In this document: in pieces, positions 1 to 64,000 of the stretch
How the letters are laid out: each line of letters starts with the position of its first letter
How positions within the stretch are numbered: position 1 is the first letter of the stretch
Source: a virus
Lineage: Duplodnaviria; Heunggongvirae; Uroviricota; Caudoviricetes
Length of the DNA stretch: 64,000 nucleotides
Virus record (IMG/VR): IMGVR_UViG_3300044798_000244
Location: 1-64,000 of that record
Strand: one strand, 5' to 3'
Position numbers and translations under genes: made by a program
Notes under the pieces: model-generated
The model's database searches: none
Told to the model about the DNA's origin: nothing
Seen by the model: only the letters and a program-made list of their open reading frames with translations

Positions 1-1588
1 CAGCTAAAAGTACATCATCAAGATACCATTGGTATGTAACTGCCGGGTATCCTGTAGCAACCACAGAAAAACTAACGGGATCACCAAGAAGTATACTTTT
101 ATCACTATCTTGTGAGGTAATCTCAGGGGGATATGTTAGTGAATCACACGCACCTGTTAAGGTCAAGGCAAAATCAGAAGTGAATCTCCACAGAACAGCA
201 AGATCTTCATCAACCTCTCTTAGTGATGAAACCCCAGCATCGGCATCAGTTGCTTGTATACCACTAACCAGCAAATTACCTGCTAAATCGGGTGTTATAT
301 CCCACACTGTATTACCAATATCGTAGCTGGCTAACTGTGCACCATCCACGCTAAGCTTGTATAAATTATTGGCAACTACTCTAGTTGCTCCAACAAAAAG
401 TGCTCCAATAGACGAATCATACACTGCGCTTGTGGGAATGTTCTCTTCTGGATCTAACATGGTGTTCCATAATTCTGGATCACCAGTAACCGCGTAACTC
501 TCTATAACCGCCCCCACCGGAACGGATGGTCTGTTTCCAACCATAAACATTCTATCATCAGAGAGTCTAACAGCATTTTTAACTTGTAGCACATTTGTTG
601 TATTAAAAGAAAGTAATGTGGACCCATTAGCACGAGAATATATACCAGATTTAGTGCCATACCCCCATGAACCACTTTCCCCACTTGTAATCACATTTCC
701 GGAAGAATTAAAAGCACAGCCATATACTACACAACCAGATGCCTGTATCAACCATTGCTGAACGCCAGAAGCATTAAGAAGATAAATTCTTCCCAATGTT
801 AGATTAGTTACAATAGCAAGAAAATCGAATGAATCAACCGCAATAGTCTGGATTGCTCCTTGGGGTGTAAATACACCACTTGTTGCCCATGTAGTATCTA
901 AGGTCATATCAGCATTGTATCGATACACCTTTGGGGTTGGTGTAGCTATGTAATAGTAGTCCGCTGATTTGATCAAACTAACAACATTACCGCCGCCGGG
1001 CCACCAACCTTGTAAGATGGAGCTATTTGAGGCATCCCTTTGAATTTGGAATACATTAGTACTCCCAAACTTAGTACCGCCGGCCATATAGAGTTTGACC
1101 CCGGTAGCATCACCATCGTACATATCAAAGTGAATATCGCCAGCACCATCTACCCAAGTAGCACCACCATCAGTAGATGTTTGCATACACCCACCAGCGT
1201 AGGCACCAACCATCTTGTATGCAATACGAATTGCATTTGTTGCATTACCAGCAGACAAAGAAACGGTGAAGACGTATTGTGTACCATTTGTAAGAACAAC
1301 TTCCGGACTGAATGTTGCTTTCAGAGGAATTCCTGGATAAGTTGTTGAGGTGGTTGAATAACTAACAGTAGTTGTACCTAGGGGAGAACCGGTTTTGTGT
1401 CCATTTACGTCCGTAGCATAGATAGCTACAGTTAGCGTCCCTGCCGGAGCTCCTATTTTAGCGTACCACAAGGTTAACGTGGAAAGGGTGAACGTGGAGG
1501 CCGGGGTGAAACTCTGGGCAGTCCAATTAGTACCACCGTATGTTACCGGTGTGTTATCATCCATCGCGTGATAGAAATGTTTAAGCAT
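1..1588 (-). CDS. partial tail-fiber-like structural protein. The N-terminus is at 1588 or 1564; the C-terminal part, with an Ig-like segment, runs off the window start.
   Basis: The minus frame is open from ATG at 1588 or 1564 (MLKHFYHAMDDNTPVTYGGTNWTAQSFTPASTFTLSTLTLWYAK...) to position 1 without a stop. Thr/Ser/Gly-rich, beta-type composition. It sits at the distal end of a baseplate-then-fiber gene order. Confidence 0.45.
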   Translation of the reverse strand, partial: MLKHFYHAMDDNTPVTYGGTNWTAQSFTPASTFTLSTLTLWYAKIGAPAGTLTVAIYATDVNGHKTGSPLGTTTVSYSTTSTTYPGIPLKATFSPEVVLTNGTQYVFTVSLSAGNATNAIRIAYKMVGAYAGGCMQTSTDGGATWVDGAGDIHFDMYDGDATGVKLYMAGGTKFGSTNVFQIQRDASNSSILQGWWPGGGNVVSLIKSADYYYIATPTPKVYRYNADMTLDTTWATSGVFTPQGAIQTIAVDSFDFLAIVTNLTLGRIYLLNASGVQQWLIQASGCVVYGCAFNSSGNVITSGESGSWGYGTKSGIYSRANGSTLLSFNTTNVLQVKNAVRLSDDRMFMVGNRPSVPVGAVIESYAVTGDPELWNTMLDPEENIPTSAVYDSSIGALFVGATRVVANNLYKLSVDGAQLASYDIGNTVWDITPDLAGNLLVSGIQATDADAGVSSLREVDEDLAVLWRFTSDFALTLTGACDSLTYPPEITSQDSDKSILLGDPVSFSVVATGYPAVTYQWYLDDVLLA

Positions 1589-1614
1589 TTGTTCTGCTCA
1601 TCCTATCTCAACAT

Positions 1615-2118
1615 CTACATTATTTTGATCTTCAGCTGAATTGCTAAAGATTCACCACCAAGCTGCACAGTCCTCTCAACACCAAACGAGAGGCCAGCAA
1701 TGAGTGTGCCTGTATTGTCTGAAGATGTGCAGAGAAAAGCTCCGCTAATAGGTCCGATATTACCACCGGAAGCAATAACTATCAACTCCTTTGAAATGAC
1801 TCGCCAATCACCGTCATCTTTCTCAATCACGGGAAAGCCTACAGACGTTCGCTCTATTTTTTGTCTGGCGTACCCATTTCCGGAGGGCTCCCCAGGAACG
1901 GTAGTTAAGACGGATGTCCTGGCAAGCGAACCATTATACAGACCAACAAAAAAATCTGTCATGCCAAAATAGTTCGTGTCTTTATCGCGGAAAAATGTTT
2001 CAAGAATCGCCTTCTCACCATCTTCCACAATGAGATTTTTCTTGTCCCGCACTTCCCAGAGAATCTTTCCGGCCCGAAGATGCTGTACAGTCCAGAGAGA
2101 TTCATAATTGAGATTCAT
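1615..2118 (-). CDS. hypothetical tail or baseplate-associated protein
   Basis: 167-aa ORF between a gpI-like gene and the fiber. Its ATGA start overlaps the stop of the upstream endonuclease gene. No recognisable motif. Confidence 0.35.
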   Translation of the reverse strand: MNLNYESLWTVQHLRAGKILWEVRDKKNLIVEDGEKAILETFFRDKDTNYFGMTDFFVGLYNGSLARTSVLTTVPGEPSGNGYARQKIERTSVGFPVIEKDDGDWRVISKELIVIASGGNIGPISGAFLCTSSDNTGTLIAGLSFGVERTVQLGGESLAIQLKIKIM

Positions 2119-2792
2119 AGTAAGAACCCTTGAATTTTAAGTATTAGTTTTGGTATATCTTTCAACTCATGTTCCCAAATCACTAGGGTCTTATAGCCTT
2201 GGGATTCAAATAGTTTGATTCGAGGTTCCACCTCTTCTGGTTTGTGCCAGTAATCGCCAAATAATTCAATCAGAAGCGGTTTGGATACATGAACGAAATC
2301 AGGGCATTTGCCTGTGATAATCAATTGACCATCACCAACAAAGCGAACTTGGTCTGGGAAGTTTTCATCAAAAAATTGTTGAAGAAACACCTCAGGTTTA
2401 TTAGGTGATGAGTGAATAGCCTTGTGTTGTTTAGAAGCATACTCAGGATCTTGCCAAAGTTGAAGATGGGCATCCCTATTCTTCTTGCAGGTTTCAGGAG
2501 AAGGAGATTTTCCTCTATTAGCATTACCTATTTTCTTAAACACCTCAGGAGAAAGATTCCTACGGGCATCGCCCATCTTCTTGCGAGTTTCAGGAGAAGG
2601 ATTTCTATGACTATCACCCATTTTCTTACGAATTTCCACAGACCAATGCCGTCCGTAGTTAGGAGCATTTTCTCTTTTGGTTTCTCCTCGTTTAGCCTTG
2701 CAAATAGCACATGGGCAAGCTTCTTTGTGAGGATCACCTCTCTTGGCCTTGCAAACACTGCATTGGCAATCTTCTTTATGACCTTTTGGCAT
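2115..2792 (-). CDS. free-standing homing-endonuclease-like protein: zinc-ribbon repeats, NUMOD3 repeats, and a Vsr/DUF559-type PD-(D/E)xK nuclease
   Basis: Tandem CxxC...CxxC ribbons (HKEDCQCSVCKAKRGDPHKEACPCAICKAKRGE). NUMOD3-like repeats (SPETRKKMGDARRN, repeated). C-terminal PDFVH..LIELFGDYWH..GYKTLVIWEHEL, which resembles Vsr. Paralogous to 12515..13279 and 26564..27373. Confidence 0.6.
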   Translation of the reverse strand: MPKGHKEDCQCSVCKAKRGDPHKEACPCAICKAKRGETKRENAPNYGRHWSVEIRKKMGDSHRNPSPETRKKMGDARRNLSPEVFKKIGNANRGKSPSPETCKKNRDAHLQLWQDPEYASKQHKAIHSSPNKPEVFLQQFFDENFPDQVRFVGDGQLIITGKCPDFVHVSKPLLIELFGDYWHKPEEVEPRIKLFESQGYKTLVIWEHELKDIPKLILKIQGFLL

Positions 2793-2803
2793 ACTATATT
2801 ATA

Positions 2804-3229
2804 CTAGGATTCCATCTCAATCAATTCCACATCAACTGAATCCAGTTTGCAAATCTGCCTAAAGGTTGGGCTGATGTTACCAGCCTCGTCCTGTTGATAA
2901 CGAACATACACAGAAGCAGGAGCTGGGGTAACATCTAAAGTCAGCACACCTGTCGCATAATTAACAGTGCCTAAATATGTATAGGCGCCTACAGTCCCAG
3001 AAAACGATCCTGTTCCATCACCATTATCGCTATCTGTTATCTGATAAACATCCCCAACAAACACCCGGACTGTTTCAGGTTTGATGTCTGTGGCATCTAA
3101 TGCTTCGCCCCAATTGCATAATGATGAATACGTTGAGGAAAGCGCCCTCTTAATCTCGAGCGTCATATTGACGTAGGCTACCCCATCAAGATTGTCTATT
3201 GCCGCAAGAACATGACTATACTTTATCAT
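2804..3229 (-). CDS. baseplate protein, gpI-like by position
   Basis: 141-aa ORF immediately after the gpJ-like gene in the P2-type V-W-J-I order. No diagnostic motif. Confidence 0.3.
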   Translation of the reverse strand: MIKYSHVLAAIDNLDGVAYVNMTLEIKRALSSTYSSLCNWGEALDATDIKPETVRVFVGDVYQITDSDNGDGTGSFSGTVGAYTYLGTVNYATGVLTLDVTPAPASVYVRYQQDEAGNISPTFRQICKLDSVDVELIEMES

Positions 3230-3262
3230 CGTTCCAATTTTGGTTGTAGTACCAAGCGTAAA

Positions 3263-4540
3263 CTACTCTGCCAGAACATCCTCAATATCAGCCTGTGTTT
3301 GGGACATAGAATGTCCTGTTGTCACCTTGACAGTGAGTACAGAAATTACATCCAGAATAACGGGATCTATCCATTCATATTTTGTAGTCAGCACCGACTT
3401 TAGATAAATTGCTTCTGCAACTAGAGCCTTAAATGCAACATCGGGAATTACCCAATCCTGAAGAATTATTGAGAGCCTTGCTATGCCCCGCATAGCGAGA
3501 AGGGAAGTCGCACCGATAGCTTCTGCTTCTTCTTTCTCACCCCAAGCATTAGCATCAGCTACACCTGAGTAGTTCATGAGAATTGAAATGAAATCAGCTT
3601 TAGTAACTGCTCTATCGCCTGTACGGAAAACTTGGGGGGCCTCTACACGAATCTCCTCAATCCCCTCTTCATCATCTCCACCAAGAAAAGAACTAGGGTT
3701 CGTTACCGAAACTGTTACTACAGTACTACCTGAATCATAGATAACACTGTTAACAGTCTGAATACGGTCAGCATATGTAACGTTTCCTGACAGACCAGCA
3801 GACTTAATGTACTGGATCAGTATGACAGCTCCTGAGGTGGGCGATTCTCCATTCACATCATCTCCAAACAAGACAGACACATTCCCGTCCATCTCATCAA
3901 TAATTCGATAATGTTCAGAAGTGCTGTCGCTATCTAAAAACGAAGAAACAAGAGACCACTCGGTACCGTCTACAAGAACTCGAAGAGTTGGATTTTCTGT
4001 ATCAGCAGAATTCTCAACATATGTGTCACTTATCAGATACTCTTGACTAACCGCTCCAGCAGATGTAATCTCTGTCTGAACCAACTCACCTTGAATACCA
4101 CTAACTGTTACATCAAGCTGACCCTTCTGTATAGCACCACTCTCATTAGTAAGATACTTTACTCCATCTGAAGTCTGACATTCGGTGTACTTAGGAATGT
4201 ACACAATGGTAGTTAGAGGAGCAGCAATAGAGAATTCAAGATCCCCTACTGCTGAGCTCTTTCTCTTTGGATGGTAATTCAGAAGGGACACTAGATTTAC
4301 AACACTAGATCGATTTTGAGCGGTGGTGAGATATGACTCTTCTGCTCGACGTTCTGCATAAAACATACAGAGGTTGAGGACATAAGCCAAAAACTCAATG
4401 AGCATTTCTCCGCTGGCAGATCTATAAACATCTCGCCAAGCATCATTTGCTTTAAGTCGGGCTTGGAGCTGCAGGACTAAGAGGTCGAAGTCGTAGCTCA
4501 CATATGAAAGAAGATTAGCCATACTATAATACCCCACCAA
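3263..4540 (-). CDS. baseplate wedge protein, Baseplate_J / T4 gp6-like
   Basis: 425-aa ORF directly downstream of the gpW/gp25 homolog. Size and position match gpJ/gp6. Acidic, beta-rich. Confidence 0.5.
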   Translation of the reverse strand: MVGYYSMANLLSYVSYDFDLLVLQLQARLKANDAWRDVYRSASGEMLIEFLAYVLNLCMFYAERRAEESYLTTAQNRSSVVNLVSLLNYHPKRKSSAVGDLEFSIAAPLTTIVYIPKYTECQTSDGVKYLTNESGAIQKGQLDVTVSGIQGELVQTEITSAGAVSQEYLISDTYVENSADTENPTLRVLVDGTEWSLVSSFLDSDSTSEHYRIIDEMDGNVSVLFGDDVNGESPTSGAVILIQYIKSAGLSGNVTYADRIQTVNSVIYDSGSTVVTVSVTNPSSFLGGDDEEGIEEIRVEAPQVFRTGDRAVTKADFISILMNYSGVADANAWGEKEEAEAIGATSLLAMRGIARLSIILQDWVIPDVAFKALVAEAIYLKSVLTTKYEWIDPVILDVISVLTVKVTTGHSMSQTQADIEDVLAE

Positions 4541-4581
4541 AAAGACCTAGTACCTTCATTATGTTAGAAGAAGTGTCTTTT

Positions 4582-4980
4582 CTAGGTTGTGCTTCCCAAG
4601 GATGTTTTGAACTCGAAGATATTAGAGTGCCCGCGAATCGAGAATGCAATTGTTATTGAGACCGTACTGCGGTCCGGATCAGCCTGAAGTTCGACTTCTT
4701 GAACGAGAGCACGGTCGTCCCACGCTTCAATAGTATCTTTAACCTGCCTTGAAAGAACCTTCATCATCGTTTGTGTTATGTTTTCGAATAACACTCCCCG
4801 CAAATTACCTCCAAATGCGGGAAGCATCACGCGCTCCCCCTGTGAAGTTCTCAAGATATTATCTATAGATGTCATCACAGATGCAGCATTTTCGACTAAC
4901 TTAAGCCGACCCTGCCCATCTTGAATGAGTCGGTGATCAAGGTCTGACCATACAACTCCTACTTTCACAGAAGCGGTCAT
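4582..4980 (-). CDS. gp25: baseplate wedge subunit gp25/gpW
   Basis: 132 aa, the same length as T4 gp25. The motif ERVMLPAFGGNLRGVLFENIT matches T4 gp25 (SRPFDPEFGCDLSDQLFENMT), the gpW/gp25 signature. Confidence 0.7.
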   Translation of the reverse strand: MTASVKVGVVWSDLDHRLIQDGQGRLKLVENAASVMTSIDNILRTSQGERVMLPAFGGNLRGVLFENITQTMMKVLSRQVKDTIEAWDDRALVQEVELQADPDRSTVSITIAFSIRGHSNIFEFKTSLGSTT

Positions 4981-5004
4981 ATTATTATACTCCCTGCCTA
5001 TGAA

Positions 5005-5337
5005 CTACCCAGCATAAATCTTTCGATCAGGAGAAGAAATCTTTGCCCCACACCCCGTTATTGCACCATCTGTTATTAGCAGTTTCCCCTCACAGAATGT
5101 CTTGCTGATCACTGGATATATAGTTTGTGGACCATGATCACTACAGTTAAATACTGCTCCGTTGATCGCTACTTCTAACCCCGCAGCAAACAGTGTTGGT
5201 GTTGATTGTCCAGAAATAGTAATAGAACCACTGTGGGACGCACCATCACCAACACAAGAAATCCTCCTACTCTGTCCAAAAAGCCTACGGAGAAATTCAG
5301 TTGTTCCTAATAATGCTGTTCCGAAACGACCAAACAT
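5005..5337 (-). CDS. PAAR-repeat spike-tip protein (gp5.4-like)
   Basis: 110 aa with repeated Gly/Ala-rich PAAR-like segments (ISCVGDGASHSGS..AINGAVFNCSDHG..ITDGAITGCGA) and conserved Cys/His. Located downstream of the gpV-like spike genes. Confidence 0.45.
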   Translation of the reverse strand: MFGRFGTALLGTTEFLRRLFGQSRRISCVGDGASHSGSITISGQSTPTLFAAGLEVAINGAVFNCSDHGPQTIYPVISKTFCEGKLLITDGAITGCGAKISSPDRKIYAG

Positions 5338-5660
5338 TATGCTTCAACCTTTGGAACAATCCCTGTTGGTTGCCCATCAAGAATCTTACCAACTTGACCA
5401 ACAACCAAAGCAGAAAATCGTCTTGGCATTTGGGTTTTCAACAGCTCAACCTCTGATGAGGTCAGGTCCACTTCATCAGTTGTAGCTAACTTGACTCCAA
5501 GAGTAAACAGACTGCCCATCTCTGCATATGTACAAGACTGTTCCCGGGGTTGATTCACTGCTGCGAGAAGAACATTCCTAAGTAACAAGTCTGATTCGGG
5601 CCCATCCTTAAGAATTTCGCCGGTAAATGCTCTCAGTGGTGTTGTAAGAAGTATTTTCAT
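5337..5660 (-). CDS. hypothetical baseplate-associated protein
   Basis: 107-aa ORF abutting its neighbours in the baseplate block. Confidence 0.3.
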   Translation of the reverse strand: MKILLTTPLRAFTGEILKDGPESDLLLRNVLLAAVNQPREQSCTYAEMGSLFTLGVKLATTDEVDLTSSEVELLKTQMPRRFSALVVGQVGKILDGQPTGIVPKVEA

Positions 5661-5720
5661 GCTGTTCCTTTCCTAATTAGCTATTAACCTCAACAAAAAC
5701 GATTAATCTTTCATATTATT

Positions 5721-7205
5721 TTATGCCATTGCCGTAATGCGGCCGTTGGCAGTGGTGATCGAAGTAATTCCAACCAATGAGTATGCCCCATCGGCTATGT
5801 AGGTAATCTGTGTTTTTCCAGTAACAATTCCACCTGCCAATGAGGTAGAGTCAACTACTGTACCCGCCGATGCGGCCTGCGTCACACCATTTGTACCGCT
5901 AAGATTGAAGGCGGTATTGGCCCTTATCGTGGCGGCGAAGATATTACCAAAAAACTCAGTATCCATCGCTGCAAAAGCACTTGCGGCTGTCCCGTGTACC
6001 CGTATGGCCGTATGAGTGCTTGCGCTTCCCCCAACGGTTCGCCCGTTGTCATATTCAAAATCAAGACAATCGGTCACCTTATACAGCCAAAAACAACTGG
6101 TGTCTGTTGCAACCCAACCCGCACCACTCCAATAAACATCAAAACCAAAAGCGTTGTTATCCGGCCCATAAGCCAATGTAGAGAAACAACCGGTCGAGTT
6201 GTTCTGAATCAACAACTGAGAGGGGCCAATGGTCACGGGATTTAGAGATAATCCTGCAAGACTGGGACTGGCCGTGGTTCGACAATCCTGATTGAGACTG
6301 CTACTCGCAGTAACCGTGAGAGTTTGTCCGGCCGTTATAGCCAGACCGTGCACGCCTGTAAGTAAAGCGGCGTGCGTTGCAATAGCCCCGGATGTCTCAT
6401 AAGCCAGAGCAGGGATATCTGTAGTCTCTAATACTCGAAACGTCGGTGCCGCGTCGTCTCCTGAGATCGGACCAATGAGAACCTGTTTAGTTACCTGCGT
6501 GTCGAGAGACAACGCCTGACCAGACAATCCCAACAGCACGTCCGCCGACGTAGCCAGTGTAACAGCGTCGTGCAACCCTGGCACGGCTGCGAATCCAAAC
6601 GTCGTGGGAGTTAGGGCTTGCAAGACATGGCCCGTCGTCAACCCGGAGACTGTGTGATCTGAACTATTCAGAACATGAGCTTGGTTGTGGTGGTCATTAG
6701 CCCCAATAGTACTAAGACTATTATGTGCGATATTTCCTGGTACAACATCAATTGTTGCCCCGGTACCAATAAGTGCACCAGTACCTATTCCTCCAATACT
6801 TATCTTTGTTGATCCAGCAGTGAGATTCCCTTTAGATACAGTAGGCTCAAATCCTGTATGTCCAGAAGAGGCATAATCTAAATTACCAAAATTGTTATGA
6901 ATCATGGTGCCAGCCGTGAGATGTAGAGCGGCTGCATCACCTGAAGAATGTGCTATAGCAACTGTACTCTCTTGTGCTCTTGTAACATTGTAAACATTTG
7001 GTGTACCTGAATATTCAGCAGTTACTATTTCAGTTGATGAATCATCAGCAGGATTTGGATAAACAGCCATATTCCAAAACACCAGCACAAACTCTCCTGC
7101 GGTTACTGGAAGGTTGTGTCCAGGGGATACAGTGATCTGAGTATCACCAATTAGCATATTTGATGCTAAGGTAGCCGAACAGAAGTTTTTGAGTATTTTG
7201 GCCAT
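5721..7205 (-). CDS. putative central spike beta-helix or short tail-fiber protein
   Basis: 494 aa, extremely Gly/Ser/Thr/Ala-rich, consistent with a repetitive beta-structure. Follows the gpV-like OB-fold spike gene with an ATGA overlap at 7205. Confidence 0.4.
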   Translation of the reverse strand: MAKILKNFCSATLASNMLIGDTQITVSPGHNLPVTAGEFVLVFWNMAVYPNPADDSSTEIVTAEYSGTPNVYNVTRAQESTVAIAHSSGDAAALHLTAGTMIHNNFGNLDYASSGHTGFEPTVSKGNLTAGSTKISIGGIGTGALIGTGATIDVVPGNIAHNSLSTIGANDHHNQAHVLNSSDHTVSGLTTGHVLQALTPTTFGFAAVPGLHDAVTLATSADVLLGLSGQALSLDTQVTKQVLIGPISGDDAAPTFRVLETTDIPALAYETSGAIATHAALLTGVHGLAITAGQTLTVTASSSLNQDCRTTASPSLAGLSLNPVTIGPSQLLIQNNSTGCFSTLAYGPDNNAFGFDVYWSGAGWVATDTSCFWLYKVTDCLDFEYDNGRTVGGSASTHTAIRVHGTAASAFAAMDTEFFGNIFAATIRANTAFNLSGTNGVTQAASAGTVVDSTSLAGGIVTGKTQITYIADGAYSLVGITSITTANGRITAMA

Positions 7206-7765
7206 TATGGATTCAAATCAATTCGAGCACCTGTAATAGACACATCACCTGTAGCAGTCACTGTGGTATCTCCACTGGCATTTATTGTTACATCTTTTGC
7301 TGATATAACAATGCTCCCAGAAGAGTCCATCTGGATGTATTTTCCAGTTGGATGAATAATTCTTATTTCTTTTGCTGTGTCATCTATGTAGATTCCAAGC
7401 CCCGCTTTAGTCTTGATAATCCTTCGGTTTGGATAGTTGGTTGTCCTCTCTGATGGAAGACCAAGAACTCTATTCGGAGCTTCAGCCCAGTAGACTGGCT
7501 GATAAACATCTCCGCCCTCGAAGAAAACAAATACTTGTGAGTCTATCTCAGGAACAGCAAAATGTCCAAACCCAGATCCTGAACCAGAAAAAATTGGTTG
7601 CGCAGGAACCGCCCACGGAAGCTTCGCTGTTGCTATGTCCTCTGTAAAAATACCAAACACCTGAACCTTAATTCGACCTAACTTGTCCGGGTCAACATTG
7701 TCTAAAACCACACCTCTATACTGGTACGGAAAGCGTAGATCATCCTGTTCAAAAGTATTGTTCAT
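7205..7765 (-). CDS. baseplate spike protein, gpV / T4 gp5 N-terminal OB-domain-like
   Basis: The motif RGVVLDNVDPDKLGRIKVQVFGI...LPWAVP is the classic gpV/VgrG N-terminal signature. Confidence 0.65.
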   Translation of the reverse strand: MNNTFEQDDLRFPYQYRGVVLDNVDPDKLGRIKVQVFGIFTEDIATAKLPWAVPAQPIFSGSGSGFGHFAVPEIDSQVFVFFEGGDVYQPVYWAEAPNRVLGLPSERTTNYPNRRIIKTKAGLGIYIDDTAKEIRIIHPTGKYIQMDSSGSIVISAKDVTINASGDTTVTATGDVSITGARIDLNP

Positions 7766-8940
7766 CTTCGCCTTCGCTTTGTCACTTCTTGAAGTGATGT
7801 TGAAATATCTGTGTCAATTCCACACCGAGTTAACAGCAAATTCGTCATGTAGGCCATGCCAAAGATGTGCACGGCCCGTTTCACCATCCATAGGCCCGAG
7901 TTCTGGTAGAGAAACAGCTGACCCCTCTCAAGGGCGTCCGCAAAGACGACCTTCACGATATCGCCAGGGGCAATGTTCTCAAGGCCCCATGTAGATGCCC
8001 ACATGTGCACAAAGTTACTTGCCCGAAGATAGAAATCATTTCGAATCCGGCCTTTGAAATTTGTGGTAAAAGAATTTGAACGGCCTGTTCGTGTACAGAG
8101 CTTTGCATCTGTATCTTTATCGCTGTCTATTAAGTAAAACTCTGGTAGTGCAGGACAATCCTCTAGTTTCACAGAATCTTCAGTCCATACTCCTGTATCA
8201 TAATTAAAATATCCAAAGAACTGCTCCTTAGATCCCATATCAGCAATAAGTCCTGAATCATCATATACTTGATATGTGCTGACAGGATAGAAGTTCTCGT
8301 ATTCTTTATGTCCCACGATAAGATGATAAGCTACAGAAGATGTCAGAAGCTCATCTAAACTCTTGAACACAAAGGTCGAATTTCCTTGTGTGACTTTGAT
8401 AAAGCATTCATAGCCAGACTCATTATTCCTTCCTACGATGTTTTCCTTCAAATATCGAAGCAGCTTTGCATCTGTCCAATTTGGTTGAATGACATCTTTC
8501 TCGTATCCAAGAGATGCCCCCACTTCAGATGCTATAATTCCCATGTCATTTTTAGCTAAGTTCTCAAGCGATGTTTTGAGATTTCCACTAAGAACTCTAC
8601 TCTTTCGATTTGTTAGGAGCTCAGGAACATCAAGAACACCCTCAACTTCATATGTTCCCTCTGGATAACATGAGTGTCTGCGTTTTACTGAAAAGTGAAG
8701 GTTATTCAACTCTGATGTATTGTTAACTCGAGCGAACTCAATTGCCACGCTTGACGTACTCTTATCATATGGCATCACATCAGCTAAAAGACTTGTTGCA
8801 TCATTAAGCCGCATTTTGAAAGTGGGAACTAAACGATCTGCATCTTGGGTGATCGTAAGCTCCTGTATCATCTGTGGGGGAACCTCAACGGCTGAATCTC
8901 CCATAGTGATATTTAGAATATAATTCCCTGAAAATTCCAA
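7762..8940 (-). CDS. baseplate hub protein (late-control gene D / gp27-like)
   Basis: 392 aa, the size of P2 gpD. Positioned between the LysM-like protein and the gpV spike, as in P2/Mu-type tails. Confidence 0.4.
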   Translation of the reverse strand: MEFSGNYILNITMGDSAVEVPPQMIQELTITQDADRLVPTFKMRLNDATSLLADVMPYDKSTSSVAIEFARVNNTSELNNLHFSVKRRHSCYPEGTYEVEGVLDVPELLTNRKSRVLSGNLKTSLENLAKNDMGIIASEVGASLGYEKDVIQPNWTDAKLLRYLKENIVGRNNESGYECFIKVTQGNSTFVFKSLDELLTSSVAYHLIVGHKEYENFYPVSTYQVYDDSGLIADMGSKEQFFGYFNYDTGVWTEDSVKLEDCPALPEFYLIDSDKDTDAKLCTRTGRSNSFTTNFKGRIRNDFYLRASNFVHMWASTWGLENIAPGDIVKVVFADALERGQLFLYQNSGLWMVKRAVHIFGMAYMTNLLLTRCGIDTDISTSLQEVTKRRRR

Positions 8941-9255
8941 CTACTTGCTCCTTCTTAGTCTGTACTGCCGCTGAAAATTGTAGATATCCAACTTATTTGG
9001 AATAATGAGAACTACCCCTTCTGCCAACTCAGTTAACGGACTTGTTATGTTATTGACCAAACAGATGACCCACCAAAAGTCAACTACACCATACACCTTA
9101 TAACTAATCTTATCGGGACGCATCCAATCTGTAGCTGTAACTCGGTAATATGCTGTTTGATACTGCATCTCAAATCCAGATAAAGGATTCCAGAGATGGT
9201 CCAGTTCTTTTGTATCTTGGACAGTAAGTTCCTGATAGAAATTAGTACGGTTCAC
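8941..9255 (-). CDS. LysM-like tail protein X
   Basis: 104 aa. The C-terminal segment ISYKVYGVVDFWWVICLVNNITSPLTELAEGVVLIIPN resembles the LysM-like fold of phage tail protein X. Located next to the hub gene. Confidence 0.4.
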   Translation of the reverse strand: MNRTNFYQELTVQDTKELDHLWNPLSGFEMQYQTAYYRVTATDWMRPDKISYKVYGVVDFWWVICLVNNITSPLTELAEGVVLIIPNKLDIYNFQRQYRLRRSK

Positions 9256-9266
9256 TTAGAAACCTC

Positions 9267-10184
9267 TTACTTCTCATACCCATAGAAAGCTTGCAGAGAA
9301 TCTGTATTGATAGCAGAATTTTTTGTGTAAGCATCGTTAAGATCTTCAACAGTCATCATCTCATATGTTTGAAATGTAACGGAGACCTCAGATCGAACAG
9401 GATTACCTTCAGGAGTGAATGCAATAGGAAATACAGGTGTAGCAGATTTTACAATAACATTTGAGAAGGTCAAAAACCTCCCAATCTCCACCATAATCTG
9501 ATCACCACCTATCAAACCCTCAAGGTGCTTAAACTGCTCACTCTTAGTTATGGTCTGATTATTCAAAATGTCAGTGATTGAATATGGATTCGGACCTGGA
9601 GGTGCCAAAAAGGGAATCTGTTTCTGGATACCACTAATCCAACCATACTTACCCTCTGCCTCATCCCCCGACCGGGGTCCACTTGGCAAGGCCATACACT
9701 GCAAAAGTCTTGCTGGTTCTACAACCTCACGAACAGCATCTTTAATTGCTTGAAACTTCAAACGAAGAGTAATTGTTATTGGTTGAGTGCCCAACCACAT
9801 TCTTCGTGAAGTAGCTCTTGTAACTGCAGATAGCCGCCCACCAGATCCAGCTTCAACGATTTTATTGGCTACAGAAGAAATCATATCTGAAAGTGCTGGG
9901 CCCCACTGGGACTCAACATGGAGTGACACACTCTCTTGCAAAAGGGCTACAACAGTGGCCTGATTCCGCTTGCTGGTAATCCTGCATAGGTATTCTTCAG
10001 GAACAGGATCACCATCCGGAGATGTGTATCCATACTCCTCGAAAGCACCAAGCTTTTTCTCAGGAGTCTTAAAGGTCTTGCTTCCAAAAATTGTTCGAAT
10101 ACCTTTGGTCAGATCTGACATACTACTCTCCGAATGTAAGAGTCCCTCTTGCATATTCCTGCATAAGGGCATCTCCTGAATCAT
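9267..10184 (-). CDS. tail/baseplate protein, possibly a tube-initiator or DNA-circulation-like protein
   Basis: 305-aa ORF between the tape measure and the hub genes. Confidence 0.3.
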   Translation of the reverse strand: MIQEMPLCRNMQEGLLHSESSMSDLTKGIRTIFGSKTFKTPEKKLGAFEEYGYTSPDGDPVPEEYLCRITSKRNQATVVALLQESVSLHVESQWGPALSDMISSVANKIVEAGSGGRLSAVTRATSRRMWLGTQPITITLRLKFQAIKDAVREVVEPARLLQCMALPSGPRSGDEAEGKYGWISGIQKQIPFLAPPGPNPYSITDILNNQTITKSEQFKHLEGLIGGDQIMVEIGRFLTFSNVIVKSATPVFPIAFTPEGNPVRSEVSVTFQTYEMMTVEDLNDAYTKNSAINTDSLQAFYGYEK

Positions 10185-11670
10185 GCATATTATTGATTCT
10201 TGGTCCTATCTCCTGTGCCGGAGAGGTCAATTTCAACTGCTCTGCAAAAGCTTGTAACGTGCCTTTGAAGTCATCTAGTCCAGGAATTGTTACATTCACC
10301 TGAGGTGTTTTAGATGAACCAGAAGCTTCTTTTTGAGCCTGGGTTTCCTCCAGCTTTTTCTGAAGTTCCTCCATTCGAGGTCCATATGGTTTAATCTTGG
10401 TCAGGGGGTTTCGTCCTGTAATTGCCCCCAGGCTTCGACCTATTATCTTCGCAGGATTGTAGAATGGTATTGCAGCATAATGCTGTTGGGCTGCGTTCAC
10501 CCGCAGTGCATCCTGTGCCTGTAAAACTTGCCCTGGAGATTTCTTCGCAGCTACAGCATATTTCTTAAGACCCCCTCCCTCAACAATCGCTGCATTTATA
10601 TCTTGATAGGATCTCGCTAATGCCTTAGCAGCTTCTGCCTGTTGAGCTTTGGACTTTTGATAATCTGCAATAGCAGGTATCAACCTACCCAATTCTATAG
10701 TTGTAAAACCAACTGCTGCCGCGAGAAGAGCTAGAAGTCCAGCTGTACCAAGGAACGGAAGAAGACCCGCTCCAAACAACGTCAACATATCTCCAAGACC
10801 ACCTATACTTTTTCCTCTTCCAGCATCTCCCTTCGTAACCTCCAGAAGTTCTTTTGTCCAGGCTGCCTTATAAGCACCTTTGTCAAAAAACGTCATCAAC
10901 GAAGAAGATTCTTTTGGATGACCTCGACTCCGCATACGATGTTCTGTAGATCCTGCAGAAGGGGGTCGAGTATATGCTGCGTGTGGTGTGTCAAACCTAT
11001 CAACCCCTCGAGTGAATACAGGCCTAAGCTTTGATTGTTGCTTGGCAGCACGGCGCCCTTGGATTTTACTGGCAACACCTCGTCCTACACTAAACAACTC
11101 CTTAGCACCTGTCAGTAAAGGAGAAAAAGGACCAAGAGCTCCTGTAGCGATACCTCGACCAAGATCCTGAGCAGCAGAAACTGTCTTCGGAGCAGTTCGT
11201 TTTAAGAAGGAAAGGGTCCCCTCCTTTGTAGTCGCTCTGGCTTGAGAAATAGCTCTCTTGCTAATTTCCCGAGTGACATTCAAATCTTCTGGAGAAACAC
11301 CTACTGTTTTCTCTACCCTATCAATCTTCTCAGCTAAACTCTTGTTAGTTTCCATCTTCCTAACAAAAGAATCTTTGCGGTCTTCAATCTCATCTACAAG
11401 AGCAAACAGCGTCTTCGAATCCTCTGCAGTAATTGTTCCTGTTTTTAAGACACTACTAAGAAGACTTCGAATCTTCTCAACAGCTTGTACAGCAGCATCA
11501 GCAGATTTCTTCTCATCGCCCCTCGAATACATGCCAGAGATTTCTTTGAAGAATTGAAGATAATCTCGTGTGTATTTTGTGTAGAGGGCATCAAGTTGGT
11601 ACATACTGGTTTTGTCAACACCAGTAACCGACAGATTTTCGTAGTAGTATTTTCGCTTTTTCTCAACCAT
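10123..11670 (-). CDS. tail tape measure protein (gp29-like)
   Basis: 515 aa, alpha-helical and coiled-coil rich. Has a Gly-rich hydrophobic segment (LGDMLTLFGAGLLPFLGTAGLLALLAAAVGF). Positioned between the tube genes and the baseplate hub. Confidence 0.45.
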   Translation of the reverse strand: MVEKKRKYYYENLSVTGVDKTSMYQLDALYTKYTRDYLQFFKEISGMYSRGDEKKSADAAVQAVEKIRSLLSSVLKTGTITAEDSKTLFALVDEIEDRKDSFVRKMETNKSLAEKIDRVEKTVGVSPEDLNVTREISKRAISQARATTKEGTLSFLKRTAPKTVSAAQDLGRGIATGALGPFSPLLTGAKELFSVGRGVASKIQGRRAAKQQSKLRPVFTRGVDRFDTPHAAYTRPPSAGSTEHRMRSRGHPKESSSLMTFFDKGAYKAAWTKELLEVTKGDAGRGKSIGGLGDMLTLFGAGLLPFLGTAGLLALLAAAVGFTTIELGRLIPAIADYQKSKAQQAEAAKALARSYQDINAAIVEGGGLKKYAVAAKKSPGQVLQAQDALRVNAAQQHYAAIPFYNPAKIIGRSLGAITGRNPLTKIKPYGPRMEELQKKLEETQAQKEASGSSKTPQVNVTIPGLDDFKGTLQAFAEQLKLTSPAQEIGPRINNMHDSGDALMQEYARGTLTFGE

Positions 11671-11941
11671 TTTGAGCCCGTTCCTGCTGCTCCTGCAAAT
11701 CTCGAATCAGCCGTCCATAGTGCCAGTCCAGCAACCGTAAAGGTGTATTTCGAATATCTCCTAGTGTAAATCCGGGGACATGTTTACACAGTTGGAACTC
11801 CCGCTCCAAAACAATTTCTAAGGGCGGAACCAACCGGAAGAAAGAGGTCAAGTCGAAAGGGAACGGAAACGTCTTCCTCCTGTCCACATTTAGGACAAGG
11901 CATGATAATAGAAGTGGCAGGACCATGATCCATTTGCTCAT
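11663..11941 (-). CDS. hypothetical small protein, overlaps neighbours
   Basis: 92-aa ORF in the gap upstream of the tape measure gene. Its real start is probably internal. Confidence 0.2.
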   Translation of the reverse strand: MSKWIMVLPLLLSCLVLNVDRRKTFPFPFDLTSFFRLVPPLEIVLEREFQLCKHVPGFTLGDIRNTPLRLLDWHYGRLIRDLQEQQERAQNG

Positions 11942-12512
11942 GAAAAAGACGGAGACGAGCAGTATCTTTAGTTGACCAGCTTCTCATCTCAATAGCTGTT
12001 TTCACAGGATCACAACCATCAATTGATCGGGCCCAACGGTAGAGATATGCATCACCAACTTGCTGCTGGTACTTCTCAATCTCAATCTCATCAGCTACAG
12101 TCAAAAGTCGAAGACTAACAACTTTGCCACTGGGCAATGTAACTGGGACAGGCGGCTTGTAATCATCAGGCAGAGTAACTACGTTCAGTTTGCGAAGATC
12201 AACAGAAAAATCAACTGGGCTTAGACAATGTGAGCAGGTGCCTTGAGTTTTGATCATTTCACAAAACGAATTGATGTACTCAAAAATAATCAAGTAGAAA
12301 CGGTCTCCCAACGTTAGATTTTTAGGGTCGATTCCTTTCACAACACGATTCAGCACCAGCAGAAAGTTTCGTTCTAGATTCGCTGGATTGATTTGTGCTA
12401 AGATGAGTTCATCTTCGCCATTATATGGTCTGATCATCACATCAGAAGATTTAATGCCTGGATAAGAAAGACATTTTGAAGGAAGATCCACATGAATAAA
12501 TTGTTCTGGCAT
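11784..12512 (-). CDS. hypothetical tail-assembly protein with Cys clusters
   Basis: 242 aa with CxxC-type cysteines (CSHC...CPKCG). Position upstream of the tape measure gene. Confidence 0.3.
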   Translation of the reverse strand: MPEQFIHVDLPSKCLSYPGIKSSDVMIRPYNGEDELILAQINPANLERNFLLVLNRVVKGIDPKNLTLGDRFYLIIFEYINSFCEMIKTQGTCSHCLSPVDFSVDLRKLNVVTLPDDYKPPVPVTLPSGKVVSLRLLTVADEIEIEKYQQQVGDAYLYRWARSIDGCDPVKTAIEMRSWSTKDTARLRLFHEQMDHGPATSIIMPCPKCGQEEDVSVPFRLDLFLPVGSALRNCFGAGVPTV

Positions 12513-12514
12513 CT

Positions 12515-13279
12515 TTAATTTCCTAACTCGATAAAATTAGCTAGTTTCACAAGTAGTTTAGGTGTATCTGTCAGTTCGTGTTCCCAAATCACTAAGGTCT
12601 TGTAGCCTTGGGATTCGAATAATTTGATTCTCTCTTGCTCATGCTGTGCTTCTGGAATACCTGTTACTGCTTGTCCGTGCCAGTAATCACCAAACAGTTC
12701 AATTAGAAGAGGTCTGGAGGTATGGACGAAGTCAGGGCATTTACCTGCAATAATCAGTTGACCATCTCCGACGAAACGAAACAGACCAGGGGAGCTACTA
12801 TTTATAATGGTTTGTAAGAACTTCTCAAGCTTATTCTGAGAAACTTGTCTGGCCTTCATCTGCTTAGCTACATACTCAGAATCTTGCCAAAGCTCTTTTT
12901 GGGCTTCTCTTAGCTTCTTGCGAGTTTCAGAAGAACGATTTCTATTAGCATCACCTATCTTTTTACGTGTCTCAGCAGAAGGATTTCTTTTAGCATCACC
13001 TATCTTCTTGCAAGTTTCAGGAGAAAGAGTTTTTCCTCGAAGGGCATCACTTTTCTTCTTGCACGTTTCAGGAGATTGGTGCTGTCCATAGTTAGGGCTG
13101 TTTTCACCCTTCATTTCACCTCTTGTAGATCTGCAAGAAATGCACTGACAACCTTCTTTGTGGAGATCACCTCTTCTATTTCTACAGGAAGCACATTGAC
13201 AATCTTCTTCGTGAAGATCACCACGCTTAGCCTTGCAAATGCAACACTGACAATCTTCTTTATGTGATTTTCTACTCAT
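12515..13279 (-). CDS. free-standing homing-endonuclease-like protein (zinc ribbons, NUMOD3, Vsr-like nuclease)
   Basis: HKEDCQCCICKAKRGDLHEEDCQCASCRNRRGDLHKEGCQCISCRS. NUMOD3-like repeats (SPETCKKIGDAKRN and others). PDFVH..LIELFGDYWH..GYKTLVIWEHEL. Paralog of 2115..2792. Confidence 0.6.
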   Translation of the reverse strand: MSRKSHKEDCQCCICKAKRGDLHEEDCQCASCRNRRGDLHKEGCQCISCRSTRGEMKGENSPNYGQHQSPETCKKKSDALRGKTLSPETCKKIGDAKRNPSAETRKKIGDANRNRSSETRKKLREAQKELWQDSEYVAKQMKARQVSQNKLEKFLQTIINSSSPGLFRFVGDGQLIIAGKCPDFVHTSRPLLIELFGDYWHGQAVTGIPEAQHEQERIKLFESQGYKTLVIWEHELTDTPKLLVKLANFIELGN

Positions 13280-13280
13280 A

Positions 13281-13952
13281 CTACAGAATTTTACCTAATC
13301 CTCTCGAGACAGCACCACCGCCCACACCCATAACAGCATTAGCTGCCACTCCGCCCACGACCCCACCAACGACTCCTCCGATCAACCCTGCGATACCTGA
13401 TCTGATAGAACCTGTAAGACTCCACATCTCTATATTGTCGACACTAAGTGATATATCTACACGCTGTATATCATTAGCATTGTATGACAAGGCCACCGAA
13501 GGTTTTGATGTTGGGAAGGTGCCCTTCATGATAAACTTAACAGATTCAATTCCCGAACGGTCATAAAGAGAAACGTAAATTTGTTTTGAGTAGTTGTTTT
13601 TGGGATGGTGATAGCCCTGCTCATCTATCATCAGATGATACCAGCTATAGAAGTAATCCAAAACTGTGTTATCCACAGGCAACATGAACGACAAATTCAC
13701 GGTCTTAATACTCTGAAGACCTGCATAGAATCTCAAAAATGCTCCATGCTGCATCTTTACAACATCGCCCAGACCATAGGGCCCAAACGAAACGTCCTGA
13801 CAGTACTGAGAAACAAGATACCCAACTACACCATTGATATTACTGGGCATAAAGAGCTGCCAGAGATACTTCCTCTGAAGCATCCATACTCTGGACAGAG
13901 CTTTGATACCTATCCCAGAAAAATCAAACGGCAGGTCTTGGAGTCCGATCAT
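13281..13952 (-). CDS. hypothetical tail protein, possibly a tube paralog, with a Gly-rich C-terminus
   Basis: 223 aa. C-terminal GGVVGGVVGGVAANAVMGVGGG. Adjacent to the tube gene. Confidence 0.3.
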   Translation of the reverse strand: MIGLQDLPFDFSGIGIKALSRVWMLQRKYLWQLFMPSNINGVVGYLVSQYCQDVSFGPYGLGDVVKMQHGAFLRFYAGLQSIKTVNLSFMLPVDNTVLDYFYSWYHLMIDEQGYHHPKNNYSKQIYVSLYDRSGIESVKFIMKGTFPTSKPSVALSYNANDIQRVDISLSVDNIEMWSLTGSIRSGIAGLIGGVVGGVVGGVAANAVMGVGGGAVSRGLGKIL

Positions 13953-13979
13953 GATATTATACTCATCAGAGAGAAATCT

Positions 13980-14495
13980 TTAGGTCACCAACTCCCACCA
14001 ATCATATGAAAACGTAGCGGAGAATATCATTGTAGAATTGCTTCCATATGAGGTGGAGATGTCTCCCATCGACTCCAGGTAACACCCGACCAACTTGATG
14101 CTCAACCAAGTGGCCCCAGCCTGATCCAAACACTGGAAGTACAGATCCGTTTTGACTAAAGGATCAGGGCTTCCAAGACCTGTCCTAGTGTTGTTAATGA
14201 CCTGCTGCCAATTATACAGTGCAGTAAAGGTCTTCTTATCTGCTGTACTCTCCAAGAAGTCCAAGCTCCAGGTTTGGGTCATCGCAGCTTTACCTGGAAC
14301 TTTGAATCCGGGAGTTCCCCGGAAGGGAATCTTAATACTTTGTGTGGCTCGACCAGGCAGGCCAGCAGACTGACACCGAGCCGCCAGGGCCGTTCCATCT
14401 CCACCACCAATCAACTTCGGGAATACAGTAGCCCAGAGGTAACTCTTGGCAGGATTGGTAAGATTATTACGAAGTACATCGACGGACATATCCAT
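13980..14495 (-). CDS. gp19: tail tube protein gp19
   Basis: 171 aa. N-terminal YLWATVFP and C-terminal FSYDWWE match T4 gp19 (NLFQVEI...LDYWE). Immediately downstream of the sheath gene. Confidence 0.6.
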   Translation of the reverse strand: MDMSVDVLRNNLTNPAKSYLWATVFPKLIGGGDGTALAARCQSAGLPGRATQSIKIPFRGTPGFKVPGKAAMTQTWSLDFLESTADKKTFTALYNWQQVINNTRTGLGSPDPLVKTDLYFQCLDQAGATWLSIKLVGCYLESMGDISTSYGSNSTMIFSATFSYDWWELVT

Positions 14496-14557
14496 GTGAA
14501 AATCTCCTTCTATGTGCTGCTGAATTTTATAGCGAAGATACTCTTAGTACTTAGCTG

Positions 14558-16177
14558 CTACCACATAATTCCGCGGGCAACAAGTTCTTCAAACGAAGCG
14601 CCAGTTGACGTAATTATACTTTGCAACTTGATGTACTCTGCCGCCCGAATCGGCTTGATAAACACATCCACATTCATCTGATTCGAGTCAATGACCGCAG
14701 GAGTGTTATTCGTTGCACTACAAAGAACGTGATACCCTTTATCTCCACCCTCTTTCTGAAAAGCACCTTGTGCAGACAACCTATCCAAGTACTCTTCCAG
14801 TAAAGCTACAACTCGGAACCGCGTAATTTCATCATTGGGCTCAAAGAGGAACGATCGCAAGGAGATAGCCATTGCCTTCTCAATAACGATCAGAAGACGT
14901 CTGACATTAACACTGCTTAACGCAGACATTTTCTTCTGCAGAGTCTTCTGACCCCAAATCGCAATGCCCTCACCTCGGAACAACTGAATTGGATTGATTT
15001 GCACAGGATACAATGTGTCCCGCTCACCTTGAGTAAATACATACGAGGTAGAAATGACATTCAGAATACCTCGGTTGAATCCTGCAGGAGCGTCCCACGG
15101 ATTGGCCACGTAATCATTGTAAGCCATTTGTGCAGCCACGTGTCCTGACGGAGGAACGTAAATCAGCTTATCATTATACGAATCGTAAATCTGAACCCAC
15201 GGGGCATACAAAGCACAATAATTCGAATTGATGTTTTGCGTGGTACTCCGAAACGTGAGCATGTCCGTTGGATCCTGGACTGACAGCCACGGCATATCCA
15301 GAACTGCAATACAATCAGCACGGTCCTCAGCAATAGCCTGCATATTAGACTGCACGGCCGTAGCCGTCTCACCACCATTGATAAGGATACGGATATCAAT
15401 ATCATCTGGGTTGGCAAACTCATCCCAACCGGTGATTAACTCTCCTGAAGAAATTGCACTTCCATCGGATCCACAAGCAAAGTCTAATGCTGTAGCTTGT
15501 ACTTTAGGAAGGATGGTATTTTCAATAGTAGTGTTATCAAAGACCTGGATATACTGACTGATTCCATTCACACGATCTTCAAGGTACAGATCCTTACCAA
15601 AACCATCGACTTTGGTTTGACGAGACACTTGGAACTTCTCAAGCTCCTGATCAGTACCATCATCGTCCTCATAGTACACAACAATCTCGAAGGTGTACCG
15701 ATCACTAATCACTTCATCTGATACGGTCTTTACATTCTGAATCTTCACCCGGATCTTGTTATTCCAAACACCAGGATCTTTCCCAATGATCTGGAAAAGG
15801 ACAACACTAAGACCGGTACTAACACCAAAGGTAGCAGTAGACTTTCCAGTGGTTATTGCAGCGTTGGCCGTCGATGAATCAGACCGTATGATGTTCACAC
15901 CACCATACAATGCTCCACTGGCGACCCGAAGACAGTACAGAGTGTTACCCTGGGCCAGATACGCCAATGCAGCATAATGGAAGTAGTGCCCAGACGAAGG
16001 ATCCGGCTCACCATACTCCTCGATAAACTGCTTATCACTGGTTATCAGAGTGATATCAGCAGTACTTCCCTTGGCCGAATAGCCAACAATTGCAGCAGAC
16101 GCACTTGCTACCGTCGGGACGATGTCAGAAATGTCTTTCTCGCTTGAATAAACGCCGGGTGACAACAGGATGGCCAT
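14558..16177 (-). CDS. gp18: contractile tail sheath protein gp18
   Basis: 539 aa. The N-terminus MAILLSPGVYSSEKDISD matches T4 gp18 (MTLLSPGIELKETT). AAGGAG ribosome-binding site 8 nt upstream. Confidence 0.75.
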   Translation of the reverse strand: MAILLSPGVYSSEKDISDIVPTVASASAAIVGYSAKGSTADITLITSDKQFIEEYGEPDPSSGHYFHYAALAYLAQGNTLYCLRVASGALYGGVNIIRSDSSTANAAITTGKSTATFGVSTGLSVVLFQIIGKDPGVWNNKIRVKIQNVKTVSDEVISDRYTFEIVVYYEDDDGTDQELEKFQVSRQTKVDGFGKDLYLEDRVNGISQYIQVFDNTTIENTILPKVQATALDFACGSDGSAISSGELITGWDEFANPDDIDIRILINGGETATAVQSNMQAIAEDRADCIAVLDMPWLSVQDPTDMLTFRSTTQNINSNYCALYAPWVQIYDSYNDKLIYVPPSGHVAAQMAYNDYVANPWDAPAGFNRGILNVISTSYVFTQGERDTLYPVQINPIQLFRGEGIAIWGQKTLQKKMSALSSVNVRRLLIVIEKAMAISLRSFLFEPNDEITRFRVVALLEEYLDRLSAQGAFQKEGGDKGYHVLCSATNNTPAVIDSNQMNVDVFIKPIRAAEYIKLQSIITSTGASFEELVARGIMW

Positions 16178-16257
16178 CTTAGAACTCCTTGCTTAAAAAC
16201 ATCTACGTTTAAGTTTTCCTTGTTAAATTAAAGTAAAACTGGATTAGCTATAATTTC

Positions 16258-17676
16258 TTATCTACCAATGGTTTTTAACAATTCTTTCTCTGGAACCAGA
16301 TTATAATCACAAGCGAAACATCCACCAACTGTTTGTGGTGCTCCTTCTAGGGTTGTTAGTTGATTATAATCACAAGCGAAATATCTACCAACTTCTTGTG
16401 GTGCACCCTCTAGGGTTGTTAGTTGATTAGAATCACAGTGGAAATTCCCACCAACTGTTTGTGGTGCTCCTTCTAGGGTTGTTAGTTGATTAGAATCACA
16501 GTGGAAATTCCCACCAACTGTTTGTGGTGCTCCTTCTAGGGTTGTTAGTTGATTATAATCACAAGCGAAATTCCCACCAACTGTTTGTGGTGCACCCTCT
16601 AGGGTTGTTAGTTGATTAGAATCACAAGCGAAATATCCACCAACTGTTTGTGGTGCACCCTCTAGGGTTGTTAGTTGATTAGAATCACAAGCGAAATATC
16701 CACCAACTGTTTGTGGTGCACCCTCTAGGGTTGTTAGTTGATTATAATCACAAGCGAAATCCCTACCAACTTCTTGTGGTGCACCCTCTAGGGTTGTTAG
16801 TTGATTAGAATCACAGTGGAAATTCCCACCAACATACTTAAAAGTTATAGGTAGATGTTTAAGATATAAACCACTAAAATCAACATCTTCTTCTGTAGAA
16901 TATGTTCCATCTGAATTCTTTGTGCACCTAGATATAATCTCCTGTATATATTTTTGAGTTCTGGAAGAAAGTTCTTCTTCTGAAGCAGGCCTAACTTTAT
17001 CAACTAAGAAATCAACTCCAATGGCTTTTTCAATAGTTTTAATAGAGACGTGCTTATCTTGTTCGTTAAAGCATTCCATCTCACCATTAGGAGCAACTGC
17101 AACAGCATATTTTTTACTTTTCTTCTTATCAATAACAATGTAAATCTTGATTCCAGCTTTATAGTATGCCTTCCAATACACTGCTGTTTTTCCTGAAATA
17201 CACCATTTGGTATTAGCACCATAAAAACACGAGGCACCATGTGATTCTGGGACAACAATCAGGTAATTATCGGTTTCATCCACAATTGTTGATTCTGATT
17301 TCTGTTCTCGTTTGACTTCACCTTTGGTTTGTTTAGTTGAAGTTTGTTGTGCAGCTTGATCTGCAGATTCTAGATCAAGTTTATAGATATCTGCTTTATC
17401 ACCAGCTAAAATTCGTCGTTGAACTTGTTGATCAAACAACTTAACAACATCAATAATATGTCGTTCTCGATCTGGATTAACTGTGTATTGTTTACACATC
17501 CATTGAAGATATTTCTTAGTTTCGGAGGGGTCTTCAGTTCGGAATTCATTAAAAACACTTTCAGGTACTTTCTTGGTATCTACAAACTGGGCATAAGTAT
17601 CTTTCCAACCTTCAAACAGAGGTTGTTCAGAAGATGATTTCAAAAGGTGTTCAAAAAGCTGTTGGAAAGAATTCAT
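16258..17676 (-). CDS. protein with nine C-terminal 20-aa tandem repeats that resemble leucine-rich repeats, plus an N-terminal Cys-containing domain
   Basis: Repeats of GGNF(H/A)CD(S/Y)NQLTTLEGAPQTV, nine in a row. The N-terminal domain has ASCFYGANTKWCISGK. Inserted between the gp15-like and gp18 genes. Confidence 0.5.
   Translation of the reverse strand: MNSFQQLFEHLLKSSSEQPLFEGWKDTYAQFVDTKKVPESVFNEFRTEDPSETKKYLQWMCKQYTVNPDRERHIIDVVKLFDQQVQRRILAGDKADIYKLDLESADQAAQQTSTKQTKGEVKREQKSESTIVDETDNYLIVVPESHGASCFYGANTKWCISGKTAVYWKAYYKAGIKIYIVIDKKKSKKYAVAVAPNGEMECFNEQDKHVSIKTIEKAIGVDFLVDKVRPASEEELSSRTQKYIQEIISRCTKNSDGTYSTEEDVDFSGLYLKHLPITFKYVGGNFHCDSNQLTTLEGAPQEVGRDFACDYNQLTTLEGAPQTVGGYFACDSNQLTTLEGAPQTVGGYFACDSNQLTTLEGAPQTVGGNFACDYNQLTTLEGAPQTVGGNFHCDSNQLTTLEGAPQTVGGNFHCDSNQLTTLEGAPQEVGRYFACDYNQLTTLEGAPQTVGGCFACDYNLVPEKELLKTIGR
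16298..16840. repeat. nine near-perfect tandem 60-bp repeats, coding the C-terminus of 16258..17676
   Basis: The unit ttgattataatcacaagcgaaa...ccaccaactgtttgtggtgc(t/a)cc(t/c)tctagggttgttag is repeated head-to-tail. No spacers, so it is not CRISPR. Confidence 0.85.
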
Positions 17677-18623
17677 TATAGTACACCTTCTTCTGGACGA
17701 TAGATGTTACCATCTACAGTAGTGCCAGCTACGGTCTCAGATACTATGATAGTTGTTTCGTCTTCCTCCGCATCATAAGAAGAGCTACTTATGGTATAAA
17801 CCTCGTTGTTTTCAGTTGAATTCTCGACAAAGAACTTCGCACCAGCTACAAAATCACTGGTCCTATCTCTCAAGACCATGAAAGAGCTATTTGCTGAACT
17901 CACACCTACGATTCCATACAGATTAGCCCGAAACATTCTAAGGGCTGCTTCCAGCTCTGTACTCTGACCTGATCCTGGAACAACAATGGCACTGTAGCTG
18001 GAGACATCATCTTTATCATAAGTTGTGAGTTGTATTTTTTGAATCTGCTTTTCAGTAGATGTTAACTTCGGAAGCCAACCATCGATCTTGGCTGTCATTC
18101 TGAAGGTCCAGACCTTACCATCCTCAAACACATCTTCAATCTGCGACTCATCTACAACTGCACTAAATTGTATATCTGGATTCAGAACAAATTCATCATC
18201 ATAAAGCAGAGTGATCTTGGGAGTTTCGTGCTGCCACTGAAGATACTTCTCAACACACAAATTCACCTTGTCGAGATCGTTACTCCAGAACCACATTCCG
18301 TACCCAATATCTGTAGCATCTGCTCTGATATTTCCGATCTCACCAGATGTTCGTATGTAATTGAAGCCTCTTCGAGCAACTAAAGTATTCTGCCTCTGCC
18401 AACTAAACTGAACAGACTGGCGATAAACACTGATGAACTCTAGAAATGTTTGTCCTCGCTTCTCAGCGACCTCACGCTCTGCAATACCTTTTGGGACGAA
18501 AACAACACCTTTGTTTATAGAGTCCTCATCTGTGGCCTCGGAGTTGATACCTAGAATAGATGCAAATCGTGAGAACACAAGTGCTCTCATAGCAACGTCA
18601 TATATATACAACACTGAATTCAT
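17676..18623 (-). CDS. tail sheath stabiliser / completion protein, gp15-like
   Basis: 315 aa. The segment KVWTFRMTAKIDGWLPKL resembles T4 gp15 (IEWSLTFEVNGWMYPP). Sits upstream of the sheath gene as in T4. Confidence 0.35.
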   Translation of the reverse strand: MNSVLYIYDVAMRALVFSRFASILGINSEATDEDSINKGVVFVPKGIAEREVAEKRGQTFLEFISVYRQSVQFSWQRQNTLVARRGFNYIRTSGEIGNIRADATDIGYGMWFWSNDLDKVNLCVEKYLQWQHETPKITLLYDDEFVLNPDIQFSAVVDESQIEDVFEDGKVWTFRMTAKIDGWLPKLTSTEKQIQKIQLTTYDKDDVSSYSAIVVPGSGQSTELEAALRMFRANLYGIVGVSSANSSFMVLRDRTSDFVAGAKFFVENSTENNEVYTISSSSYDAEEDETTIIVSETVAGTTVDGNIYRPEEGVL

Positions 18624-18628
18624 TATTA

Positions 18629-18820
18629 TTAGTCCAGAAGACCTTTAACTTCGGTCAGATCAAAAGTCACACGAACATGTGGTCGAACTTTGTTCAGCTC
18701 CTTCTCGGAGACCTGAACATTCTCCAGAATTTGTCCAGAAGGAAGTGTAGTTCTAATTCCATTGATATACTCAACTTCCAACTCAGTTGCAGAGGTATTC
18801 ACTAGTTTTCGAATTCTCAT
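18629..18820 (-). CDS. hypothetical small protein
   Basis: 63-aa ORF packed between neighbours. Confidence 0.3.
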   Translation of the reverse strand: MRIRKLVNTSATELEVEYINGIRTTLPSGQILENVQVSEKELNKVRPHVRVTFDLTEVKGLLD

Positions 18821-18827
18821 ATTTCAC

Positions 18828-19310
18828 CTACAACTTAACGCGCCTTGGAGCTGCCGAGAACACTCGTTTCAACGCGGCATCATGCAAATTCGTAACAGCA
18901 TTAACAATCTGAAACTCTGCTACACCCTGATAGTTCCCTGAGGAAAACTCCGGCTCAATTCGGAAGTAACTGTATCGAGTGACATTGATAGGAACTGTTT
19001 GGCCTGCAGATGACCCCTCAAGAGCTGTTGCAGTAAATCCAAATTGCACCATGATAGGCGTTTGACCCTCAACGAAAAGACCAAACTTCTTCAATTCATA
19101 AACTGATGGGCTCCACTTGATTCCCACATTGGTCTGGTAGGATGTAAAAACATGATCTGCTGGCTTCGAGTACACATCTAACTTCTCTGCGGTCAGGAAG
19201 GACTGCTCTGTCGGAATGTAAAGAGTGCAAGCAATGCCAGTAATATCAAGTCCCACATCCACCATGTGACGAATGACATCAATTGTTGCCCGGGGAATGA
19301 GTTTGGACAT
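18828..19310 (-). CDS. hypothetical structural protein (neck or tail-terminator candidate)
   Basis: 160-aa ORF in the tail-completion region. No motif. Confidence 0.3.
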   Translation of the reverse strand: MSKLIPRATIDVIRHMVDVGLDITGIACTLYIPTEQSFLTAEKLDVYSKPADHVFTSYQTNVGIKWSPSVYELKKFGLFVEGQTPIMVQFGFTATALEGSSAGQTVPINVTRYSYFRIEPEFSSGNYQGVAEFQIVNAVTNLHDAALKRVFSAAPRRVKL

Positions 19311-19312
19311 TT

Positions 19313-19531
19313 TTATCTCTTCTCAAAGTACAGTCCGAAAGATGTTTCTAGATAATCTACAGCTGCTTCTGGTCCACCTGAGTAATATTCGCTCCAGGCA
19401 TCTAAAATATCTTGCTTCTCCAGATCGGAAAAAGATCCATCTACTAAAATGTATCCATCATTCTTAAGACGGAGTTGTAGGTTCTGACCAGACTCAGCAT
19501 CCATCGTCTCATTAACTAATTCATGAAACAT
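19313..19531 (-). CDS. hypothetical acidic protein
   Basis: 72 aa. Overlaps the upstream gene by 11 nt. Confidence 0.3.
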   Translation of the reverse strand: MFHELVNETMDAESGQNLQLRLKNDGYILVDGSFSDLEKQDILDAWSEYYSGGPEAAVDYLETSFGLYFEKR

Positions 19532-20447
19532 TATCAGGTACCCCTATGATTCCCTTAATCACATTCACGTCCTTAGGTTCAATCTCTTCATCACCAACCA
19601 AATCTGAAAGGTCTTTAATCACTTTCAAATACCGGTACCTTGTCAGAAATTTGAAGATAGCATTTTTATCTTTCCAAGTTTTCGCCATCTCCACATCCTG
19701 CAGAGCTTGCTCTGGTGTACTTGGTTGACTGGCCAATCTTCGATCTGCGGTCCAGTCTCTCTTCATCTGAACCAGCTTCTGTATATCAGATTCAATCTCA
19801 TCCAACTTACTCTGAAGAGTTTCAAGGAACTTCTTCTTCTGCTCAGAGGACATTCTATTTAGTGCACTTTTGATTGTATCATAATCAATAACATCTCGTT
19901 TCAACTCACCAAGAAGAAGATCTGCATCTTCAGCAGAACCCCGTATTTCGTTTGCGATATCTGAGAAATCTTTGTAAGGATCATAGTCTTCTGAATAGAT
20001 TTTAGGGCCTTTCAGCCATTTGTGTTCCTTAACATCGTAAACACCTTCCGAGAGAAGATCTTGGTTTGGATTGGTTTGAATGTAGACCTCTATTGGATGG
20101 GTCCCAATGTATCCTCCGATGGATTCTCTATTTTTATCAAACCACTGTCGTAGATCTTTAACAGCGTCCTCCGTCCAAGGCACTAGATCTTTTGGAAAGA
20201 TATGGACATCAACATCGGTATCATCAACATACAGGTTGGTAGTGATGGACCCCACTATATGAATTTGATCAGCGATGCACCAAACATCTATCTCATGATT
20301 CTGAGCAAGAACACTGTGTATCTTTTGCTCTGCATAGAGTGAAAGACGATATGCACCACCCTCACTGGTCCAAACATGGGGTGAGAGACCAGATTGGGAG
20401 AAGTCGATGAGGGACTCCTTCAACACCCTGCTCAATAAGCTCTCCAT
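19521..20447 (-). CDS. nucleotidyltransferase-fold (Pol-beta/MNT-like) protein with a C-terminal coiled coil
   Basis: HIVGSITTNLYVDDTDVDVHIF fits the nucleotidyltransferase motif hG[GS]x9-13[DE]h[DE]h. The C-terminus has coiled-coil character (KKKFLETLQSKLDEIESDIQKLVQ). Confidence 0.4.
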   Translation of the reverse strand: MESLLSRVLKESLIDFSQSGLSPHVWTSEGGAYRLSLYAEQKIHSVLAQNHEIDVWCIADQIHIVGSITTNLYVDDTDVDVHIFPKDLVPWTEDAVKDLRQWFDKNRESIGGYIGTHPIEVYIQTNPNQDLLSEGVYDVKEHKWLKGPKIYSEDYDPYKDFSDIANEIRGSAEDADLLLGELKRDVIDYDTIKSALNRMSSEQKKKFLETLQSKLDEIESDIQKLVQMKRDWTADRRLASQPSTPEQALQDVEMAKTWKDKNAIFKFLTRYRYLKVIKDLSDLVGDEEIEPKDVNVIKGIIGVPDNVS

Positions 20448-20457
20448 AGTAGTTCAC

Positions 20458-21411
20458 CTAAGAAACAGTCACTGAAATAAGTGGGCCACCAGAAACTGAA
20501 GTGAACTCAAGAAAAAGAACTCCACTCTCCTCTTCATGTGTAGAAGAGTGATAATAGCCCAGATTGAGAGTTTGAAGAGCTTCTCCAACAACACCTGCGA
20601 TCTTGTCCCAAAGTTTTTTATCAGAAGCTACTCCAGGCTCCTCCTCTCCAGCAACTTCTTCTGAACTATCTGCTAGTTCATCTTGCTCCTCTTCAGTGAG
20701 TTTTTGAACGATCTTCTCTTCGGAATCATCTTTGTCCGAGGGGACTTTGCCTTCATGCATTGAAAGAGCCTTCGGAATCAGAACATGTTTGAGATAAGAC
20801 ATTTTCAGATCCATATCTGGGCTTTCCTGTTCCGGATCAACAATATCCTCAAGAGAACTAAGAGCATCAGTCATTTCTTCATCAGAGGGCCATTCATCAC
20901 TAATCACGTCTGTGTTAATAGCTAACTGAAGAATCTTTTGATCGCTAACACTAATTCCAGGAACTTCACCCACCAACTCCAAGACCCCCTCCTTAATCTG
21001 CACAATAGGCTCAACAGCGATTGAAGGACAGTGAATGCACTTGGCCTTAGTGTTTCGGAAGGTCTTGAAGCACTCGTTACACAAGTAGAGAGTGCCTATC
21101 TTGCTCTCTTTGGTTGGAGGCTTCACCACAGGAATTGGTGTCTCAACTTCTTTGTCAGCCACCTTCCGAACAGCATATTTAGCATTTTTCGGAGTTTGAC
21201 TCTTGACCTTAGTCAGATCCTCATCTTCATAGGTCTCAACACCGAGAGCCTCGTGATCAACATCTGGCTTACTCTGCATGGGCGTCTGCTGAGGAACCTT
21301 TGCCGAAGGAGCGAGCTTTTTCGATGCTTCAGTTATCGTAAGACCCGTTTTGTGGTACTCTCCATCGTCATGGAGGAATCTCATCAGACTTCCCATATCA
21401 TTTGATTCCAT
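20458..21411 (-). CDS. acidic C4 zinc-finger protein carrying the shared EGKVPSDKDDSEEKIVQKLTE module; candidate internal head protein
   Basis: CNECFKTFRNTKAKCIHCPS. Very acidic. Carries one copy of the 21-aa module that is also found twice in 34865..37348. Confidence 0.4.
   Translation of the reverse strand: MESNDMGSLMRFLHDDGEYHKTGLTITEASKKLAPSAKVPQQTPMQSKPDVDHEALGVETYEDEDLTKVKSQTPKNAKYAVRKVADKEVETPIPVVKPPTKESKIGTLYLCNECFKTFRNTKAKCIHCPSIAVEPIVQIKEGVLELVGEVPGISVSDQKILQLAINTDVISDEWPSDEEMTDALSSLEDIVDPEQESPDMDLKMSYLKHVLIPKALSMHEGKVPSDKDDSEEKIVQKLTEEEQDELADSSEEVAGEEEPGVASDKKLWDKIAGVVGEALQTLNLGYYHSSTHEEESGVLFLEFTSVSGGPLISVTVS
20733..20797. repeat. dispersed 62-65 bp repeat, copy 1 of 3
   Basis: cagtgagtttttgaacgatcttctcttcggaatcatctttgtccgaggggactttgccttc is about 93 percent identical to 36040..36103 and 37037..37100. 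Confidence 0.85.
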
Positions 21412-21416
21412 CGGTA

Positions 21417-22007
21417 TTACTCCTTTTTCTCGTCACTTGACATATCAATCAACTGAACGACCGCACCATTGATATCCACCCACTTGCCGGCCTTCCCTGA
21501 ACCCTCAAGATCCAAAAGGTCTTTCACACGATCGGATTTCTGATCACCTTGGGACCAAAACGCGACCTCATGTCGACGTCCTTTTTTTGATATTGGTCTA
21601 ATTTCAACAGGTAAGCACGAAAAGTGTAAGTTCAGAAGGGTCTGTACCGTGTTTGAAACATCCTTCTCGCACAGTATGTAATCCAAGATTGCAAGAGCTG
21701 CTTTATCTTTTGGTAGAACTTGTTTTCCCTGCTCAACAGCCTGGTCAAAAAGCTTATCTACACCAGTACAAGGAACACTCTTACAGTACATTCCTAAGAT
21801 CCTGAGAAGTCTTTTGTAGAGATTAAGATCTTTGGATTCAAGAAGTACTTCTTTGATTTGCATGGACACAATATACCCCTTGGATTCTAATTCAGATTTT
21901 CGCTTCTTAGCTTGCTCTTCATTTGAAATAGACTCTGCACTCCTATATCCAAGACTTGATCGTTTCTTATACTTGTCATTAGGATGGCTATATGTTAAAA
22001 TATACAT
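21417..22007 (-). CDS. hypothetical basic protein
   Basis: 196-aa ORF. Confidence 0.35.
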   Translation of the reverse strand: MYILTYSHPNDKYKKRSSLGYRSAESISNEEQAKKRKSELESKGYIVSMQIKEVLLESKDLNLYKRLLRILGMYCKSVPCTGVDKLFDQAVEQGKQVLPKDKAALAILDYILCEKDVSNTVQTLLNLHFSCLPVEIRPISKKGRRHEVAFWSQGDQKSDRVKDLLDLEGSGKAGKWVDINGAVVQLIDMSSDEKKE

Positions 22008-22012
22008 TGCAG

Positions 22013-23383
22013 TTAATCACCGCCTTTCAGATCTTGAATAGCCTCAACAAGAAGATTTTGAACATTCGCTTGACAAGCAAAGTGTCCAGATCGCACAAAA
22101 AATACATTTCCTACTCGCCGAGCACCAGTCAAGGATTCTTGAAGACGATCAGCTATCTCAGCATCTTCTACAAGGACTGAAAAGTATAAATTCTTATCAA
22201 AACCAACCTGGGCCTCAAAGATTACTCCTACACCATCTAATGTGCTGTGAATCCGTGCACCAGCCAGGATAGTATGACCTATGTTTTTATATTTAGATTC
22301 ATTTGGTACATCTAAAGAAGGAGGTTCAGCCCATTGTTGCTCAAGACTCTCTATATCCTCTGTTTTTTCTACTTCTTCACGTTCCTTAGAAGGAACTTCT
22401 AGAGCTGCAAGTTTAGCTCGATTTCTCGTTCGAGCAATACCTATCATACCATCCCCTCCCCCATCCCATCCACCATAAGACAAGCCTTTTGTTAGTCGAG
22501 AAATTGCTTCTTGATAGTAATCTAAACTGTTAAACCAAAAAGAACTAGCATTCAGTCCTGGTACTTCTCCCCCACCAGTCATCGAGGTTTTTAGGAGGAT
22601 AAGATCTTCTAGAGTTGTTGTATACCATTGTGGTTTCTGGTATTCCATCCTGCCACCAGGTTGAAAGTACACAAATAATCCTCCAGATTGACCCTCCTCA
22701 GTCAATCTCTGAAGGGTTTTTTGGAGTATCAAAAATGAATCTGGTTCACTAAGACTCTCTGACAGCATTTCCAGCTGGCCTCGATCATCTGAACAAGACT
22801 CGACCAGCTTCTGATACACCTTCTCTACACCATCCTTGAGTGTGTGCAGAGGAAACATGACCTTCTCAGATGTAAGATCTTTGTCGGGTTTGAATCGAGA
22901 GATCCACTTGCTGTACACCTGTTGTGCACAGCGAATCTCCGGACAGTCCAGAGCGGACTCAAGTGCCAGATGAATATCAACTCTGCGACCTTCAAGGTCA
23001 ACAGCATCTTCAAGAGATTTATTGTCCATGATGAAGGACGGAAGAGTGAAACAAGATGAGCTATCAATCTGCCCATCAAATATCTCTTGAAAGTTGTCCC
23101 AGTGTTCATTAGGGACAACTATCTTAAGAGCATCTTCGAAGCAAACCGTCCTATCCGTATCACCTTCAAGGATCTCGAGGTTCCACTTCTTCTTTTTCTT
23201 TCCTAGACCAGAGAGGACGGAACGAACAACACCTACCTGTGTAGGTAGATAGGAGATCATGTTCATCGTGGTAGCACCTCCTGTAGACCCTCCACTTCCA
23301 GCAGTGCTGCCAGCAGCACCATCCTCTTGAAGTTTTGATGCTAGATCATAAAATCCGTTAGACATTCTTTGCCTCCCAACCAA
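22013..23383 (-). CDS. hypothetical large protein
   Basis: 456 aa. Gly/Ser-rich N-terminus and a lysine run. No confident motif. Confidence 0.4.
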   Translation of the reverse strand: MVGRQRMSNGFYDLASKLQEDGAAGSTAGSGGSTGGATTMNMISYLPTQVGVVRSVLSGLGKKKKKWNLEILEGDTDRTVCFEDALKIVVPNEHWDNFQEIFDGQIDSSSCFTLPSFIMDNKSLEDAVDLEGRRVDIHLALESALDCPEIRCAQQVYSKWISRFKPDKDLTSEKVMFPLHTLKDGVEKVYQKLVESCSDDRGQLEMLSESLSEPDSFLILQKTLQRLTEEGQSGGLFVYFQPGGRMEYQKPQWYTTTLEDLILLKTSMTGGGEVPGLNASSFWFNSLDYYQEAISRLTKGLSYGGWDGGGDGMIGIARTRNRAKLAALEVPSKEREEVEKTEDIESLEQQWAEPPSLDVPNESKYKNIGHTILAGARIHSTLDGVGVIFEAQVGFDKNLYFSVLVEDAEIADRLQESLTGARRVGNVFFVRSGHFACQANVQNLLVEAIQDLKGGD

Positions 23384-25715
23384 CCATTTTCAGATAAGCA
23401 TTAAGCCTCTCAGGATGACTTCGAAGGAATTGTTCTACATGGGCTGCTTTCTGATGAGCCTCTTCGTATGGAGTACCTTCTCTCATCATACGACCACGCT
23501 CATACAATTCATGAAAGAGATTGAACCTATGTTCAGAAGGATCTCTCATTCTCTCGATCCAGATTTCATCTTTAGGTATGAAATCCCACCTGAAATGATG
23601 ACCGCCTTCTGTGTAGTCATCATCATATGTATTCCGGATCTCTTCACCATCAACTAAGTAGACCAGAACATCATTTGTGGTTTCTCCCCAGAGTTCCTTT
23701 GAGATACCATCTGCTTCCTGAATGGACTCTTGCACTCCTGCAGACCTCCACGCTTCCAGGGATGCCCATCGAACGGTGATCGTGGGTCTTTTAACTTCTA
23801 GCTTCTCCGGCTCCTCACCTGTAAAAGCTAGAGAGAGCCCACTTGGAAGATTGTTTTCTACCCATCTTGCTTGTGTTCTGCTCGAAGGAATAATAACACT
23901 GCTTCCTTGTAGATCTTGAAGCATTTTTCTGCAAACATTATTATAAAATTCGAGAGGTTCTGGTTTTTCAAAATCAGAAACAACAACGTCCTGCCCTTCA
24001 TACGGAGTTGTCACCTCAACAAGAACTTCATCTTTTGTAGGGGTTGACAATATAAAATCACCTTTCTTAGACCATACTGCGAACAGCCAACCCCTATCCA
24101 TCAAAAAGTTCAGAACTTCAGTATACAGAAGATCGCGTTTCCTATCCCTCTCCTTCTTATCCTCCTGAATAGACTCGCCAAGAAGCTTTCGAAGATAATC
24201 TGAAGAATAAATCGCCTCAGAACCTACTTCCGAAGCAAGCTCTTCAGGGCCGTACCGAAGGTACAGATCAACTATAGCACTTCGTTGGACCCTTGTAATT
24301 GTTTTTAGATTCTCTGCACCTAAATGTTGATGACTTACAAGTATCCGAATCGCCCCAGATTCAAGCAGCTCATTAACCTCAGTTCCAGCATCAAGAGCTG
24401 TACGTATGTGTGCAACAGGAACATGTATTAGAGTTCCATCTGAAAGAAGCCAGAACTTAAAATAGGCTTCTTCCCCAGGATACATAGAGGGGGTTCGCAT
24501 GTCCTCTTCTGAAGCAGGTCCAAACTCATCTAGCAGAACTTGCTGCGGTTCTGGAAGAGTTGCTACTGCTTCCTGGATGGGTTCACCAATTTCTTTGAAA
24601 TGGAACCTCTCAAGACCTTCAGTCTTCCCCATAAGAAGTCTGCATACTATATCTGTTAAGATATGGGCACTTCTCGTCTCCAGATCTCCTGGAATCCGAT
24701 GATAATCTTGTCCCACTTCAACATAGATTGATTCAAGATTATATGAAGCAATTACCTCTTCAATAGCAGAACGTTGTCCTTCAGAAGGCTCAAAACTGTT
24801 ACTTAAGTAAATGTCAAGATTACAATCCTGCCAAACATCTCCTTTTATTGCCCCCTCGTCCTGGACTTCCCAAGAAACACCAGCTGCATCTAGAATATCA
24901 GAATGCTGTTCACGCGTTTCATCGTTTCCTACAACCGAACGACCATTATTAAGAAGAAAAAATCGGCCTATTGGAAGTTTAGATATACCTTTTCGTCTTC
25001 TCCAGTATAGAAATAATTTCTTCTGGGCAGGAGGAAGATCATCTCCGATAGTTTCTAAAAGTAAACTTTGTGATTCTTTGGCCACTCTACGACCAAGAGC
25101 TTGTCCAGCGGCCTTGAACTGCTGAGCTGTTCGTGTGGCTCCGGCTTCTGCTTGCTGGATCAGATCCTTGAACTCTTTCCCCAGCCAATTAGCAATAGTG
25201 GTTTTGTAAAAAGGAAGTGTTCGCATCAGAACCTGTACGTGCTTGCAATACTGCCCATATTTTTTGGGGTTCCGAATATCAGGTGATCGATCCTCTGGTT
25301 CACCATACTTAGCATGTTTTTGAGTAAGAAGGTAATCCCCACCATAGTATGTTTGGGCAGGACATTCACAACTCAATTCAACGTTACCATCTTTGAACAG
25401 CTTAGCAGCAACTTTCCTTAGGTCTGCTCGTTTCTTATCTTTGGTCCAGTTACGCCGATCTGAGACCAGCTTCTGAACATCTTTTTCTATATCTTTCCAA
25501 CGGACAACAACATCATACTGAAGACCTTCCTCTGTTCCGCTGTGAACACTAAATGTCCATATATCCTTCTGAATACTAGAAAGTCGAACACCGCCTTTGG
25601 AAATCACACCTTTGACCTTGACTGGATTTGAAAAAAAATCAGGGAAGAGTCGGGTTATTGACTTCTGCTTGGTGTTCAACTGACCAAGAGTGGCTTCTAT
25701 AAGTTTGTGGAACAT
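23358..25715 (-). CDS. large protein with an N-terminal SWIM-type zinc finger
   Basis: CECPAQTYYGGDYLLTQ...YCKHVQVLM fits the SWIM pattern CxC...CxH. 785 aa. Confidence 0.45.
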   Translation of the reverse strand: MFHKLIEATLGQLNTKQKSITRLFPDFFSNPVKVKGVISKGGVRLSSIQKDIWTFSVHSGTEEGLQYDVVVRWKDIEKDVQKLVSDRRNWTKDKKRADLRKVAAKLFKDGNVELSCECPAQTYYGGDYLLTQKHAKYGEPEDRSPDIRNPKKYGQYCKHVQVLMRTLPFYKTTIANWLGKEFKDLIQQAEAGATRTAQQFKAAGQALGRRVAKESQSLLLETIGDDLPPAQKKLFLYWRRRKGISKLPIGRFFLLNNGRSVVGNDETREQHSDILDAAGVSWEVQDEGAIKGDVWQDCNLDIYLSNSFEPSEGQRSAIEEVIASYNLESIYVEVGQDYHRIPGDLETRSAHILTDIVCRLLMGKTEGLERFHFKEIGEPIQEAVATLPEPQQVLLDEFGPASEEDMRTPSMYPGEEAYFKFWLLSDGTLIHVPVAHIRTALDAGTEVNELLESGAIRILVSHQHLGAENLKTITRVQRSAIVDLYLRYGPEELASEVGSEAIYSSDYLRKLLGESIQEDKKERDRKRDLLYTEVLNFLMDRGWLFAVWSKKGDFILSTPTKDEVLVEVTTPYEGQDVVVSDFEKPEPLEFYNNVCRKMLQDLQGSSVIIPSSRTQARWVENNLPSGLSLAFTGEEPEKLEVKRPTITVRWASLEAWRSAGVQESIQEADGISKELWGETTNDVLVYLVDGEEIRNTYDDDYTEGGHHFRWDFIPKDEIWIERMRDPSEHRFNLFHELYERGRMMREGTPYEEAHQKAAHVEQFLRSHPERLNAYLKMVGWEAKNV

Positions 25716-25716
25716 A

Positions 25717-26256
25717 TTATCCTTGTGCTGGCAGTGAACTAATCAACGGATCTGTTAGGAGTCGGAGATTTCGAGTTTTTCCAATATCTGTAACAAAAAC
25801 CTCATCTATCTCGAGACCCCAACCATTAGCAGCATCGCTGATATCCTTGCGAAGCTCTTCCTTAGTATTGCTTATATCACAGCACTCTTTGAAAGTTTTC
25901 TGACTGAAGTACTCGCACAAAACACCAAGAGCTAGGGTCGTAAGAGACTTATCAGCATCATGTACATTTAGAAAGTTCTTGCGTGCATCACAAACTTTGT
26001 ATTGAATAGCACCAGATATAATAATATCGTAACCATCCAGTGTCCGACAGCTTTGATTCTTCAGATCTACAACCTGTGGAGCAGTGTATGCCCACCAAAT
26101 ACTTTGTATCAGAGGCCAGTAGAACCAAATCCCAGGACCAATTTCACAAATACTATGTCCACATGTAATCCGCAGTCCGGTCTGCCAAGGTTCCAATATC
26201 TGGATACGTGGAACAAAGGAAAGAAGCTTCTCAAGTAGATCTCGCAACCATGCCAT
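25717..26256 (-). CDS. SPFH/band-7 (stomatin/prohibitin-like) domain protein
   Basis: 179 aa with a beta-alpha pattern and a GWGLEIDEVFVTDI segment typical of the SPFH core. Hydrophobic N-terminus. Confidence 0.4.
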   Translation of the reverse strand: MAWLRDLLEKLLSFVPRIQILEPWQTGLRITCGHSICEIGPGIWFYWPLIQSIWWAYTAPQVVDLKNQSCRTLDGYDIIISGAIQYKVCDARKNFLNVHDADKSLTTLALGVLCEYFSQKTFKECCDISNTKEELRKDISDAANGWGLEIDEVFVTDIGKTRNLRLLTDPLISSLPAQG

Positions 26257-26294
26257 TCAACACCTTTGTTAGCTTTAAGTAGCAGTGCAAAAAA

Positions 26295-26567
26295 TTAAAT
26301 TTTTCGATTATATATCACTCGCTTAACTTTAGTAATAACACCTTTTGGTATCACAATAACGCCACCTACATCATCATTATCACCAATTGTGCTGGCCAGT
26401 CGAATGACCATAGCATCTTGATTTAGAAGCCAGCCAACTGATACACATTCGAGGGACTCTGTTTTCCCTGCTTCTTCTTGGGAAATCCAAGAATCTGAAG
26501 AAACAATGTCGTTCCAGTAGCAAACAAGAAGGTCTGCATATTTGAATCTCGCCCAGTTGATTTTCAT
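26295..26567 (-). CDS. hypothetical protein
   Basis: 90 aa. Its ATGA start overlaps the stop of the upstream endonuclease gene. Confidence 0.35.
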   Translation of the reverse strand: MKINWARFKYADLLVCYWNDIVSSDSWISQEEAGKTESLECVSVGWLLNQDAMVIRLASTIGDNDDVGGVIVIPKGVITKVKRVIYNRKI

Positions 26568-27373
26568 TGGTGCTGGACCCCAATAAAATTAAGCATTTTC
26601 TGAGTTAAGAGATTTACATCTTTCAACTCATGTTCCCAGATTACCAAGGTCTTGTAACCCGCTTCTTCAAACAGGTTACTTCTTTCTTGTTCGTGCTGCT
26701 TCTCAGGTACACCTGTTACTGCTTGGGAGTGCCAGTAATCACCAAAAAGTTCAATGATCAGTTTCTTATCTTCATTAACGAAATCGGGGCACTTACCAGA
26801 GATAATTTTCTTGCCATCACCAGTAAACTGAAATCCTGCAGTGATCTGGATAATCCATTCTGCAAGAAATATCTCAAGTTTGTTCTGAGCTACTTGTCTG
26901 GCAACCATCTGTTTGGCTACGTATTCAGGATCTTGCCAATGTTGAGTTTGTATTTCTTTCAGCTTCTTGCAAGTTTCAGGAGAACGTTTCTTTCCTCTAT
27001 TACTATTTGCTCTTTTCTTGTTTTCTTCAGGGGAACGAATTCTTCCTCTGTTAGCATCTTGCATCTTCTTAAGAGTTTCAGAAGAAGAATGACATTCACC
27101 TCTTTTATTCTTGCAAGAAGCACATTGACAATCGTCCCTATGAACTCTTCTTCTATTAGAATCACCTATCCTCTTACAAGCTTCAAACGAAAGATGGTGT
27201 CCATAGTTAGGATTATTCTCACCTTTTGTTTCACCTCTTTTAGATCTACAAGAAGCACATTGGCAATTCTCTAGATGAGGTTCCTTCCGTTTAGCTCTAC
27301 AAACTCCGCACGGACAATCTTCTTTATGTGGTTTTCGACCCACTATTATTGCCTTTTCAAAAATACCACCCAA
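26564..27373 (-). CDS. free-standing homing-endonuclease-like protein (zinc ribbons, NUMOD3, Vsr-like nuclease)
   Basis: HKEDCPCGVCRAKRKEPHLENCQCASCRSKRGE...DDCQCASCKNKRGE. NUMOD3-like SPEENKKRANSNRGK. LIIELFGDYWH...GYKTLVIWEHEL. Confidence 0.6.
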   Translation of the reverse strand: MGGIFEKAIIVGRKPHKEDCPCGVCRAKRKEPHLENCQCASCRSKRGETKGENNPNYGHHLSFEACKRIGDSNRRRVHRDDCQCASCKNKRGECHSSSETLKKMQDANRGRIRSPEENKKRANSNRGKKRSPETCKKLKEIQTQHWQDPEYVAKQMVARQVAQNKLEIFLAEWIIQITAGFQFTGDGKKIISGKCPDFVNEDKKLIIELFGDYWHSQAVTGVPEKQHEQERSNLFEEAGYKTLVIWEHELKDVNLLTQKMLNFIGVQHQ

Positions 27374-28128
27374 CGCGAACTTTTTTGTATATCATCTTGC
27401 AAAAACTTCATTTCTTCCTTACCTTCATCAAACAAGGTCTGCCCATCAATATCACCAGGCAGAACCATACCAGCAGCTCTAAGGGTGTGTCCTTCTGCTT
27501 GCTTCACAAGAGCTTTCGTGTACTGACACAGAAAATCATTGATATGTTGACTATCGATAACATCAGAAGGAATAATTCTTTTGGTCCCAACTACAAAAAG
27601 ACTTGTAGTACCTGAAGGCACGTTCTTGCAGTAAAGATAGCCACCTACAGCTGGATCGTCATGATTCTCGTCCATCCACCAACGGAAATTCGCTCCTGCA
27701 TAGATATTGAACGTGCGAAATGCTTCAGTAGCCAAAACTAGGTCTGTGCGTATGTTATCAAGTACAGCTATTCCAGCTAATGACCAGGTCGGGAATTCAT
27801 TCCAGATAAAGTTTGCATTTTTGTTCGGATAGACTATAGCTATGGATTTGAACTGGGCTGAGATCTGTGCTCTGGCCTGTCCTGTAGCGTAGTTCACCAT
27901 TTGAGAGATTTTGTATGCTGAGTGTGTGTTCCAGTATCGAACAGCATTATCAATTAGCTGCTCAATAGACGCATCTGGGATAGCTAAAGTTCTCGGCTGG
28001 AACTCCTGCTTAATCCAAGTTACATATTTAGTTTTGTTTGTTAGGATTGAGAGACCGGCCATACCATGCGTCCTTAGTATTTCATCAAAGCCCACCTGAT
28101 AAAGGAATCTCCTTACCAGCAGCATCAA
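27346..28128 (-). CDS. hypothetical head/neck structural protein
   Basis: 260 aa, directly downstream of the capsid gene and its terminator. The start may be the internal Met near 28065. Confidence 0.35.
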   Translation of the reverse strand: MMLLVRRFLYQVGFDEILRTHGMAGLSILTNKTKYVTWIKQEFQPRTLAIPDASIEQLIDNAVRYWNTHSAYKISQMVNYATGQARAQISAQFKSIAIVYPNKNANFIWNEFPTWSLAGIAVLDNIRTDLVLATEAFRTFNIYAGANFRWWMDENHDDPAVGGYLYCKNVPSGTTSLFVVGTKRIIPSDVIDSQHINDFLCQYTKALVKQAEGHTLRAAGMVLPGDIDGQTLFDEGKEEMKFLQDDIQKSSRWVVFLKRQ

Positions 28129-28348
28129 AAAGAGGTGTGTTAATTAAGGTTGGGTAAAAGACAGGAATCTTCTTCTGCTCAGGAATGCTGTTATCAACTA
28201 ATTCAAGGGTATGAAGTTCTATAAGACCGTTGAGTACATGAAAATCTTTGAAAACACAAGTCAAGACCTGTCCCACCGATACATTATACTCTGCAGAACC
28301 AGTATTCAAGTGTGTATCAATTAAAAATCTTACTTTTACTGTTAGCAT
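28085..28348 (-). CDS. hypothetical small protein
   Basis: 87-aa ORF beginning just after the capsid-gene terminator. Confidence 0.25.
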   Translation of the reverse strand: MLTVKVRFLIDTHLNTGSAEYNVSVGQVLTCVFKDFHVLNGLIELHTLELVDNSIPEQKKIPVFYPTLINTPLFDAAGKEIPLSGGL

Positions 28349-28356
28349 TTTTACCT

Positions 28357-28420
28357 AAAAAATAAAAATGTGGGGGCTGGAGTCTCCACTCTCAAACCCT
28401 CCCTGTGGCCCCCACCTAAA
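28357..28420 (-). terminator. intrinsic terminator after the major capsid gene
   Basis: Minus-strand RNA: GUGGGGGC...GCCCCCAC stem (28408..28415 pairs with 28370..28377) with an internal UGGAG/CUCCA hairpin, followed by AUUUUUAUUUUUU (28357..28369). Located 20 nt after the stop at 28440. Confidence 0.55.
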
Positions 28421-28439
28421 AACTAGATCAAAAACCTAC

Positions 28440-29030
28440 TTACGTACCTAGCGTATAACCAGTTTGCAAGTTGGTTATACTTCCCCAAGTAAACATCCCG
28501 GCATTTATAACTTTGAATGCGGCCGAGCTAAGGAAGCCCTTCTGCGACATAAGGTCGCTGGTCGTCAGCGTCGGGGTCGCGAATAAAGGTATGTAGGGGC
28601 AGTATATAAATCCCGCGTGCAGGTAGTCCGGACCACGGAACCCTAAGGTGTACCGATTGGTACTCTTGAAGGGGTTCTGGATCACAGTCACCTGATTGTT
28701 CAACACACCAATCTTCACAGGACCCGTCGGCGTCAACTTACCAAGGTTCGAAACAGGGCTGAAATGATCCTTCCCAAGCTGCATAATGACCCGGGCAACA
28801 TTATTACCACAGATCATGAAATTCGCCGTAGCACGCTTGGTTTTCTCGAAGATAGCATTTGAACCCTGATAGATACGATCAAGGAACTCCAGCTTCTTAA
28901 AGACCCAGGCCTCACCCTGCGACGGACGAGCATCCCAATCAGACACCTGCGTAGCCGCATCAGCACCTTCGGCCGCTTCATCGATCATATCGAGACCGGT
29001 CTGGTCGATGGTGAACTTACAATTTGTTAC
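28440..29030 (-). CDS. gp23: major capsid protein gp23, exon 2 (C-terminal part)
   Basis: ANFMICGNNVARVIMQL and LGFRGPDYLHAGFIYCPYIPLFATPTLT match T4 gp23 (GNFIIASRNVVNVL; VGYKGPNEMDAGIYYAPYVALTPLRG). The frame is open upstream of the listed Met as far as 29030. Confidence 0.7.
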   Translation of the reverse strand, partial: VTNCKFTIDQTGLDMIDEAAEGADAATQVSDWDARPSQGEAWVFKKLEFLDRIYQGSNAIFEKTKRATANFMICGNNVARVIMQLGKDHFSPVSNLGKLTPTGPVKIGVLNNQVTVIQNPFKSTNRYTLGFRGPDYLHAGFIYCPYIPLFATPTLTTSDLMSQKGFLSSAAFKVINAGMFTWGSITNLQTGYTLGT

Positions 29031-30445
29031 TCACCTTATAGTGGGGTAGGTCATTTCTGCCTACCTCTGCATGTTACCATGCAGTTCAGACTATACCTTC
29101 ATCCCGTTATCCTATACTCCGGGAGGCTACCGTAGCCTCTACAATCTCTTGTAGAGACATAGTCGTTACACTGCTTTTTAAGCAGCTCGGTATTGTCCTC
29201 AGCATTACCTGGTAGGATGTCCACCGAATTGAGTAGCTTTCTAAATCGTTATTACTAACAATTCGAGGCCAAGTTACTAACCTCGCCACCAAGAAACTTC
29301 ACAAGCTCAGACTCAAGATCAATCCCATGCAATCTGTTACTTAGTAACCTATCTCCTGATAGGCGGATGAGTCATTTCTGCTCATCTCTACATGTCACCA
29401 TGTAGTTCAGACTATATCATCAACCAATGAATTGGTTGGCCGCCGTAGCCTCATGGATCACTCCAAAAGACATAGTCGTTACACCATTGTCATTGAAAAG
29501 AAACTTCTCAGTCCAGATAAGAAAACCTAAATTATTTTCTTTTGCGAAGATAGAAGCAGCTTTGAATTTTATCTGATTTAACTCATCTGATATGAAGATC
29601 TCAGGTTTTACTTCAACCAGAACTTGTTCTCCATCTTGTAGAGATACAAGAAAATCAGGTAGATAGTTATGAATGCTTCCATCCTTCAAAGTATACGCAA
29701 TAGAAAAAGGTTCAGCAACAACATCAAGAACATCAACACAAGCATCTAGAACTAACAAGGCCCGCTTCTCATAAGAAGATCTGTAGAAGACATTTTTGGA
29801 AAGCTGTGAAAGAAATAACCAACCTCGTTTGAAACAGGAAGGGCTGTTATTTCCTTCTAATTGAATCCTCTCTATCATAGATCGAGACATTTTAGATTTG
29901 GTCTCGAGCTTTCGAGGATAGGCAAGCTTCGCCATCCTCTCATCCGTTTCCTTTGTCAGGCCTTTATTCCATGCTGGACGATTTGCAGATGGATTTCCTT
30001 CCCCTGTTCTCTGCAGACTTATCTTCATCAATCGAAAATTATCTGTTTTCGTCAATCCTTTATTCCAAGGATCCTTGTGACCACGTTTCATTGCTTCTAT
30101 AGTTGTCTCTGGTAACTTTCTTCCTTTAAGAGATTTTCCATAGCATTCTGAAGAGCAATGAATCGTTGGTGTTGAAGCATAGTACCTAAAAACTTTCTTG
30201 CATATAGGACATATGCTCTCAACTGTTCTAGTATGCTTTCCTTTACCATTATGACCATGTAGATATGTGTTTCCTAACTTTACTACCCCACCACATCCAC
30301 AAGCACATAAACGAGTTGTTGCATCTGACTGAGTCATTTACTATTATACTTTTCAAAGATCTGGCTCGGTATTATCTCAAAGAGACGTCCACCGAATTAA
30401 GCAGCTTTACAACACACATTGCTGTATGAAGGGCCCATTTTATTA
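29006..30445 (-). mobile_element. putative group I intron, about 1.4 kb, interrupting the capsid gene and carrying an endonuclease ORF
   Basis: The capsid reading frame is broken. Exon 1 ends AAIDMQKA-stop and exon 2 resumes ...TGLDMIDEAAE, aligning with contiguous T4 gp23 (SIELAQDLRAVHGMDADAE). The flanks are non-coding and hairpin-rich, with GTTCAGACTATA / AUAGUC-type elements. Confidence 0.55.
29420..30337 (-). CDS. intron-encoded homing-endonuclease-like protein: zinc ribbons, NUMOD-like repeats, and a PD-(D/E)xK nuclease
   Basis: CACGCGG..HGHNGKG; CPICKK; repeats GHKDPWNKGLTK / RPAWNKGLTK. C-terminal YLPDFLVSLQDGEQVLVEVKPE fits PD...(E)VK. Confidence 0.55.
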   Translation of the reverse strand: MTQSDATTRLCACGCGGVVKLGNTYLHGHNGKGKHTRTVESICPICKKVFRYYASTPTIHCSSECYGKSLKGRKLPETTIEAMKRGHKDPWNKGLTKTDNFRLMKISLQRTGEGNPSANRPAWNKGLTKETDERMAKLAYPRKLETKSKMSRSMIERIQLEGNNSPSCFKRGWLFLSQLSKNVFYRSSYEKRALLVLDACVDVLDVVAEPFSIAYTLKDGSIHNYLPDFLVSLQDGEQVLVEVKPEIFISDELNQIKFKAASIFAKENNLGFLIWTEKFLFNDNGVTTMSFGVIHEATAANQFIG

Positions 30446-31324
30446 AGCCTTCTGCATATCAATCGCGGCACCCAGTGACCACTTAGCGCGCAGTGGGAAG
30501 TCAATCGCTTCCACAGCGGACTGCGTCACCGTCACGTTAACCTCAGGCACCCCATCCCGATTAGTGTATGCATCTACAGGCAGATCATACTGATAATCAT
30601 AGGTGACCAGAATAGTCGATCCACTATAACCAGCTGCAACTGTGAAGGAATACACACCAGCAGCCGTAATCGACCCATTTCCAGTGATTCCATCTCCGGT
30701 GATAACACCAGCAGCACTGCACGTACCTAACGTGGTATACGTAGTTCCAGATTTGGACTCAACCTTGGTATTCTCAAGATTGATCAGACCAGGAGCCTGA
30801 ACGACAGTTCCAGACTTAGCTCCGCTACCAGTTCCAACTGACTCACGAACAGTGCGAGCCATCGCATACTGACGCTCAGACTTTCCAGTCGCATGACCGG
30901 TCTTAGCACCGATCATCGTGTCGCCAGCAGTCACCTCACCCTTAGTAGTGCCGTACTGAACATCCAGATAGAACACGGAAGCAATACGCCGATCAATCGC
31001 CTGAACGATGGCAACCTCATTAAGGACCAGCGTCGGGATCAAGGCGGCAATCACAGGCAGTTGTATGCCAAGAAAATTCACCGAGTCCTCAGTCGTGGCC
31101 TCGAACACCTTGCTGTTCTGGCGGCAACCACACTCAATAATGGCATTGTACAAGCACTGTGCAATGTTACGCTGCTCATAAACCGAAATCTCCCGGCCCT
31201 GAGTCTCCTGAACCCACTTTCCAACAGATCGAACGAAGGGACGAATCTTGGGATGCTCCAACAGAGCCGCCCGTGACTCGTCGATCTTTTTCATCTCCAA
31301 CGAGATGGCTTCCTGAATATTCAT
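30443..31324 (-). CDS. gp23: major capsid protein gp23, exon 1 (N-terminal part). The terminal codons and stop are probably intronic.
   Basis: PVIAALIPTLVLNEVAIVQAID matches T4 gp23 RRAIPNLIAFDICGVQPM. AIDFPLRAKWSLGAAIDM matches AKSRQLKAAYSIELAQDL. AAGGAGA ribosome-binding site 8 nt upstream of ATG at 31324. Confidence 0.7.
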   Translation of the reverse strand: MNIQEAISLEMKKIDESRAALLEHPKIRPFVRSVGKWVQETQGREISVYEQRNIAQCLYNAIIECGCRQNSKVFEATTEDSVNFLGIQLPVIAALIPTLVLNEVAIVQAIDRRIASVFYLDVQYGTTKGEVTAGDTMIGAKTGHATGKSERQYAMARTVRESVGTGSGAKSGTVVQAPGLINLENTKVESKSGTTYTTLGTCSAAGVITGDGITGNGSITAAGVYSFTVAAGYSGSTILVTYDYQYDLPVDAYTNRDGVPEVNVTVTQSAVEAIDFPLRAKWSLGAAIDMQKA

Positions 31325-31355
31325 AATTAAATCTCCTTATCACACTTTTCCTACT

Positions 31356-34007
31356 TTACATCCAGTTCTTCATCAGACCACCAACCTGCTTATCCACCTT
31401 GTCCTGCTCAGGATCTACCGACCGCCCACGAACAACCACGTCCCTCAGTGACTGCGGGTGAAGTGCACCACGCTGAGCTACCTGGACGAGGCTCTCAATG
31501 AGTTGGTCGACATCTCCAAGGCTCTGACACTTCTCAAGAAGTGCTTGAGTGTTGTCATCAGCCTCCAGACGACAAGCGGACAACCGCCGGTCAAAGTAAT
31601 CCTTCAGAACTTCTATTCGACCCTCACAGATCGAATTACTAGCTGTTTTCACGAGCTCCTGCTGATGAGCAGTATGCTGTACTGAGATCTTCTCATTCAG
31701 TTTCTTCACATCCGGAGAAATTTTCTTGGCTTCAACGACCTGAGAAGCTTTCTTCTCAACCATAGTCCGAAGACCAATAATCTCAGTAGCTGCTGTTTGA
31801 AGTTTTTTAGACATGACCCGAATCTGAACATCGTTCTGACTTTTTGATGCTTCAAGCAGTGTGTCCCGCTCAGCACGAGTGCACGCTTCTTTAATCCGAA
31901 GATCAATCAAGGCGTCCAGAGGAGGAACAGTAACCTTAGATTCTCTCGGAGCATTTTGAGCTGCAGCAATCCTATCAGTAGTATTCGAAAGAGCTTGGTT
32001 GACCAGTTGATCAGTCTCCTCCGGAGTTCTATCAATCATTCGAGCAACGATAGGAACGGCTTCCCCATAATTAACATTTTTCTCTTTCTCAACTCGAAGG
32101 AACAATTTTAGAAGTCGGACCTCATCATCGGCAGTTACAAACTCATCTTCATCAACCTTGGACTCATCAGTCACCTTCTTTCGAGGTTTGTTGATCACAA
32201 TATATCCAATACCTTCTTCACCTTCATAGTCCTGAGCTATCTTAATCGCAGCTTGTTTAGAACCTGGACCATACTCGTCACCTGCTGGAAGGACAACAAA
32301 CCAACCCTCTTCTCCTTCATATCTAATCACCTGGGTCTTTTCGTATCTCTCATCAACCTTGGACTCATTAGGAATACCTTTTGGTGAAGATCGGGACCAC
32401 TGATCCTCAAGCTCATCTTCAGAACCTGCTTCTCTTTGATCTTCAGTATCATTTTCACCTTCAATTTCACTTTCAAATGGAACTTTGGTAAGAGAAGCTA
32501 TGTTTTTACCGGCCTGCATGATTTCAGATTTATCTGCTGATCTAATAAGAGTGATAGGTTCTGGTTCACCTTCAAAAACACCACAAAGACGATACTCTAT
32601 TTGTCCTTCCTCATCCTCGTGCGGACACACGACCAGAGACGTAAGACCTTCAACTGTCTCAGCGATCTTGGACTCATTCTGAGTCTTTCGTTTATACTGC
32701 CGGAGTTCGGATTTCAACCAATCATCACTACCATTACGTATGAGGTTCTGAGCAGCCGCATAGTCAAGCTTGTCTGGTGATCCAATACGATCTCCCCTAT
32801 CTTCTGGAGTCTCAGCGTTGATCTTTTTCATCCACCAAGTGACGAACTTCTTATCATAAGCCAGATTTTTCGCTACCACATCTGAATTCTCAGCGATCTT
32901 GGACTCGAATGGTGACATCTCTTCTTCCTTTTCGGCCTCAGGAGAACCAGGTCCTTTCATGTCCTCTAGAGGCGGATTCTCTGCAGCCATCTCACCAGCA
33001 TTATCAACTTCAGTTCCAGTAAGCCCAACATCTTCAGATGGAACAGCAGGGATCGCTGATGCGAAAACATCAACAGAACCATCAGACCGAATAGTTACCT
33101 TATCAGATCCTTCTACGGTCAGCATCTTGTTAGAGCCATCCGGAGTGGTAACTACGATGTCCATTCGACCTTCAGTAATCTTTTTGACAGAAGCTTTCGT
33201 GTATTTCATCTCACCTATCTTGGTTTTGATAGTCAAGGTCACGGCCTTACCTTCAGTCAGCTTGCCACTCTTGATCTGCTCAGCAACTGTGCTTTTGTTC
33301 ATTTTTGGTTCCTGTCCTTTAAGGCACTTGCAAGCACCACAATTCTGGCACTTGTTCTTGTGATTGCACCGCATTGATTCGAGAATCCGATGAGCAAACT
33401 GCTTCTCACCAGGTTTACTTTCGTTGGACTCAGCTGTATTACGAACAGCGTTAATAATGTTCCTCTTTACATCTAAAGGCACAGCATCAAATGTTGATGG
33501 ATCGGCAGTCGTGTCAGTTGTAATATATTTATAGCTCTCAGGAACAACTCGCTTAAAAGAAGTATCCCCTTCTTTTACCTCTTCAAGATCCCCTTCCGCA
33601 CGAGTACTGCATCCTACCTGGCATCCTGCCTCGAGCAAGGTGTTAACAATCCGACCACAAGGTGTATCCAGAATATCAAATGTTTGGTAGACCTTATTCT
33701 CATTCTCATCTATCCACATTCTATGTATAACATGAGAAGTCAACTGCAAATCAGATGCTGATTCCTTAGGGTGTTCAGCATGTCCATAAAGAGTTCTACT
33801 TTCCAACTTCCTCTGAAGCTCTTTGTCAGAAAGAACTTTCTCCCAGAGAGCTTGCTCATAAAGCCGGTTGTTAGCATTGGTTTCACCAATGTTACAAATG
33901 TTGTAAGTAACTCTGGCTAACACACCCGAAGGAAGCTTTTCATTTGAACCATGTAACCTGCCTTGTTCAGACATGAATTCATTCAGTATCATACTGCTAC
34001 TCCACAA
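31356..34007 (-). CDS. gp21: prohead core protease gp21, N-terminal about 200 aa, fused to an acidic extension of about 680 aa that may be scaffold- or core-like
   Basis: ETNANNRLYEQALWEKV, LYGHAEHPKES and FDILDTPCGRIVNTLLEAGCQVGCSTRAEGDLEE match T4 gp21 (DTVNRNGRVYPLAVMEAAV; VGELNHPTQHE; AIVLNTPCGRILEGLIDGGVLLGVSSRGVGSLDS). The rest is acidic, with LxE/IxE-rich coiled segments. Confidence 0.6.
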   Translation of the reverse strand: MWSSSMILNEFMSEQGRLHGSNEKLPSGVLARVTYNICNIGETNANNRLYEQALWEKVLSDKELQRKLESRTLYGHAEHPKESASDLQLTSHVIHRMWIDENENKVYQTFDILDTPCGRIVNTLLEAGCQVGCSTRAEGDLEEVKEGDTSFKRVVPESYKYITTDTTADPSTFDAVPLDVKRNIINAVRNTAESNESKPGEKQFAHRILESMRCNHKNKCQNCGACKCLKGQEPKMNKSTVAEQIKSGKLTEGKAVTLTIKTKIGEMKYTKASVKKITEGRMDIVVTTPDGSNKMLTVEGSDKVTIRSDGSVDVFASAIPAVPSEDVGLTGTEVDNAGEMAAENPPLEDMKGPGSPEAEKEEEMSPFESKIAENSDVVAKNLAYDKKFVTWWMKKINAETPEDRGDRIGSPDKLDYAAAQNLIRNGSDDWLKSELRQYKRKTQNESKIAETVEGLTSLVVCPHEDEEGQIEYRLCGVFEGEPEPITLIRSADKSEIMQAGKNIASLTKVPFESEIEGENDTEDQREAGSEDELEDQWSRSSPKGIPNESKVDERYEKTQVIRYEGEEGWFVVLPAGDEYGPGSKQAAIKIAQDYEGEEGIGYIVINKPRKKVTDESKVDEDEFVTADDEVRLLKLFLRVEKEKNVNYGEAVPIVARMIDRTPEETDQLVNQALSNTTDRIAAAQNAPRESKVTVPPLDALIDLRIKEACTRAERDTLLEASKSQNDVQIRVMSKKLQTAATEIIGLRTMVEKKASQVVEAKKISPDVKKLNEKISVQHTAHQQELVKTASNSICEGRIEVLKDYFDRRLSACRLEADDNTQALLEKCQSLGDVDQLIESLVQVAQRGALHPQSLRDVVVRGRSVDPEQDKVDKQVGGLMKNWM

Positions 34008-34798
34008 ATAGACCTGATTTTATCTTGAAAGAAAAGAGTCCAGCAACTTCTGTTTCCATTCACTCTGGAATTACAGGCAGCACACAATGTTATTAAGTTT
34101 TCTTGTTTACAGTTCTCTTTGATGTAATCTATGTGATGAACATCTAGCTCTCTGTAATTCTCCTCTCTTGTTCTACCACAAAGTTGACAGGTATTACCAT
34201 CCCGCTCTCTAATACAATTACGGAGCTTGTTGTTAAAAACACAAGGATATTCATCTTGGGATATTCCACCACACCAGTTGCAATTCTTTTCACCTCTTTG
34301 AGCATCACCTATACATTTCTTAGCATCTTCAGTATGATGACCACCGGAGAAAGTAACTCCTAGACCACGTTTACCAAAGTTAGCATTATTCACTCCTGTA
34401 TGCTTCTGCCTATTCTTCTCAATAGCCTCTTCTGTATGTTTATGGCCCTTCCAAGGATTTAGATCGCCCTTACCATTGTGACCATGAATAAATTCAGGAA
34501 TTCCAGCAGCTCTGTGCCACTCCTTAATAGAAATTCGTTCCCCGCATCCGCACTCACACAGAGGAGCCTCTTCTAGTCCACTTAGTATTCTATTCACTCT
34601 TGAATATAGTGAAAAATCACTTATCTTCTCATGGTTGAGAATGTACTGAGGAATTCCATTTTCTTTGTGAGAAGCTCGTACCTTTATCAAACCTTCACAT
34701 CCACAAGCACAAACTCTATCTGGATAGTACTCCAGATTCTTGTAGTCGTCCCAAACGAAATCATGTATGGAATTTTTAAGAATCATAAATGATGGCAA
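33989..34798 (-). CDS. HNH homing-endonuclease-like protein with zinc ribbons and a NUMOD-like repeat
   Basis: CACGCEG...CECGCGE...HGHNGKG. GHKHTEEAIEKNRQKHTG. C-terminal HNH motif LDVHHIDYIKENCKQENLITLCAACNSRVN. Overlaps the start of the gp21 fusion gene by 19 nt. Confidence 0.6.
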   Translation of the reverse strand: MPSFMILKNSIHDFVWDDYKNLEYYPDRVCACGCEGLIKVRASHKENGIPQYILNHEKISDFSLYSRVNRILSGLEEAPLCECGCGERISIKEWHRAAGIPEFIHGHNGKGDLNPWKGHKHTEEAIEKNRQKHTGVNNANFGKRGLGVTFSGGHHTEDAKKCIGDAQRGEKNCNWCGGISQDEYPCVFNNKLRNCIRERDGNTCQLCGRTREENYRELDVHHIDYIKENCKQENLITLCAACNSRVNGNRSCWTLFFQDKIRSICGVAV

Positions 34799-34864
34799 AG
34801 CTGTGATTTGATTCCTTTCTGGTTCACAGCCAGAAACCAGTCCTATAAAGATGGTCCAAAAGAT

Positions 34865-37348
34865 TTACAGTTTATAAACAGTCCAGAATGGTTTTCTATA
34901 CCACTTCTGTGAATCCGGCACGTTGCTACCAGTAATTTCAACACCTTGCTTCTCGTCAAGGGCTTTGACCGTGGCCTCTTCGACCTCTACTCGGAAACTA
35001 TTAGCATCAACGATCTGAACAAAATCTCCTACCTTCACTGGCTCGTCCTCAACTTTCGCTTCTTTCAGACCCAAAAGATCTTTAGCAATCTGGACGGAAC
35101 GTCGTTCGGTGGGCTCTTCACCCTCAGGACCAAATCCTTCCTCTTCATCATGCACACCCTGAGAAATGCTCTTGATATCCACACCTAAAATCTGAGCAAG
35201 GATTCCTGCATCAGACATTGTCCAACCTTCGTCATTCAACATCCCACGAACAAGTTCAACTCCTCTATTTCTACCTACTCGTCTAACCAAAGAATCAAGA
35301 AGTTGCTTAACTTGATCTACAGGAACCTCTTGATTTCGTTGAATATAAGCAGAGAACAGTTCTGATAACTCAATAATTTCATATTCACGTCTGGTAGACC
35401 CTGTATCCTCTTTCACGGGTCTCTTAGACTCATTCGGACCTGTTATTTTTCTTGGTGTTCCTATAACAGATTTGACATCCTTATTCCGCTTCATCATCAC
35501 CTTAGCATCATTCTCATCAAAAGCCATAACGCGAGTTGACTTCTTCTCACCACTCTGCAGAACAAAATCAACTTGGAACACATCTTTGGTCAGGGCAGTC
35601 ATATCCGAGTACTCATTCTCTTTGACTTGGTTTTTCTTATTCATTTTAGCTTCACCACATCCACCAGCTTCCATCTTCTTCAACTTCATATAGTACTTAG
35701 GATCTTCAGTTAGATGGTCCATGGCAATTTGCTGGGCTTTTGAATGGTCGTCAGTATGTTCCTTCTCGACCTTTGTACCAACTGCTAACTGCACTTTATC
35801 GAAGTCCCCAGGTTTCTTACCGGCGTTCTTGGCCAGACCATCTTTCTCTGCTTCGGCAATCTTAGATTCACTTTCCTTCTTGTGAACCTCACCTCTGAAA
35901 GACTTGTCATCAATATAACAGTACTTAACGTACTCACCTTCAGCCAGCCCATGCTCTTTATCTACACCAGAAACAGTACGAACTCGACCACCACGATCTA
36001 CACAGGACTGAAATCCTGCAGGCTCGTTCAGATTTTGCTCAGTAAGTTTTTGGATGATCTTCTCTTCGGAATCGTCTTTGTCTGAGGGGACTTTGCCTTC
36101 AGTAGCTTGTTCTTTCTGTCCACGGGTTTTCAGCTCATCTTCAAGCTGTTGGAGAGTCGTCTCATCATCAGGAGAGCGATCCTTTTTAGCCCGGAGCTGC
36201 TGAGCACGTTGGAGCAGAGAATCTTCACCAACCTCTTGTGTGACAGAAGGATCAAGATCTTCCTGAATACCGCTTCCGATCACCTCAGCATACTCGCTGT
36301 CATCAAGGTGTCCGAGAACCTCCTGAGCAAGGTCCTGAAGGCCTTGCTCAGTAAGCTTTCCACCAGCCATCTCATAGAGAGCTGCAAATTCAGGCTTGAA
36401 GCGGAACTCGCGGTTGTTAATCTGGACAACAATATCCTTACTGCCTTCATCAATAACCTGGATACTGAAGGTGTTTCCTTTATCATCTTTTACACTCATA
36501 GTCTCAGAGAGCTGCTTGGACTCTCGGGGCTTCACACCTTTCATATTTTTCTCTGCTGATAGAGGAACTTCTTCTTTAGGTTCGTTCTCTGCCCCTAAAG
36601 GCATCTCTTCTCCACCAGGCTCCTCACCTTCCTCTTCCTCAGCTTCAATTTCCTCTTCTTTCTGAGGAACTAAATACTTCATAACAACATCTCGCTCAAG
36701 TTCTGCGATCTTGACCTTATTACTGTCAAGTGCAGCAAGAATGAATTTCGCCACATCATGAGGATCAAGTTCATTCTCTTTCGCTGAGAACAGTTCTTTT
36801 CCCTCTTGATCAGTGATCTGTAGGTCTTCAGTCTCACCAGAATCGCCCTTCTTAGCAACTACATAGAAGTGAGTTGTGTCGTTCTGACCCAAGTAAACCT
36901 TATCAAAATCAGCTTCTACGGCTTCATGCTTATCATCAGGCTCCAATTCATCTGGTGCAGGTTCCTCTCCGACATCAGCACCTGGCTGAAAGTCCTTGTT
37001 AGGAATACCAGGCTGTCCATCATCAGTTGGACCAGCTTCAGTAAGTTTTTGGATGATCTTCTCTTCGGAATCGTCTTTGTCCGAGGGGACTTTGCCTTCA
37101 GAGGTAAAGATCTTCTGAGCTAACTGGCCTTCCCAACCAGGAGTCAAGGCTACACCCTCGGGAACAGCACCAGCCGGCCAGGACTTCGTCTCAAGGAAGA
37201 CCTCATAAGCAGCCATGTGGTCTTTATTAGCAGGGTCAAACCATTCGGTAATAGTTCTGCCTTGCGAAAGAAGCTCAGCAGACTCGTTGAGCATGTTGTT
37301 AATCAGACTCTTCTGCACTGTAGATCTCCTTAAAAGCTTAGAACCCAA
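34865..37348 (-). CDS. large acidic prohead core / internal head protein candidate carrying two copies of the EGKVPSDKDDSEEKIIQKLTE module
   Basis: 827 aa, about 25 percent Asp/Glu. Upstream of the gp21 and gp23 genes, as T4 gp67/gp68 are. Contains the segment VGTKVEKEHTDDHSKAQQIAMDHLTEDPKYYMKL. Confidence 0.4.
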   Translation of the reverse strand: MGSKLLRRSTVQKSLINNMLNESAELLSQGRTITEWFDPANKDHMAAYEVFLETKSWPAGAVPEGVALTPGWEGQLAQKIFTSEGKVPSDKDDSEEKIIQKLTEAGPTDDGQPGIPNKDFQPGADVGEEPAPDELEPDDKHEAVEADFDKVYLGQNDTTHFYVVAKKGDSGETEDLQITDQEGKELFSAKENELDPHDVAKFILAALDSNKVKIAELERDVVMKYLVPQKEEEIEAEEEEGEEPGGEEMPLGAENEPKEEVPLSAEKNMKGVKPRESKQLSETMSVKDDKGNTFSIQVIDEGSKDIVVQINNREFRFKPEFAALYEMAGGKLTEQGLQDLAQEVLGHLDDSEYAEVIGSGIQEDLDPSVTQEVGEDSLLQRAQQLRAKKDRSPDDETTLQQLEDELKTRGQKEQATEGKVPSDKDDSEEKIIQKLTEQNLNEPAGFQSCVDRGGRVRTVSGVDKEHGLAEGEYVKYCYIDDKSFRGEVHKKESESKIAEAEKDGLAKNAGKKPGDFDKVQLAVGTKVEKEHTDDHSKAQQIAMDHLTEDPKYYMKLKKMEAGGCGEAKMNKKNQVKENEYSDMTALTKDVFQVDFVLQSGEKKSTRVMAFDENDAKVMMKRNKDVKSVIGTPRKITGPNESKRPVKEDTGSTRREYEIIELSELFSAYIQRNQEVPVDQVKQLLDSLVRRVGRNRGVELVRGMLNDEGWTMSDAGILAQILGVDIKSISQGVHDEEEGFGPEGEEPTERRSVQIAKDLLGLKEAKVEDEPVKVGDFVQIVDANSFRVEVEEATVKALDEKQGVEITGSNVPDSQKWYRKPFWTVYKL
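36040..36103. repeat. dispersed 62-65 bp repeat, copy 2 of 3
   Basis: cagtaagtttttggatgatcttctcttcggaatcgtctttgtctgaggggactttgccttc. Confidence 0.85.
37037..37100. repeat. dispersed 62-65 bp repeat, copy 3 of 3
   Basis: cagtaagtttttggatgatcttctcttcggaatcgtctttgtccgaggggactttgccttc. Confidence 0.85.
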
Positions 37349-37664
37349 AAATTGAGCCCACCTTTACATTATAGGAATCTTCGACATTATCTGTGTTTGC
37401 TGGAGAACTTCCAGCTTGAGTATATACAACAATGTCGTATGTATCAGGAGGGAAGTCTGCTGGGATCACTACTGGAAACGCTCCAGTAGTACTTTTCTCA
37501 GTCATGGTAATTGTTGAATTCTCCCAGGTGGTAGTGGCTGACATCACCTCAGCTACTGTATCCCAGATTGATGCATCTGCCCGACGAACAATCCGGAAGT
37601 AGTACTTAGCGCCAACTGTGTATCCGCCTGTAGCATAGAAAATTCTATCAATGTATGAATTCAT
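37338..37664 (-). CDS. hypothetical protein
   Basis: 108-aa ORF. Confidence 0.35.
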   Translation of the reverse strand: MNSYIDRIFYATGGYTVGAKYYFRIVRRADASIWDTVAEVMSATTTWENSTITMTEKSTTGAFPVVIPADFPPDTYDIVVYTQAGSSPANTDNVEDSYNVKVGSIFGF

Positions 37665-37698
37665 TTTTATCTTCGTCCTATGAAAAGGCTATCTTCTA

Positions 37699-38478
37699 CT
37701 AGACACTTTCTTCGCCCCAGCCATCATCATCTTCGCCAGCTTCCTCGTCTTCCTCGTCTTCAGAAGAAGTTTCCTGGCCCGGATAAAGAGTTTTAGGATC
37801 TACATCTAAATACTTAGCAATCCTAACAATCTCAGAATAATTCCATCCTGGGCCGGTATTGGGCAAGCCTTCAAGTTCCGAATAATCTTCCAATCCTTTT
37901 AGATCAAGAGAAATTGCTTTTTGGAATTCTTTAACAAATTCTTGTTTGGAAACCTTTTGAAGTGTTTTTTGTATAAGAGATTTTATCTGCTTTTCAGGGG
38001 GGTCTCCATCATAAGCATCAAACAACTCTGTTAGCTTATCAACCTCAACTTCCACAACAGAAGTTTCAATTTTCCGAGGTTGAAAAGGAGTAAGAGCTTC
38101 CCATTTATTTTCTGGATTTACTTGAGGAATAAGAACCCTCCTCAACCAATCTGAAACAAGGAATTTTTGGTCTAATTCTGCAGGTAACTCCTCTCCTGTT
38201 TTAGCTACATCTCCAAACATTTTCTCTCGAGAGGGCAACTCAAATGGAACTTTCCCTTCCCTCTGCAATTTTCTTAAACTGTCAATCTCCTGTTTTGAAA
38301 AGTTCTTGTCTTCTTGGGGTTGCGTAGTAAATAATTTCTCCAAATCAACATGCCGAATATCCTGGGGCACTCGAAATATATAATTAGTAAAATTATCTTC
38401 GGAGTTCTCATTAAGAATAGCTAAGTTTTTTCTTAATAGAAGTTGAAAATCAAACATATCCATATTATTCACCCCCAC
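37699..38478 (-). CDS. hypothetical protein with an acidic C-terminal tail
   Basis: 259 aa. C-terminal SSEDEEDEEAGEDDDGWGEESV. Confidence 0.4.
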   Translation of the reverse strand: MGVNNMDMFDFQLLLRKNLAILNENSEDNFTNYIFRVPQDIRHVDLEKLFTTQPQEDKNFSKQEIDSLRKLQREGKVPFELPSREKMFGDVAKTGEELPAELDQKFLVSDWLRRVLIPQVNPENKWEALTPFQPRKIETSVVEVEVDKLTELFDAYDGDPPEKQIKSLIQKTLQKVSKQEFVKEFQKAISLDLKGLEDYSELEGLPNTGPGWNYSEIVRIAKYLDVDPKTLYPGQETSSEDEEDEEAGEDDDGWGEESV

Positions 38479-38660
38479 TATGATTTTAGGAAGTTAAGAA
38501 CAAATCCACCCACAATGCCCAGAAGCGCTGTGAATAATGCTAAGGTGTAAATCAAATGATGATGCAGATGGTTTGTGAAATGCGTTACTAGATCATCCAC
38601 CTTCACATTTAGTCCCAGCAAAAGATCATGGTCTGATTGAGATATCTTCTCAGGTCTCAT
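38478..38660 (-). CDS. small membrane protein
   Basis: 60 aa with a C-terminal transmembrane helix (LIYTLALFTALLGIVGGFVL). Its start codon overlaps the stop of 38665..38892. Confidence 0.35.
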   Translation of the reverse strand: MRPEKISQSDHDLLLGLNVKVDDLVTHFTNHLHHHLIYTLALFTALLGIVGGFVLNFLKS

Positions 38661-38664
38661 TTTC

Positions 38665-38892
38665 TTATCCTTGATTTGATGCTAAGCTACGAAAGTACTC
38701 TCGCTCTCGACGTGTTGCTTCAAGATCCAGTTCTTCGTATTTTGCAAACACAATTGCACACTCAAGAAGGTCTACAAGCTGATCTATTGGAGCAACATTT
38801 CTCGAAGGTACACCTAGACCTGAATTGCCTAGAACAGTAAGTAGCTCTTTGGCTCTTGTGTTCGCCAGCAGGATCTTCTCTTCTGTGGTCAT
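38665..38892 (-). CDS. hypothetical small protein
   Basis: 75-aa ORF. Confidence 0.3.
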   Translation of the reverse strand: MTTEEKILLANTRAKELLTVLGNSGLGVPSRNVAPIDQLVDLLECAIVFAKYEELDLEATRREREYFRSLASNQG

Positions 38893-39260
38893 TGATATGA
38901 ACCTATGATAACAAACCCAGCGACCACACTATGGATCTCTGGGGAGGATATAATCTAACTTAGAAGATTTCCACTTCTACTTCGTCCTTCACGAACAACC
39001 AAAAAATTCTGTGTTGATACTAGAACCCCATTTTCGTAGAACTTACCTACATAAGCACCAAGAGAGTGAAATAAACAATCAAAATAATACAATCCACCCC
39101 CCACCTCTGAAAGCTGTACTTGGCACAGAATACTTGACAGATCTTTATACACCAAATCTACTAAAACAACCAACAACTCTGTAAACGCTGTTGATCGGTA
39201 GAAGATTCTATAATGGCCTTTTGTGTAGATCTCAGCCATCTCAAATGCTCCACATCATTC

Positions 39261-39764
39261 CTACGAACACATTGGGGGAGTACTAAGAGAACCCACTTTC
39301 GTAGACAAAAAATCCAACTTTGTGTTAGCAGTATCAACTTTACCATCTACAGTTACTATCTTACCGTCTACCGTATCGATCTTACCGGTAGCTGTATCAA
39401 CCTTACCATCCACTGTAGTTACTGCTGAACTAACAGTTACGATCTTACCATCGACTGTATTAACTGCTGCACCAACAGAACTCACATTATAAGCACCAAC
39501 TGAGTAGCGCTTGAAAACCTGTCCATCACCTTCAGCATCATGATAGATAGCGAGCCAATCACCTACAGCATCGGGAGTAAATATACCAGTGTAGATGCCT
39601 GTAGCTCCTACCTCAACTAATTCCACATCTGGAAAATTTACTGCATCTTTCTGTCCTGTTGGAAGGTAAATCTCCGCAAGAACACCTACAAGCCCTGTCT
39701 CTCTATTAGGGGCTTGGTAGGTGAGCTCAACAGCTTCATTGACAAGTAGATTTTTCTCTGCCAT
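39261..39764 (-). CDS. fiber- or whisker-like protein with C-terminal heptad repeats (TVDGKxD)
   Basis: N-terminal beta domain. C-terminal heptads TVDGKVD/TATGKID/TVDGKIV/TVDGKVD/TANTKLD, consistent with a trimeric coiled coil or beta-roll. Confidence 0.4.
   Translation of the reverse strand: MAEKNLLVNEAVELTYQAPNRETGLVGVLAEIYLPTGQKDAVNFPDVELVEVGATGIYTGIFTPDAVGDWLAIYHDAEGDGQVFKRYSVGAYNVSSVGAAVNTVDGKIVTVSSAVTTVDGKVDTATGKIDTVDGKIVTVDGKVDTANTKLDFLSTKVGSLSTPPMCS
39321..39446. repeat. about six imperfect tandem 21-bp repeats that code the heptad repeats
   Basis: atcttaccgtctaccgtatcg / atcttaccggtagctgtatca / accttaccatccactgtagtt ... Confidence 0.7.
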
Positions 39765-39776
39765 TATGATTCCCCC

Positions 39777-40070
39777 TTACTCTGTTTTTCCTTCTGGTTT
39801 TAACAGCAAAGGAATTTTTTGATTTAGCGTATCAACTTTGCTATCCATCAATGTAATCTGACCACCTATGATCGTTATGTCTCCTTGTGTTAGCATTTGA
39901 AGCACTTGATCTATCTTAGATTCGATTACAAGTAGTTTAGCCCAGATCTGAGGAAGACCTTGTGTTGGACTGAGAAGGATATCTTTTATTCCTTTAAGTC
40001 CTTCTGCTTCTCCTTGAGCAAGTTCCCCTAACTCCGTAACAAGAAGTTCATATGAAGCTTGGGACGGCAT
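39777..40070 (-). CDS. hypothetical coiled-coil protein
   Basis: 97 aa. Confidence 0.3.
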   Translation of the reverse strand: MPSQASYELLVTELGELAQGEAEGLKGIKDILLSPTQGLPQIWAKLLVIESKIDQVLQMLTQGDITIIGGQITLMDSKVDTLNQKIPLLLKPEGKTE

Positions 40071-40092
40071 TCGCTACGCTCCAGAACTAAAA

Positions 40093-40290
40093 CTAAGTTG
40101 TGGTTTGAAGCTTCTCACAATCAGCAAGCAAAGATCGCTTCTCAGCTAACTCTGTTTCCAGTCGGGCAATCTCTGCTTCCAACTGCTCTTTCGAGAAGTT
40201 CCAAATCACAGATGGCTTAGTAATCCTAAATCTTTCCTGATCACCATCTACCAACTTCTCTAACATTCTATCACCAGACATTGAAATCAT
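40093..40290 (-). CDS. hypothetical coiled-coil protein
   Basis: 65 aa. Confidence 0.3.
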   Translation of the reverse strand: MISMSGDRMLEKLVDGDQERFRITKPSVIWNFSKEQLEAEIARLETELAEKRSLLADCEKLQTTT

Positions 40291-40291
40291 C

Positions 40292-40624
40292 TTACATCTC
40301 CTTCTCTGGAGCTGAATATCTCTTCTGGCCAGGACCTGACTTACCTGTAGATTTGCTTGGGAATGCTTTCTGATCTACAACAGGACCTTCATCTTCTTCA
40401 TCTGGCTCTTCATCATTAGAAGCAGAATTTTCAGATCCAATTTTGGTAACAAGGTCTTTAACTTGCTCTAGTGTTAAACCTAGTTCCTTAGCCAGAGTAG
40501 TTATAACACCGGTTACCATCTCTACTGGCTTAACTACAATATCAGATGATAGAGCATCTTCTTCTCCAGTTGTTTGAGTATCTTTAAGCAGCCCCTGAAA
40601 ATCAAACTCTCTATTATCGTCCAT
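40292..40624 (-). CDS. hypothetical acidic protein. The track ORF extends to 40753, but that start would overlap the upstream gene.
   Basis: An internal Met (MDDNREFDF...) gives a non-overlapping gene. Acidic C-terminal half. Confidence 0.3.
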   Translation of the reverse strand: MDDNREFDFQGLLKDTQTTGEEDALSSDIVVKPVEMVTGVITTLAKELGLTLEQVKDLVTKIGSENSASNDEEPDEEDEGPVVDQKAFPSKSTGKSGPGQKRYSAPEKEM

Positions 40625-40628
40625 ATTC

Positions 40629-41327
40629 TTACTTCCTTTCCACATGTATCTGTAGTCCTGTACTTTTTCCGTAGGCTTTCCGGAGTTCTTGCTTCTTTCC
40701 AGTGGCCTCTTCTCGATTAGTGAACGGACCAGCAACAAATTTCCAACGGGCAATTGCTATCCACTCTCCTTTTCGGTGTGTCAAAGGAAGTAGAGAAACA
40801 TACCAACCAGAATCTCTTGATTCTACTTCCTCTTGTTTGTTATAGAAACTCATTGCATAATCTTCTGAGCTCTCATCAATCTGTTGAGTTTGTTTGAGAA
40901 GCCTTTGAAAATCAGAGCCATTAGAAACATTCCTTTCGCTCATAATCTTAAATACTGTAGTATTTAGCTTCTCAAGAATCACTGGAATCAGCTTCTTGAA
41001 CTCAGTGGCACCCTTCTCACATTCAATCAACGCATGCGTTAAAAGACTTGACAGCCCTTTTAGAGCTGTATAATCTCCCACTGCCTTCTCCGATTGAATC
41101 TTCTCCAAAGTTGTATACACGCTCTTACCTTTCAGCTTCTCTACAAGCTGAGACAGGAGCTGTTGGTCAGTAGGAAGGCTACTGAGGATAGCTGTAGCCC
41201 TCTTGGAATGTCCAGAGTTTGCTGCGGTCTGGGCAGACTCAATAATCTTCTGGTACTGAGTACCTTCGAAGTACACCCTGGCGGACTGGATACGTCCCAG
41301 TAGTTTTATAGCTTCATCTGTAATCAC
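40629..41327 (-). CDS. hypothetical protein
   Basis: 232 aa. ATGA overlap with the protease gene stop. Confidence 0.4.
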   Translation of the reverse strand: MITDEAIKLLGRIQSARVYFEGTQYQKIIESAQTAANSGHSKRATAILSSLPTDQQLLSQLVEKLKGKSVYTTLEKIQSEKAVGDYTALKGLSSLLTHALIECEKGATEFKKLIPVILEKLNTTVFKIMSERNVSNGSDFQRLLKQTQQIDESSEDYAMSFYNKQEEVESRDSGWYVSLLPLTHRKGEWIAIARWKFVAGPFTNREEATGKKQELRKAYGKSTGLQIHVERK

Positions 41328-42115
41328 TTGTTCAGCTCCTCAAGAAGCTTCGGAAGACATTTGCTAATCTGATCTACACCGATGGCAAAACCTAGACCAA
41401 TGTTAAAAGGTCCAGGGATGATTCCTTCTGCGATTCCGATTAGCTCACCTCTCGTATTCACAACAGGACCACCTGAGTTACCAGGATTTAGTGCTGCATC
41501 AGTTTGGACATTAACTCCAGTTTCTTTATCAGGTTCACGAATGTTACTAACGATTCCTTGTGAAACAGAAAACTCCAGATCTAAAGGATTTCCAATCACA
41601 TACACTGTATCCCCTACCTTAACATCCAGAACCTCAGAAACCGGAAGAGCTTTTAGAGGTGTATTGGGATCAACCTTGCACACAGCAATATCTAGATTTG
41701 GATCAACTACAAACTTAGTAATAATCAGCTCTGTGCCATCAACAAGTGTAACAGATCCAACACCTTTTTCACCTAAATCCTCTACTACGTGCTTACAGGT
41801 GAGAATCACTCCTGAAGGATCAATCACTACACCAGAAGCTGAGGATGACCTCATCTTTCCGGTAAGGACGTTGAATACGCCGGTTTGGATTTCAATCATA
41901 ACAGTTGCAGGCACCACCTTTTCAAGCATGTAAGATGCAGGAGTAACCTCATCAGCAATGGTCATAATCGCTATCTGATCAACATCGACTCGATAATCCG
42001 TCCAGTTAATCTTACGATCTACTCCGAGCATCTGCCAGTTCAGAACTGCTGTATTGATACAAACTACAAGCGCTAACGTTACGAGCAGTGTTCTGATGAG
42101 CTTCTTCATAATCAT
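41324..42115 (-). CDS. membrane-anchored or secreted trypsin-like serine protease (S1, DegP-like, no PDZ domain)
   Basis: N-terminal hydrophobic anchor (LIRTLLVTLALVVCI). Catalytic triad context: TCKHVV (His), NLDIAVCKV (Asp), GNSGGPVV (Ser). Confidence 0.65.
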   Translation of the reverse strand: MIMKKLIRTLLVTLALVVCINTAVLNWQMLGVDRKINWTDYRVDVDQIAIMTIADEVTPASYMLEKVVPATVMIEIQTGVFNVLTGKMRSSSASGVVIDPSGVILTCKHVVEDLGEKGVGSVTLVDGTELIITKFVVDPNLDIAVCKVDPNTPLKALPVSEVLDVKVGDTVYVIGNPLDLEFSVSQGIVSNIREPDKETGVNVQTDAALNPGNSGGPVVNTRGELIGIAEGIIPGPFNIGLGFAIGVDQISKCLPKLLEELNK

Positions 42116-42299
42116 TCCTTCTGCTTCGAGGTGTGCATTACTTTCTTATCTGGAGAAGGCATTCAGTGATTTGTTGTTTTTTGAGAAGTGATTGAAAGGA
42201 CATAGAATCAGATCCTCTGTACTGTAGCGTATTATACTGTAAACAGGGGTCGGTTTGGGACAGAAAATCAAGAATTCTAAAGAATGTTTTGTGTGTGTG

Positions 42300-42602
42300 T
42301 TAGAAGAAAGCTTGATCTCGGGCTTTGGTCGTTACTGCGGGAACTGGTGGAACTTCCTTCTCTTCAACTCTACTACCTGGATTGGCCAGATCAGCTATCA
42401 CTGTATCCAACCACTCAAGGTATGCCTGTGCACACCCTTCATCTACAAAAGCAGAATACTCTCGTTTCTGAGCTTCCCTGTAATTCTTAAGAGCTGTTTG
42501 AATGTTCTGGACATTTTGAGTAGATGGATCAACTACCAGAGCAGCATCTGCTTTGTAGAAAGCTTCTGCAAATGATCCCACTGTCTCGAGAAGTGGTTTC
42601 AT
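42300..42602 (-). CDS. hypothetical protein
   Basis: 100-aa ORF. Confidence 0.35.
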   Translation of the reverse strand: MKPLLETVGSFAEAFYKADAALVVDPSTQNVQNIQTALKNYREAQKREYSAFVDEGCAQAYLEWLDTVIADLANPGSRVEEKEVPPVPAVTTKARDQAFF

Positions 42603-42605
42603 CTC

Positions 42606-42962
42606 TTACTCAACAAGAAACCTAAGATTTTGTGCTACGACAACAGCTTCAGGAAGATGCTTAAGCTTGTAATCTCCTGAGGGTAGAAACTTCAGAACAT
42701 CTCGTCCTGCTTTCTTAAGCGCTGCTATCTTGGCTTCAAGAACTCGAAGATCTGGCCACTTGTGGTTCTCATCACCTGATCCCCAGCAGTGGTCGCATAC
42801 TCCTGTAGTCATCATCTGACCTGATGGGCGATGCCGCCATGTTGAACCATCACCATAGGTTTGAGTCCCAAGACCTCCACACTGCTTACAAGGGGTATCA
42901 ACACCTCGCATCTGTAAAAAATCTTGAAGACATTGATCTCTAGTTTCATTTGTGCATTCCAT
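42606..42962 (-). CDS. hypothetical Cys-rich (zinc-binding) protein
   Basis: 118 aa with CKQCGG...CDHCWGSG. Confidence 0.35.
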   Translation of the reverse strand: MECTNETRDQCLQDFLQMRGVDTPCKQCGGLGTQTYGDGSTWRHRPSGQMMTTGVCDHCWGSGDENHKWPDLRVLEAKIAALKKAGRDVLKFLPSGDYKLKHLPEAVVVAQNLRFLVE

Positions 42963-43068
42963 ACTTATCTCTTTATTCCACTTCGGATAAGGAGTCCAAA
43001 ATAGGTGAACACAATAGCTAAGATGATCAACCTAACTACCTCAGTATCTAGAAGATCAAAGAGCATAT

Positions 43069-43545
43069 CTACTCCTCATCCTTCTCAAAGCTCTTCATCG
43101 GACACAGGTAAACCTCGGTCTCTTTAGCAAAATGCTCAACTACACCTGTAGTCAGATCTGCAGCAAATACCAAAGCTGCTCCATCGCCCCCTACGAGCAC
43201 AGCTCCTGCCTCCTGAGCCTTCTTCAGATCCAAGATATCCACGAGACCCTTTGTCAGGTCAATCACTTGATAAGCCTTCATCAGATTGATAGGCCGAAAG
43301 GTCTTCCCTACAGGAACATCTCCAACCTTCACCTTCGTATGTGTTTTCAGTTGTACTTCCACAGTTCGTCTCCTTCTTTTCTTCTTGTTAGGACAAGTAT
43401 GACACGCTTCGAGATCGTTCTGGTGAGGGCATCGTGTGCAATCCATTCTGGCACCTCTACTATACCTTCTCAATCTTTCTTCTTGTAGGTACACAAACCT
43501 TTTGAGCTCCAAGATGTTGACATTCTCCTGGACAAGAAAATCCAT
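43069..43545 (-). CDS. hypothetical protein with a CxxC...CxxC cluster. The start is possibly internal, near 43446.
   Basis: 158 aa with MDCTRCPHQNDLEACHTCPNKKKRRRR. Confidence 0.35.
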   Translation of the reverse strand: MDFLVQENVNILELKRFVYLQEERLRRYSRGARMDCTRCPHQNDLEACHTCPNKKKRRRRTVEVQLKTHTKVKVGDVPVGKTFRPINLMKAYQVIDLTKGLVDILDLKKAQEAGAVLVGGDGAALVFAADLTTGVVEHFAKETEVYLCPMKSFEKDEE

Positions 43546-43657
43546 CTTCTAATCGAGCTTGGTGTGGTTCTGCATGAGGACATTCTTCACAACCTGGAAC
43601 ATCCTTATGTGCACAAGCGACCCAGAAATACTTTTTAGTTCTATCTCTGTGTCTCAT
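43460..43657 (-). CDS. hypothetical small Cys/His-rich protein
   Basis: 65 aa with CAHKDVPGCEECPH...CPGECQH. Confidence 0.3.
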   Translation of the reverse strand: MRHRDRTKKYFWVACAHKDVPGCEECPHAEPHQARLEDGFSCPGECQHLGAQKVCVPTRRKIEKV

Positions 43658-44077
43658 CTACCAAATCTCCATACTAAATAGATGATACCCACAAAGTCAA
43701 TAAGCAGTTTCAGTGCACACCATATCAGAAGAAGTATGTCTGCTGTCTTCATGTGTATCAATCCTCATACTATTATCTGATCTGGCTTGTTACAACGTTG
43801 ATTTCTGGATGCTTCCAGCAGTAAAACTTACATGCTTCACAATCATCCTGACACACAAAGAAGTCCTCTGATCCTTTTGTTCCTTTAACCGCTTCCGATG
43901 AGCTAACAGGACAGGTCGCCATGCGAAGTGGCCTTTACAAGCATAGCACAGTACACTTCGCACCAAGGCGATGGGGTGCAGGTCTTCAGAGCTGGGAGGT
44001 TCCAGATCCCTACTGAGGAGGGCATTGTTGAATTGCCTGCTACCAAGAGATTTCTCATTCTGTCTGATCCTGGTTTG

Positions 44078-44461
44078 TTATTCAGGTAACCAAATATCAT
44101 TACCATTATTCTTTGTCTTCAAAGGGCTTGAGATATTTGGTCTGTCACAAGGAGTTCGACCCGTTTGGACCGAAAGGAAAAACCCTTCACGCGGGGTTCG
44201 GGCGTATAACTGATTGCTCTCTTCCACAATAGCATCACAAGCTCTTTGGAAGATGATATGCCCCGCATTCCAATTCCACACAGTTTCAGAATGTGCCCAG
44301 TTAATCGGTTTAATCAGAGCCCATCTAGTTGTAATTTTCCTAGTATGAATCAACAATCTAAAAAAATTAAGAACAAGCCGACCCTTTACAGTCTCAACTG
44401 GCCAACCTAATCGGTCCAGAAACCAAAACTTAACTGGCTCAACATTGTATGGTCTCCACAT
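44078..44461 (-). CDS. hypothetical protein
   Basis: 127 aa, Trp-rich. ATGA overlap with the upstream 63-aa ORF suggests translational coupling. Confidence 0.35.
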   Translation of the reverse strand: MWRPYNVEPVKFWFLDRLGWPVETVKGRLVLNFFRLLIHTRKITTRWALIKPINWAHSETVWNWNAGHIIFQRACDAIVEESNQLYARTPREGFFLSVQTGRTPCDRPNISSPLKTKNNGNDIWLPE

Positions 44462-44652
44462 CAGATGATCTCCAGATCCTGATAGTCAAACCACTGCACC
44501 CCATCAGAAGAGAGTAAGCAGTAGAGAGAACCTTTGAAATAGAACTGGCAGCGGTATGAGGCCAACAGACATTTCTGGGTTGAGACGCTTTGAACTTCTG
44601 TCTGCCCCAACTCAATGCTTTTTGCCATTTCGACTGTCATTTTACGAGACAT
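44461..44652 (-). CDS. hypothetical small protein
   Basis: 63 aa, coupled to 44078..44461. Confidence 0.3.
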   Translation of the reverse strand: MSRKMTVEMAKSIELGQTEVQSVSTQKCLLASYRCQFYFKGSLYCLLSSDGVQWFDYQDLEII

Positions 44653-44801
44653 ATTACGACTTTTCTAATACTAACCCTACTATTTGTACACTGTTCCCCG
44701 CCGGATCTGGATCACCTCTCACGTCCTTCGAAGTGAAAAATAAATGAACTCCAGATCCGGCGGTTCCCTTCAACCTCCATGTTATAAAACACATGCTTAA
44801 T

Positions 44802-45299
44802 TTACGAATTGTACTGTTTGACCTCTTGCACAAGGGCTTGGGTTTTCGGACTTTGGATACCCTCAATCAGGAGTTTATTGATTTCATCTTTCTGGGCTCT
44901 TCCGGCTTTCACCAAAGTATCCTTCACTTTCTGAGCACCAGCCACAACTTCTGAAAATCCGGTTTTGTACTTCTTAGCCTGTCGCAGCAGAAGAAATGCC
45001 AAACCGCCTAACAGCACGAGCACTCCGGCCAAAGCGATAATCGCTCCATACTTGGCAATTGTTAGCATTAAGACCAGTGTAGTAAGTCCTCCTACTACGA
45101 TAGGCAAACCAATAGTTGTTGCCCCCATTGTCATAGCAGCTACTCCACCTGCTGTAGCCAGAACAGCTCCCGCAGATAAAAGCTTTGATGGTGCACCTGG
45201 AACAGGAGGTATAGATCCCGGATTTGGTGATACTGCACATCCAAAAATGCCTATCACCAAGATCACGAACATCAACCAAATTCTTATCTTATCTCTCAT
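44802..45299 (-). CDS. polytopic membrane protein with a lipoprotein-type signal
   Basis: MRDKIRIWLMFVILVIGIFGC is a signal with a lipobox-like IFGC. Two Gly/Ala-rich transmembrane segments. Confidence 0.45.
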   Translation of the reverse strand: MRDKIRIWLMFVILVIGIFGCAVSPNPGSIPPVPGAPSKLLSAGAVLATAGGVAAMTMGATTIGLPIVVGGLTTLVLMLTIAKYGAIIALAGVLVLLGGLAFLLLRQAKKYKTGFSEVVAGAQKVKDTLVKAGRAQKDEINKLLIEGIQSPKTQALVQEVKQYNS

Positions 45300-45312
45300 C
45301 TCTCAATCCTTT

Positions 45313-45549
45313 CTACTCTTTGAATGCTGTACACTTCGTGAATGGTGTGGGTCTGATGCTTTCTACTTGTTGATTCAAACATAGTCCCATGGGGCAACCT
45401 TCTGCTCCGAGGTTGTAACACACGTGACAATTCTTCAGATCAACAGATTCACCACCTACGTTGATTACCCCTGAACTCTTATTAACCATCACCATCCTAA
45501 TTTCACTCCTACTAGTTGTTCTCCCTGATGCGCTTAGGCTCTGCTCCAT
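45313..45549 (-). CDS. hypothetical small protein
   Basis: 78 aa. Confidence 0.3.
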   Translation of the reverse strand: MEQSLSASGRTTSRSEIRMVMVNKSSGVINVGGESVDLKNCHVCYNLGAEGCPMGLCLNQQVESIRPTPFTKCTAFKE

Positions 45550-45659
45550 TCCTCAAGGCTTGCTTGGCCCTAACACAGTCTTGCTTTCTACGGAGCTTAT
45601 CTCTCCTGTCTTTACTATCATCATAATAGTCAGAAGTCCGTCTAATTGTACGACTCATA

Positions 45660-46208
45660 CTAGTACCAATCCTCTGCATTTACTTGTTGATTACTCAGAA
45701 CGAATGTGATGATTTTCTCTCTGAGTGACAATTGATTCCACATCGTCTGAATTGACTTTGTCACATAACTTTTCCAAGTATGCTCTCCTCTCTTATCTTT
45801 CCACTGGACACTTTCCAAGTAATCAACAAAGTCCTCTTCTGAAGATCCAGGGATGATGTGGTACGGAAGCAATACTTGGACACCTTCAATGATACTTTCC
45901 TGTTTGATTTTAGTCCAGGTGATGTTTCCAGTATTTCTGATAGTCAGTTGATAGGTATCCCAGAGGTTAGGACTGGTCTCGACATATATGCCCACTCGAC
46001 ATTCACCTCGGAGGAGCGAGTAGATATTATTGCAAGTCTTTTCCTCTCTGACATCTATATTTATCGGACCTATACCTGCATTCTCAAGGCTTCTCCTAAC
46101 AGCTTTAACCATTAACTGCCGGTTTCTGGTGTTGTTCTCTACGAACATAAACTGATCAATGGCTTGACGGACAGTGTTCTCAACTTTCTTGGTTCGGCTT
46201 ATCCCCAT
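45660..46208 (-). CDS. hypothetical protein
   Basis: 182 aa. Confidence 0.4.
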   Translation of the reverse strand: MGISRTKKVENTVRQAIDQFMFVENNTRNRQLMVKAVRRSLENAGIGPINIDVREEKTCNNIYSLLRGECRVGIYVETSPNLWDTYQLTIRNTGNITWTKIKQESIIEGVQVLLPYHIIPGSSEEDFVDYLESVQWKDKRGEHTWKSYVTKSIQTMWNQLSLREKIITFVLSNQQVNAEDWY

Positions 46209-46223
46209 TTGGTTTTTCCTCTA

Positions 46224-46604
46224 CTACCTCAACCTCAAGTGCCCTGCTCGAACTCGGGTAACTCGGGTGATGTCATCTGGATCATTCTTGACAAATGTAG
46301 TTTCGATCACGACTGAGTCTTCAAGACCTTCGAACTCGTGCAAGACTCTTGGTGGAATATCTCCGTGGCTCTCTCCTTCTTCTACAGCACATGTGGATAG
46401 AGAGCAATCAGGGTATTGAAATCGAATCACAATTCTTCCACTTACTACATGAAAACGATTATACTTGCTATTGTGAAAATGCCAAGAACAAACCCCGCCT
46501 TTCTTTATCTTTAAGAGATTAACACTAACAGTGTCGTTCCTAAAGATCTCACAAGTCTCACCCCATATCTTCTGGTTCATACTACATTCCTCTACGTACA
46601 CCAT
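46224..46604 (-). CDS. cupin-fold protein
   Basis: KGGVCSWHFHNSKYNRFHVVSGRIVIRF is a typical cupin motif region. Confidence 0.4.
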   Translation of the reverse strand: MVYVEECSMNQKIWGETCEIFRNDTVSVNLLKIKKGGVCSWHFHNSKYNRFHVVSGRIVIRFQYPDCSLSTCAVEEGESHGDIPPRVLHEFEGLEDSVVIETTFVKNDPDDITRVTRVRAGHLRLR

Positions 46605-47059
46605 AGAACTTAGGTGGTATAGGTAGTATGTGCAAAACTACACTGCGCTTGATGATTCCGTTCTTATATGTCTGCATAGTTGGGGATGGACAGCACTCTG
46701 GACATTCCGGAAAACTACAACAGCACTTAAAGGGCAAATCACTTGGTAAGAATTCAGGTGGTTTTATCTTCTGAATCATAATCATCGTACCAATCCTCTT
46801 CTCTTGGAGCTCTTCAGTAGTGGTGACGTCGTATATCGCTTTTCATTCGCTCTACCCTTGTTCAGTATCTTTATTACCTCGTCCTGCTGCGTACCTTCTG
46901 GTAAGGTAGGCTCTCGGCTTCGAGCCGGAGCCGCATCGGCCAGCGCTTGGCTTCCTGCACTGATATCGACCCGTAGTGGTAAAGCCCATGTTACAAGGTA
47001 CAGCAAACCAAATACGGACCATCTCAGTTAAGTAATACCAGAGCTTCTTGGTCATCTCG

Positions 47060-47410
47060 TTAATTTCCTATTTTATTCTTACTACTCTCTTCTCTCAGAA
47101 AGCTGATGAACCGCTTTCCGAACCGCTCTTCGGCTACGACCAGAGGTATCAGAACTTCACTAGTATGTTGGTGCCACCCTGACTCTTGACTATTACCTAA
47201 CTTATAAGTTCCACCCTCCTGAATATCTGAGTAGATCCTATTAGTTCTAATTACGACCATCACAGACCGTAGCTCGTTACTCTTCGGATCCCTGAACTCT
47301 TCCACTCGGACAGGAAACCAAGATCTTTCGATAATGAACCAGCGATGTTCCTCTGGTGGAGTAAACCACCTCTTGTAGATCCAATTTTGTATTTTTTTCC
47401 AGATCTTCAT
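47060..47410 (-). CDS. hypothetical protein
   Basis: 116 aa. Confidence 0.35.
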   Translation of the reverse strand: MKIWKKIQNWIYKRWFTPPEEHRWFIIERSWFPVRVEEFRDPKSNELRSVMVVIRTNRIYSDIQEGGTYKLGNSQESGWHQHTSEVLIPLVVAEERFGKRFISFLREESSKNKIGN

Positions 47411-47416
47411 ATTTGC

Positions 47417-47638
47417 TCAAAGACAGAACATCTCCCGACGGAAGTTGCAATCTCGTTCCCACAGGTTCCGAAGCATTGTTGCCTCTTGTAGACTCATATC
47501 AGAAAAGTACTCCAAGAGCTTAGATGGAAGATCTTCATAATCAAATCCATCCTCGTAGTAAAGCTGTGTCAAGGAATCAAATACGTCTTTTTTGCACTGA
47601 GCATTAGAAGCTATATAGGGTTGTCGGCAGTGTTCCAT
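47417..47638 (-). CDS. hypothetical small protein
   Basis: 73 aa. Confidence 0.3.
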   Translation of the reverse strand: MEHCRQPYIASNAQCKKDVFDSLTQLYYEDGFDYEDLPSKLLEYFSDMSLQEATMLRNLWERDCNFRREMFCL

Positions 47639-47641
47639 AAA

Positions 47642-47965
47642 TTACTCCTTCGAGTATTTATCTACTGTGTCCATCGCTTGTGGAATCGTCTTGTAGTGAC
47701 CTTGGAAGAGACAGCTCTCCAAACTGCTGCAGGAGCGAGCGAAGTGTATCGTACCATCCTTCCATAAGAAGCCCTTCGAGTTGAGTACCTCGACATGTCC
47801 ATCACAACTATACTGTGTCGTAATCGTGAATCCTCTATACGGAAAGTCTGGTACGGAGATAGCCTTGTCCTTCGGCAAGAAATAGTGGGTCTCGTCGGGC
47901 AGATAGCATCCACCTAGAGCGCTCAATGTAATGATGAGTAGGACGACTGTGATAGCAGTTCTCAT
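47642..47965 (-). CDS. lipoprotein
   Basis: MRTAITVVLLIITLSALGGC is a signal peptide with a lipobox L-G-G-C. 107 aa. Confidence 0.5.
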   Translation of the reverse strand: MRTAITVVLLIITLSALGGCYLPDETHYFLPKDKAISVPDFPYRGFTITTQYSCDGHVEVLNSKGFLWKDGTIHFARSCSSLESCLFQGHYKTIPQAMDTVDKYSKE

Positions 47966-47996
47966 GATTAAGTTTATCTCCTTAGTTGTTCTACTC

Positions 47997-48236
47997 TTAA
48001 CCTACAACAAGCCGGTAGGCCAGCCTTCTATCATGTTCAATAGAAGCTGATTGCATTAAGATTTCAGCAGCATCAAGGTCTTCTTGAGAAATAGCGGGAT
48101 TCAACGTTAACTTCATGTAAACTGTGACGAGCCCACGTAGAGCGTTAGATACTTGTTCAGGGGTGTATTTAGAATCTCCCATGATGTTCTGAAATGTTAC
48201 CCGCTCAGTACGGAAGTACTCTATGTCTACACTCAT
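47997..48236 (-). CDS. hypothetical small protein
   Basis: 79 aa. Confidence 0.3.
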   Translation of the reverse strand: MSVDIEYFRTERVTFQNIMGDSKYTPEQVSNALRGLVTVYMKLTLNPAISQEDLDAAEILMQSASIEHDRRLAYRLVVG

Positions 48237-48238
48237 CT

Positions 48239-48712
48239 TCAGCTCTTCACAGCAACAATATCTTGTGCATCAACAATACGACACTTCTGGTCATTGTATT
48301 CTACTGGCGTACCACCTTTGGAAACCAGAACAACATCCCCAACTTTGGCCGGCATAAGATTTCTTTTCCGATTGCCTAAGATACGACCAGGGCCCACTGC
48401 TACCACTATAGCTTGAACTGATGTTTGGGACTTGTTTGGAAGAAGAATGCCTCCAGCAGTCTTGGTCTTAAGAGGATCATCTCTCACTATCAGCTTGTCA
48501 CCAAGAGGTCTAATCTTCATTTCTTGATCTCCTCCTTCCCTCTCGTAAGCATCTCGGTCCCACTTCCAAGCACCCTCAACAATCTTCATGTGAGATCCAC
48601 AGTACTGACACTTGTGAACTGAGCCTTCTCTAGTTGCTGTGCAATTCTCTTGAACATCTTGGATACAGCATCTAAGAAGGCCTCCTATGTGGATTGGAAT
48701 CATTTTCTTCAT
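48239..48712 (-). CDS. groES: GroES-family co-chaperonin with an N-terminal zinc-ribbon extension
   Basis: The C-terminal 95 aa, MKIRPLGDKLIVRDDPLKTKTAGGILLPNKSQTSVQAIVVAVGPGRI...VGDVVLVSKGG...DIVAVK, aligns with GroES. N-terminal CCIQ..C..C...CQYCG. Confidence 0.65.
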   Translation of the reverse strand: MKKMIPIHIGGLLRCCIQDVQENCTATREGSVHKCQYCGSHMKIVEGAWKWDRDAYEREGGDQEMKIRPLGDKLIVRDDPLKTKTAGGILLPNKSQTSVQAIVVAVGPGRILGNRKRNLMPAKVGDVVLVSKGGTPVEYNDQKCRIVDAQDIVAVKS

Positions 48713-48951
48713 TGTTGCTGCGTCCCTTTATACAGAAAGCAATACCTGCCAGTGGTGGGGGCGGGAACATACTTGACTAATCCACCCAACGTACCACATC
48801 CGACGCAAACATGAAGCCTGTTCATATCATCTTGGCTGGTAAAGGTCCCACAGTACTTGCACAACCACATCGGAGAATGAAACCAATCCTCCTTAGGATG
48901 CACTTCTTTCGGCCTCGGATACAGAACCTCGTTCGAAAAATTGATATTCAT
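48709..48951 (-). CDS. small zinc-ribbon protein
   Basis: 80 aa with CKYCG...CVGCG. Confidence 0.35.
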   Translation of the reverse strand: MNINFSNEVLYPRPKEVHPKEDWFHSPMWLCKYCGTFTSQDDMNRLHVCVGCGTLGGLVKYVPAPTTGRYCFLYKGTQQQ

Positions 48952-48978
48952 CTTACTACCTTTCTATTGTGTGAATCC

Positions 48979-49173
48979 TTAAGCGGTTTCTCTAGGAGTA
49001 CCCTCTGTAGATCTGTGGGGGTCTTGTTCTTGAAACACCTGATCCATCACCTTCGCTTGTTTGAGGAACGGATCTTGATGGGCGTGTCTCTGTTTATACT
49101 GCTTTGCCACTTCGGAATTAACTCCATGGCAGTGTAGCAATCTAGTGTACTCAGTAATAGACGGTTTTGTCAT
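48979..49173 (-). CDS. hypothetical small protein
   Basis: 64 aa. Confidence 0.25.
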   Translation of the reverse strand: MTKPSITEYTRLLHCHGVNSEVAKQYKQRHAHQDPFLKQAKVMDQVFQEQDPHRSTEGTPRETA

Positions 49174-49280
49174 CTTCGGTTCACCTTTTCAACTAATATC
49201 CAATACTATCATCAAAGGATTCATCTTCACGGAGATCTTCATTATCTTCATCATCAACAAAAATTCCATCATAATTGATT

Positions 49281-49763
49281 TTATCTTTCCCAGCCTTCCC
49301 AGTCTTCATCAAGTTCGGTATCAATGACAATCTTCTCATCATCAGCAGTAATCGTAAAGATTCCGCCCTCTGCTTCGAAGATAAGATGCTGCTTGATATC
49401 AAGAACAGTACCTAGAGCATTTTTCTTGATGAGCTCTTCGGTGATCTTCCACATCAAAGCAGGTACGATTCCAATCACTCCGGCATCAACTGGGTACTTT
49501 CGACCTTGGAGATCCACATACTCACCATCACCATAAGCTGTACTGGCAACTGCAAAAGACTCAATGCACTCACCTATACCATCATCCGTCAAGGTGAACT
49601 GTCCCTCTTCATAGTTGTACTTCTTGCCCCAGATGATCTTGTAGATAGCATCCTGCAGAACGTAGCAAATGTCTCCAAGATAGTACTTGCCTGGACCAAA
49701 TTCAGCTCTCATTATTATCTCCTCCAATGCACCAGCTGTTTTCGTATATTTTCTTGAGTTCAT
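49281..49763 (-). CDS. hypothetical protein
   Basis: 160 aa. Confidence 0.4.
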   Translation of the reverse strand: MNSRKYTKTAGALEEIIMRAEFGPGKYYLGDICYVLQDAIYKIIWGKKYNYEEGQFTLTDDGIGECIESFAVASTAYGDGEYVDLQGRKYPVDAGVIGIVPALMWKITEELIKKNALGTVLDIKQHLIFEAEGGIFTITADDEKIVIDTELDEDWEGWER

Positions 49764-49827
49764 CTTCCTTGAATGTAAGCAAAATCAGACTTATCAGGAT
49801 CCCTAAGGTATCGTCCTTGTCATGCTA

Positions 49828-50346
49828 TTATACTGGTTTATCGTGTTCAGGACCATAAAGAACTGGTATCAGTCCTAGTATATCTTTCAGCTGGTTAAAT
49901 GACACAGGAGTAAAGTTATTAGCATCTACTCCTACATCCCACTGCTTTCCAATTGGAGGAAGTGTACCATGCGAGTGTCCGTACAGCTGCCAGGCTCCGT
50001 GGTGGGCCCTTTCCCAGGTTCTCATTGCGTAGTGGCACACAACCACGAACTGACCTTCTATCATCTTTCTCCACATGAACTTCGATGAATCTGGTAACCA
50101 AAGGTCGTGGCTTCCTTTGATGAAGATATGATTACCGTTGAGTCGGGTAATAGTACTCAAAGCACAAACTGGTTTCTTAAACCAACCGAAGTCTCCAGCA
50201 TGGACTGTGATGTCATTCTTTCCAACTACTCGATTATGATTAGCAATCAAGGTTTCGTTCATCTCTTCTACGGTAGCAAAGGGACGATGACAGTACTCGA
50301 TGATCTTTGCGTGGTCGTAATGCTCATCAGCTGTGAAGAAGTGCAT
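49828..50346 (-). CDS. calcineurin-like metallophosphoesterase
   Basis: GDFG, GNHI and GHSHG motifs in the order typical of the metallophosphoesterase fold. 172 aa. Confidence 0.55.
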   Translation of the reverse strand: MHFFTADEHYDHAKIIEYCHRPFATVEEMNETLIANHNRVVGKNDITVHAGDFGWFKKPVCALSTITRLNGNHIFIKGSHDLWLPDSSKFMWRKMIEGQFVVVCHYAMRTWERAHHGAWQLYGHSHGTLPPIGKQWDVGVDANNFTPVSFNQLKDILGLIPVLYGPEHDKPV

Positions 50347-50355
50347 AATTAGATC

Positions 50356-50535
50356 CTACCAATCTACTAGACCATCTTTAGGACAGTACCACCATATTCC
50401 CCTAACATCAGAGCATATTGCGACCGGAACGATCTTACCGCACTTCGGACAAGGAGCTTCTCCTCGGGCACTGTGTCCATTCTCATTTTCTCGTATATTC
50501 ACTGTATCCTTCGGAAGCATATCTCTTGCGGTCAT
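50356..50535 (-). CDS. 59-aa zinc-ribbon protein, below the 60-aa ORF-track cutoff
   Basis: Hand translation: MTARDMLPKDTVNIRENENGHSARGEAPCPKCGKIVPVAICSDVRGIWWYCPKDGLVDW, with an ATG start. Confidence 0.3.
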   Translation of the reverse strand: MTARDMLPKDTVNIRENENGHSARGEAPCPKCGKIVPVAICSDVRGIWWYCPKDGLVDW

Positions 50536-50548
50536 GTATTATTCTACT

Positions 50549-50725
50549 CTACTTAGAAGGAAATAGCCTTCGGAAATGCTCCCAGGCCCAGATAGAACAT
50601 CTGATTCCGAGATGAGCACGAAAGAAGTTGAATGTACAAGTAGCTACCAATCCATCTACTATCACTAGTGGTCCCCAGCCCAACCAGTTGCAGACGAAGA
50701 ACAGAATATAGCAAAGAGTTTTCAT
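50549..50725 (-). CDS. 58-aa single-pass membrane protein with an ATG start. This is an alternative to the TTG-start frame ORF 50553..50747.
   Basis: MKTLCYILFFVCNWLGWGPLVIVDGLVATCTFNFFRAH..., preceded by a hairpin at 50749..50785. Confidence 0.25.
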   Translation of the reverse strand: MKTLCYILFFVCNWLGWGPLVIVDGLVATCTFNFFRAHLGIRCSIWAWEHFRRLFPSK

Positions 50726-50816
50726 GCGTTGGTCTCCTCAACAACAAGAAGAGGCGGTAGGTTGATAAGGCCTCCGCCTCTTGCTCTCTGAATGGGCTTG
50801 TAGCCCAAATGTATTG

Positions 50817-51020
50817 TTACTCCGAACCAAGGAACAACTTGGTCAGGATGGGGTGCTTCTGTCGCCAGTTCAAAGTAAGATGGCAATCAAAACTCTCAGG
50901 ACAATTCCGACCAGCACAGCTATTACCACAGGTGTAGCAGACGTGATTTCTCAAGAAGAAGTTTCTAATCTTTCTACGCATGTGAGATCTCCTCTGGTTT
51001 CTGAGGGTGGGAGCTGTCAT
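50817..51020 (-). CDS. 67-aa basic Cys-rich protein. It is the C-terminal part of track ORF 50817..51434, whose upstream portion is a shadow.
   Basis: MTAPTLRNQRRSHMRRKIRNFFLRNHVCYTCGNSCAGRNCPESFDCH..., starting 44 nt after the stop of 51064..51483. Confidence 0.25.
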   Translation of the reverse strand: MTAPTLRNQRRSHMRRKIRNFFLRNHVCYTCGNSCAGRNCPESFDCHLTLNWRQKHPILTKLFLGSE

Positions 51021-51063
51021 CGGTGATCTCCTCGGCCCCCACCTTACATCTCCATCATCTTGT

Positions 51064-51483
51064 CTACGCAGCCACCGGCACTGCCATTCTCTTCTTTGTA
51101 TCGGCCAAGATCGTCTGGGCCGAGCTCTTGGCGGTCTTCTCATCGTAGCCACCTTCGGTGATATACTTCTGGGCAATAGCGTTGATGATTGTCTCATCCA
51201 AAGCTTGGTCCGTCGGATTGACAAGCAAGCTTCGGCACAGCTTGACCACACCTTTGACCGGCTTGCGACGCTCGTTCTTCTCCTGCTCCTTAACGATGTC
51301 GAGAAGGGTGACCGGCTCGGTCGACACAACGACCTCATTCGGGGACACGAGCTGGAGGACATCTGTGATATGAGCGATGCCCTGCTCCTTGGTTCGGAAC
51401 TTCTTGATCTGCTTGTCAGAGCTGACACTGGCATTGTACAGTGCCGTGAGCTCGACGATGGTCATGTCGTTCAGGTTCTTCAT
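51064..51483 (-). CDS. hypothetical protein
   Basis: 139 aa with good protein-like composition. The overlapping Arg/Ser-rich frame is rejected. Confidence 0.4.
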   Translation of the reverse strand: MKNLNDMTIVELTALYNASVSSDKQIKKFRTKEQGIAHITDVLQLVSPNEVVVSTEPVTLLDIVKEQEKNERRKPVKGVVKLCRSLLVNPTDQALDETIINAIAQKYITEGGYDEKTAKSSAQTILADTKKRMAVPVAA

Positions 51484-51589
51484 CTTTGTCTCTCCTATTT
51501 AGTTGCTTGTTGGTTTCGACTTATGTTGTTGATTATACTTATAGTATAAAGTCTACTACCAACAATGCCAACTAGAAAAGAGAAAAATG

Positions 51590-53599
51590 TCAAAAATCTT
51601 TTTCCTCCTCAATCGGCTCAGCCTTATCACCTCTTACCTCAGCCAAAATCTTCTGCAAGCCAGCTTCATCCTTCACAGTAGCCACCTTGGCCTCCCCAAC
51701 AAGGTTCTTCCAGGTCAGGGCATCTCTTTTAGTAAACCAGAGAACCTTCTTCATGTCTACTACGGTAGTCTTGTCGTGTGTAGACACAGCTTCAAAGATG
51801 TTAGCTTTCTTCGCTGCTTTCTCACCCTTCTTATCAATAATCGGTAGGTAGGAGGTCAGGTCTAAGTTCTCTATCGGGCGTCTGTAGAGCTTACGCCATG
51901 GGTAGATACTCTCTTGTACCTTACTTGCCACCACCGGTTCAGGACGAAGCCGCACAGGTCGTCTAGCAGCAGGAGCTTGGCCAGGGGTCGCCTCTTCGGG
52001 CTTCCGTTCACCACCCTTCGCTCCTTCAGCTTCCACTTGACCACCAGCAACCTGTGCAGCTTGAGCTCTCCGTAGCATCTCTTCTTCCTTTTCGATAACA
52101 TCGGGGCTCTTGTAGAAGTCCTCAATGTTAAAATCTTCGAGTTTCAAGATCTTGTCATTATAATACGCCCAGACCTTTACCAAATCAATCTTCCGACCAG
52201 CAACCATCTTTAGAGTCTTGAGGAGTTGTGTAAATGTTCGCATACCAGCTTCGAGACCTTTCCTAAGCTGCTCTTCCTCTGCTGCTGATGTCTCAGCCAT
52301 GTGAACTTGGAAGAGGTTCGGATCAGGATCCATTCCTTTATAGGCCAGATGAATCTGACAGAGTCTCGTAACCCCGGCAATTATTGCTCGCTGTATCCTT
52401 CTTGCTGATCTACTAAATCGAATGTCTAATTTACCAATAGATTCACTTCCTAAGGACCCTGTAGCCTCCGATACATATGCTCCTCCAAGTGCTGGAGGCG
52501 TAGCCAATGAGAACGCCAGCTGCTGCCTCAGGTTATCTACATCTACGATCCATCTGATATCTGCTTCCCCACCAATCTTCTCATACTTCAGATCATCACT
52601 CGATCCCCACACCGGAACGAAAATATCTTCAATCACTGTTAGAGGGTTCTGTTTGGAATCAAAGCTTGGGTTGTCTGATCCGGTATTGATACTTCGAGCG
52701 TGTGTAATCAGAGCTGCGTATTGATCCATTAAGGCAGACACAGCTTCAGAGTTGTTCATGTCCACCTTCATTTTCCAGATGTACCGGATGATGCCCCTCG
52801 TCACACGGGCTAACAAGAGGGAGTCTTCTGCCAGTCTCAATCGCTTATACGCTGGGAGGGCGTTAACTGGAATACCTGTGCCATATCTCGTGGTGAGCTG
52901 TTTGGTATCTGCTCCTGTAATAAGATGGATCTGTCGCATCTCTGTATAGCCAGGATCATTAAAACGAGGTCGTTTCTTCTTCGCTCCTAGTAATCGGAAG
53001 TGCACATATCGCCACGGTGGAATCAGGTCAGCTTTATCACTATCATTCGCTTGTCCTTGTGGGCTATGGTAGAATCCAACCAGAACGCCATTATAATCCA
53101 CTCTACTGATAGTCATCGGATGCATACTGTCATCTACATTTACTACACCCAGACCCGGAGCACCCACGACCTCCATGAACAGATCTCCATAGGCTGCTGT
53201 ACTATACGCCCAGTCGTGGATCTTCTCTTCTACTCCAATACGGTCGATGAGGTTTGATAGCTCTTGCTGATACGTAGCACTATCACTTGAGACCCAAACT
53301 GTAGAGTTTCTGATTGGATTATATGTTGATGCAACATTGGCGTACAATTCAAGGGCGCTGCCCACAAACCAATGCTCAAGAGATCTTTCTATTTCACTAT
53401 ACATGTTCCATCTATCGTAGCTGACCTGGATATCTGCTTCGATAGAATGTTGTACCATTGAAGCTGTTACGCCTGCTTTTCTTAACAAGGCGAGAGCTTC
53501 TTTACTCCACTTCTGATCACCCTTAAACGTATCCGCTGGGATCATTGGAGGTCGTGGACTAATGTCAGGAAGGAGTTGACGAAATGGGTTTGTTGCCAT
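51590..53599 (-). CDS. portal protein (gp20-like)
   Basis: 669 aa, the largest ORF near the terminase genes. It precedes the head-morphogenesis genes. Acidic, helix-rich C-terminus. The call rests on context and size. Confidence 0.5.
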   Translation of the reverse strand: MATNPFRQLLPDISPRPPMIPADTFKGDQKWSKEALALLRKAGVTASMVQHSIEADIQVSYDRWNMYSEIERSLEHWFVGSALELYANVASTYNPIRNSTVWVSSDSATYQQELSNLIDRIGVEEKIHDWAYSTAAYGDLFMEVVGAPGLGVVNVDDSMHPMTISRVDYNGVLVGFYHSPQGQANDSDKADLIPPWRYVHFRLLGAKKKRPRFNDPGYTEMRQIHLITGADTKQLTTRYGTGIPVNALPAYKRLRLAEDSLLLARVTRGIIRYIWKMKVDMNNSEAVSALMDQYAALITHARSINTGSDNPSFDSKQNPLTVIEDIFVPVWGSSDDLKYEKIGGEADIRWIVDVDNLRQQLAFSLATPPALGGAYVSEATGSLGSESIGKLDIRFSRSARRIQRAIIAGVTRLCQIHLAYKGMDPDPNLFQVHMAETSAAEEEQLRKGLEAGMRTFTQLLKTLKMVAGRKIDLVKVWAYYNDKILKLEDFNIEDFYKSPDVIEKEEEMLRRAQAAQVAGGQVEAEGAKGGERKPEEATPGQAPAARRPVRLRPEPVVASKVQESIYPWRKLYRRPIENLDLTSYLPIIDKKGEKAAKKANIFEAVSTHDKTTVVDMKKVLWFTKRDALTWKNLVGEAKVATVKDEAGLQKILAEVRGDKAEPIEEEKDF

Positions 53600-53887
53600 T
53601 GTGAGTGAGTTTCCCTTCTCTTCTATTTTATTTTATTTTATTTCTCTTGGGCTTACATACTTAGAGGACTCCTCAAGTCATATTTTAGTATAATCTTAGA
53701 GACCTCTGTATATAAATAAAGTACGTTGACTTGACTTCGGGAAGAGTTATGTAGATTTGGTTGGTTTTTATCTAATAAGATGGTGATCTGCTATTTCTTT
53801 TGAGAAAGCATCTTCTCTTTCAAGTGCCCAGTTGATTGCATCCCGAGTCGCCTCAATCGCACTTAGGCCAGGTGTGAGTTGTCTTCA

Positions 53888-54226
53888 TTATTCTACCTCA
53901 TCTAAACATTCGTCCACTAGAGAAATTTCTCCGGTAGCTCTGATTATCAAGATATGTTCTACATTTCTCTTGGTTCGAACCACCACTACCAGAAGCGGAG
54001 GGCTAAAAGATATTGTACGGATAGACCATCCAGCTACTGGAGGATGCGTTCCAGTGGAAAGACAATCAAGGAGATACTCCAGAGCTCGAACTGTTTCGCC
54101 CATCTCAGAGTGGGTAACAATGCTCCCTAGAAAAGAACTAAAGAGAGCACTATTCACCGTGAGAAGTGCTATATCATCATACAAGTCGAAGAGTTCTTCT
54201 TTGGAGAAAGGCATTGTTCTAATCAT
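53888..54226 (-). CDS. hypothetical protein
   Basis: 112 aa. Preferred over the overlapping Ser/Arg-rich plus ORF 53832..54245. Confidence 0.3.
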   Translation of the reverse strand: MIRTMPFSKEELFDLYDDIALLTVNSALFSSFLGSIVTHSEMGETVRALEYLLDCLSTGTHPPVAGWSIRTISFSPPLLVVVVRTKRNVEHILIIRATGEISLVDECLDEVE

Positions 54227-54587
54227 TCAGTTTGATGAGTTTTAGACTTGGCTTTCCAGGGGTGGGCTTCAAGGGCTCTTGCTCTTCAGGTTTGGGGCCA
54301 ATAGCGATCTCTTCGTTCTGCATCTTCCACAGAGCCATGTCCTTCGTACAATCGACCAGAATAGCTGGGCCAGCGAACTGAAGCTGAGCTCCAGGCTTAC
54401 CTAGAGGGTTACCATCAGGACCAGAAAGATCTGTTGGAATCGTAGCTGGAGCAACGAAGCAGATTAAGTCAACATTGATAGGGACGTCCTTGATCACCAT
54501 CACAGAAATTCCATTCTGCTTAGTCTGTTGAATATTGACAATGTCGAAGTTGACCCATCTCATCTTGCTTTCTCCTCTACTTAGCAT
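54219..54587 (-). CDS. hypothetical protein
   Basis: 122 aa. Confidence 0.35.
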   Translation of the reverse strand: MLSRGESKMRWVNFDIVNIQQTKQNGISVMVIKDVPINVDLICFVAPATIPTDLSGPDGNPLGKPGAQLQFAGPAILVDCTKDMALWKMQNEEIAIGPKPEEQEPLKPTPGKPSLKLIKLND

Positions 54588-54666
54588 TAGTATTTACGTT
54601 AGGTGTGGTGAAAGCTGAAGAGGTTACCATAAGCAACGTTGCAACTTCACCACACCTTACACATCA

Positions 54667-55476
54667 TTATACTGCTTCTGGCCTCAACCTTTCCATTGTG
54701 TTATGATATTCCCGAACACAATTTCCACAATACTTGCATCCACTCTTGCCCTTCTCACCTTCAATCTTGCCACATGAATAGACCAGTGGGTTGTCCTCAT
54801 ACCGGGCCATGCTCTTTCGCCAGGCATCAGTTGTAATGGCCCAGTACTCATTAAGCGTTCGCTTTCGAAAGATGTAGCCCATAACTACCTCATCAGGATA
54901 GCCTTTAAGTATTGCCTCTGGTGTTTTGTGATAAGCCATGAAGGTCAGGACCACTGGAACAGGCACATCTCTATGTGTATAGTATTCTACAGCTCTATCA
55001 CACAAATCGAGATTCCAGAGATTTGTACGGAATCGAACGAACATGAGATTAGGAGGAACATCCACTTTGTGAAAATCCACATCCGTCATCTTTCCAGGAT
55101 TGAGAGTCAGTACGACCGGGGCCTGGGCGTAGTCAACTGTTTCGTCGTGCCCCGACCATGTGCGACAGGTAACGATTGGGAAATCGAGATTAGGAATCGC
55201 TGTATTGTAGAACTTGTGCTGGTAGTTCTCGGTTGCATCAAGAACTAACTTCTTCTGCACATTCGAATCATGTCCATCATTAACTCTTATAATAGCAGTT
55301 GTATTTTTCGGAGGCATGTTGGGCAGATTGTCAAACAGAGGTTCAAGATAAGACCTCCCCGATTGGAAGAAGCAATCTTCACAGTTGTTAGGGCATACTC
55401 CGGTCTGCGGAATCGCACACAGGATACCACTGCCTTTGGTTTTAGGATTTTCGATGTACATATTACTACCTTTCAC
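54667..55476 (-). CDS. radical-SAM-like protein (CxxxCxxC) with an extra C-terminal Cys cluster
   Basis: GSGILCAIPQTGVCPNNCEDCFF has a Gly-rich stretch followed by CxxxCxxC, the layout seen in QueE/NrdG-type activases. C-terminal CGKIEGEKGKSGCKYCGNC. Confidence 0.4.
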   Translation of the reverse strand: MKGSNMYIENPKTKGSGILCAIPQTGVCPNNCEDCFFQSGRSYLEPLFDNLPNMPPKNTTAIIRVNDGHDSNVQKKLVLDATENYQHKFYNTAIPNLDFPIVTCRTWSGHDETVDYAQAPVVLTLNPGKMTDVDFHKVDVPPNLMFVRFRTNLWNLDLCDRAVEYYTHRDVPVPVVLTFMAYHKTPEAILKGYPDEVVMGYIFRKRTLNEYWAITTDAWRKSMARYEDNPLVYSCGKIEGEKGKSGCKYCGNCVREYHNTMERLRPEAV

Positions 55477-56192
55477 TCAAAGTTTGGGTTGATCCAATTA
55501 ACAATCCACTCTTCCTGATCTTTTATCGTTCGGTTTCTGTTATCAACAATCTGGTCAAATAGAACAGGATTTTTTAACCATGTAGCATGCATATCCTGGA
55601 TCTGAGTCTTCTGCTCTGTTGTAAGCATCTCAGGCCTTATAGCACGGAAGATATTATTCGTATTAAGATCCCACCGCAGCAAGGTAGCCCACATCGCTGT
55701 GTCTAAAGCTGTCTCACTTTCATGCTGATCTTCAAACTCGAAAGGTGCCCGCAACAACCGGACAACCTTACCACCATGCTCCTGAATATATCGAAGCTCA
55801 TTGGGAAACCGAACATCTGGTGTGAGGACTAAAGGAACAAGCGTCTGTTCTGGCTTCAGAGGATAAAGAACACTTTTTAGAGATTTTCCATAAGCATTGA
55901 TCCAGCAATCACCATAAGTATGCCGAAACCAATCAGTGCCTACTAACTGAAGCAGTTGACGCACGGTTTTACCACAAGGCAAGACAGTGTTCTTCTTCTC
56001 ATCAGAGTCCAGATTATCAACACGCCAATCCCACTCTGGTGGAACGAAGCAGTCAATAACGATTTCTTTGAGCTTGTCAGCGAACCGGAGCACCTTCCAA
56101 CATGGAAGCTGGGTTTTCAAGATATTAACGAATGTACTCTTCCCACCCTGCTTCTTCGCTGACACCCCTATGATGTTCATCTGTGAATCCAT
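55473..56192 (-). CDS. deoxynucleoside monophosphate kinase (T4 gp1 family)
   Basis: P-loop GVSAKKQGGKST, like T4 GVKRSGKDTT. VLTPDVRFPNE matches T4 VPDTRQDHE. 239 aa, against 241 aa in T4. Confidence 0.55.
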   Translation of the reverse strand: MDSQMNIIGVSAKKQGGKSTFVNILKTQLPCWKVLRFADKLKEIVIDCFVPPEWDWRVDNLDSDEKKNTVLPCGKTVRQLLQLVGTDWFRHTYGDCWINAYGKSLKSVLYPLKPEQTLVPLVLTPDVRFPNELRYIQEHGGKVVRLLRAPFEFEDQHESETALDTAMWATLLRWDLNTNNIFRAIRPEMLTTEQKTQIQDMHATWLKNPVLFDQIVDNRNRTIKDQEEWIVNWINPNFE

Positions 56193-56377
56193 CTCCTAAT
56201 CCTTATTCTGAAATTGAACAACTTGTAGCTGAGCTTCTTCAAATACTTCGTGTACCAGGACTTACTCTTCTCAGCCTCAACCTGTGCAGTGAACTTCTGA
56301 CGGTACATCTCAGCAAATAATTGTCTTAGATTACTAAAGGAGCTGTCAAGTTGATGTTTCTGTTTTCGGTTTTTCAT
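56177..56377 (-). CDS. hypothetical small basic protein
   Basis: 66 aa. Confidence 0.25.
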   Translation of the reverse strand: MKNRKQKHQLDSSFSNLRQLFAEMYRQKFTAQVEAEKSKSWYTKYLKKLSYKLFNFRIRIRRWIHR

Positions 56378-56573
56378 CTTTCACTCCACCTCTTGCAATA
56401 TCTCTTCCAGGCCAGTCCTTTCCGCAGAAAATCACTCCGCCTCCCTTGCCTATCAATCGTCTCAGCATCTTGAATCCGCAGTTAGGGCACTTCTTCAACA
56501 GTTCTGCTGTGATAGACTGAAAAGTTTCGAATTTGTGCTGACACGCATCACAACAATAATCATAATGTGGCAT
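56346..56573 (-). CDS. FmdB-family zinc-ribbon protein
   Basis: MPHYDYCCDACQHKFETFQS...CPNCG is the FmdB signature. Confidence 0.55.
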   Translation of the reverse strand: MPHYDYCCDACQHKFETFQSITAELLKKCPNCGFKMLRRLIGKGGGVIFCGKDWPGRDIARGGVKDEKPKTETST

Positions 56574-56578
56574 ATACT

Positions 56579-57190
56579 CTACTCAATGCAATCCCCAGGC
56601 TCTAAATTCAACATTCGAATCCGATGCTTAATTCGAAGAAGGCTGTCATGTATTCTACTGCTAATAGTATCACTGCACAACCCCCGCATGGCCGCAATCT
56701 CATTCAACGGAAGCTTCTGAATTTGATGAAGAATGATAAGCTCGAGCTCCTCCTGAGATATCACGTTATCATTGAGCATTCTTTTGAACACTCCATCGAG
56801 ACACTCAGAAGTATTCTCTTGACACAAACCTTCTTCTGGTGGCACCCAGATCTCTTCAAGTTCTGAAGCATTTATTACTCTCGGATGGGGAAAAGCTTGC
56901 AGGATCTCATTCTTGATATATGAAACAAGCCAAGCTGGAATTTTCTCAGGATCTTCTTTAGTAGGAATTCGGAAGGTAGCTTTGTAGATACCTACAGCAC
57001 CAGTGTGATACAAACTATCAAGGGCTTCGTTTCTAAGATGTTTATAATGATGTCGAAGCTGATGAACTACGTGCAAAATCAGCAAATGGGTTTTTGTCAA
57101 GATCTTTTTGAACATCTCATCATCTTGTGTTCTCTGATACTCAGATACAAGATCTCTCAATACCTCATTTGATATTCTCCGAGCGTCCAT
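56579..57190 (-). CDS. RNA polymerase sigma factor, sigma-70 family (regions 2 and 4)
   Basis: Region-2-like LDSLYHTGAVGIYKATFRI. Region-4 helix-turn-helix ISQEELELIILHQIQKLPLNEIAAMRGLCSDTISSRIHDSLLRIKHRI. Confidence 0.55.
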   Translation of the reverse strand: MDARRISNEVLRDLVSEYQRTQDDEMFKKILTKTHLLILHVVHQLRHHYKHLRNEALDSLYHTGAVGIYKATFRIPTKEDPEKIPAWLVSYIKNEILQAFPHPRVINASELEEIWVPPEEGLCQENTSECLDGVFKRMLNDNVISQEELELIILHQIQKLPLNEIAAMRGLCSDTISSRIHDSLLRIKHRIRMLNLEPGDCIE

Positions 57191-57240
57191 TTCTAAATCC
57201 TTTGGTGATATGAAGTTATAAACCTTTGTAGTATCATATC

Positions 57241-57270
57241 ATTATACTCACACCTACTAGCCCTGGTGAA
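57241..57270 (-). promoter_or_regulatory. possible sigma-70-type promoter for the sigma factor gene
   Basis: Minus-strand sense TTCACC, 18 nt, TATAAT, about 50 nt upstream of ATG at 57190. AAAGGA ribosome-binding site. Confidence 0.25.
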
Positions 57271-59296
57271 TGCCCCGCATACGTTTGAGCATGGCTTCGT
57301 ACCTTTTTAGATGCTCTGATTGAAGTTGCAAAGAAGATTCCACAGGTTTTTTCAACAGATCAATCCCTGCTACAGATGAGAGCATCCTGGAAATCTCATC
57401 CTCATCTTTTGGCAAGGACTTCCTCATCAATTCTGTTAGCACCTCTATATCAGGGGGAACCATACATCGCTCTATAGCCAAACTAACTGATCCAGCTACT
57501 GCATCCGCAACATCCTTTGATCCCCTCATCACTATCTCTCTAGTATTTCCATCTTCGAGAAACTCCAGCTCAGCCACCTCATCAGGGTGATCTATTTTAT
57601 TCTTGTCTGGATCATCTTCAAGGTTCTTAAGCTCAAAGTGTAAGTACGGATTGAGAGGAGTTGACCAAAGACCCTCAAACACTCTGTTTCTGAAGTCTCT
57701 ATACCGGTTAGGACTCTTGTCCATTGATAGGTCGCTACAGACCAGCCCAGCCCTCTCAAGAATCTGTTTATCGCTCTCTGTAGCAATAGACAAATCGTAG
57801 GACACTTCGTTGATGTTGAATCCATGAACTACCTTTAGATCCAGAATCAACTTGCGTACCTTGTGAAGAGGTATCCTGTCACCTGGATGACCCCGTATCC
57901 TCATTGCAAAGTCCGTGTAAGCCACAGCTACTTTGTCTACTCGGAATGAACCATCGCTTTCCTCAGCAGTCCTCCTAGCCCAACCAGAGATGCATGACAT
58001 AGCCAGTCCAAGAGAATCACCATCACCTGAGAAGGCGAAGTCCACATGTAGGAACCTTGGAACGTTCCGAGGGATCTTAATAACAGAGAGATCCAGAAAA
58101 TCGAGCAGGTTCACCTCATCATTGAGTCCAGTCTCAATTGTCATCAACTTGACAGGATTTGGATCACTTGTATAACACTTTACCAAGGCACTCTCAGATG
58201 GAAACAACTTCGTCCTTCGAATACTCGAAGTGGAAATACCTGCAATGTCTCTTAGCGCCCCTATAATATCTTTTACAAAAGGCTCAGAGTACTCAACAGG
58301 AACCTCAATAATCTGAAATCCATCCAGAAGCGCTTTCTTCAGATCCTCTTCAGTATCCAGAACCCTTGGAGGATTATGAACATCTCCAATACTGACCTTG
58401 AATTTCTTTCCACAGTAGTGACTGGAGGGTTTAGCATCCCAAATCGGAATATCAACAATCACGACACTCTTAGAATTTTTGTATTTTGCAATGAAAGCGT
58501 TAAGAAATGCCAAACGATCTTGCTTCGAAGCTACCAAAAAGAATCGACCAATAGTCTCCCCATGAATTACAAACCGAGTCTCCAGTCGACGTCGGGCATT
58601 TTCATAGGCCTGAAGAACTTTTTGCCGCTGTATATTGGTTGCTGCGGGGGAATCAACTTCATCCATCAAAGCTATAATAACATCTTCGCCTTGCGATCCG
58701 AAGCCTTGAACAAACGGGGAAGCAAAAGTGTACTTAATAAGAGAAAATTCAACTCGAGGGTGAAGTTCAGAACCCACAACATTCCCATGGGCTCTAAACC
58801 AGGGAGAAGCTAAGAGATGACTTTGAAACAAGGCATACGATCGACTCTCACTTTCGCTCTTGGTGAGGTTGAAAAACACAATGGACATTTGTCCACCAGA
58901 TGTTAGCCCGAAGTGAGCCCAAGGATCTTTCAGGCAAAGTATCCGGCACAAAGTATACAGAGCCCCATAAACCGCCGCTCTGGTTTTTCCTGTTCCTATG
59001 GCACCTGTATACACGTACAGGAATTTACTATCTTCTTTAGCTACTACATCTAGAGAATCTTTCCAAACTGGATAAACTACTTTTCCTTCACCAGTAAGAT
59101 TACCAAGATATTGCGGACTACGAAGAAATTCCTCCATAGTAGGGGGCTTCTCTTTGTAATTCAAAGAGATAGTATAGTCAAGATAGTTCTTGATCATGCC
59201 TTGACTATTTGGAGCTGTCTTCGCCATTGGGTGTGCTTTTTTCTGAACTTTCGAACGTTGCTTCAGTTGCTCCCTCTGCAAGCTTCCGAAGATCAT
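57257..59296 (-). CDS. gp17: terminase large subunit (gp17-like). The true start is probably the internal Met near 59230 or 59200.
   Basis: Walker A VYTGAIGTGKT. Walker B-like IIALMDEVD. C-terminal acidic nuclease-type region. 679 aa. Confidence 0.7.
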   Translation of the reverse strand: MIFGSLQREQLKQRSKVQKKAHPMAKTAPNSQGMIKNYLDYTISLNYKEKPPTMEEFLRSPQYLGNLTGEGKVVYPVWKDSLDVVAKEDSKFLYVYTGAIGTGKTRAAVYGALYTLCRILCLKDPWAHFGLTSGGQMSIVFFNLTKSESESRSYALFQSHLLASPWFRAHGNVVGSELHPRVEFSLIKYTFASPFVQGFGSQGEDVIIALMDEVDSPAATNIQRQKVLQAYENARRRLETRFVIHGETIGRFFLVASKQDRLAFLNAFIAKYKNSKSVVIVDIPIWDAKPSSHYCGKKFKVSIGDVHNPPRVLDTEEDLKKALLDGFQIIEVPVEYSEPFVKDIIGALRDIAGISTSSIRRTKLFPSESALVKCYTSDPNPVKLMTIETGLNDEVNLLDFLDLSVIKIPRNVPRFLHVDFAFSGDGDSLGLAMSCISGWARRTAEESDGSFRVDKVAVAYTDFAMRIRGHPGDRIPLHKVRKLILDLKVVHGFNINEVSYDLSIATESDKQILERAGLVCSDLSMDKSPNRYRDFRNRVFEGLWSTPLNPYLHFELKNLEDDPDKNKIDHPDEVAELEFLEDGNTREIVMRGSKDVADAVAGSVSLAIERCMVPPDIEVLTELMRKSLPKDEDEISRMLSSVAGIDLLKKPVESSLQLQSEHLKRYEAMLKRMRGIHQG

Positions 59297-59945
59297 GTAT
59301 CAAGTGTTCTCTTTCGACAGGTGACATGTCATCCACCTTCTGAGCTATTCGTGCATCAATCTGAACCGGACCAGTAGTAACTTGGTTATTTTGCTGCTGT
59401 CCAACAATAAGAAAATTCTTCTGATTAACAACTGGGGCAGATTCTTGTGGAGCTGTGAAACCCATCTGCTTAGCAAAATTGATCAGGTGATCAGACTCTG
59501 CTCGCATTTCCTGAATGAGCTTGATTTTCAACTTCTGCAGCGCTTCATTACGAACAACACGAACACCACAGTTGATACTGCACTTCGCACAAACATAGTA
59601 AATGTTCCCACCCAGCCCATGTTCCACCACTGGAGCTTCGCAACAGACAGACTCCATAGCCTCATCCTTACCATCCCACAACTGGAACATCGCTTCAAGC
59701 TTAGCACATCGTTCTTGTGAGCCTTGAACAATCTGTCGTGATAAATTAGCAGCTACTTGAACAGCTACATCTTTGTCCATAGTCCGTTTGAATCTCTGCT
59801 TGATCCGGACAACTTCTTCCACAGAGATATCGCAGTTGAAGATCTCTGATGCCTTCTCAGCGACCTTCTTCATATCCTGAGGATATCGCAAGATCAAAAA
59901 TCTGACCTGCTCTTCCCAATTTAATTTCTGGATATTATGACTCAT
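59205..59945 (-). CDS. terminase small subunit candidate
   Basis: 246 aa, immediately upstream of the large terminase gene. Cys cluster CCEAP...CAKCSINCG. Confidence 0.4.
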   Translation of the reverse strand: MSHNIQKLNWEEQVRFLILRYPQDMKKVAEKASEIFNCDISVEEVVRIKQRFKRTMDKDVAVQVAANLSRQIVQGSQERCAKLEAMFQLWDGKDEAMESVCCEAPVVEHGLGGNIYYVCAKCSINCGVRVVRNEALQKLKIKLIQEMRAESDHLINFAKQMGFTAPQESAPVVNQKNFLIVGQQQNNQVTTGPVQIDARIAQKVDDMSPVEREHLIHDLRKLAEGATEATFESSEKSTPNGEDSSK

Positions 59946-59954
59946 TACAAAAAC

Positions 59955-60341
59955 TCAGAACTCCACTACTCCACTAATATCTGCCACACCACAGAGTACG
60001 ATAGAATACTCTTTTCCATCTGGGGCGGTTTCGATATGCCGCCAGGGGACTGTCTGATCATATTTGACGTAAATGCCAGGCACTAGGTCTTTCGGAACGC
60101 TACGCCACCTTCCCTTATCAGTGAAGAACCCCGGCCCCACTGCCAAGAGAATCCCAATACCTTGTCCATACTCCTGACGAAGCTTCTCCGGTATCTCAAT
60201 CACACCACCAGGAATATACTTCTCCGGAGGAGGGCATGGAAAGATAAACACTCGATCAGCCGTTGGCCGCCAAGGAAACCTCACCTTGCCCCGAACATGG
60301 AACGGTGTTAGTTGCTTCATTGAAAACCTCAATCTTTGCAT
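59955..60341 (-). CDS. groES: GroES-family co-chaperonin. The track ORF extends to 60416, overlapping the QueD gene, so an internal Met start is assumed.
   Basis: DRVFIFPCPPPEKYIPGGVIEIP...GILLAVGPGFFTDKG...VPGIYVKYDQ...DGKEYSIVLCGVADISGVVE aligns along the length of GroES (DRVIVKR..SAGGIVL..VLAVGNG..VGDIVIF..EEVLIM.E.DILA). Confidence 0.55.
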   Translation of the reverse strand: MQRLRFSMKQLTPFHVRGKVRFPWRPTADRVFIFPCPPPEKYIPGGVIEIPEKLRQEYGQGIGILLAVGPGFFTDKGRWRSVPKDLVPGIYVKYDQTVPWRHIETAPDGKEYSIVLCGVADISGVVEF

Positions 60342-60673
60342 TCGTAGGTAGCAATGTTTCCTTCGGACTCCTGAACATCCACACGATAGCAGGTTGGTAT
60401 CTTGAGACAGATCCATTCAGCGATGTTTTCCGCTGTAGGATTGACATCCAGAACATCATTCAGATACTTATGATCAAGGGCATCTACTACAACCTCTTTG
60501 ATTACTGTAAAGTCGACCACCATTCCATTGTTAGCCTTGACCTCTTCATCTGTGGCTTGGCAGTACGTAGTGACTATCCAAGAGTGGCCGTGAAGATTTT
60601 GGCACTTACTTCTGTAAGGCAGATCTAACTTATGTGCCCCCGCTATTTCTATTCGTTTCTGAATTCGGAACAT
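60329..60673 (-). CDS. queD: 6-carboxy-5,6,7,8-tetrahydropterin synthase QueD (PTPS family)
   Basis: AHKL...CQNLHGHSW (CxxxHGH zinc site). DHKYLNDV and ESEGNIATYE align with E. coli QueD. Confidence 0.7.
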   Translation of the reverse strand: MFRIQKRIEIAGAHKLDLPYRSKCQNLHGHSWIVTTYCQATDEEVKANNGMVVDFTVIKEVVVDALDHKYLNDVLDVNPTAENIAEWICLKIPTCYRVDVQESEGNIATYECKD

Positions 60674-60685
60674 CTTTCTCTCCTA

Positions 60686-61258
60686 TTACTTTTCATCTGG
60701 TACTTCATAGATTTCACTAAGATGCCTATACATTTCTCCACAGCCCATTCCACATCCGGCCAAGAACTTATCACCTGTGTATCTGAAGCCTGCGATGGTG
60801 GGGCCAAGTTCAGCAACCCCTGTCGTATTGATTTTGTGAACCAGGGCTGCTGTCCTCAAGTGGGCTGGCTTCATCAGACTGATAATCTCGAAGGCCTTCA
60901 TCATCGTCGCTCCAGTGTCCCAAATATCATCGATGATCCAGACATTTGAGTCCTGAACATCTTCAATAGATAAGTCAAGAGTTGAGGTAACTTTCATCTG
61001 ATCGGGTTGGCGACCATTTCCATAGCTGGAGATTCCCATGTGACCAATTCGAACATCTTTAACGTAGTTATCAAGATGATGAAGAATTTGGTATGCAGTC
61101 CAAAGACCCCCTTTGAGAATAGCAATAAGAACCAGAGTGCCAGGTATCTTTCCTACAATTCTACCAAGCACTTCTCCTGCGATGTTGAGACGGAGATTTC
61201 GAATCGCTTCCTCTACATCTATTTGAGAGTAAAGAAGACTCCAATCTTGTGTTTTCAT
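60686..61258 (-). CDS. purine phosphoribosyltransferase (type I phosphoribosyltransferase, HPRT/XGPRT-like)
   Basis: PRPP-binding motif VWIIDDIWDTGATM. Upstream LIAILKGG loop. 190 aa. Confidence 0.6.
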   Translation of the reverse strand: MKTQDWSLLYSQIDVEEAIRNLRLNIAGEVLGRIVGKIPGTLVLIAILKGGLWTAYQILHHLDNYVKDVRIGHMGISSYGNGRQPDQMKVTSTLDLSIEDVQDSNVWIIDDIWDTGATMMKAFEIISLMKPAHLRTAALVHKINTTGVAELGPTIAGFRYTGDKFLAGCGMGCGEMYRHLSEIYEVPDEK

Positions 61259-61869
61259 CTAATCTTCTCCACTGTGCTTGTTCCATTGGTAATAATCACA
61301 CGGTATGACACATCTGCAATAGAAGCGAGCTCTTGCTCATGCGTTACCAGAATGAATTGCACACCAAGACGTTCCGAGAGGCTCTTGATCATCACACCAA
61401 TCGCCTCAAGGCGTCCTGAATCCACATTTTTCAGGGGCTCATCAAAGATAAGAACTGGTTCAGTCCTGTTAACTTGTAGTGCCCAGAAGGTAACCCTGAG
61501 AACAAATGAGCAGACATCAACTACCCCACCCCCAAGTTCATCTTTCAGTGAATGTTGATAGTCGTCGATGACGACCCACATCTGGGCCTCGGCCTGGCTT
61601 CGGCTCACTGTACTCTCAATCTCGAATGAGTAATTATCACCAAAGACGTAGTGAAGAGCTTCAGTGACCAGAGCTTCAACCACACCTTTGAACTCTGTCT
61701 GGGCCAGAACACCTACAGTGGTAATCACATTCTGGGCAGATACTAGGTTAGCGAGCTTCTCTTTAAGGTTCAGGAGCTCGTTCTGACTCGCTGCCAGTTG
61801 TGATTCCAGGAGCTGTTTCTTGGTTCTGGTCTCCACCAGAAACGTTCTGTACTTGCTCAATGTTGTCAT
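61255..61869 (-). CDS. Rad50/SbcC-like ABC ATPase, C-terminal half only
   Basis: Coiled-coil lead-in. Signature-like KDELGGG. Walker B / D-loop PVLIFDEPLKNVD. H-loop QFILVTHEQEL. There is no Walker A anywhere in this ORF. Confidence 0.55.
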   Translation of the reverse strand: MTTLSKYRTFLVETRTKKQLLESQLAASQNELLNLKEKLANLVSAQNVITTVGVLAQTEFKGVVEALVTEALHYVFGDNYSFEIESTVSRSQAEAQMWVVIDDYQHSLKDELGGGVVDVCSFVLRVTFWALQVNRTEPVLIFDEPLKNVDSGRLEAIGVMIKSLSERLGVQFILVTHEQELASIADVSYRVIITNGTSTVEKIR

Positions 61870-62146
61870 CTACTGGTACCGGAACATATAATTCGATTTT
61901 GGTTCCTATCTGGAGCTTCGCGACAGGAAACGTCAGTGGTTGGGCAGGCGACATATTTACATGGTCGTGACCTTTTCCATCGAAGGTCTTCCACATCTTG
62001 AAGCCGGTGATGTCATCACTCCCCAGGACAGCATAGCCAGCAAGCACCAGCCTAGTGTGCAATGGCTGTTCTTTCCCCGTGCTCACCCCGGGCTTGGCAT
62101 GATGAACCTTTCGGCGGTGATGGTTACGGTTTTTGGGCTGAGCCAT
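61763..62146 (-). CDS. hypothetical His/Arg-rich protein, or a frame fragment of a disrupted Rad50 gene
   Basis: 127-aa ORF overlapping the start of 61255..61869 in another frame. It would leave a 255-nt non-coding gap if not coding. Confidence 0.25.
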   Translation of the reverse strand: MAQPKNRNHHRRKVHHAKPGVSTGKEQPLHTRLVLAGYAVLGSDDITGFKMWKTFDGKGHDHVNMSPAQPLTFPVAKLQIGTKIELYVPVPVDDNIEQVQNVSGGDQNQETAPGITTGSESERAPEP

Positions 62147-62411
62147 TCAAACCTCCTGTGCTTGGCGCTATAGCTATTTGTATAATCTGCTCCAACTCTG
62201 TATTGAGGGCTTGAAGACCTTGTTCGGTCTGGGCGATCTCCTCGCCTATTGTATTGAGCCTCTCTACTGCGGCCTCGACAGTATCTAATTCGAATCCTTG
62301 TTTCAGTTGAGTCCTCAGCTGGTCCTCTTGACCCTGACGTCTCTGCTCGCGATTCCGGAGGTCTTGTATTTGCTGTTCCTTACGACGAAGATCAGCTACT
62401 ATATCACTCAC
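62124..62411 (-). CDS. coiled-coil protein, possibly a Rad50 coiled-coil fragment
   Basis: 95 aa of continuous heptad coiled coil (LRRKEQQIQDLRNREQRRQGQEDQLRTQLKQ...). ATGA-type overlap with the Mre11 gene. Confidence 0.3.
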   Translation of the reverse strand: MSDIVADLRRKEQQIQDLRNREQRRQGQEDQLRTQLKQGFELDTVEAAVERLNTIGEEIAQTEQGLQALNTELEQIIQIAIAPSTGGLNGSAQKP

Positions 62412-63325
62412 TTTATAGCCTCCTCAAGAGCACTATCAAGTTCATCTTTCACACCTTGACCAACATTCATCTTGTCCATAACACGAAGCAAAATACTCTT
62501 CCAACCTTCTGATGCTCCTCTCGAGTTGAGCATCTTTTCTATGAATCTCTCGAGCACATTTGTATTCTTCACTTCAGGTGATGACAAATCGAACACGGCC
62601 TCGGCCGGCTCGATCTGCAACTCATATGTCTTCACTTGAAGATCCGGGATGCTGACAACACACACTGAAGGTTTCAGATCAAACTTCAGGTCGGTCATTG
62701 TCTGTCTAACAATGGCTCCAACATTGATAATCACTCGACCATTCCATCGATCAACAAATGGGTAGTGATAATCTCCAACTAACACCAAATTATAGTCCTG
62801 ATGAACTCGAAGAAATGCTCGGGGCTCTTCAAGTACTTGTCCCGGGAATAGCGGACGATTTCCAATCATCCGATGGGTGACTAAAATGTTAAAGTCGTCC
62901 CGGCTCTGCACCTTAGGAATCATCTCACCAAACGAAGCTCCATAGGCACGAACTCCTGGCATGATTACTATGGAATAGTGATCTAAGATCTGCACCACAC
63001 CAGCAGACTCAAGAACCCGGATAGGACTATTTGGCAGTGTATTAACTGAGTGTCCTGCTACATCATGTTGACCCCAACAAGATAAAATAGGACTTTTCTT
63101 CGTTCGTAAGTACTCAATCAGTGTAGCCTTCACCCGATTAGCTACCGTCGGAGAATCAAAGAAATCTCCAGCCTGGAGGACAGCTTGACATCCTTCAGAG
63201 TCAAAGATTCCATACGCCTGATCCAGCTTGTTCATCTGGGTAGCGAAGTAGTTGTCTCTTCGTCTTTTTGGTGCTACATTGGTGAAGTGAGTATCACCTA
63301 GGAGACCAATCTTGATTGATTCCAT
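62408..63325 (-). CDS. Mre11/SbcD-type nuclease (gp47-like metallophosphoesterase)
   Basis: Motifs in canonical order: GDTHF (I), GDFFD (II), GQHD (III), ILVTHR (IV), GDYHY (V). Confidence 0.65.
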   Translation of the reverse strand: MESIKIGLLGDTHFTNVAPKRRRDNYFATQMNKLDQAYGIFDSEGCQAVLQAGDFFDSPTVANRVKATLIEYLRTKKSPILSCWGQHDVAGHSVNTLPNSPIRVLESAGVVQILDHYSIVIMPGVRAYGASFGEMIPKVQSRDDFNILVTHRMIGNRPLFPGQVLEEPRAFLRVHQDYNLVLVGDYHYPFVDRWNGRVIINVGAIVRQTMTDLKFDLKPSVCVVSIPDLQVKTYELQIEPAEAVFDLSSPEVKNTNVLERFIEKMLNSRGASEGWKSILLRVMDKMNVGQGVKDELDSALEEAIK

Positions 63326-63654
63326 GCTGCGAGATCCTTGTTAAGTGCATGTATGAACAGCATGTATGATTCGTCTATCATCATCTGATACAGCTTTTCA
63401 TCGTTCCTGTCCTTCGCCAGCCAGAGATTAGTACGATCGGAAACGAACTTCTGAAACAACTCCACAGTACCAGGTCGAACACATTCAAGGTGAACAACCT
63501 CTTCGCCATGCATAAGAACAGCGATATCTGCTCCTGAGATACCAAGCCGACTGCATTCCCGGCAACACATGTCTGCTTCCCGGGCCTGCTGTGGATCCCA
63601 ATGTCGGGGTGGTGTGATCTTCTGAGTCTTGACAGGATTTGCTTCGCTTCTCAT
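63298..63654 (-). CDS. hypothetical protein
   Basis: 118 aa. ATGA overlap with the upstream ORF. Confidence 0.35.
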   Translation of the reverse strand: MRSEANPVKTQKITPPRHWDPQQAREADMCCRECSRLGISGADIAVLMHGEEVVHLECVRPGTVELFQKFVSDRTNLWLAKDRNDEKLYQMMIDESYMLFIHALNKDLAAWNQSRLVS

Positions 63655-64000
63655 TTGCTGTGCTCCAGTAGATGCTTCTGTGTTACTTTTGTTAGAGGAC
63701 TACTGCACCAAGGACACGTAGTAAGCTGAAATAGAAGTTTTTGCTTTTCCTGCTCCATCTTACTCACTGAATCATCTGCCCCTTGACCTTCATTCACGCA
63801 CTTTCTAAGTGCTTCTACAATCGTATACAGCTTCTGAAGGTTGGTGCACAGTGTATTATACTGTTGGACCAGCTGTTCTCTTCTACTTAGCACCTCGTCA
63901 AGATTGGCTGGGAACACAACCTTATTCGCACAAGCAGACCTCAATCCTTCAATGAGAGCTTGGAGAGCATGGTACAAGCTTCTTTGTTGCAAGAAAGCTT
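63651..64000 (-). CDS. hypothetical protein, 5'-partial, with a C-terminal CPWC
   Basis: The frame stays open to the window edge. The listed start is a TTG, so the N-terminus lies beyond 64000. Confidence 0.35.
   Translation of the reverse strand, partial: AFLQQRSLYHALQALIEGLRSACANKVVFPANLDEVLSRREQLVQQYNTLCTNLQKLYTIVEALRKCVNEGQGADDSVSKMEQEKQKLLFQLTTCPWCSSPLTKVTQKHLLEHSK

Follow-up and report, generated by a model that had tools for sequence, protein, structure and literature searches.

Putative free-standing EDxHD homing endonuclease genes and a capsid gene with two group I introns in the structural module of an uncultured T4-like phage

An uncultured phage, a distant T4-like myovirus, holds a crowd of endonuclease genes in its structural module, and three of these, in a 64,000-nucleotide stretch of its DNA (the window), very probably encode functional free-standing homing endonucleases of the EDxHD (Vsr-like) family. 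With the same confidence, a fourth gene is predicted to encode a free-standing homing endonuclease of HNH type, and a fifth an enzyme that is intron-encoded. EDxHD endonucleases were described by Dassa et al. in 2009 (PMC2677866) and Taylor et al. in 2011 (PMC3239194) as enzymes with N-terminal NUMOD motifs, free-standing cases included. The combination of NUMOD motifs and a Vsr-like nuclease in a free-standing gene, which a first-pass annotation of this DNA had considered unusual, was therefore already in print. Nor is the family rare, as that annotation also held: it comprises 5,635 cluster representatives at E ≤ 1e-10 and is scarce only among cultured phages, in which a tblastn search with one of the three proteins (copy 2) found matches in only 2 phages, both partial. 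Endonuclease genes occupy ~6% of the window; this density is high, as had been said, but does not exceed that of known T4-like phages, the share in T4 itself being 11% (PMC10448857).

Endonuclease genes in the spacers between structural genes

The three genes, copy 1 (2115-2792; 225 aa), copy 2 (12515-13279; 254 aa) and copy 3 (26564-27343; 259 aa), all lie on the minus strand, as do the protein domains, the HNH gene, the exons and the introns described below. All three open reading frames had been recognized in the first-pass annotation, the third as 26564-27373. Its frame is open from a TTG at 27373, and the start is most likely the GTG at 27343, from which the protein begins VGRKPHKEDC, as in copies 1 and 2. 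The proteins share 50-59% amino acid identity (pairwise blastp E values of 1e-76 to 1e-92), in agreement with their earlier designation as paralogs, and a fourth paralog (P0003) lies elsewhere on their 80-kb contig, beyond the window. The 3' ends had been thought to be conserved at the nucleotide level; instead, identity is flat along the genes, at 55-79% per 30-codon block. Among the three copies dN/dS is 0.18-0.25 and dS 1.3-1.8, and this pattern of codon substitution indicates purifying selection on all three. Recent tandem duplication was rejected as the origin of the paralogs because dS has reached saturation and because the paralogs are interleaved with homologs from other contigs (P0002, P0005).

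Comparison with relatives indicates that the three genes are precisely inserted into spacers of a few nucleotides between otherwise adjacent structural genes, and that most relatives lack them. The empty-site comparisons were made at the distance of the closest relatives, which are only ~70-80% identical in protein; none of 50,697 phage records was matched by megablast with window positions 1-25000, and one metagenome scan with the tail tube gene found no relative closer than 71% identity. The copy 1 site is empty in ~17 relatives, among them one (L008) in which the flanking genes are joined as stop-TT-ATG. Copy 2 has the tail tube gene (13281-13952) on one side and the baseplate hub gene (11784-12512) on the other, and its site is empty in L002. 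At the copy 3 site the flanking genes of L007 are joined directly (TAATG), with neither copy 3 nor the adjoining 90-aa gene (26295-26567), for which no relatives were found in viral contigs. Of the ATGA overlaps reported for all three genes, those of copies 1 and 3 with the downstream gene are present and that of copy 2 is not (TAA-AG-ATG); at the 5' junctions of copies 1, 2 and 3 there is no overlap, the spacers being 11, 1 and 2 nt. Two tail tube ORFs were also considered as a single split gene, an interpretation that was rejected, as they are 20%-identical paralogs that are both found in relatives.

Residence within introns or inteins was rejected for the three genes, since their neighbours are intact, separate genes in relatives and Rfam shows no intron signal near the three paralogs or the HNH gene, with no match there at E ≤ 0.1. 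Other endonucleases occupy the copy 1 site elsewhere: L018 carries a distant member of the family there, and L026 an HNH gene. Because of these alternative occupants, and because stop and start codons adjoin at the empty sites of relatives, we regard the three genes as free-standing mobile endonucleases, as first proposed, and not as core genes conserved at the same places in homologous phages, which do not carry them there.

The HNH gene (33989-34798) lies between an 827-aa gene (34865-37348) and the prohead protease gene. Its product has an HNH domain (PF01844, 26.7 bits against a cut-off of 21.4), a NUMOD3 motif (25.3 against 20.4) and two CxCGC-type fingers; the HNH gene is absent from L004-L006, which have tRNA genes in its place. 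This gene and one at 29420-30337 are the two further endonuclease genes that had been proposed beside the paralogs, and both were recovered by Pfam searches. Of the five, the three paralogs and the HNH gene are free-standing; the gene at 29420-30337 is not, and sits in a group I intron.

The same comparisons bear on the possibility that the nucleases have been domesticated, that is, kept for a benefit to the phage such as excluding the markers of competitors, hindering viruses or satellites that co-infect the cell, or amplifying loci. Purifying selection on every copy, a divergence old enough for dS to be saturated, long persistence and the retention of at least four paralogs in one genome would fit such a role, and endonucleases that help phages to compete (PMC11620839) or to evade immunity (PMC13096335) have been published. 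The genes are, however, sporadic in their presence, their sites are cleanly empty in most relatives, and other endonuclease families are found at the same sites, as selfish turnover predicts. We consider domestication unlikely, although it and homing are not mutually exclusive.

The nuclease domain and its DNA-binding arm

By profile and by predicted fold, the C-terminal domain of the three proteins has the Vsr/I-Bth0305I fold, being nearest to I-Bth0305I and then to Vsr. The domain is encoded at 2118-2411 in copy 1, 12518-12844 in copy 2 (about residues 146-254) and 26567-26893 in copy 3. A profile search of PDB sequences matched the catalytic domain of I-Bth0305I (3r3p) at E 2.2e-6 and Vsr (1cw0) at E 5e-4, and the best Foldseek match of an AF2 model (pLDDT 90.4) was again 3r3p, with a TM score of 0.76 normalised to the target. 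The Vsr/DUF559-type nuclease of the first-pass annotation, for which an HMM search had been suggested, is thus upheld by the fold and by DUF559 scores that are barely above cut-off in all three copies (21.2-26.2 against 20.6), the Pfam Vsr family (PF03852) staying below its own (13.7 and 19.1 against 27; copy 1 unmatched).

Four residues, E152, D183, E194 and H201 in copy 2 numbering, are kept in all three copies and invariant in 47 aligned family members, and W232 of copy 2 is likewise family-invariant. The four correspond to E170, D196, the acidic residue at the Vsr Phe62 position and H213 of I-Bth0305I (PMC3239194; PMC2677866) and make up the composite motif of a Glu (Vsr E25), an Asp (D51), an acidic residue at the F62 position and a His (H69). 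Most homologs have Asp at the position of I-Bth0305I D222 (Vsr Asp97, D97), which precedes a conserved Arg; copies 2 and 3 have Glu there, and copy 1 has Pro, with a Glu two residues upstream. D222A was one of two substitutions that inactivated I-Bth0305I (PMC3239194). This missing acidic residue in copy 1, and the frequent degeneration of homing endonuclease genes once they are fixed, might suggest that the genes once encoded homing endonucleases and are now inactive and in decay. Decay is nonetheless very unlikely, since the open reading frames are all intact, dN/dS is low, the other catalytic residues are invariant, and no degenerate endonuclease remnants or pseudogene fragments turned up in a search of the rest of the window. 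The 'EVEPR' variant seen in copy 1, moreover, is shared by several further homologs (a motif count gives 6 of 120, P0014 and P0022 among them) and for this reason appears to be a conserved sub-type and not a lesion.

The source (JGI) annotation names these proteins 'very-short-patch-repair endonuclease', and the fold and several catalytic residues are common to E. coli Vsr (PDB 1CW0/1VSR), a chromosomal repair nickase that is not mobile. It is nevertheless exceedingly improbable that they are genuine Vsr-type mismatch repair nickases. They fail the curated Vsr cut-offs, by far in the case of NCBIfam vsr TIGR00632 (23.8 and 24.5 bits against 97.85; copy 1 unmatched) as well as in Pfam. In Vsr a Cys/His cluster, a zinc site (PMC2677866), comes after the WH motif, the sequence being G-C-F-W-H-H-H-H-C, whereas the family has G-D-Y-W-H-(K/G/S), without the Cys and the trailing His/Cys residues. 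Vsr also lacks their long arm of NUMOD3 and Cys/His elements, the best structural and sequence match is a homing enzyme, I-Bth0305I, and the copies are multiple, divergent and placed at variable intergenic sites.

The arm itself is an N-terminal NUMOD-type DNA-binding region of the NUMOD3 sub-type, in a domain order reversed relative to that of GIY-YIG and HNH enzymes. The NUMOD3 repeats that had been noticed are confirmed by Pfam scores above cut-off in all three copies (28.8-31.3 bits against 20.4), with three S-x-E-T-x-K-K repeats in copy 1 and four in each of the others, and the profile search of PDB sequences also matched the I-TevI DNA-binding domain, at E 0.02. What had been taken for a CxxC-x10-CxxC zinc ribbon is instead a 17-residue unit, H-x3-C-x-C-x2-C-(K/R)-x-(K/R)-R-G, present two, three and three times in copies 1, 2 and 3. 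The three units of copy 2 are in tandem (13133-13264); their equivalents are at 2700-2780 in copy 1 and at 27248-27328 plus 27113-27142 in copy 3, in which one unit sits amid the NUMOD3 repeats. No Pfam family reaches cut-off at these units, which are putative zinc knuckles predicted to bind metal. They occur in ~14% of sampled family members, in 1-5 tandem copies, and in all four paralogs of the phage. One may imagine, though it is doubtful, that they constitute an undescribed modular zinc-knuckle array for reading DNA that sets target specificity together with the NUMOD3 helices, so that changes in the number and position of units would retarget paralogs to different intergenic junctions.

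The EDxHD prototype, I-Bth0305I of Bacillus phage 0305phi8-36 (PDB 3R3P; PMC3239194), resembles the window proteins in its N-terminal NUMOD-type region, its C-terminal Vsr-fold nuclease and the Glu, Asp, extra acidic residue and His that they have in common. It differs in being encoded in an intron (in recA) and in bearing two NUMOD2-like HTH motifs, whereas the window proteins are free-standing and combine NUMOD3 repeats with tandem HxxxCxCxxC units; it has D222 where they have Glu or Pro, and identity in the nuclease domain is ~20%. By published descriptions, the Vsr-like homing endonucleases of ocean metagenomes (PMC2677866) and Hef of T-even phage, which has been assigned to the EDxHD family (PMC3239194), are alike in family, in their occurrence in phage DNA, in standing free outside introns and inteins and in their N-terminal NUMOD. 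The published Vsr-like cases, however, lie mostly between the two parts of DNA-metabolism genes 'fractured' at split inteins (PMC2677866), whereas the window genes lie in tail, baseplate and head spacers and break no host gene.

Group I introns in the major capsid gene

On the evidence of sequence comparison, two related group I introns, separated by 50 nt and both predicted to be self-splicing, split the major capsid gene; this was missed in the first reading. Exon junctions were set from the intact capsid genes of relatives (460-518 aa). Exon 1 (30446-31324) ends in ...AIDMQKA, mini-exon 2 (29280-29329) comprises 50 nt (HGIDLESELVKFLGGE-V) and was placed by tblastn of the intact capsid proteins of L004, L005 and L006 and by nucleotide comparison, and exon 3 (28440-29019) runs from ...KFTIDQTG to the stop. 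The spliced reading frame is 502 aa long, has no internal stop and is collinear with the intact proteins of relatives. Intron 2 (29020-29279; 260 nt), which has no ORF, matches the full-length Rfam model RF00028 at 51.8 bits (cut-off 50). Intron 1 (29330-30445; 1116 nt) matches Intron_gpI at 34.7 bits on its 3' core, below the cut-off of 50, because its ORF splits the core into 5' (~30445-30338) and 3' (~29478-29330) portions; both of its ends align with intron 2. P1 hairpins fold with a U.G pair at the 5' splice sites, 30446 and 29280, each intron starting just after the U, and both introns terminate in G (...ATTG).

The ORF of intron 1 (29420-30337; 305 aa) encodes a CxCGC finger, NUMOD-like repeats and a C-terminal TnsA-like PD-(D/E)xK nuclease (PDFLV...EVK). 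It matches Pfam PF08722 (Tn7_TnsA-like_N) at 49.2 bits against a cut-off of 26.5 (E 8e-13), the catalytic motif reading YLPDFLV...VLVEVKPE; its match to the NCBIfam TnsA-like model is below cut-off, and a sequence search for a relative with a solved structure found none. Group I introns are known from the td, nrdB and nrdD genes of T4, and phage genes with several introns include Twort orf142. The capsid introns of the window differ from these examples in being two homologous introns so closely spaced, and the nuclease of the intron ORF is TnsA-like where GIY-YIG, HNH or LAGLIDADG enzymes are usual. As in the capsid and tail introns of Cluster J mycobacteriophages (PMC3706429), predicted self-splicing group I introns here occupy a highly conserved stretch of an essential late gene, and one of the two carries an endonuclease ORF.

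Proposed homing and its meaning

Scans for sigma-70 promoters, terminators and the T4 late-promoter motif TATAAATA did no better than chance and say nothing about expression, which is predicted from gene packing. From the biology of I-Bth0305I and of the T4 Seg and Mob enzymes, we infer that the three endonuclease genes would be read through from late structural transcripts, that each protein would bind a long target via its NUMOD3 helices and Cys/His units, and that the nuclease domains would form dimers that cut the cognate region in a relative that co-infects the cell and has no copy of the gene. With the endonuclease-carrying genome as template, recombinational repair would then give the recipient both the gene and its flanking markers. 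The HNH gene would follow the same route with a different nuclease, the endonuclease of intron 1 presumably drives homing of its intron, and the ORF-less intron 2 may be near enough for co-conversion along with it. The free-standing Seg (GIY-YIG) and Mob (HNH) genes of T4 (PMC2988022) have the same lifestyle, as small genes between conserved genes that are variably present and at high density; they differ from the three paralogs in catalytic domain, and the HNH gene of the window is a direct Mob analogue.

What emerges is a tidy but ordinary case of mobile-gene crowding in a phage, with new members of kinds already known. Two annotations would be corrected, in that 'very-short-patch-repair endonuclease' genes of metagenomic phages such as this one are probably EDxHD homing endonucleases, and a seemingly broken major capsid gene is a gene interrupted by two predicted introns. 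Four diverged paralogs of a little-studied family in one genome, with empty-site sequences from relatives, are ready substrates for mapping the roles of the NUMOD3 repeats and Cys/His units in target choice. Finally, intergenic hot spots that hold an EDxHD gene, an HNH gene or nothing illustrate the turnover of selfish nucleases in the structural modules of uncultured T4-like phages.

Three paralogous genes of the EDxHD family

The three endonuclease genes examined here, termed copies 1, 2 and 3 (2115-2792, 12515-13279 and 26564-27343), lie on the minus strand, as do all credible genes of the window. They are real open reading frames and, as the first-pass annotation had proposed, paralogous, with pairwise amino acid identities of 50-59% (E 1e-76 to 1e-92). 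The reading frame of copy 3 is open from a TTG at 27373; its start is most likely the GTG at 27343, two bases past the upstream stop. Saturated synonymous divergence (dS 1.3-1.8) and a dN/dS of 0.18-0.25 argue against recent duplicates or gene wrecks, and the copies are old paralogs under purifying selection. Nucleotide identity, which had been described as conserved at the 3' ends, is flat along the genes at 55-79%.

All three proteins score above the Pfam cut-offs for NUMOD3 and, just, for DUF559; matches to the Pfam Vsr family stay below cut-off. Each contains three to four NUMOD3 repeats of the form S-x-E-T-x-K-K. An N-terminal cysteine motif does exist, but rather than the CxxC-x10-CxxC ribbons initially described, it is best written as a 17-residue unit, H-x3-C-x-C-x2-C-(K/R)-x-(K/R)-R-G. 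Copy 1 has two such units, copies 2 and 3 have three each, and one of the copy 3 units lies among the NUMOD3 repeats. No Pfam family matches these units. Since the database protein P0003 and 14 other homologs carry exactly one, comprising one histidine and three cysteines, each unit is plausibly an autonomous four-ligand site and not half of a CxxC...CxxC ribbon.

When the profile of a 47-sequence family alignment was searched against all PDB sequences, the catalytic domain of I-Bth0305I (3r3p) ranked first (E 2.2e-6) and E. coli Vsr second (E 5e-4), and the NUMOD part matched the I-TevI DNA-binding domain. I-Bth0305I is the prototype of the EDxHD family of Vsr-like homing endonucleases (PMC3239194). 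The first prediction of this family came from ocean metagenomes (Dassa et al. 2009, PMC2677866), and its members join N-terminal NUMOD motifs to a C-terminal Vsr-like nuclease (Taylor et al. 2011, PMC3239194). EDxHD genes are found in group I introns, between split-intein halves, or free-standing, and the T-even 'Hef' proteins have been placed among their products (PMC3239194). Invariant positions in the alignment are E152, G171, D183, E194, G197, H201 and W232 (copy 2 numbering), and the I-Bth0305I/Vsr active-site residues E170/E25, D196/D51, the acidic residue at Vsr F62, and H213/H69 correspond to invariant residues. At the final motif position (D222/D97), most homologs have Asp, copies 2 and 3 have Glu, and copy 1 has Pro with a Glu two residues earlier; several other homologs, P0014 and P0022 among them, share the copy 1 variant. 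AlphaFold gave a confident model of copy 2 (pLDDT 90.4). A Vsr function, as the JGI name 'very-short-patch-repair endonuclease' would have it, was rejected: the copies fall short of the curated Vsr models (24 bits against 97.85 for TIGR00632), so the name describes the fold and not the function.

With a profile built on just the nuclease domain, the number of matching cluster representatives (clustering at 50% identity) was 8,767 at E<=1e-3, falling to 5,635 at E<=1e-10 and to 253 at E<=1e-30. The family is thus not rare, as had been supposed; its scarcity is limited to cultured phages. Nearly all of the best 150 matches are proteins of 170-360 aa with a C-terminal nuclease domain. Among 194 retrieved relatives with the core motif, NUMOD3-like repeats occur in 105, a CxCGC-type finger in 65, at least one HxxxCxCxxC unit in 28 and at least two units in 8. 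These counts point to a modular family in which the window version is one sub-type. The architecture had been called unusual, a view at odds with the frequency of NUMOD3-like repeats and with the layout already described in PMC3239194. One 2,724-aa database protein, P0121, matched the nuclease domain in four separate stretches; it may represent several fused endonuclease genes or a gene-calling artefact, for instance through stop codon recoding.

Insertion sites in a T4-like structural module

The window derives from an 80,329-nt JGI metagenome contig. PHROG and Pfam scans identify the phage as a distant T4-like myovirus, detecting baseplate wedge proteins (3263-4540, 4582-4980), a hub/lysozyme-like protein (7205-7765), a baseplate hub (11784-12512), two tail tube paralogs (13281-13952, 13980-14495), a sheath (14558-16177), a gp21-type prohead protease (31356-34007), a gp20-type portal (51590-53599), and Cpn10-like and Mre11-like proteins (the latter at 62408-63325). 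Megablast of window positions 1-25000 against 50,697 phage records found no DNA-level match to cultured phages, and for the spliced capsid protein the identity to any of them does not exceed 29%.

Comparison with related uncultured phages indicates that copies 1-3 are mobile and free-standing. Homologous phages do not carry these genes at the same places: the site of copy 2 is empty in locus L002, that of copy 1 in about 17 loci and that of copy 3 in L007. In L002, whose proteins are 70-80% identical to those of the window, the baseplate hub gene directly follows the tail tube gene and starts with ATGCCAGAA, as it does in the window; in L069 an unrelated 67-aa ORF occupies this site. The loci that are empty for copy 1 have the homologs of 2804-3229 and 1615-2118 side by side, with TGA-TT-ATG as the junction in L008; in the window, TAG is followed by an 11-nt leader and then by the endonuclease ORF, which ends in an ATGA overlap. 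The copy 1 site holds a distant family member (36% identity) in L018 and an HNH gene in L026. A second distant member in L018, and a family member in L024, lie between two wedge genes. The genes flanking copy 3 overlap in L007 (TAATG); this interval contains the endonuclease and a 90-aa gene in the window and an HNH-like ORF in L005. Of the ATGA overlaps reported for all three copies, two were confirmed, both at 3' junctions (copy 1 and copy 3); copy 2 has none. Rfam searches, even at E<=0.1, found no introns near the three copies.

The 90-aa gene (26295-26567, phrog_25889), directly downstream of copy 3, is absent from L007 as copy 3 is, and a search of viral contigs found no relative of it. 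The same 80,329-nt contig is also listed as carrying, outside the window, a fourth paralog: P0003, a 228-aa protein with a single Cys/His unit. On L035, a 3.8-kb contig from the same sample, it lies at 761-1447, directly upstream of a gene for QueC (7-cyano-7-deazaguanine synthase, 1539-2327), a neighbor that raises the possibility of phage DNA modified with a 7-deazaguanine. The four paralogs form one subfamily with P0002 and P0005 from other contigs.

A 472-aa gene (16258-17676), between a 315-aa gene and the sheath gene, is missing from the closest relative, L002, and L004 carries a homolog of its N-terminal part at another position; we therefore regard it as a variable structural or accessory gene and not an endonuclease. 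Genes of 494, 107 and 110 aa (5005-7205), between the hub/lysozyme-like and gp25-like wedge genes, are missing in L002 and L008 and partly present in L009, L010, L017, L022 and L025; the stretch appears to be a spike or tip region of variable content. About 17 kb, with many small ORFs and an 827-aa gene, separates the portal gene from the protease and capsid genes (28440-34007), an order unlike that of T4. After the Mre11/SbcD-like gene come short ORFs in differing frames (62124-62411 and 61763-62146, two overlapping), followed at 61255-61869 by only the C-terminal half of a Rad50/SMC ATPase.

Capsid gene introns and further endonucleases

The gene at 29420-30337 encodes a TnsA-like PD-(D/E)xK nuclease (Pfam E 8e-13; PDFLV...EVK motif) with a CxCGC finger and NUMOD-like repeats. 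It is not free-standing and lies inside a group I intron of the major capsid gene. Overlooked in the first-pass annotation, this gene (28440-31324) is broken by two homologous group I introns 50 nt apart; the automatic ORF list splits its product into 30443-31324 and 28440-28988, both with PHROG matches. The capsid genes of relatives are uninterrupted (460-518 aa), and, aligned to the window, their proteins define three exons: the first closes with ...AIDMQKA at 30446; the second is a mini-exon of 50 nt, 29329-29280 (HGIDLESELVKFLGGE-V); the third runs from 29019 (KFTIDQ...). Intron 1 (30445-29330, 1116 nt) carries the endonuclease ORF; intron 2 (29279-29020, 260 nt) has none. Rfam recognises a full-length group I intron at 29067-29289, corresponding to intron 2 (51.8 bits, cut-off 50), and a second hit, of 34.7 bits, falls on the 3' core of intron 1. 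Both introns start after a U that pairs U.G in the P1 hairpin and end ...ATTG. Intron 1 aligns through its 5' and 3' segments to both ends of intron 2 and has the ORF in place of a peripheral hairpin. The predicted splice product is 502 aa without stops. Intron-less alleles read AAAGCT|CATGGGAT at the first junction. At the second, L004 has exactly GAGGT|TAAGTT, and L005 and L006 are 1-2 bases off. L004 has its own group I intron (5194-5458; Rfam 69.6 bits) at a different capsid position, which marks the capsid genes of this clade as recurrent intron targets. The intron's P7-P9 core motif was found in a further 28 viral contigs, in several of them as two neighboring cores, and phage capsid genes with introns have been described before (PMC3706429).

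The remaining endonuclease gene (33989-34798), already noted as HNH-type, is free-standing; its product combines the HNH domain with a NUMOD3 motif and a pair of CxCGC fingers. Relatives L004 (1019-1169), L005 (2493-3507) and L006 (6367-6440) have tRNA genes, one to six in number, at this spot just upstream of the prohead protease, and no HNH gene. ARAGORN found no tRNA genes in the 64 kb of the window. A CxCGC(G)...(H)GH(N/H) finger is common to the HNH protein (two copies; 33992-34798), the intron-encoded protein (29423-30337) and many EDxHD members (e.g. P0016, P0036, P0041, P0043), showing that DNA-binding modules are shuffled among endonuclease families. The five endonuclease genes occupy about 6% of the window, whereas endonucleases are reported at 11% of coding sequence in T4 (PMC10448857).

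Proposed mobility and standing of the family

Alongside the domain content, fold, catalytic-residue conservation, selection, exact insertion points and sporadic distribution observed here, we propose a mechanism by analogy with I-Bth0305I and T4 Seg/Mob. The EDxHD genes would be expressed by late read-through, and their products would bind a long target through the NUMOD3 helices and Cys/His units. Dimerised nuclease domains would then make a double-strand break in a co-infecting relative that does not have the gene, and repair would copy the endonuclease gene together with neighboring markers. The intron 1 enzyme presumably cuts intron-less capsid alleles, and intron 2, 50 nt away, would be co-converted.

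The finding of the first-pass annotation is real, and the core of its interpretation is correct. Only two features are mildly unusual, namely the tandem arrangement of HxxxCxCxxC units and a capsid gene that is interrupted twice and has a TnsA-like endonuclease encoded in an intron. The members described here are new, but they belong to a family characterised in 2009-2011, and their arrangement is as expected for T4-like phages.

Follow-up and report, generated by a model that had tools for sequence, protein, structure and literature searches.

A repeated 21-residue module with a candidate prohead protease site in acidic proteins of an uncultivated T4-like phage

The repeat and the genes that carry it

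The window, by which is meant the whole stretch of 64,000 nucleotides analysed here (positions 1 to 64,000 of IMG/VR record IMGVR_UViG_3300044798_000244), contains three in-frame copies of a 63-nt repeat, each lying on the minus strand. Both strands were scanned exhaustively by Hamming distance and all six reading frames by BLOSUM score, which recovered these three and no fourth copy of the module in the window. Copy A (EGKVPSDKDDSEEKIVQKLTE; 20692..20754) encodes residues 220-240 of a 317-aa acidic protein (20458..21411, minus strand). Copies B (36038..36100) and C (37037..37099), both translated as EGKVPSDKDDSEEKIIQKLTE, supply residues 417-437 and 84-104, respectively, of an 827-aa acidic protein (34865..37348, minus strand). 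The common translation is EGKVPSDKDDSEEKI(I/V)QKLTE, and the copies are spaced 1 kb and 15 kb apart. Nucleotide identity is 57/63 (90.5%) for A-B, 59/63 (93.7%) for A-C and 61/63 (96.8%) for B-C, with sharp edges at which identity runs at most 1-2 nt past the 63 nt; in 100 dinucleotide shuffles, no such repeat match was expected by chance. The first-pass annotation of this DNA had recognized the three-copy repeat, which is real, and had placed the second and third copies correctly to within 1-3 nt. However, its first copy (20733..20797) was set about 41 nt off, overlapping copy A by only 22 nt, and its repeat unit of 62 bp is in fact 63 nt, or 21 codons.

Both carrier proteins are acidic, as first described, with pI values of 4.56 (317 aa) and 4.70 (827 aa), and neither resembles a known head protein in the matches found. 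The 317-aa protein has a Cys-x2-Cys...Cys-x2-Cys motif and is without a Pfam or PHROG match. The 827-aa protein contains DUF5661 at residues 515-560 and, besides copies B and C, a short-form site, GGKLTE (36347..36364, minus strand), which is kept in the homologues P0002 (GGKLTE) and P0005 (EGKMTE). BLASTP similarity between the two proteins is limited to the module. Inside this genome they are otherwise unrelated, as had been proposed, but domains of both are fused in distant polyproteins (L011, L012, and L034). The domain content of module-bearing acidic proteins is shuffled among genes in different phages, and the C-terminal 76 aa of the 827-aa protein derive from a relative's neighbouring gene.

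Between the two carrier genes lies a gene for an 883-aa prohead protease-scaffold fusion (31356..34007, minus strand), whose N-terminal Peptidase_S77 domain (Pfam PF03420 at 1e-08; PHROG 207, head maturation protease, at 1.8e-27) is the presumed module-cutting enzyme. Relatives also encode a Peptidase_S77 protease; among cultured phages, the nearest are only about 30% identical across the protease domain. In L036, L037, L039, and L041, the 827-family gene is the immediate upstream neighbour of the Peptidase_S77 gene; in the window, L001, and L006, one or two genes come between them. The 317-aa gene is flanked by neck and tail genes and is not beside the protease gene, so that the "head-region" location originally assigned to both carriers does not strictly hold for it.

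In AlphaFold2 models, the modules fall in low-pLDDT linkers separating folded islands; copy A lies within a flexible, low-confidence segment (residues 221-263) between folded parts. Because the models are poor (mean pLDDT of 57.6 and 41.7), they are weak evidence for a linker position.

The module and its short form in related phages

A profile search over 1.84 billion proteins found 50 modules in 37 representative proteins, answering an initial suggestion that other phages be searched. The module-bearing clade consists of uncultivated large T4-like myoviruses, and the families concerned are those of the 827-aa protein, the 317-aa protein, and the protease-scaffold of relatives. The consensus is E-G-K-[V/I]-P, an acidic stretch, and K-I-x-K-L-T-E. 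The last residue, P1 of the candidate cleavage site, is Glu in all 50 modules; P3 is Leu in 48 and Met in the other 2, P4 is Lys in 41, and P2 is free (Thr in 32, Ile in 8, and otherwise Lys, Leu, Asn, Tyr, Ser, Asp, or Met). Each of the six distinct homologues found for the 317-aa protein retains the module with its key positions invariant at an overall identity of 42-58%, and homologues of the 827-aa protein contain it as well. By these comparisons, the motif is an old one, conserved at the level of the protein.

The long module is also present inside the protease-scaffold of relatives, with one copy in L001 and two in L020. The window's own protease-scaffold is without it, indicating that this site can do without the module. 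The place of the relative's full module is taken by ESKIAE (32658..32675, minus strand; residues 445-450), the window sequence ...NESKIAE|TVEGL aligning opposite ...QKLTE|KVEGL of L001. Similarly, site C of the 827-aa protein is occupied in relative P0002 by the short form EGKVNE, which is shorter by exactly 15 codons, and in L006 by EGKLTE; at site B, a diverged module occurs in P0002 (EGKVPSKDDDDAKIVKKLTE) and in P0005. In all, there are three orthologous sites at which the long module alternates with a short motif, E-[S/G/P]-K-[V/L/I/T]-x-E. The short motif occurs five times where 0.5 is expected, always in the protease-scaffold or the 827-aa protein, and K[LI]TE occurs eight times where 0.9 is expected, six of them in these two proteins and the 317-aa protein. 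Lys at P4 of [VLIM]xE is approximately 5.6-fold denser in these proteins. Just past the protease domain, SGKLTE (33252..33269, minus strand; residues 247-252) is a presumed auto-cleavage site, at which Gly, Lys, Leu, and Glu are invariant among three aligned proteases.

Proposed cleavage and possible docking

The best explanation, to which we assign a probability of roughly 0.6, is that the module is a linker cassette at which the gp21-type head protease cuts, and that the copies in the window were recently homogenized; the cassette possibly doubles as a docking tag. According to this explanation, the clade would place a portable 21-residue cassette between the folded domains of prohead-core proteins, and the gp21-type (Peptidase S77) prohead protease would cut after the terminal Glu of K-L-T-E at head maturation, parting the flanking domains. 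The upstream part (EGKVP, acidic loop, and short amphipathic helix) probably exposes the site or provides docking to a shared partner, which would be the protease, scaffold, or shell.

In T4, gp21 cleaves according to the rule (L/I)-x-E, and the capsid protein gp23 is cut after L-T-E65 (...F-L-T-E65|AEIGG). The module conforms to the gp21-type rule: P1 is Glu, P3 is Leu or Met, and P2 is unconstrained. The S77 protease is encoded between the two carrier genes, and both points accord with the early view that the LTE end fits this consensus. The related proposal, that the module is a functional unit common to proteins with a probable part in head assembly, is likewise supported. The same module occurs in the protease-scaffold of relatives and alternates with short motifs at orthologous sites. 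The major capsid protein has, in its N-terminal part, a presumed maturation cleavage site of its own, SKVFE followed by ATTED (31100..31114, minus strand). The pattern [KR][VL][FN]E|ATTED is kept in the major capsid proteins of four of five related phages compared, with Val at the first position in L020. The site is near the position of the T4 gp23 site in an alignment that is weak (0.4 bits), and the capsid protein is probably trimmed at SKVFE|A.

Protease C-terminal extensions undergo auto-processing in T4 gp21, phiKZ gp175, and SPN3US gp245, and in this genome, too, candidate sites are found in the protease's own C-terminal extension. The acidic multi-domain proteins described here, with reiterated candidate sites between domains, also resemble protease-scaffold fusions and polyproteins; fusions of the P2 gpO type are a further comparison. 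The propeptides of phiKZ and SPN3US are long, cut many times, and contain redundant cleavage sites, whereas here one site type is an extended cassette evolving in concert in each genome. Sites in T4, phiKZ, and SPN3US have "very few apparent determinants" past P3 and P1. The module, unlike the T4 gp21 sites, has some 17 more conserved upstream residues and a strong P4 Lys preference, and it is a predicted cleavage site. Since a conserved cassette of 21 residues far exceeds the known needs of gp21-type proteases, its chief function may be something other than cleavage.

This excess length favours an alternative in which the module serves as a short linear motif that docks to one common partner and is not cut, L-x-E being part of a binding helix; the scaffold core, inner shell surface, portal, or a chaperone would recruit or hold the carriers in the prohead. 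The copies of one genome also share identical lineage residues despite scrambled synonymous sites (in L036, 21/21 residues but only 53/63 nt), as co-evolution with a single receptor would predict. Within-genome similarity could also come from old conversion alone, without a shared receptor. Docking without cleavage appears unlikely, given that what is invariant in the module matches a gp21-type site exactly and that the six-residue E-S/G/P-K-V/L/I/T-x-E form, which alternates with the module at orthologous positions, is too short for a docking helix.

A precedent for docking combined with cleavage is the T4 capsid targeting sequence (CTS), to whose logic that of the cassette would be analogous. 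The CTS comprises the approximately 10 N-terminal residues of IPI, IPII, and IPIII, ends in a gp21 site, and has been proposed to address these internal proteins to the core of the prohead and then to be removed by cleavage; its residues 4 and 7 serve in targeting, a point in favour of docking, and residues 8 and 10 in processing. In SPN3US, the paralogues gp53 and gp54 carry an identical 15-residue leader with cleavage motifs. Like the CTS, the module is a short peptide common to dissimilar proteins and ends in a protease motif. Unlike it, the module is internal, is twice as long, can repeat within one protein, and is also found in the protease-scaffold. The T4 CTS has the sequence MKTYQEFIAE, to which the module shows no similarity by inspection. 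An N-terminal leader of the CTS type (about 10-20 residues) is ruled out for the module, as all three window copies are internal. It is tentatively possible that the module represents a new internal, repeatable "dock-and-cut" capsid address tag, which would bind one prohead receptor (protease, scaffold, or inner shell) co-evolving with it in each phage lineage and would then be cut after Glu.

That the module is cut by a different protease, either a trypsin-fold enzyme encoded upstream (ORF 41324-42115) or a host enzyme, seems improbable. Some chymotrypsin-fold enzymes are Glu-specific, and a trypsin-like protease gene is conserved close to the head genes, both in the window (PHROG 9683, "protease") and in L001 and L039 (PF00089). 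However, the rule documented for S77 proteases is a cut after Glu given Leu or Ile at P3, and the module and short motifs occur inside the S77 protease-scaffold itself, directly past the catalytic domain. The trypsin-like protein, for its part, is without a link to head maturation and also weakly matches a baseplate-hub/lysozyme family.

Concerted evolution of the copies

The DNA identity of the window copies exceeds what their peptide requires. Given the same peptide and the codon usage of the window, the expected identity is 49.4/63, and 57-61/63 was observed; among 200,000 simulated same-peptide pairs, 59/63 or more had a probability of 1e-4 and no pair reached 61/63, so that P for the A-C and B-C identities ranges from 1e-4 to below 5e-6. 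At identical residues, 80-90% of codons are identical between the window copies, compared with 49-57% between orthologues and 60% between the protease and 310-aa copies of a relative. This codon-identity excess and the simulation support the earlier suggestion of gene conversion or copying, recent in this lineage.

Across genomes, the DNA identity of within-genome copies forms a continuum from the baseline of L036 (53/63) to L037, in which two copies are identical at 60/60 nt. Module copies from the same genome or protein have an identity of 0.82-0.85, compared with 0.58-0.62 between (permutation p at most 2e-4), and lineage-specific residues are common to the copies of one genome or protein. 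Together, the shared lineage residues and this range of DNA identity fit recurrent gene conversion combined with strong selection on the peptide. Selection at the nucleotide level, the other option raised at the outset, is disfavoured by relatives such as L036, which retain the peptide with scrambled synonymous sites and identity as low as baseline, and by the lack of RNA structure.

It is scarcely credible, and already largely refuted, that the 63-nt sequence is conserved for what it does as nucleic acid, be it as an RNA structure, a regulatory site, a target of recombination or of a homing endonuclease, or an antisense element, the peptide being a by-product. The DNA identity in the window, rare codons common to the copies (GGC, GTC, CCC, TCG, and TCC), and the many homing endonucleases in the region speak for it, but synonymous positions vary freely among genomes while the peptide is kept, the mRNA-sense copies are no more stably folded than shuffled sequences (z of +0.4 to +1.5; antisense z of -0.3), Rfam gives no match at any copy, there is no consistent antisense ORF, and a scan limited to the region of copies B and C showed no promoter- or terminator-like site there.

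In this genome, then, the three copies would have been recently homogenized by gene conversion or templated copying. The donor, as far as the direction can be deduced, was probably the version typical of the 317-aa family. Sister P0002 carries other versions at sites B and C, and copy B may have replaced an older module, copy C being a short EGK[V/L]xE site apparently enlarged by exactly 15 codons. As in concerted evolution by gene conversion generally, the window paralogues are closer to each other than orthologues are, and the tract ends are the repeat ends. Unlike that process, the tract is only 63 nt, in frame in unrelated genes, and coincides exactly with the functional peptide.

The module changes no major paradigm, and its cleavage step is read from sequence. 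It is nevertheless a natural case of a short functional peptide in concerted evolution within genomes, in which freshly converted copies are found alongside copies kept identical by selection alone. Known gp21-type sites, such as those of T4, phiKZ, and SPN3US, are minimal (x-x-E) and hard to predict from sequence, whereas the extended cassette of this clade and its six-residue short form are easily recognized and mark inter-domain linkers of the protease-scaffold and neighbouring acidic proteins. The cassette is hence a sequence handle with which to predict processed, and probably packaged, proteins of such phages, and a candidate tag for loading proteins into capsids. Should the tag indeed both dock and be cut, polyproteins would be loaded and then split into separate packaged cargos, a cassette scan would reveal the packaged proteome of a whole uncultivated clade, and foreign proteins could be brought into capsids by means of the cassette.

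Copies of the repeat and their genes

The 63-nt unit occurs exactly three times in the window, a count given alike by a repeat search, an exhaustive scan allowing mismatches and a peptide scan in all six frames. Copy A (20692-20754) lies in ORF 20458-21411, encoding a 317-aa protein of pI 4.56, while copies B (36038-36100) and C (37037-37099) lie in ORF 34865-37348, encoding an 827-aa protein of pI 4.70; all three are on the minus strand. Their in-frame translation is EGKVPSDKDDSEEKI(I/V)QKLTE, a 21-residue peptide referred to here as the module. The first-pass annotation had located the second and third copies correctly, but its first interval (20733-20797) was displaced by about 41 nt. Nucleotide identities are 57/63 (A-B), 59/63 (A-C) and 61/63 (B-C), and they end no more than 1-2 nt past the borders of the unit; BLASTP found no similarity between the 317-aa and 827-aa proteins outside the module. 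Copies B and C are direct repeats in the same gene, spaced by exactly 999 nt (333 codons), and recombination between them would remove aa 105-437 of the 827-aa protein with the reading frame kept.

All genes of the window are on the minus strand and make up the structural block of a T4-like myovirus. The large terminase and portal come first in transcription order. A trypsin-fold protease gene (41324-42115; PHROG 11383 and 9683, 'protease') lies upstream of the head genes and is kept in relatives (PF00089 in contigs L001 and L039). It is followed by the 827-aa gene, an HNH/NUMOD3 homing-endonuclease ORF (33989-34798) and the gene for an 883-aa protein (31356-34007), which has an N-terminal Peptidase_S77 (T4 gp21-like) prohead protease and a scaffold-like C-terminus (the protease-scaffold). 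Next are a gp23-like major capsid gene interrupted by two introns (28446-31324), a gp13-like neck gene (27349-28062) and, still within the head-neck block, a gene for an SPFH/Band 7 domain protein (25717-26256; PF01145, 1.3e-16), which occupies the same place in the 125-kb contig L001, hereafter the relative (19488-20039). Several unknown genes then precede the 317-aa gene, with sheath and then baseplate downstream.

Where the window has the HNH/NUMOD3 ORF, between the 827-aa and protease genes, the relative carries a 509-aa gene. The 827-aa ORF is a fusion: its C-terminus (34868-35098) corresponds to residues 318-394 of that gene's product. The capsid gene comprises exon 1 (31324-30446), a 57-nt mini-exon (29335-29279) and exon 3 (29024-28446), all on the minus strand; intron 1 contains a TnsA-like endonuclease ORF (29420-30337), and intron 2 is a group I intron according to Rfam (29067-29289). 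The two introns have a common part that is 77-78% identical (29031-29171 versus 29352-29484), and the MCP gene of the relative is uninterrupted. A further endonuclease-like ORF, with NUMOD3 and DUF559/Vsr-like matches, lies just downstream of the neck gene (26564-27373), so that the head block has, besides two introns, three endonuclease ORFs, of which one lies in an intron and the other two are free-standing. In the protease-scaffold, a Cys-rich stretch (C-x5-C-x2-C-x2-C-x-C, at 33300-33400, protease aa ~205-235) separates the S77 domain from an SGKLTE site; an alignment of three proteases shows no variation at its first, second and last Cys, and the closer relative has the others as well. 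The stretch is a candidate metal-binding knuckle.

Distribution of the module

Cultured phages include no close relative, the protease domain reaching at most about 30% identity to various myoviruses. The whole 317-aa and 827-aa proteins gave essentially no matches in tblastn against 50,697 phage records (one DUF5661 match to a 735-kb uncultured phage), and the module consensus gave none among cultured phages. A profile of the module with 10-residue flanks found nothing at E<=10 among 5.8 billion proteins, and a first, over-specific degenerate DNA pattern had no match on viral contigs. Looser gapped patterns located the module in further contigs, among them L020, with two copies in another protease-scaffold protein, and L027, with three copies in an 896-aa relative.

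The 317-aa protein has six distinct homologues, with overall identities of 42-58%; every one of them has the module at the position of copy A, and neither E-G-K-V-P nor K-L-x-E varies among them. A metagenome scan with this family returned three loci, none beyond those already found. The nearest relative of the 827-aa protein (P0002, 68% identity, encoded by the 125-kb contig) carries, at the place of copy B (site B), a diverged module, and a homologue only 28% identical (P0005) has two. The 125-kb contig carries the module again within the C-terminal extension of its protease-scaffold protein. A profile search with the 827-aa family across 1.84 billion representative proteins yielded 182 matches at E<=1e-10, the best 150 of which contained 50 clean modules in 37 proteins. 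The module consensus is E-G-K-[V/I]-P-x(1-4)-D-x-D-[S/P/D]-E-x-x-K-I-K-K-L-T-E. Counting back from the presumed cut, all 50 of these modules end in Glu (P1); Leu occupies P3 in 48 of them and Met in the other 2, Lys is found at P4 in 41, and P2 is variable. Ten module-bearing relatives matched DUF5661 alone in Pfam, and a literature search found neither a paper mentioning this domain nor a description of the cassette. A fold search of BFVD with the low-confidence AF2 model of the 317-aa protein returned no match at E<=0.001.

The first-pass annotation had proposed looking for the module in other phages, and it is present in homologues, viral contigs and profile matches. Judged from these alignments, the module is an old, protein-level motif, and we consider it a functional cassette acting at the protein level (probability about 0.95).

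Probable exchange between copies

Given the peptide and the codon usage of the window, 49.4 of 63 identical nucleotides are expected; the probability of at least 59 is 1e-4, and at least 61 occurred in none of 200,000 simulations. At identical residues, 80-90% of codons are identical among the module copies of the window, compared with 49-57% for genes orthologous between the window and the relative and 60% for the protease and 310-aa module copies of the relative itself (20/21 residues, 53/63 nt). This excess over all three standards indicates that the copies of the window were recently exchanged and upholds the gene conversion suggested in the first-pass annotation; recent conversion in this lineage is very likely. 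The rare codons GGC, GTC, CCC, TCG and TCC, common to the window copies, fit shared descent at the DNA level. Copies B and C resemble the 317-aa family version (21 residues, S-D-K-D-D, Gln at P5) and are unlike the 20-residue module with Lys at P5 that the relative has at the orthologous site B; this suggests that copying may have run from A, or from a since-lost protease copy, into B and C. Double-strand breaks made by the head-block endonucleases could favour local conversion, a putative link.

Module copies in other genomes span a continuum of identity, from 60/60 nt in L037 through 54/60 in L039 to 52/60 in L038 and L041; those of L036 agree at 53/63 nt though 21/21 residues are identical and lineage-specific. 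The continuum points to conversion events that recur and are followed by decay at synonymous sites, with very strong selection holding the peptide; it argues against selection on nucleotides.

For copy C, a short site lengthened through templated copying would explain the sequences better than insertion of a mobile element; recent insertion of a mobile mini-element is ruled out for copies A and B, the module being already present at orthologous sites in relatives. Nucleotide-level selection, which the first-pass annotation had offered beside conversion, finds no backing: synonymous sites of the module vary from genome to genome, predicted folding of the mRNA-sense copies does not surpass that of shuffled sequences (antisense strand z -0.3), there is no Rfam match at the copies, and a scan of the B/C region found no promoter- or terminator-like site at either copy. 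An RNA or DNA element is rejected on these results as the reason for the repeat. Chance or artefact is excluded by shuffles and the codon-usage null, and the module also recurs at homologous positions in independent metagenomes.

Proposed cleavage and prohead-core domains

What is invariant in the module matches the cleavage rule of gp21-type proteases, (L/I)-x-E↓ (↓, known or presumed cut); T4 gp23 is cut after F-L-T-E65, as checked against deposited sequences. At three orthologous positions the long module and a 6-residue E-[S/G/P]-K-[V/L/I/T]-x-E motif replace one another. Site C of the 827-aa family is long in the window and short in the relative (EGKVNE, exactly 15 codons shorter) and in L006 (EGKLTE). 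The middle of the protease-scaffold is long in the relative (...QKLTE↓KVEGL) and short in the window (...ESKIAE↓TVEGL). The third position follows the 'PKAL' helix in the 317-aa family; there the window and six homologues have the long form, with GESKVNEQ in L034 and AEPKTNEQ in L011 and L012.

Such motifs are concentrated in these proteins. [ED][SG]K[VLIM]xE was observed 5 times against 0.5 expected, always in the protease-scaffold and 827-aa proteins, and K[LI]TE 8 times against 0.9, with six of the eight in the 317-aa, 827-aa and protease-scaffold proteins; the density of [VLIM]xE with Lys at P4 in the module-bearing and protease-scaffold proteins is about 5.6 times that in 24 other window proteins. 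ESKIAE (32889-32906, 32658-32675 and 35852-35869) and ESKVDE (32349-32366 and 32148-32165), all on the minus strand, are conserved in relatives, whose protease-scaffold proteins have ESKVNE, ESKVDE and ESKVTE, and ESK[V/I]xE is probably the main cleavage motif of the clade. S-G-K-L-T-E comes directly after the catalytic domain of the protease, with G, K, L and E invariant in three aligned proteases; the proteases of T4, phiKZ and SPN3US auto-process just after this domain. The capsid proteins of five related phages were compared, and four of them conserve [KR]-[VL]-x-E↓ATTED near the T4 cut position (L020 has V first). The modules sit in low-confidence AF2 segments between folded islands, in models that are both poor (mean pLDDT 57.6 and 41.7).

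This independent comparative evidence supports the earlier proposal of a processing or targeting peptide. Given the pattern, its context and what is known of S77 proteases, we infer that the S77 protease rather likely cuts after the terminal Glu of the module. The trypsin-fold protease encoded at 41324-42115 is a candidate processing enzyme and a minor rival.

Beyond its putative cleavage by the S77 enzyme, the module probably represents more than a bare site. The gp21-type sites known so far depend on hardly anything other than P3 and P1; the module has about 17 further conserved residues. Copies in one genome or protein have lineage-specific residues in common, even at positions otherwise conserved (EGIVPDFDKDSEEEAIRKMNE twice, EGKAP.DKDKEQVKIKKLTE twice, EG[KR]VALDKDDESVKIKKLIE twice). 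Modules from one genome or protein have identities of 0.82-0.85, those from different ones 0.58-0.62 (permutation p<=2e-4), and the difference also holds without the window's own copies. Repeated gene conversion would account for this likeness, as would co-evolution of the copies with a single common partner, and an added docking or targeting role can be put forward tentatively. The capsid targeting sequence (CTS) of T4 is a short peptide that dissimilar proteins have in common; it has the protease motif at its end and directs those proteins to the core. In function, the cassette would resemble a gp21-type cleavage site joined with such a peptide. It differs from the CTS in not being an N-terminal leader, the defining feature, and in having no sequence similarity to it, and so stands outside the CTS family, though it is a device of that kind.

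Distant relatives encode single polyproteins that combine domains of the 317-aa protein with domains of the 827-aa protein and are punctuated by ESK[V/T]xE; in L011, L012 and L034, 317-family domains occur with the DUF5661 and 'STRVxAFD' domains of the 827-aa protein in single proteins of 730-860 aa. The 'FQSCVDRGGRVRTVSG...RGEVHKKE' domain of the 827-aa protein is also found inside Peptidase_S77 protease-scaffold proteins of other phages (P0003 and P0004). Together, these arrangements suggest that the prohead-core domains of these phages may form a pool connected by cleavable linkers.

Follow-up and report, generated by a model that had tools for sequence, protein, structure and literature searches.

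The gp23-type major capsid gene of this uncultured T4-like member of the Caudoviricetes is split into three exons by two related group I introns rather than by one. It lies on the minus strand of the window, that is, the 64,000-nucleotide stretch of viral DNA that was analysed. Exon 1 (30446..31324, minus strand, 879 nt) encodes residues 1-293, exon 2 is a mini-exon of only 50 nt (29280..29329, minus strand), and exon 3 (28440..29019, minus strand, 580 nt including the stop codon) encodes residues 310-502. The two large exons were delimited by the ORF list, Pfam Gp23 matches, and alignment, which was gapless for exon 1; the mini-exon was delimited by its translation and by alignment to homologues. 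Intron 1 (29330..30445, minus strand, 1116 nt) contains an ORF for a 305-aa protein, whereas intron 2 (29020..29279, minus strand, 260 nt) is devoid of an ORF. The predicted spliced product has 502 aa (1509-nt mRNA). It can be aligned with about 60 uninterrupted homologues without a single gap, and over both junctions it matches the uninterrupted homologue P0001 exactly. Indeed, both large ORFs belong to the T4 gp23 family, as the preliminary description had claimed, with Pfam PF07068 scores of 30.5 bits (30443..31324) and 86.6 bits (28440..28988) against a cut-off of 24.4; the best match of the capsid protein in a cultured phage is only 29% identical. Since a second assembly, made independently (L001, Logan SRR35360736), agrees at 4602 of 4602 nt, the locus is not an assembly artefact. 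The 64 kb around the capsid gene look like a complete structural module.

The mini-exon had been overlooked. The two halves of the capsid protein were thought to abut, but 26 residues lie between "AAIDMQKA" and "TGLDMIDE", and 17 of these come from the 50-nt exon, which encodes HGIDLESELVKFLGGE followed by the first two bases of V310. The 17 residues (HGIDLESELVKFLGGEV) are the same as in P0001 and are kept in all of the approximately 60 aligned homologues. What had been taken for 390 nt of 3' non-coding sequence is composed of 90 nt of intron 1, exon 2, and the complete 260-nt intron 2, and the C-terminal part of the gene starts at 29019 and not at 29030. A single 1.4-kb group I intron, with a ribozyme spanning 30445..29020 and the internal repeats as peripheral elements, would fit the presence of one ORF in one apparent gap between two large capsid ORFs, and the T4 td and nrdB introns have such a layout. 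However, the core elements are present as two complete sets across this region, and the stretch between the sets encodes the 17 residues conserved in every homologue. Direct joining of exon 1 to exon 3 would create a stop codon at the junction (GCU|UAA) and a frame shift (879 + 580 nt), with loss of the 17 residues. Moreover, one relative (L128) shares the two-intron arrangement and another (L002) is occupied at the first site only. We therefore consider a single intron extremely improbable. Because skipping of the mini-exon yields a stop codon, introns 1 and 2 need to be removed separately. The predicted junctions are CAGAAGGCU|CAUGGGAUU for exons 1 and 2 (as a probe, CAGAAGGCT|CATGGGATT) and GGCGAGGU|UAAGUUCACC for exons 2 and 3 (as a probe, GGCGAGGT|TAAGTTCACC); the hypothetical product of exon 2 skipping would read CAGAAGGCT|TAAGTTCACC.

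Alignment to intron-less homologues, a check proposed at the outset, fixed the splice sites of both introns. Exon 1 ends with ...CAG AAG GCU, whose final U is paired with a G in the guide, and intron 1 begins with the in-frame stops UAAUAA and ends with ...AAGUAACAGAUUG, its terminal G being at 29330. The internal guide sequence of intron 1 (30428..30436, minus strand, GGGCCCUUC) was read from the sequence and compared across nine members; P1 is formed by exon GAAGGCU and guide GGCC(C)UUC with a U.G pair at the splice site. A U.G pair is likewise present in P1 of intron 2 (CGAGGU/GCCUCG), and 29020 is the terminal G of this intron. With intron ends ...ACAGAUUG and ...ACAAAUUG, both introns terminate in G and the reading frame is restored. 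The U.G pair at the 5' splice site and the terminal G were found in every family member examined. Another choice of splice sites, with exon 2 up to 29279 and exon 3 from 29015, was discarded, as the product would be without the K/R found in all homologues. A terminator-like hairpin at 29285..29264 is actually P1 of intron 2.

The covariance-model search that had been suggested gave a full-length match of intron 2 to the group I model (Rfam RF00028; 29289..29067) with 51.8 bits, above the gathering score of 50. Intron 1 gave a partial match of its 3' half (29543..29388) with 34.7 bits (E about 1e-6) and stays below the gathering score because the 918-nt ORF splits the core. Homologous introns of relatives that lack the ORF scored 53-70 bits with the same model, for example, 62.8 for L127_o, the ORF-less counterpart of intron 1, and 70.5 for the L128 intron at the intron 2 site. 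An Rfam match to sR14 was dismissed as noise. The elements resembling the R and S sequences of P7, noticed earlier, are there (GUGUAACGACUAUG and GAUAUAGUCUGAAC). Introns 1 and 2 were aligned with seven introns of relatives (378 columns with the ORF removed), and pairs were counted on a hand-annotated structure. In this alignment, 95.5% of the cells were paired, compared to 79.8% in shuffles and 30-42% in slid controls, and compensatory double changes were found in 48 of 72 pairs (6-13 in slid controls), across P2-P9.2 and including the P3/P7 pseudoknot. P3, P4, P6, P7, P9, and P9.1 were 100% paired. The 3' ribozyme domain of intron 1 (29330..29500, minus strand) comprises P6a', P6', P7, P7.1, P3', P8, P7', P9, P9.1, P9.2, and the terminal G; it is supported by the partial Rfam match, by helix-by-helix covariation, and by a P6a duplex of -9.4 kcal/mol. 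Folding of intron 2 as a single sequence gave a z-score of -6.45 and recovered P1, P2, P4-P6, P7.1, P8, P9, and P9.1. Both introns are of the phage type with an extra P7.1 helix each. Thus, with Rfam matches, covariation, and a restored frame, the earlier proposal of a group I intron with an endonuclease ORF holds, but there are two introns, each of which would have to be spliced, and not one.

The ORF for the 305-aa protein (29420..30337, minus strand) lies between the capsid halves where it had been described and is looped out of P6a of intron 1. The protein has a Cys/His-rich N-terminus, two NUMOD3-like repeats, and a C-terminal TnsA-type PD-(D/E)xK nuclease domain, and the catalytic residues E190, D228, E242, and K244 are intact. 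The nuclease assignment made before was confirmed by Pfam PF08722 (49.2 bits), the catalytic residues, and the fold: TnsA of Tn7 (PDB 1t0f and 1f1z) is the best match in both structure and Pfam. A sequence search of the PDB with the endonuclease gave nothing significant, and TnsA was found by fold comparison only. The NCBIfam model TnsA_like scored 48.5 bits against a cut-off of 110; only the N-terminal nuclease domain matches. As for the NUMOD-like repeats, two [PA]WNKGLTK repeats are visible, but Pfam NUMOD3 (PF07460) reached only 14 bits against a cut-off of 20.4; PF07460 is present in the precomputed annotation of several homologues. Of the proposed zinc ribbon, only the conserved Cys/His clusters C11/C13/C15, H27/H29, C43/C46, and C61/C65 were seen. 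We also compared the protein with known nuclease families. It is not a TnsA subunit of a Tn7-type transposon: its gene sits inside an intron of a viral head-gene module, and the scanned ORFs yielded no transposase. The Vsr-like domain and the EDxHD motif of the I-Bth0305I family were not found in it, PF11645 (I-Ssp6803I family) was not among the Pfam matches at E values up to 10, and 2ost was not among the listed structural matches. The ORF is preceded, 4 nt upstream of its start codon, by the promoter-like motif GTATAATA (30342..30349, minus strand). The window contains seven copies of this motif, all on the coding strand, where 1.19 are expected, and none of 100 shuffles reached seven; four of the copies are directly upstream of start codons. 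An obvious Shine-Dalgarno sequence was not found for the endonuclease ORF.

The last ~27 codons of the ORF double as P6a', P6', P7, P7.1, P3', and P8, and its stop codon is in J8/7. This overlap with about 80 nt of the ribozyme core means that translation and folding could interfere. It could also point to a decaying locus, with introns that splice poorly or not at all and a capsid pseudogene in a defective virus. In addition, similar adjacent introns carry the risk of exon skipping, as reported for the TerL gene of SIOphi and for Twort (PMC11878797). However, the exons are intact and conserved right to the junctions, all core helices are intact and backed by compensatory changes, and the endonuclease has kept its catalytic residues; the complete-looking surroundings and the identical sequence in two assemblies also argue against decay, which we regard as very improbable.

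A putative role of the 305-aa protein as a homing endonuclease is suggested by the position of its ORF in a peripheral loop of an intron that is optional among close relatives. Might it instead assist splicing as a maturase, act in head completion like gp4, or be a domesticated nuclease? Its nuclease domain shares 33-37% identity with the gp4 "head completion" proteins of T4-like cyanophages and is assigned to PHROG 218, "head closure", and TnsA-type nucleases are not established as a homing family. The PHROG label, however, is explained by distant similarity to gp4 and was rejected as the function. N-terminal NUMOD3-like and Cys-rich modules followed by a C-terminal nuclease are, moreover, the arrangement seen in I-Bth0305I (PMC3239194), an EDxHD family enzyme encoded in the recA intron of phage 0305phi8-36. 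The ORF comes and goes together with the intron, deletion derivatives are common, and every homologue traced is intron-borne and sits within a gp23-like gene. Three further NUMOD3 nucleases, all of standard homing types, are encoded near the capsid locus. A non-homing function is, therefore, unlikely.

Introns in the capsid gene were said to be rare. This does not hold within the clade of this virus: of the related capsid genes in IMG/VR, roughly one in five is interrupted, in some cases by at least three introns, and at least six intron sites are used across the relatives. Intron-less alleles occur in close relatives (L170, with 88% aa identity, and L133), and the intron 2 site is also occupied in L128, L168, and L158. 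ORF-deleted introns were found in L158, L127 (L127_o), and L128 (L128_i2); they are deletion derivatives, because the start codon is fused to C-terminal codons of the endonuclease. In contrast, intron 2 of the window has no recognisable ORF remnant. Within the KAHG codons, homologous introns are found at the staggered positions +0, +3, +7, and +8 nt, with a matching guide each time; the guide is UGGGCCCUUC in the window and UAGUCCCUUC in L002, and the +0 and +8 guides differ in two bases. Two further sites (GAGRU|U), 12 nt apart, also have matching guides. The adjacent introns 1 and 2 are paralogues with signs of exchange with each other.

We propose that each intron folds as a separate ribozyme on the late pre-mRNA and leaves by two transesterifications. 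Guanosine would attack at the 3' side of U30446 (intron 1) or U29280 (intron 2), and exon ligation following the terminal G (29330 or 29020) would give the 1509-nt mRNA for the 502-aa capsid protein. Intron 1 would be mobile through the endonuclease in its P6a loop, which probably has its own promoter-like signal and may bind DNA with its NUMOD3-like/Cys-rich N-terminal part. During mixed infection, the target of the endonuclease would be the conserved KAHGIDLE-coding stretch of an intron-less capsid allele; once this is cut, repair templated by the intron-bearing genome would copy intron 1 in. Intron 2, an ORF-less relative only 50 bp away, could be carried along by co-conversion. We consider this model of two paralogous introns in a three-exon gene, with splicing, homing of intron 1, and co-conversion of intron 2, very likely to be correct. 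More tentatively, and with the odds rather against it, proteins combining NUMOD3-like modules with a TnsA-type nuclease might form an unrecognised homing family specialised on gp23-type genes, whose introns reach nearby sites by re-targeting of the guide.

The layout of the introns has known precedents; what is new is the type of endonuclease and the pattern of site hopping. As had been pointed out, the ORF-bearing intron resembles those of T4 td and nrdB (I-TevI/I-TevIII): the ORF is looped out of a peripheral helix, in-frame stops follow the 5' splice site, the endonuclease has an intron-internal promoter-like signal, and the most conserved part of an essential gene is hit by an intron that is optional among relatives. 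Among the blastn matches of the intron 2 3' domain were records of T4-type phages. Unlike in T4, the host gene encodes the capsid protein, the ORF overlaps the ribozyme core, two introns are only 50 nt apart, and the endonuclease is of the TnsA type with an N-terminal DNA-binding part rather than GIY-YIG or HNH. Several introns per gene are known from Twort orf142, for which three are given with reference to Landthaler and Shub (1999), and from polymerase, TerL, and RNR genes of Bastillevirinae, where a small exon lies between two group I introns in the RNR gene of phiNIT1 (PMC11878797). The small exon and the risk of exon skipping recur in the window, but the target gene and virus lineage differ, and in the window the adjacent introns are paralogous. 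Capsid and tail genes of Cluster J mycobacteriophages (LittleE, BAKA) and of the lactococcal phage Tuc2009 are examples of highly expressed virion genes with group I introns whose splicing was demonstrated by experiment (PMC3706429), and the tail-gene intron region of BAKA/Optimus is ~77% identical to the P7'-P9.1 region of intron 2. In contrast to the window, these are single introns, the capsid is of the HK97 type and not of the gp23 type, and the HNH gene of LittleE is on the opposite strand. The 305-aa protein shares its catalytic residues with Tn7 TnsA but lacks the C-terminal domain and the Tn7 context and is fused to homing-type DNA-binding modules. A restriction-fold nuclease in a group I intron, there a bacterial one, is also found in I-Ssp6803I, which belongs to an established PD-(D/E)xK homing family (PF11645; PMC3424549). 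A limited literature search found no relevant description of TnsA-type intron endonucleases, which is weak evidence of novelty.

The named genome bins with this capsid gene all have archaeal labels, which could point to an Asgard host. The T4-like gene set, the -10-like promoter motif, and a weak, sub-threshold match to sigma-70 region 4 point the other way; PHROGs added nothing on the host, and a limited literature search found nothing relevant on Asgard viruses with gp23. An Asgard archaeon as the host is a further possibility, less likely than guide re-targeting; the introns of the capsid gene would then be the first of group I in an archaeal virus. Gene callers render the capsid gene as two fragments and a "hypothetical protein" and miss the 17-residue exon, and they can be expected to do so across the clade. 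A TnsA-type nuclease with modular DNA-binding motifs would be a third restriction-fold lineage among intron endonucleases, and an enzyme with a defined, highly conserved natural target may be of use for studying the evolution of homing specificity and possibly for engineering. Related introns at staggered sites with matched guides are a rare natural data set on how introns reach new sites; if guide re-targeting is true, they would be natural evidence of guide-directed (reverse-splicing-like) transposition and not of pure endonuclease homing. The most abundantly expressed virion gene of this virus would rely on two accurate splicing events, and on more in some of its relatives.

All genes of the window lie on the minus strand, and the ORF list and Pfam searches placed three ORFs between the prohead protease gene (31356..34007, Pfam Peptidase_S77) and a gp13-like gene: an N-terminal gp23 fragment (30443..31324, 293 aa), an intron ORF (29420..30337, 305 aa) and a C-terminal gp23 fragment (28440..28988, 182 aa). 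The preliminary description had explained this layout by one insertion, probably a group I intron. If exon 1 is fused directly to exon 3, the join is GCU/UAA, and therefore a single intron cannot yield the capsid protein; this reading was rejected. Reading of the sequence revealed each core element twice, once on either side of the ORF and once more, in compact form, 3' of it (AAAGCUNCUYAAUUCGGUGGAC...AUACCGAG; GUGUAACGACUAUG; AUAGUCUGAACUNCAUGGURACAUG). The in-frame translation between the two sets is HGIDLESELVKFLGGEV; these residues are kept in homologues and in the window are encoded by a mini-exon. Two splice models were compared. The alternative was rejected because it lacks a K/R found in all homologues; the chosen one, with exon 1 (31324..30446), intron 1 (30445..29330), exon 2 (29329..29280), intron 2 (29279..29020) and exon 3 (29019..28440), all on the minus strand, yields an ORF of 1509 nt that encodes 502 aa.

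A search of 5.8 billion proteins returned 308 homologues, the majority uninterrupted and 500 to 504 aa long. Alignment to about 60 uninterrupted homologues, the check proposed at the outset, placed the splice sites and was gapless through ...DMQKA/HGIDLESELVKFLGGEV/KFTIDQ...; with the homologous protein P0001 (88% identical), identity is complete across both junctions. Furthermore, a Logan assembly independent of the window (L001) is identical over 4602 nt. The capsid gene of two introns and three exons is a real and statistically solid observation, with splicing predicted from the sequence. In the adjacent prohead protease, the S77 domain lies within residues 1 to ~220 and is fused to a ~660-residue acidic, repeat-rich extension that is possibly a built-in scaffold; its homologue in the related contig L002 (921..3989) has 1022 aa.

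The insert was searched with the Rfam group I model RF00028. A full-length match was indeed found (29289..29067, 51.8 bits versus a gathering score of 50), but it belongs to intron 2, so that the 305-aa ORF is upstream of the match and not enclosed by it. With relaxed settings the scan added one partial match (29543..29388, 34.7 bits, E about 1e-6). The fold of intron 2 on its own has a z-score of -6.45 and recovers P1, P2, P4-P6, P7.1, P8, P9 and P9.1. We aligned nine introns (the window's two and seven of the same family taken from the capsid genes of relatives, namely L002 B and C, L124 C, L127, L128 i1 and i2, and L129) with ORF bodies cut out, canonical helices annotated and P3 entered as a pseudoknot. 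Standard pairs occupied 95.5% of 625 cells (79.8 ± 1.0% in shuffles, 30 to 42% with slid partners), and 48 of 72 pairs had compensatory double changes versus 6 to 13 with slid partners. P3, P4, P6, P7, P9 and P9.1 were paired to 100%. In all nine introns and four further IMG/VR introns, the exon ends in a U that pairs with a guide-sequence G, and the intron ends in G. Between P7 and P3' there is an additional hairpin, P7.1. Introns of relatives scored 53 to 70 bits in Rfam when ORF-less and 34 to 43 bits when ORF-bearing. Among the blastn matches listed for the 3' domain were a Cluster J mycobacteriophage tail-gene intron region (~77% identity) and Lysinibacillus, Bacillus and T4-type phage records. 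Rfam score, covariation and homologue alignment all bear out the group I assignment, which was right in kind.

A long P6a helix (CUUUGAAAAG/CUUUUCAAUG in the window, -9.4 kcal/mol) holds the ORF of intron 1 in its loop; covariation of this helix was also seen, as judged by eye, in the L002 and L124 introns. The last ~27 codons of the ORF double as P6a', P6', P7, P7.1, P3' and P8, which explains the odd tail shared by the closest homologues (...LFNDNGVTT......ATAA), and its stop codon is within J8/7. The protein, a putative homing endonuclease, has Cys/His clusters (C11/C13/C15, H27/H29, C43/C46, C61/C65), two [PA]WNKGLTK repeats (Pfam NUMOD3, 14 bits versus a cut-off of 20.4) and a C-terminal TnsA-like PD-(D/E)xK nuclease domain (PF08722, 49.2 bits); E190, P227 and D228 are invariant in 38 homologues, and E242 and K244 nearly so. 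No full-length relative was found among 50,697 phage genomes, where the nuclease domain alone matched gp4 "head completion" proteins of T4-like cyanophages and a few others (33 to 37% identity). Either these proteins and the intron endonuclease have a common origin, or some "head completion" annotations really denote nucleases. The domain (29420..29880) also falls into PHROG 218, whose label is "head closure".

Only 4 nt separate the start codon of the ORF from the motif GTATAATA upstream. The window has seven copies of this motif versus 1.2 expected, every one on the coding (minus) strand (2797..2804, 4983..4990, 13955..13962, 30342..30349, 42230..42237, 49826..49833 and 63854..63861), and four of these copies are 3 to 5 nt upstream of a start codon. 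Therefore, the intron ORF seems to use a signal belonging to the virus itself, possibly a T4-late-like, -10-only promoter that would yield nearly leaderless mRNAs.

Group I introns are on record in the capsid genes of phages LittleE and Tuc2009 (PMC3706429), multiple introns per gene, small internal exons and exon skipping in Twort and Bastillevirinae (PMC11878797), and intron-dense genomes in the Jug phages (PMC12880540); the architecture is therefore already known in kind. In a survey of PD-(D/E)xK enzymes, the homing enzymes listed are confined to the I-Ssp6803I and Vsr-like families, and TnsA is entered solely as a transposase (PMC3424549). In the accessible literature we found no description of a TnsA-type nuclease as an intron-encoded endonuclease or of an intron family dedicated to the gp23-type capsid gene.

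Three further, free-standing NUMOD3 nuclease genes lie among the structural genes (12515..13279, 26564..27373 and 33989..34798, all minus), two of them NUMOD3+DUF559 (Vsr-like, I-Bth0305I type) and one, directly upstream of the prohead protease gene, NUMOD3+HNH. Counting the intron ORF, four homing-type nucleases from three catalytic families are present within 22 kb. The window has no tRNA genes; L002 (696..847) and the related contig L141 (1019..1169) have tRNA gene pairs upstream of the head gene cluster. The named genome bins with the capsid gene or the endonuclease are archaeal only (P0007, P0027, L128 with protein P0126, L130 and L131), comprising Hodarchaeota, Thorarchaeota, Heimdallarchaeaceae, Ca. 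Borrarchaeum weybense (a 179-kb contig) and a Woesearchaeota bin, and a GTDB scan gave no bacterial matches. These could be mis-binned sediment viruses or a real hint that the host is archaeal. Two features point the other way: the gene set, which is T4-like, and a weak match to sigma-70 region 4 (56579..57190) that stays below threshold.

Among 37 relatives in IMG/VR, at least 7 have an interrupted capsid gene; this count is a minimum, since an insertion site falls within one of the search motifs. Interruptions were found at about aa 88-98, 293-296, 310, 314, 349, 362 and 447-452, and a single gene can have up to three or more inserts (three or more introns in L002 [3993..8622], L124, L127, L158 and L166). 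Every site that was located is in an invariant patch of the protein. The introns at aa ~93-98 contain unrelated ORFs (278 and 391 aa), neither with a Pfam match, and the L166 insert near aa 447-452 has two back-to-back Rfam group I matches (5349..6002) and looks like another tandem pair. Homologous introns are staggered along the KAHG codons, at +0 nt in the window, +3 in L129, +7 in L128 and L167, and +8 in L002 and L127; the L166 intron uses a second GAGAU/U, which is 12 nt further downstream than the site of intron 2 in the window. The guide sequence fits the local exon for each of these introns, and the +0 and +8 guides differ in two bases. Judged from few sequences, the stagger could have arisen by guide-directed reverse splicing or by imprecise homing followed by guide adaptation.

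Several observations speak for mobility. Intron-less alleles are present in close relatives such as L170, which at the nucleotide level is 78% identical to the window overall, 87% around the junctions and fully identical over 31 nt across junction 2. All traced endonuclease homologues lie within introns of gp23-like genes (L002, the 21 contigs of L124-L127, L128 and L129), and ORF remnants persist in ORF-less introns of L158 (GTATAAT-ATG-ACT-TTC-CTA-ATT-TGG-ACA, M-T-F-L-I-W-T) and L127 (ATG...AAT-AAG-AAT-GGT-GTA-ACG-ACT). Moreover, L128 has the layout of the window: an intron with the endonuclease comes first, then a mini-exon and then, at the identical GAGRU/U site, an intron that lacks an ORF. 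The 5' domains group by insertion site and the 3' ends are most similar within one genome (78% identity between the window's introns, 86% between those of L128), a pattern from few sequences that suggests exchange between neighbouring introns. Co-conversion of flanking DNA is expected from T4 intron homing, and with only 50 bp between the two introns, intron 2 would be carried along whenever intron 1 homes.
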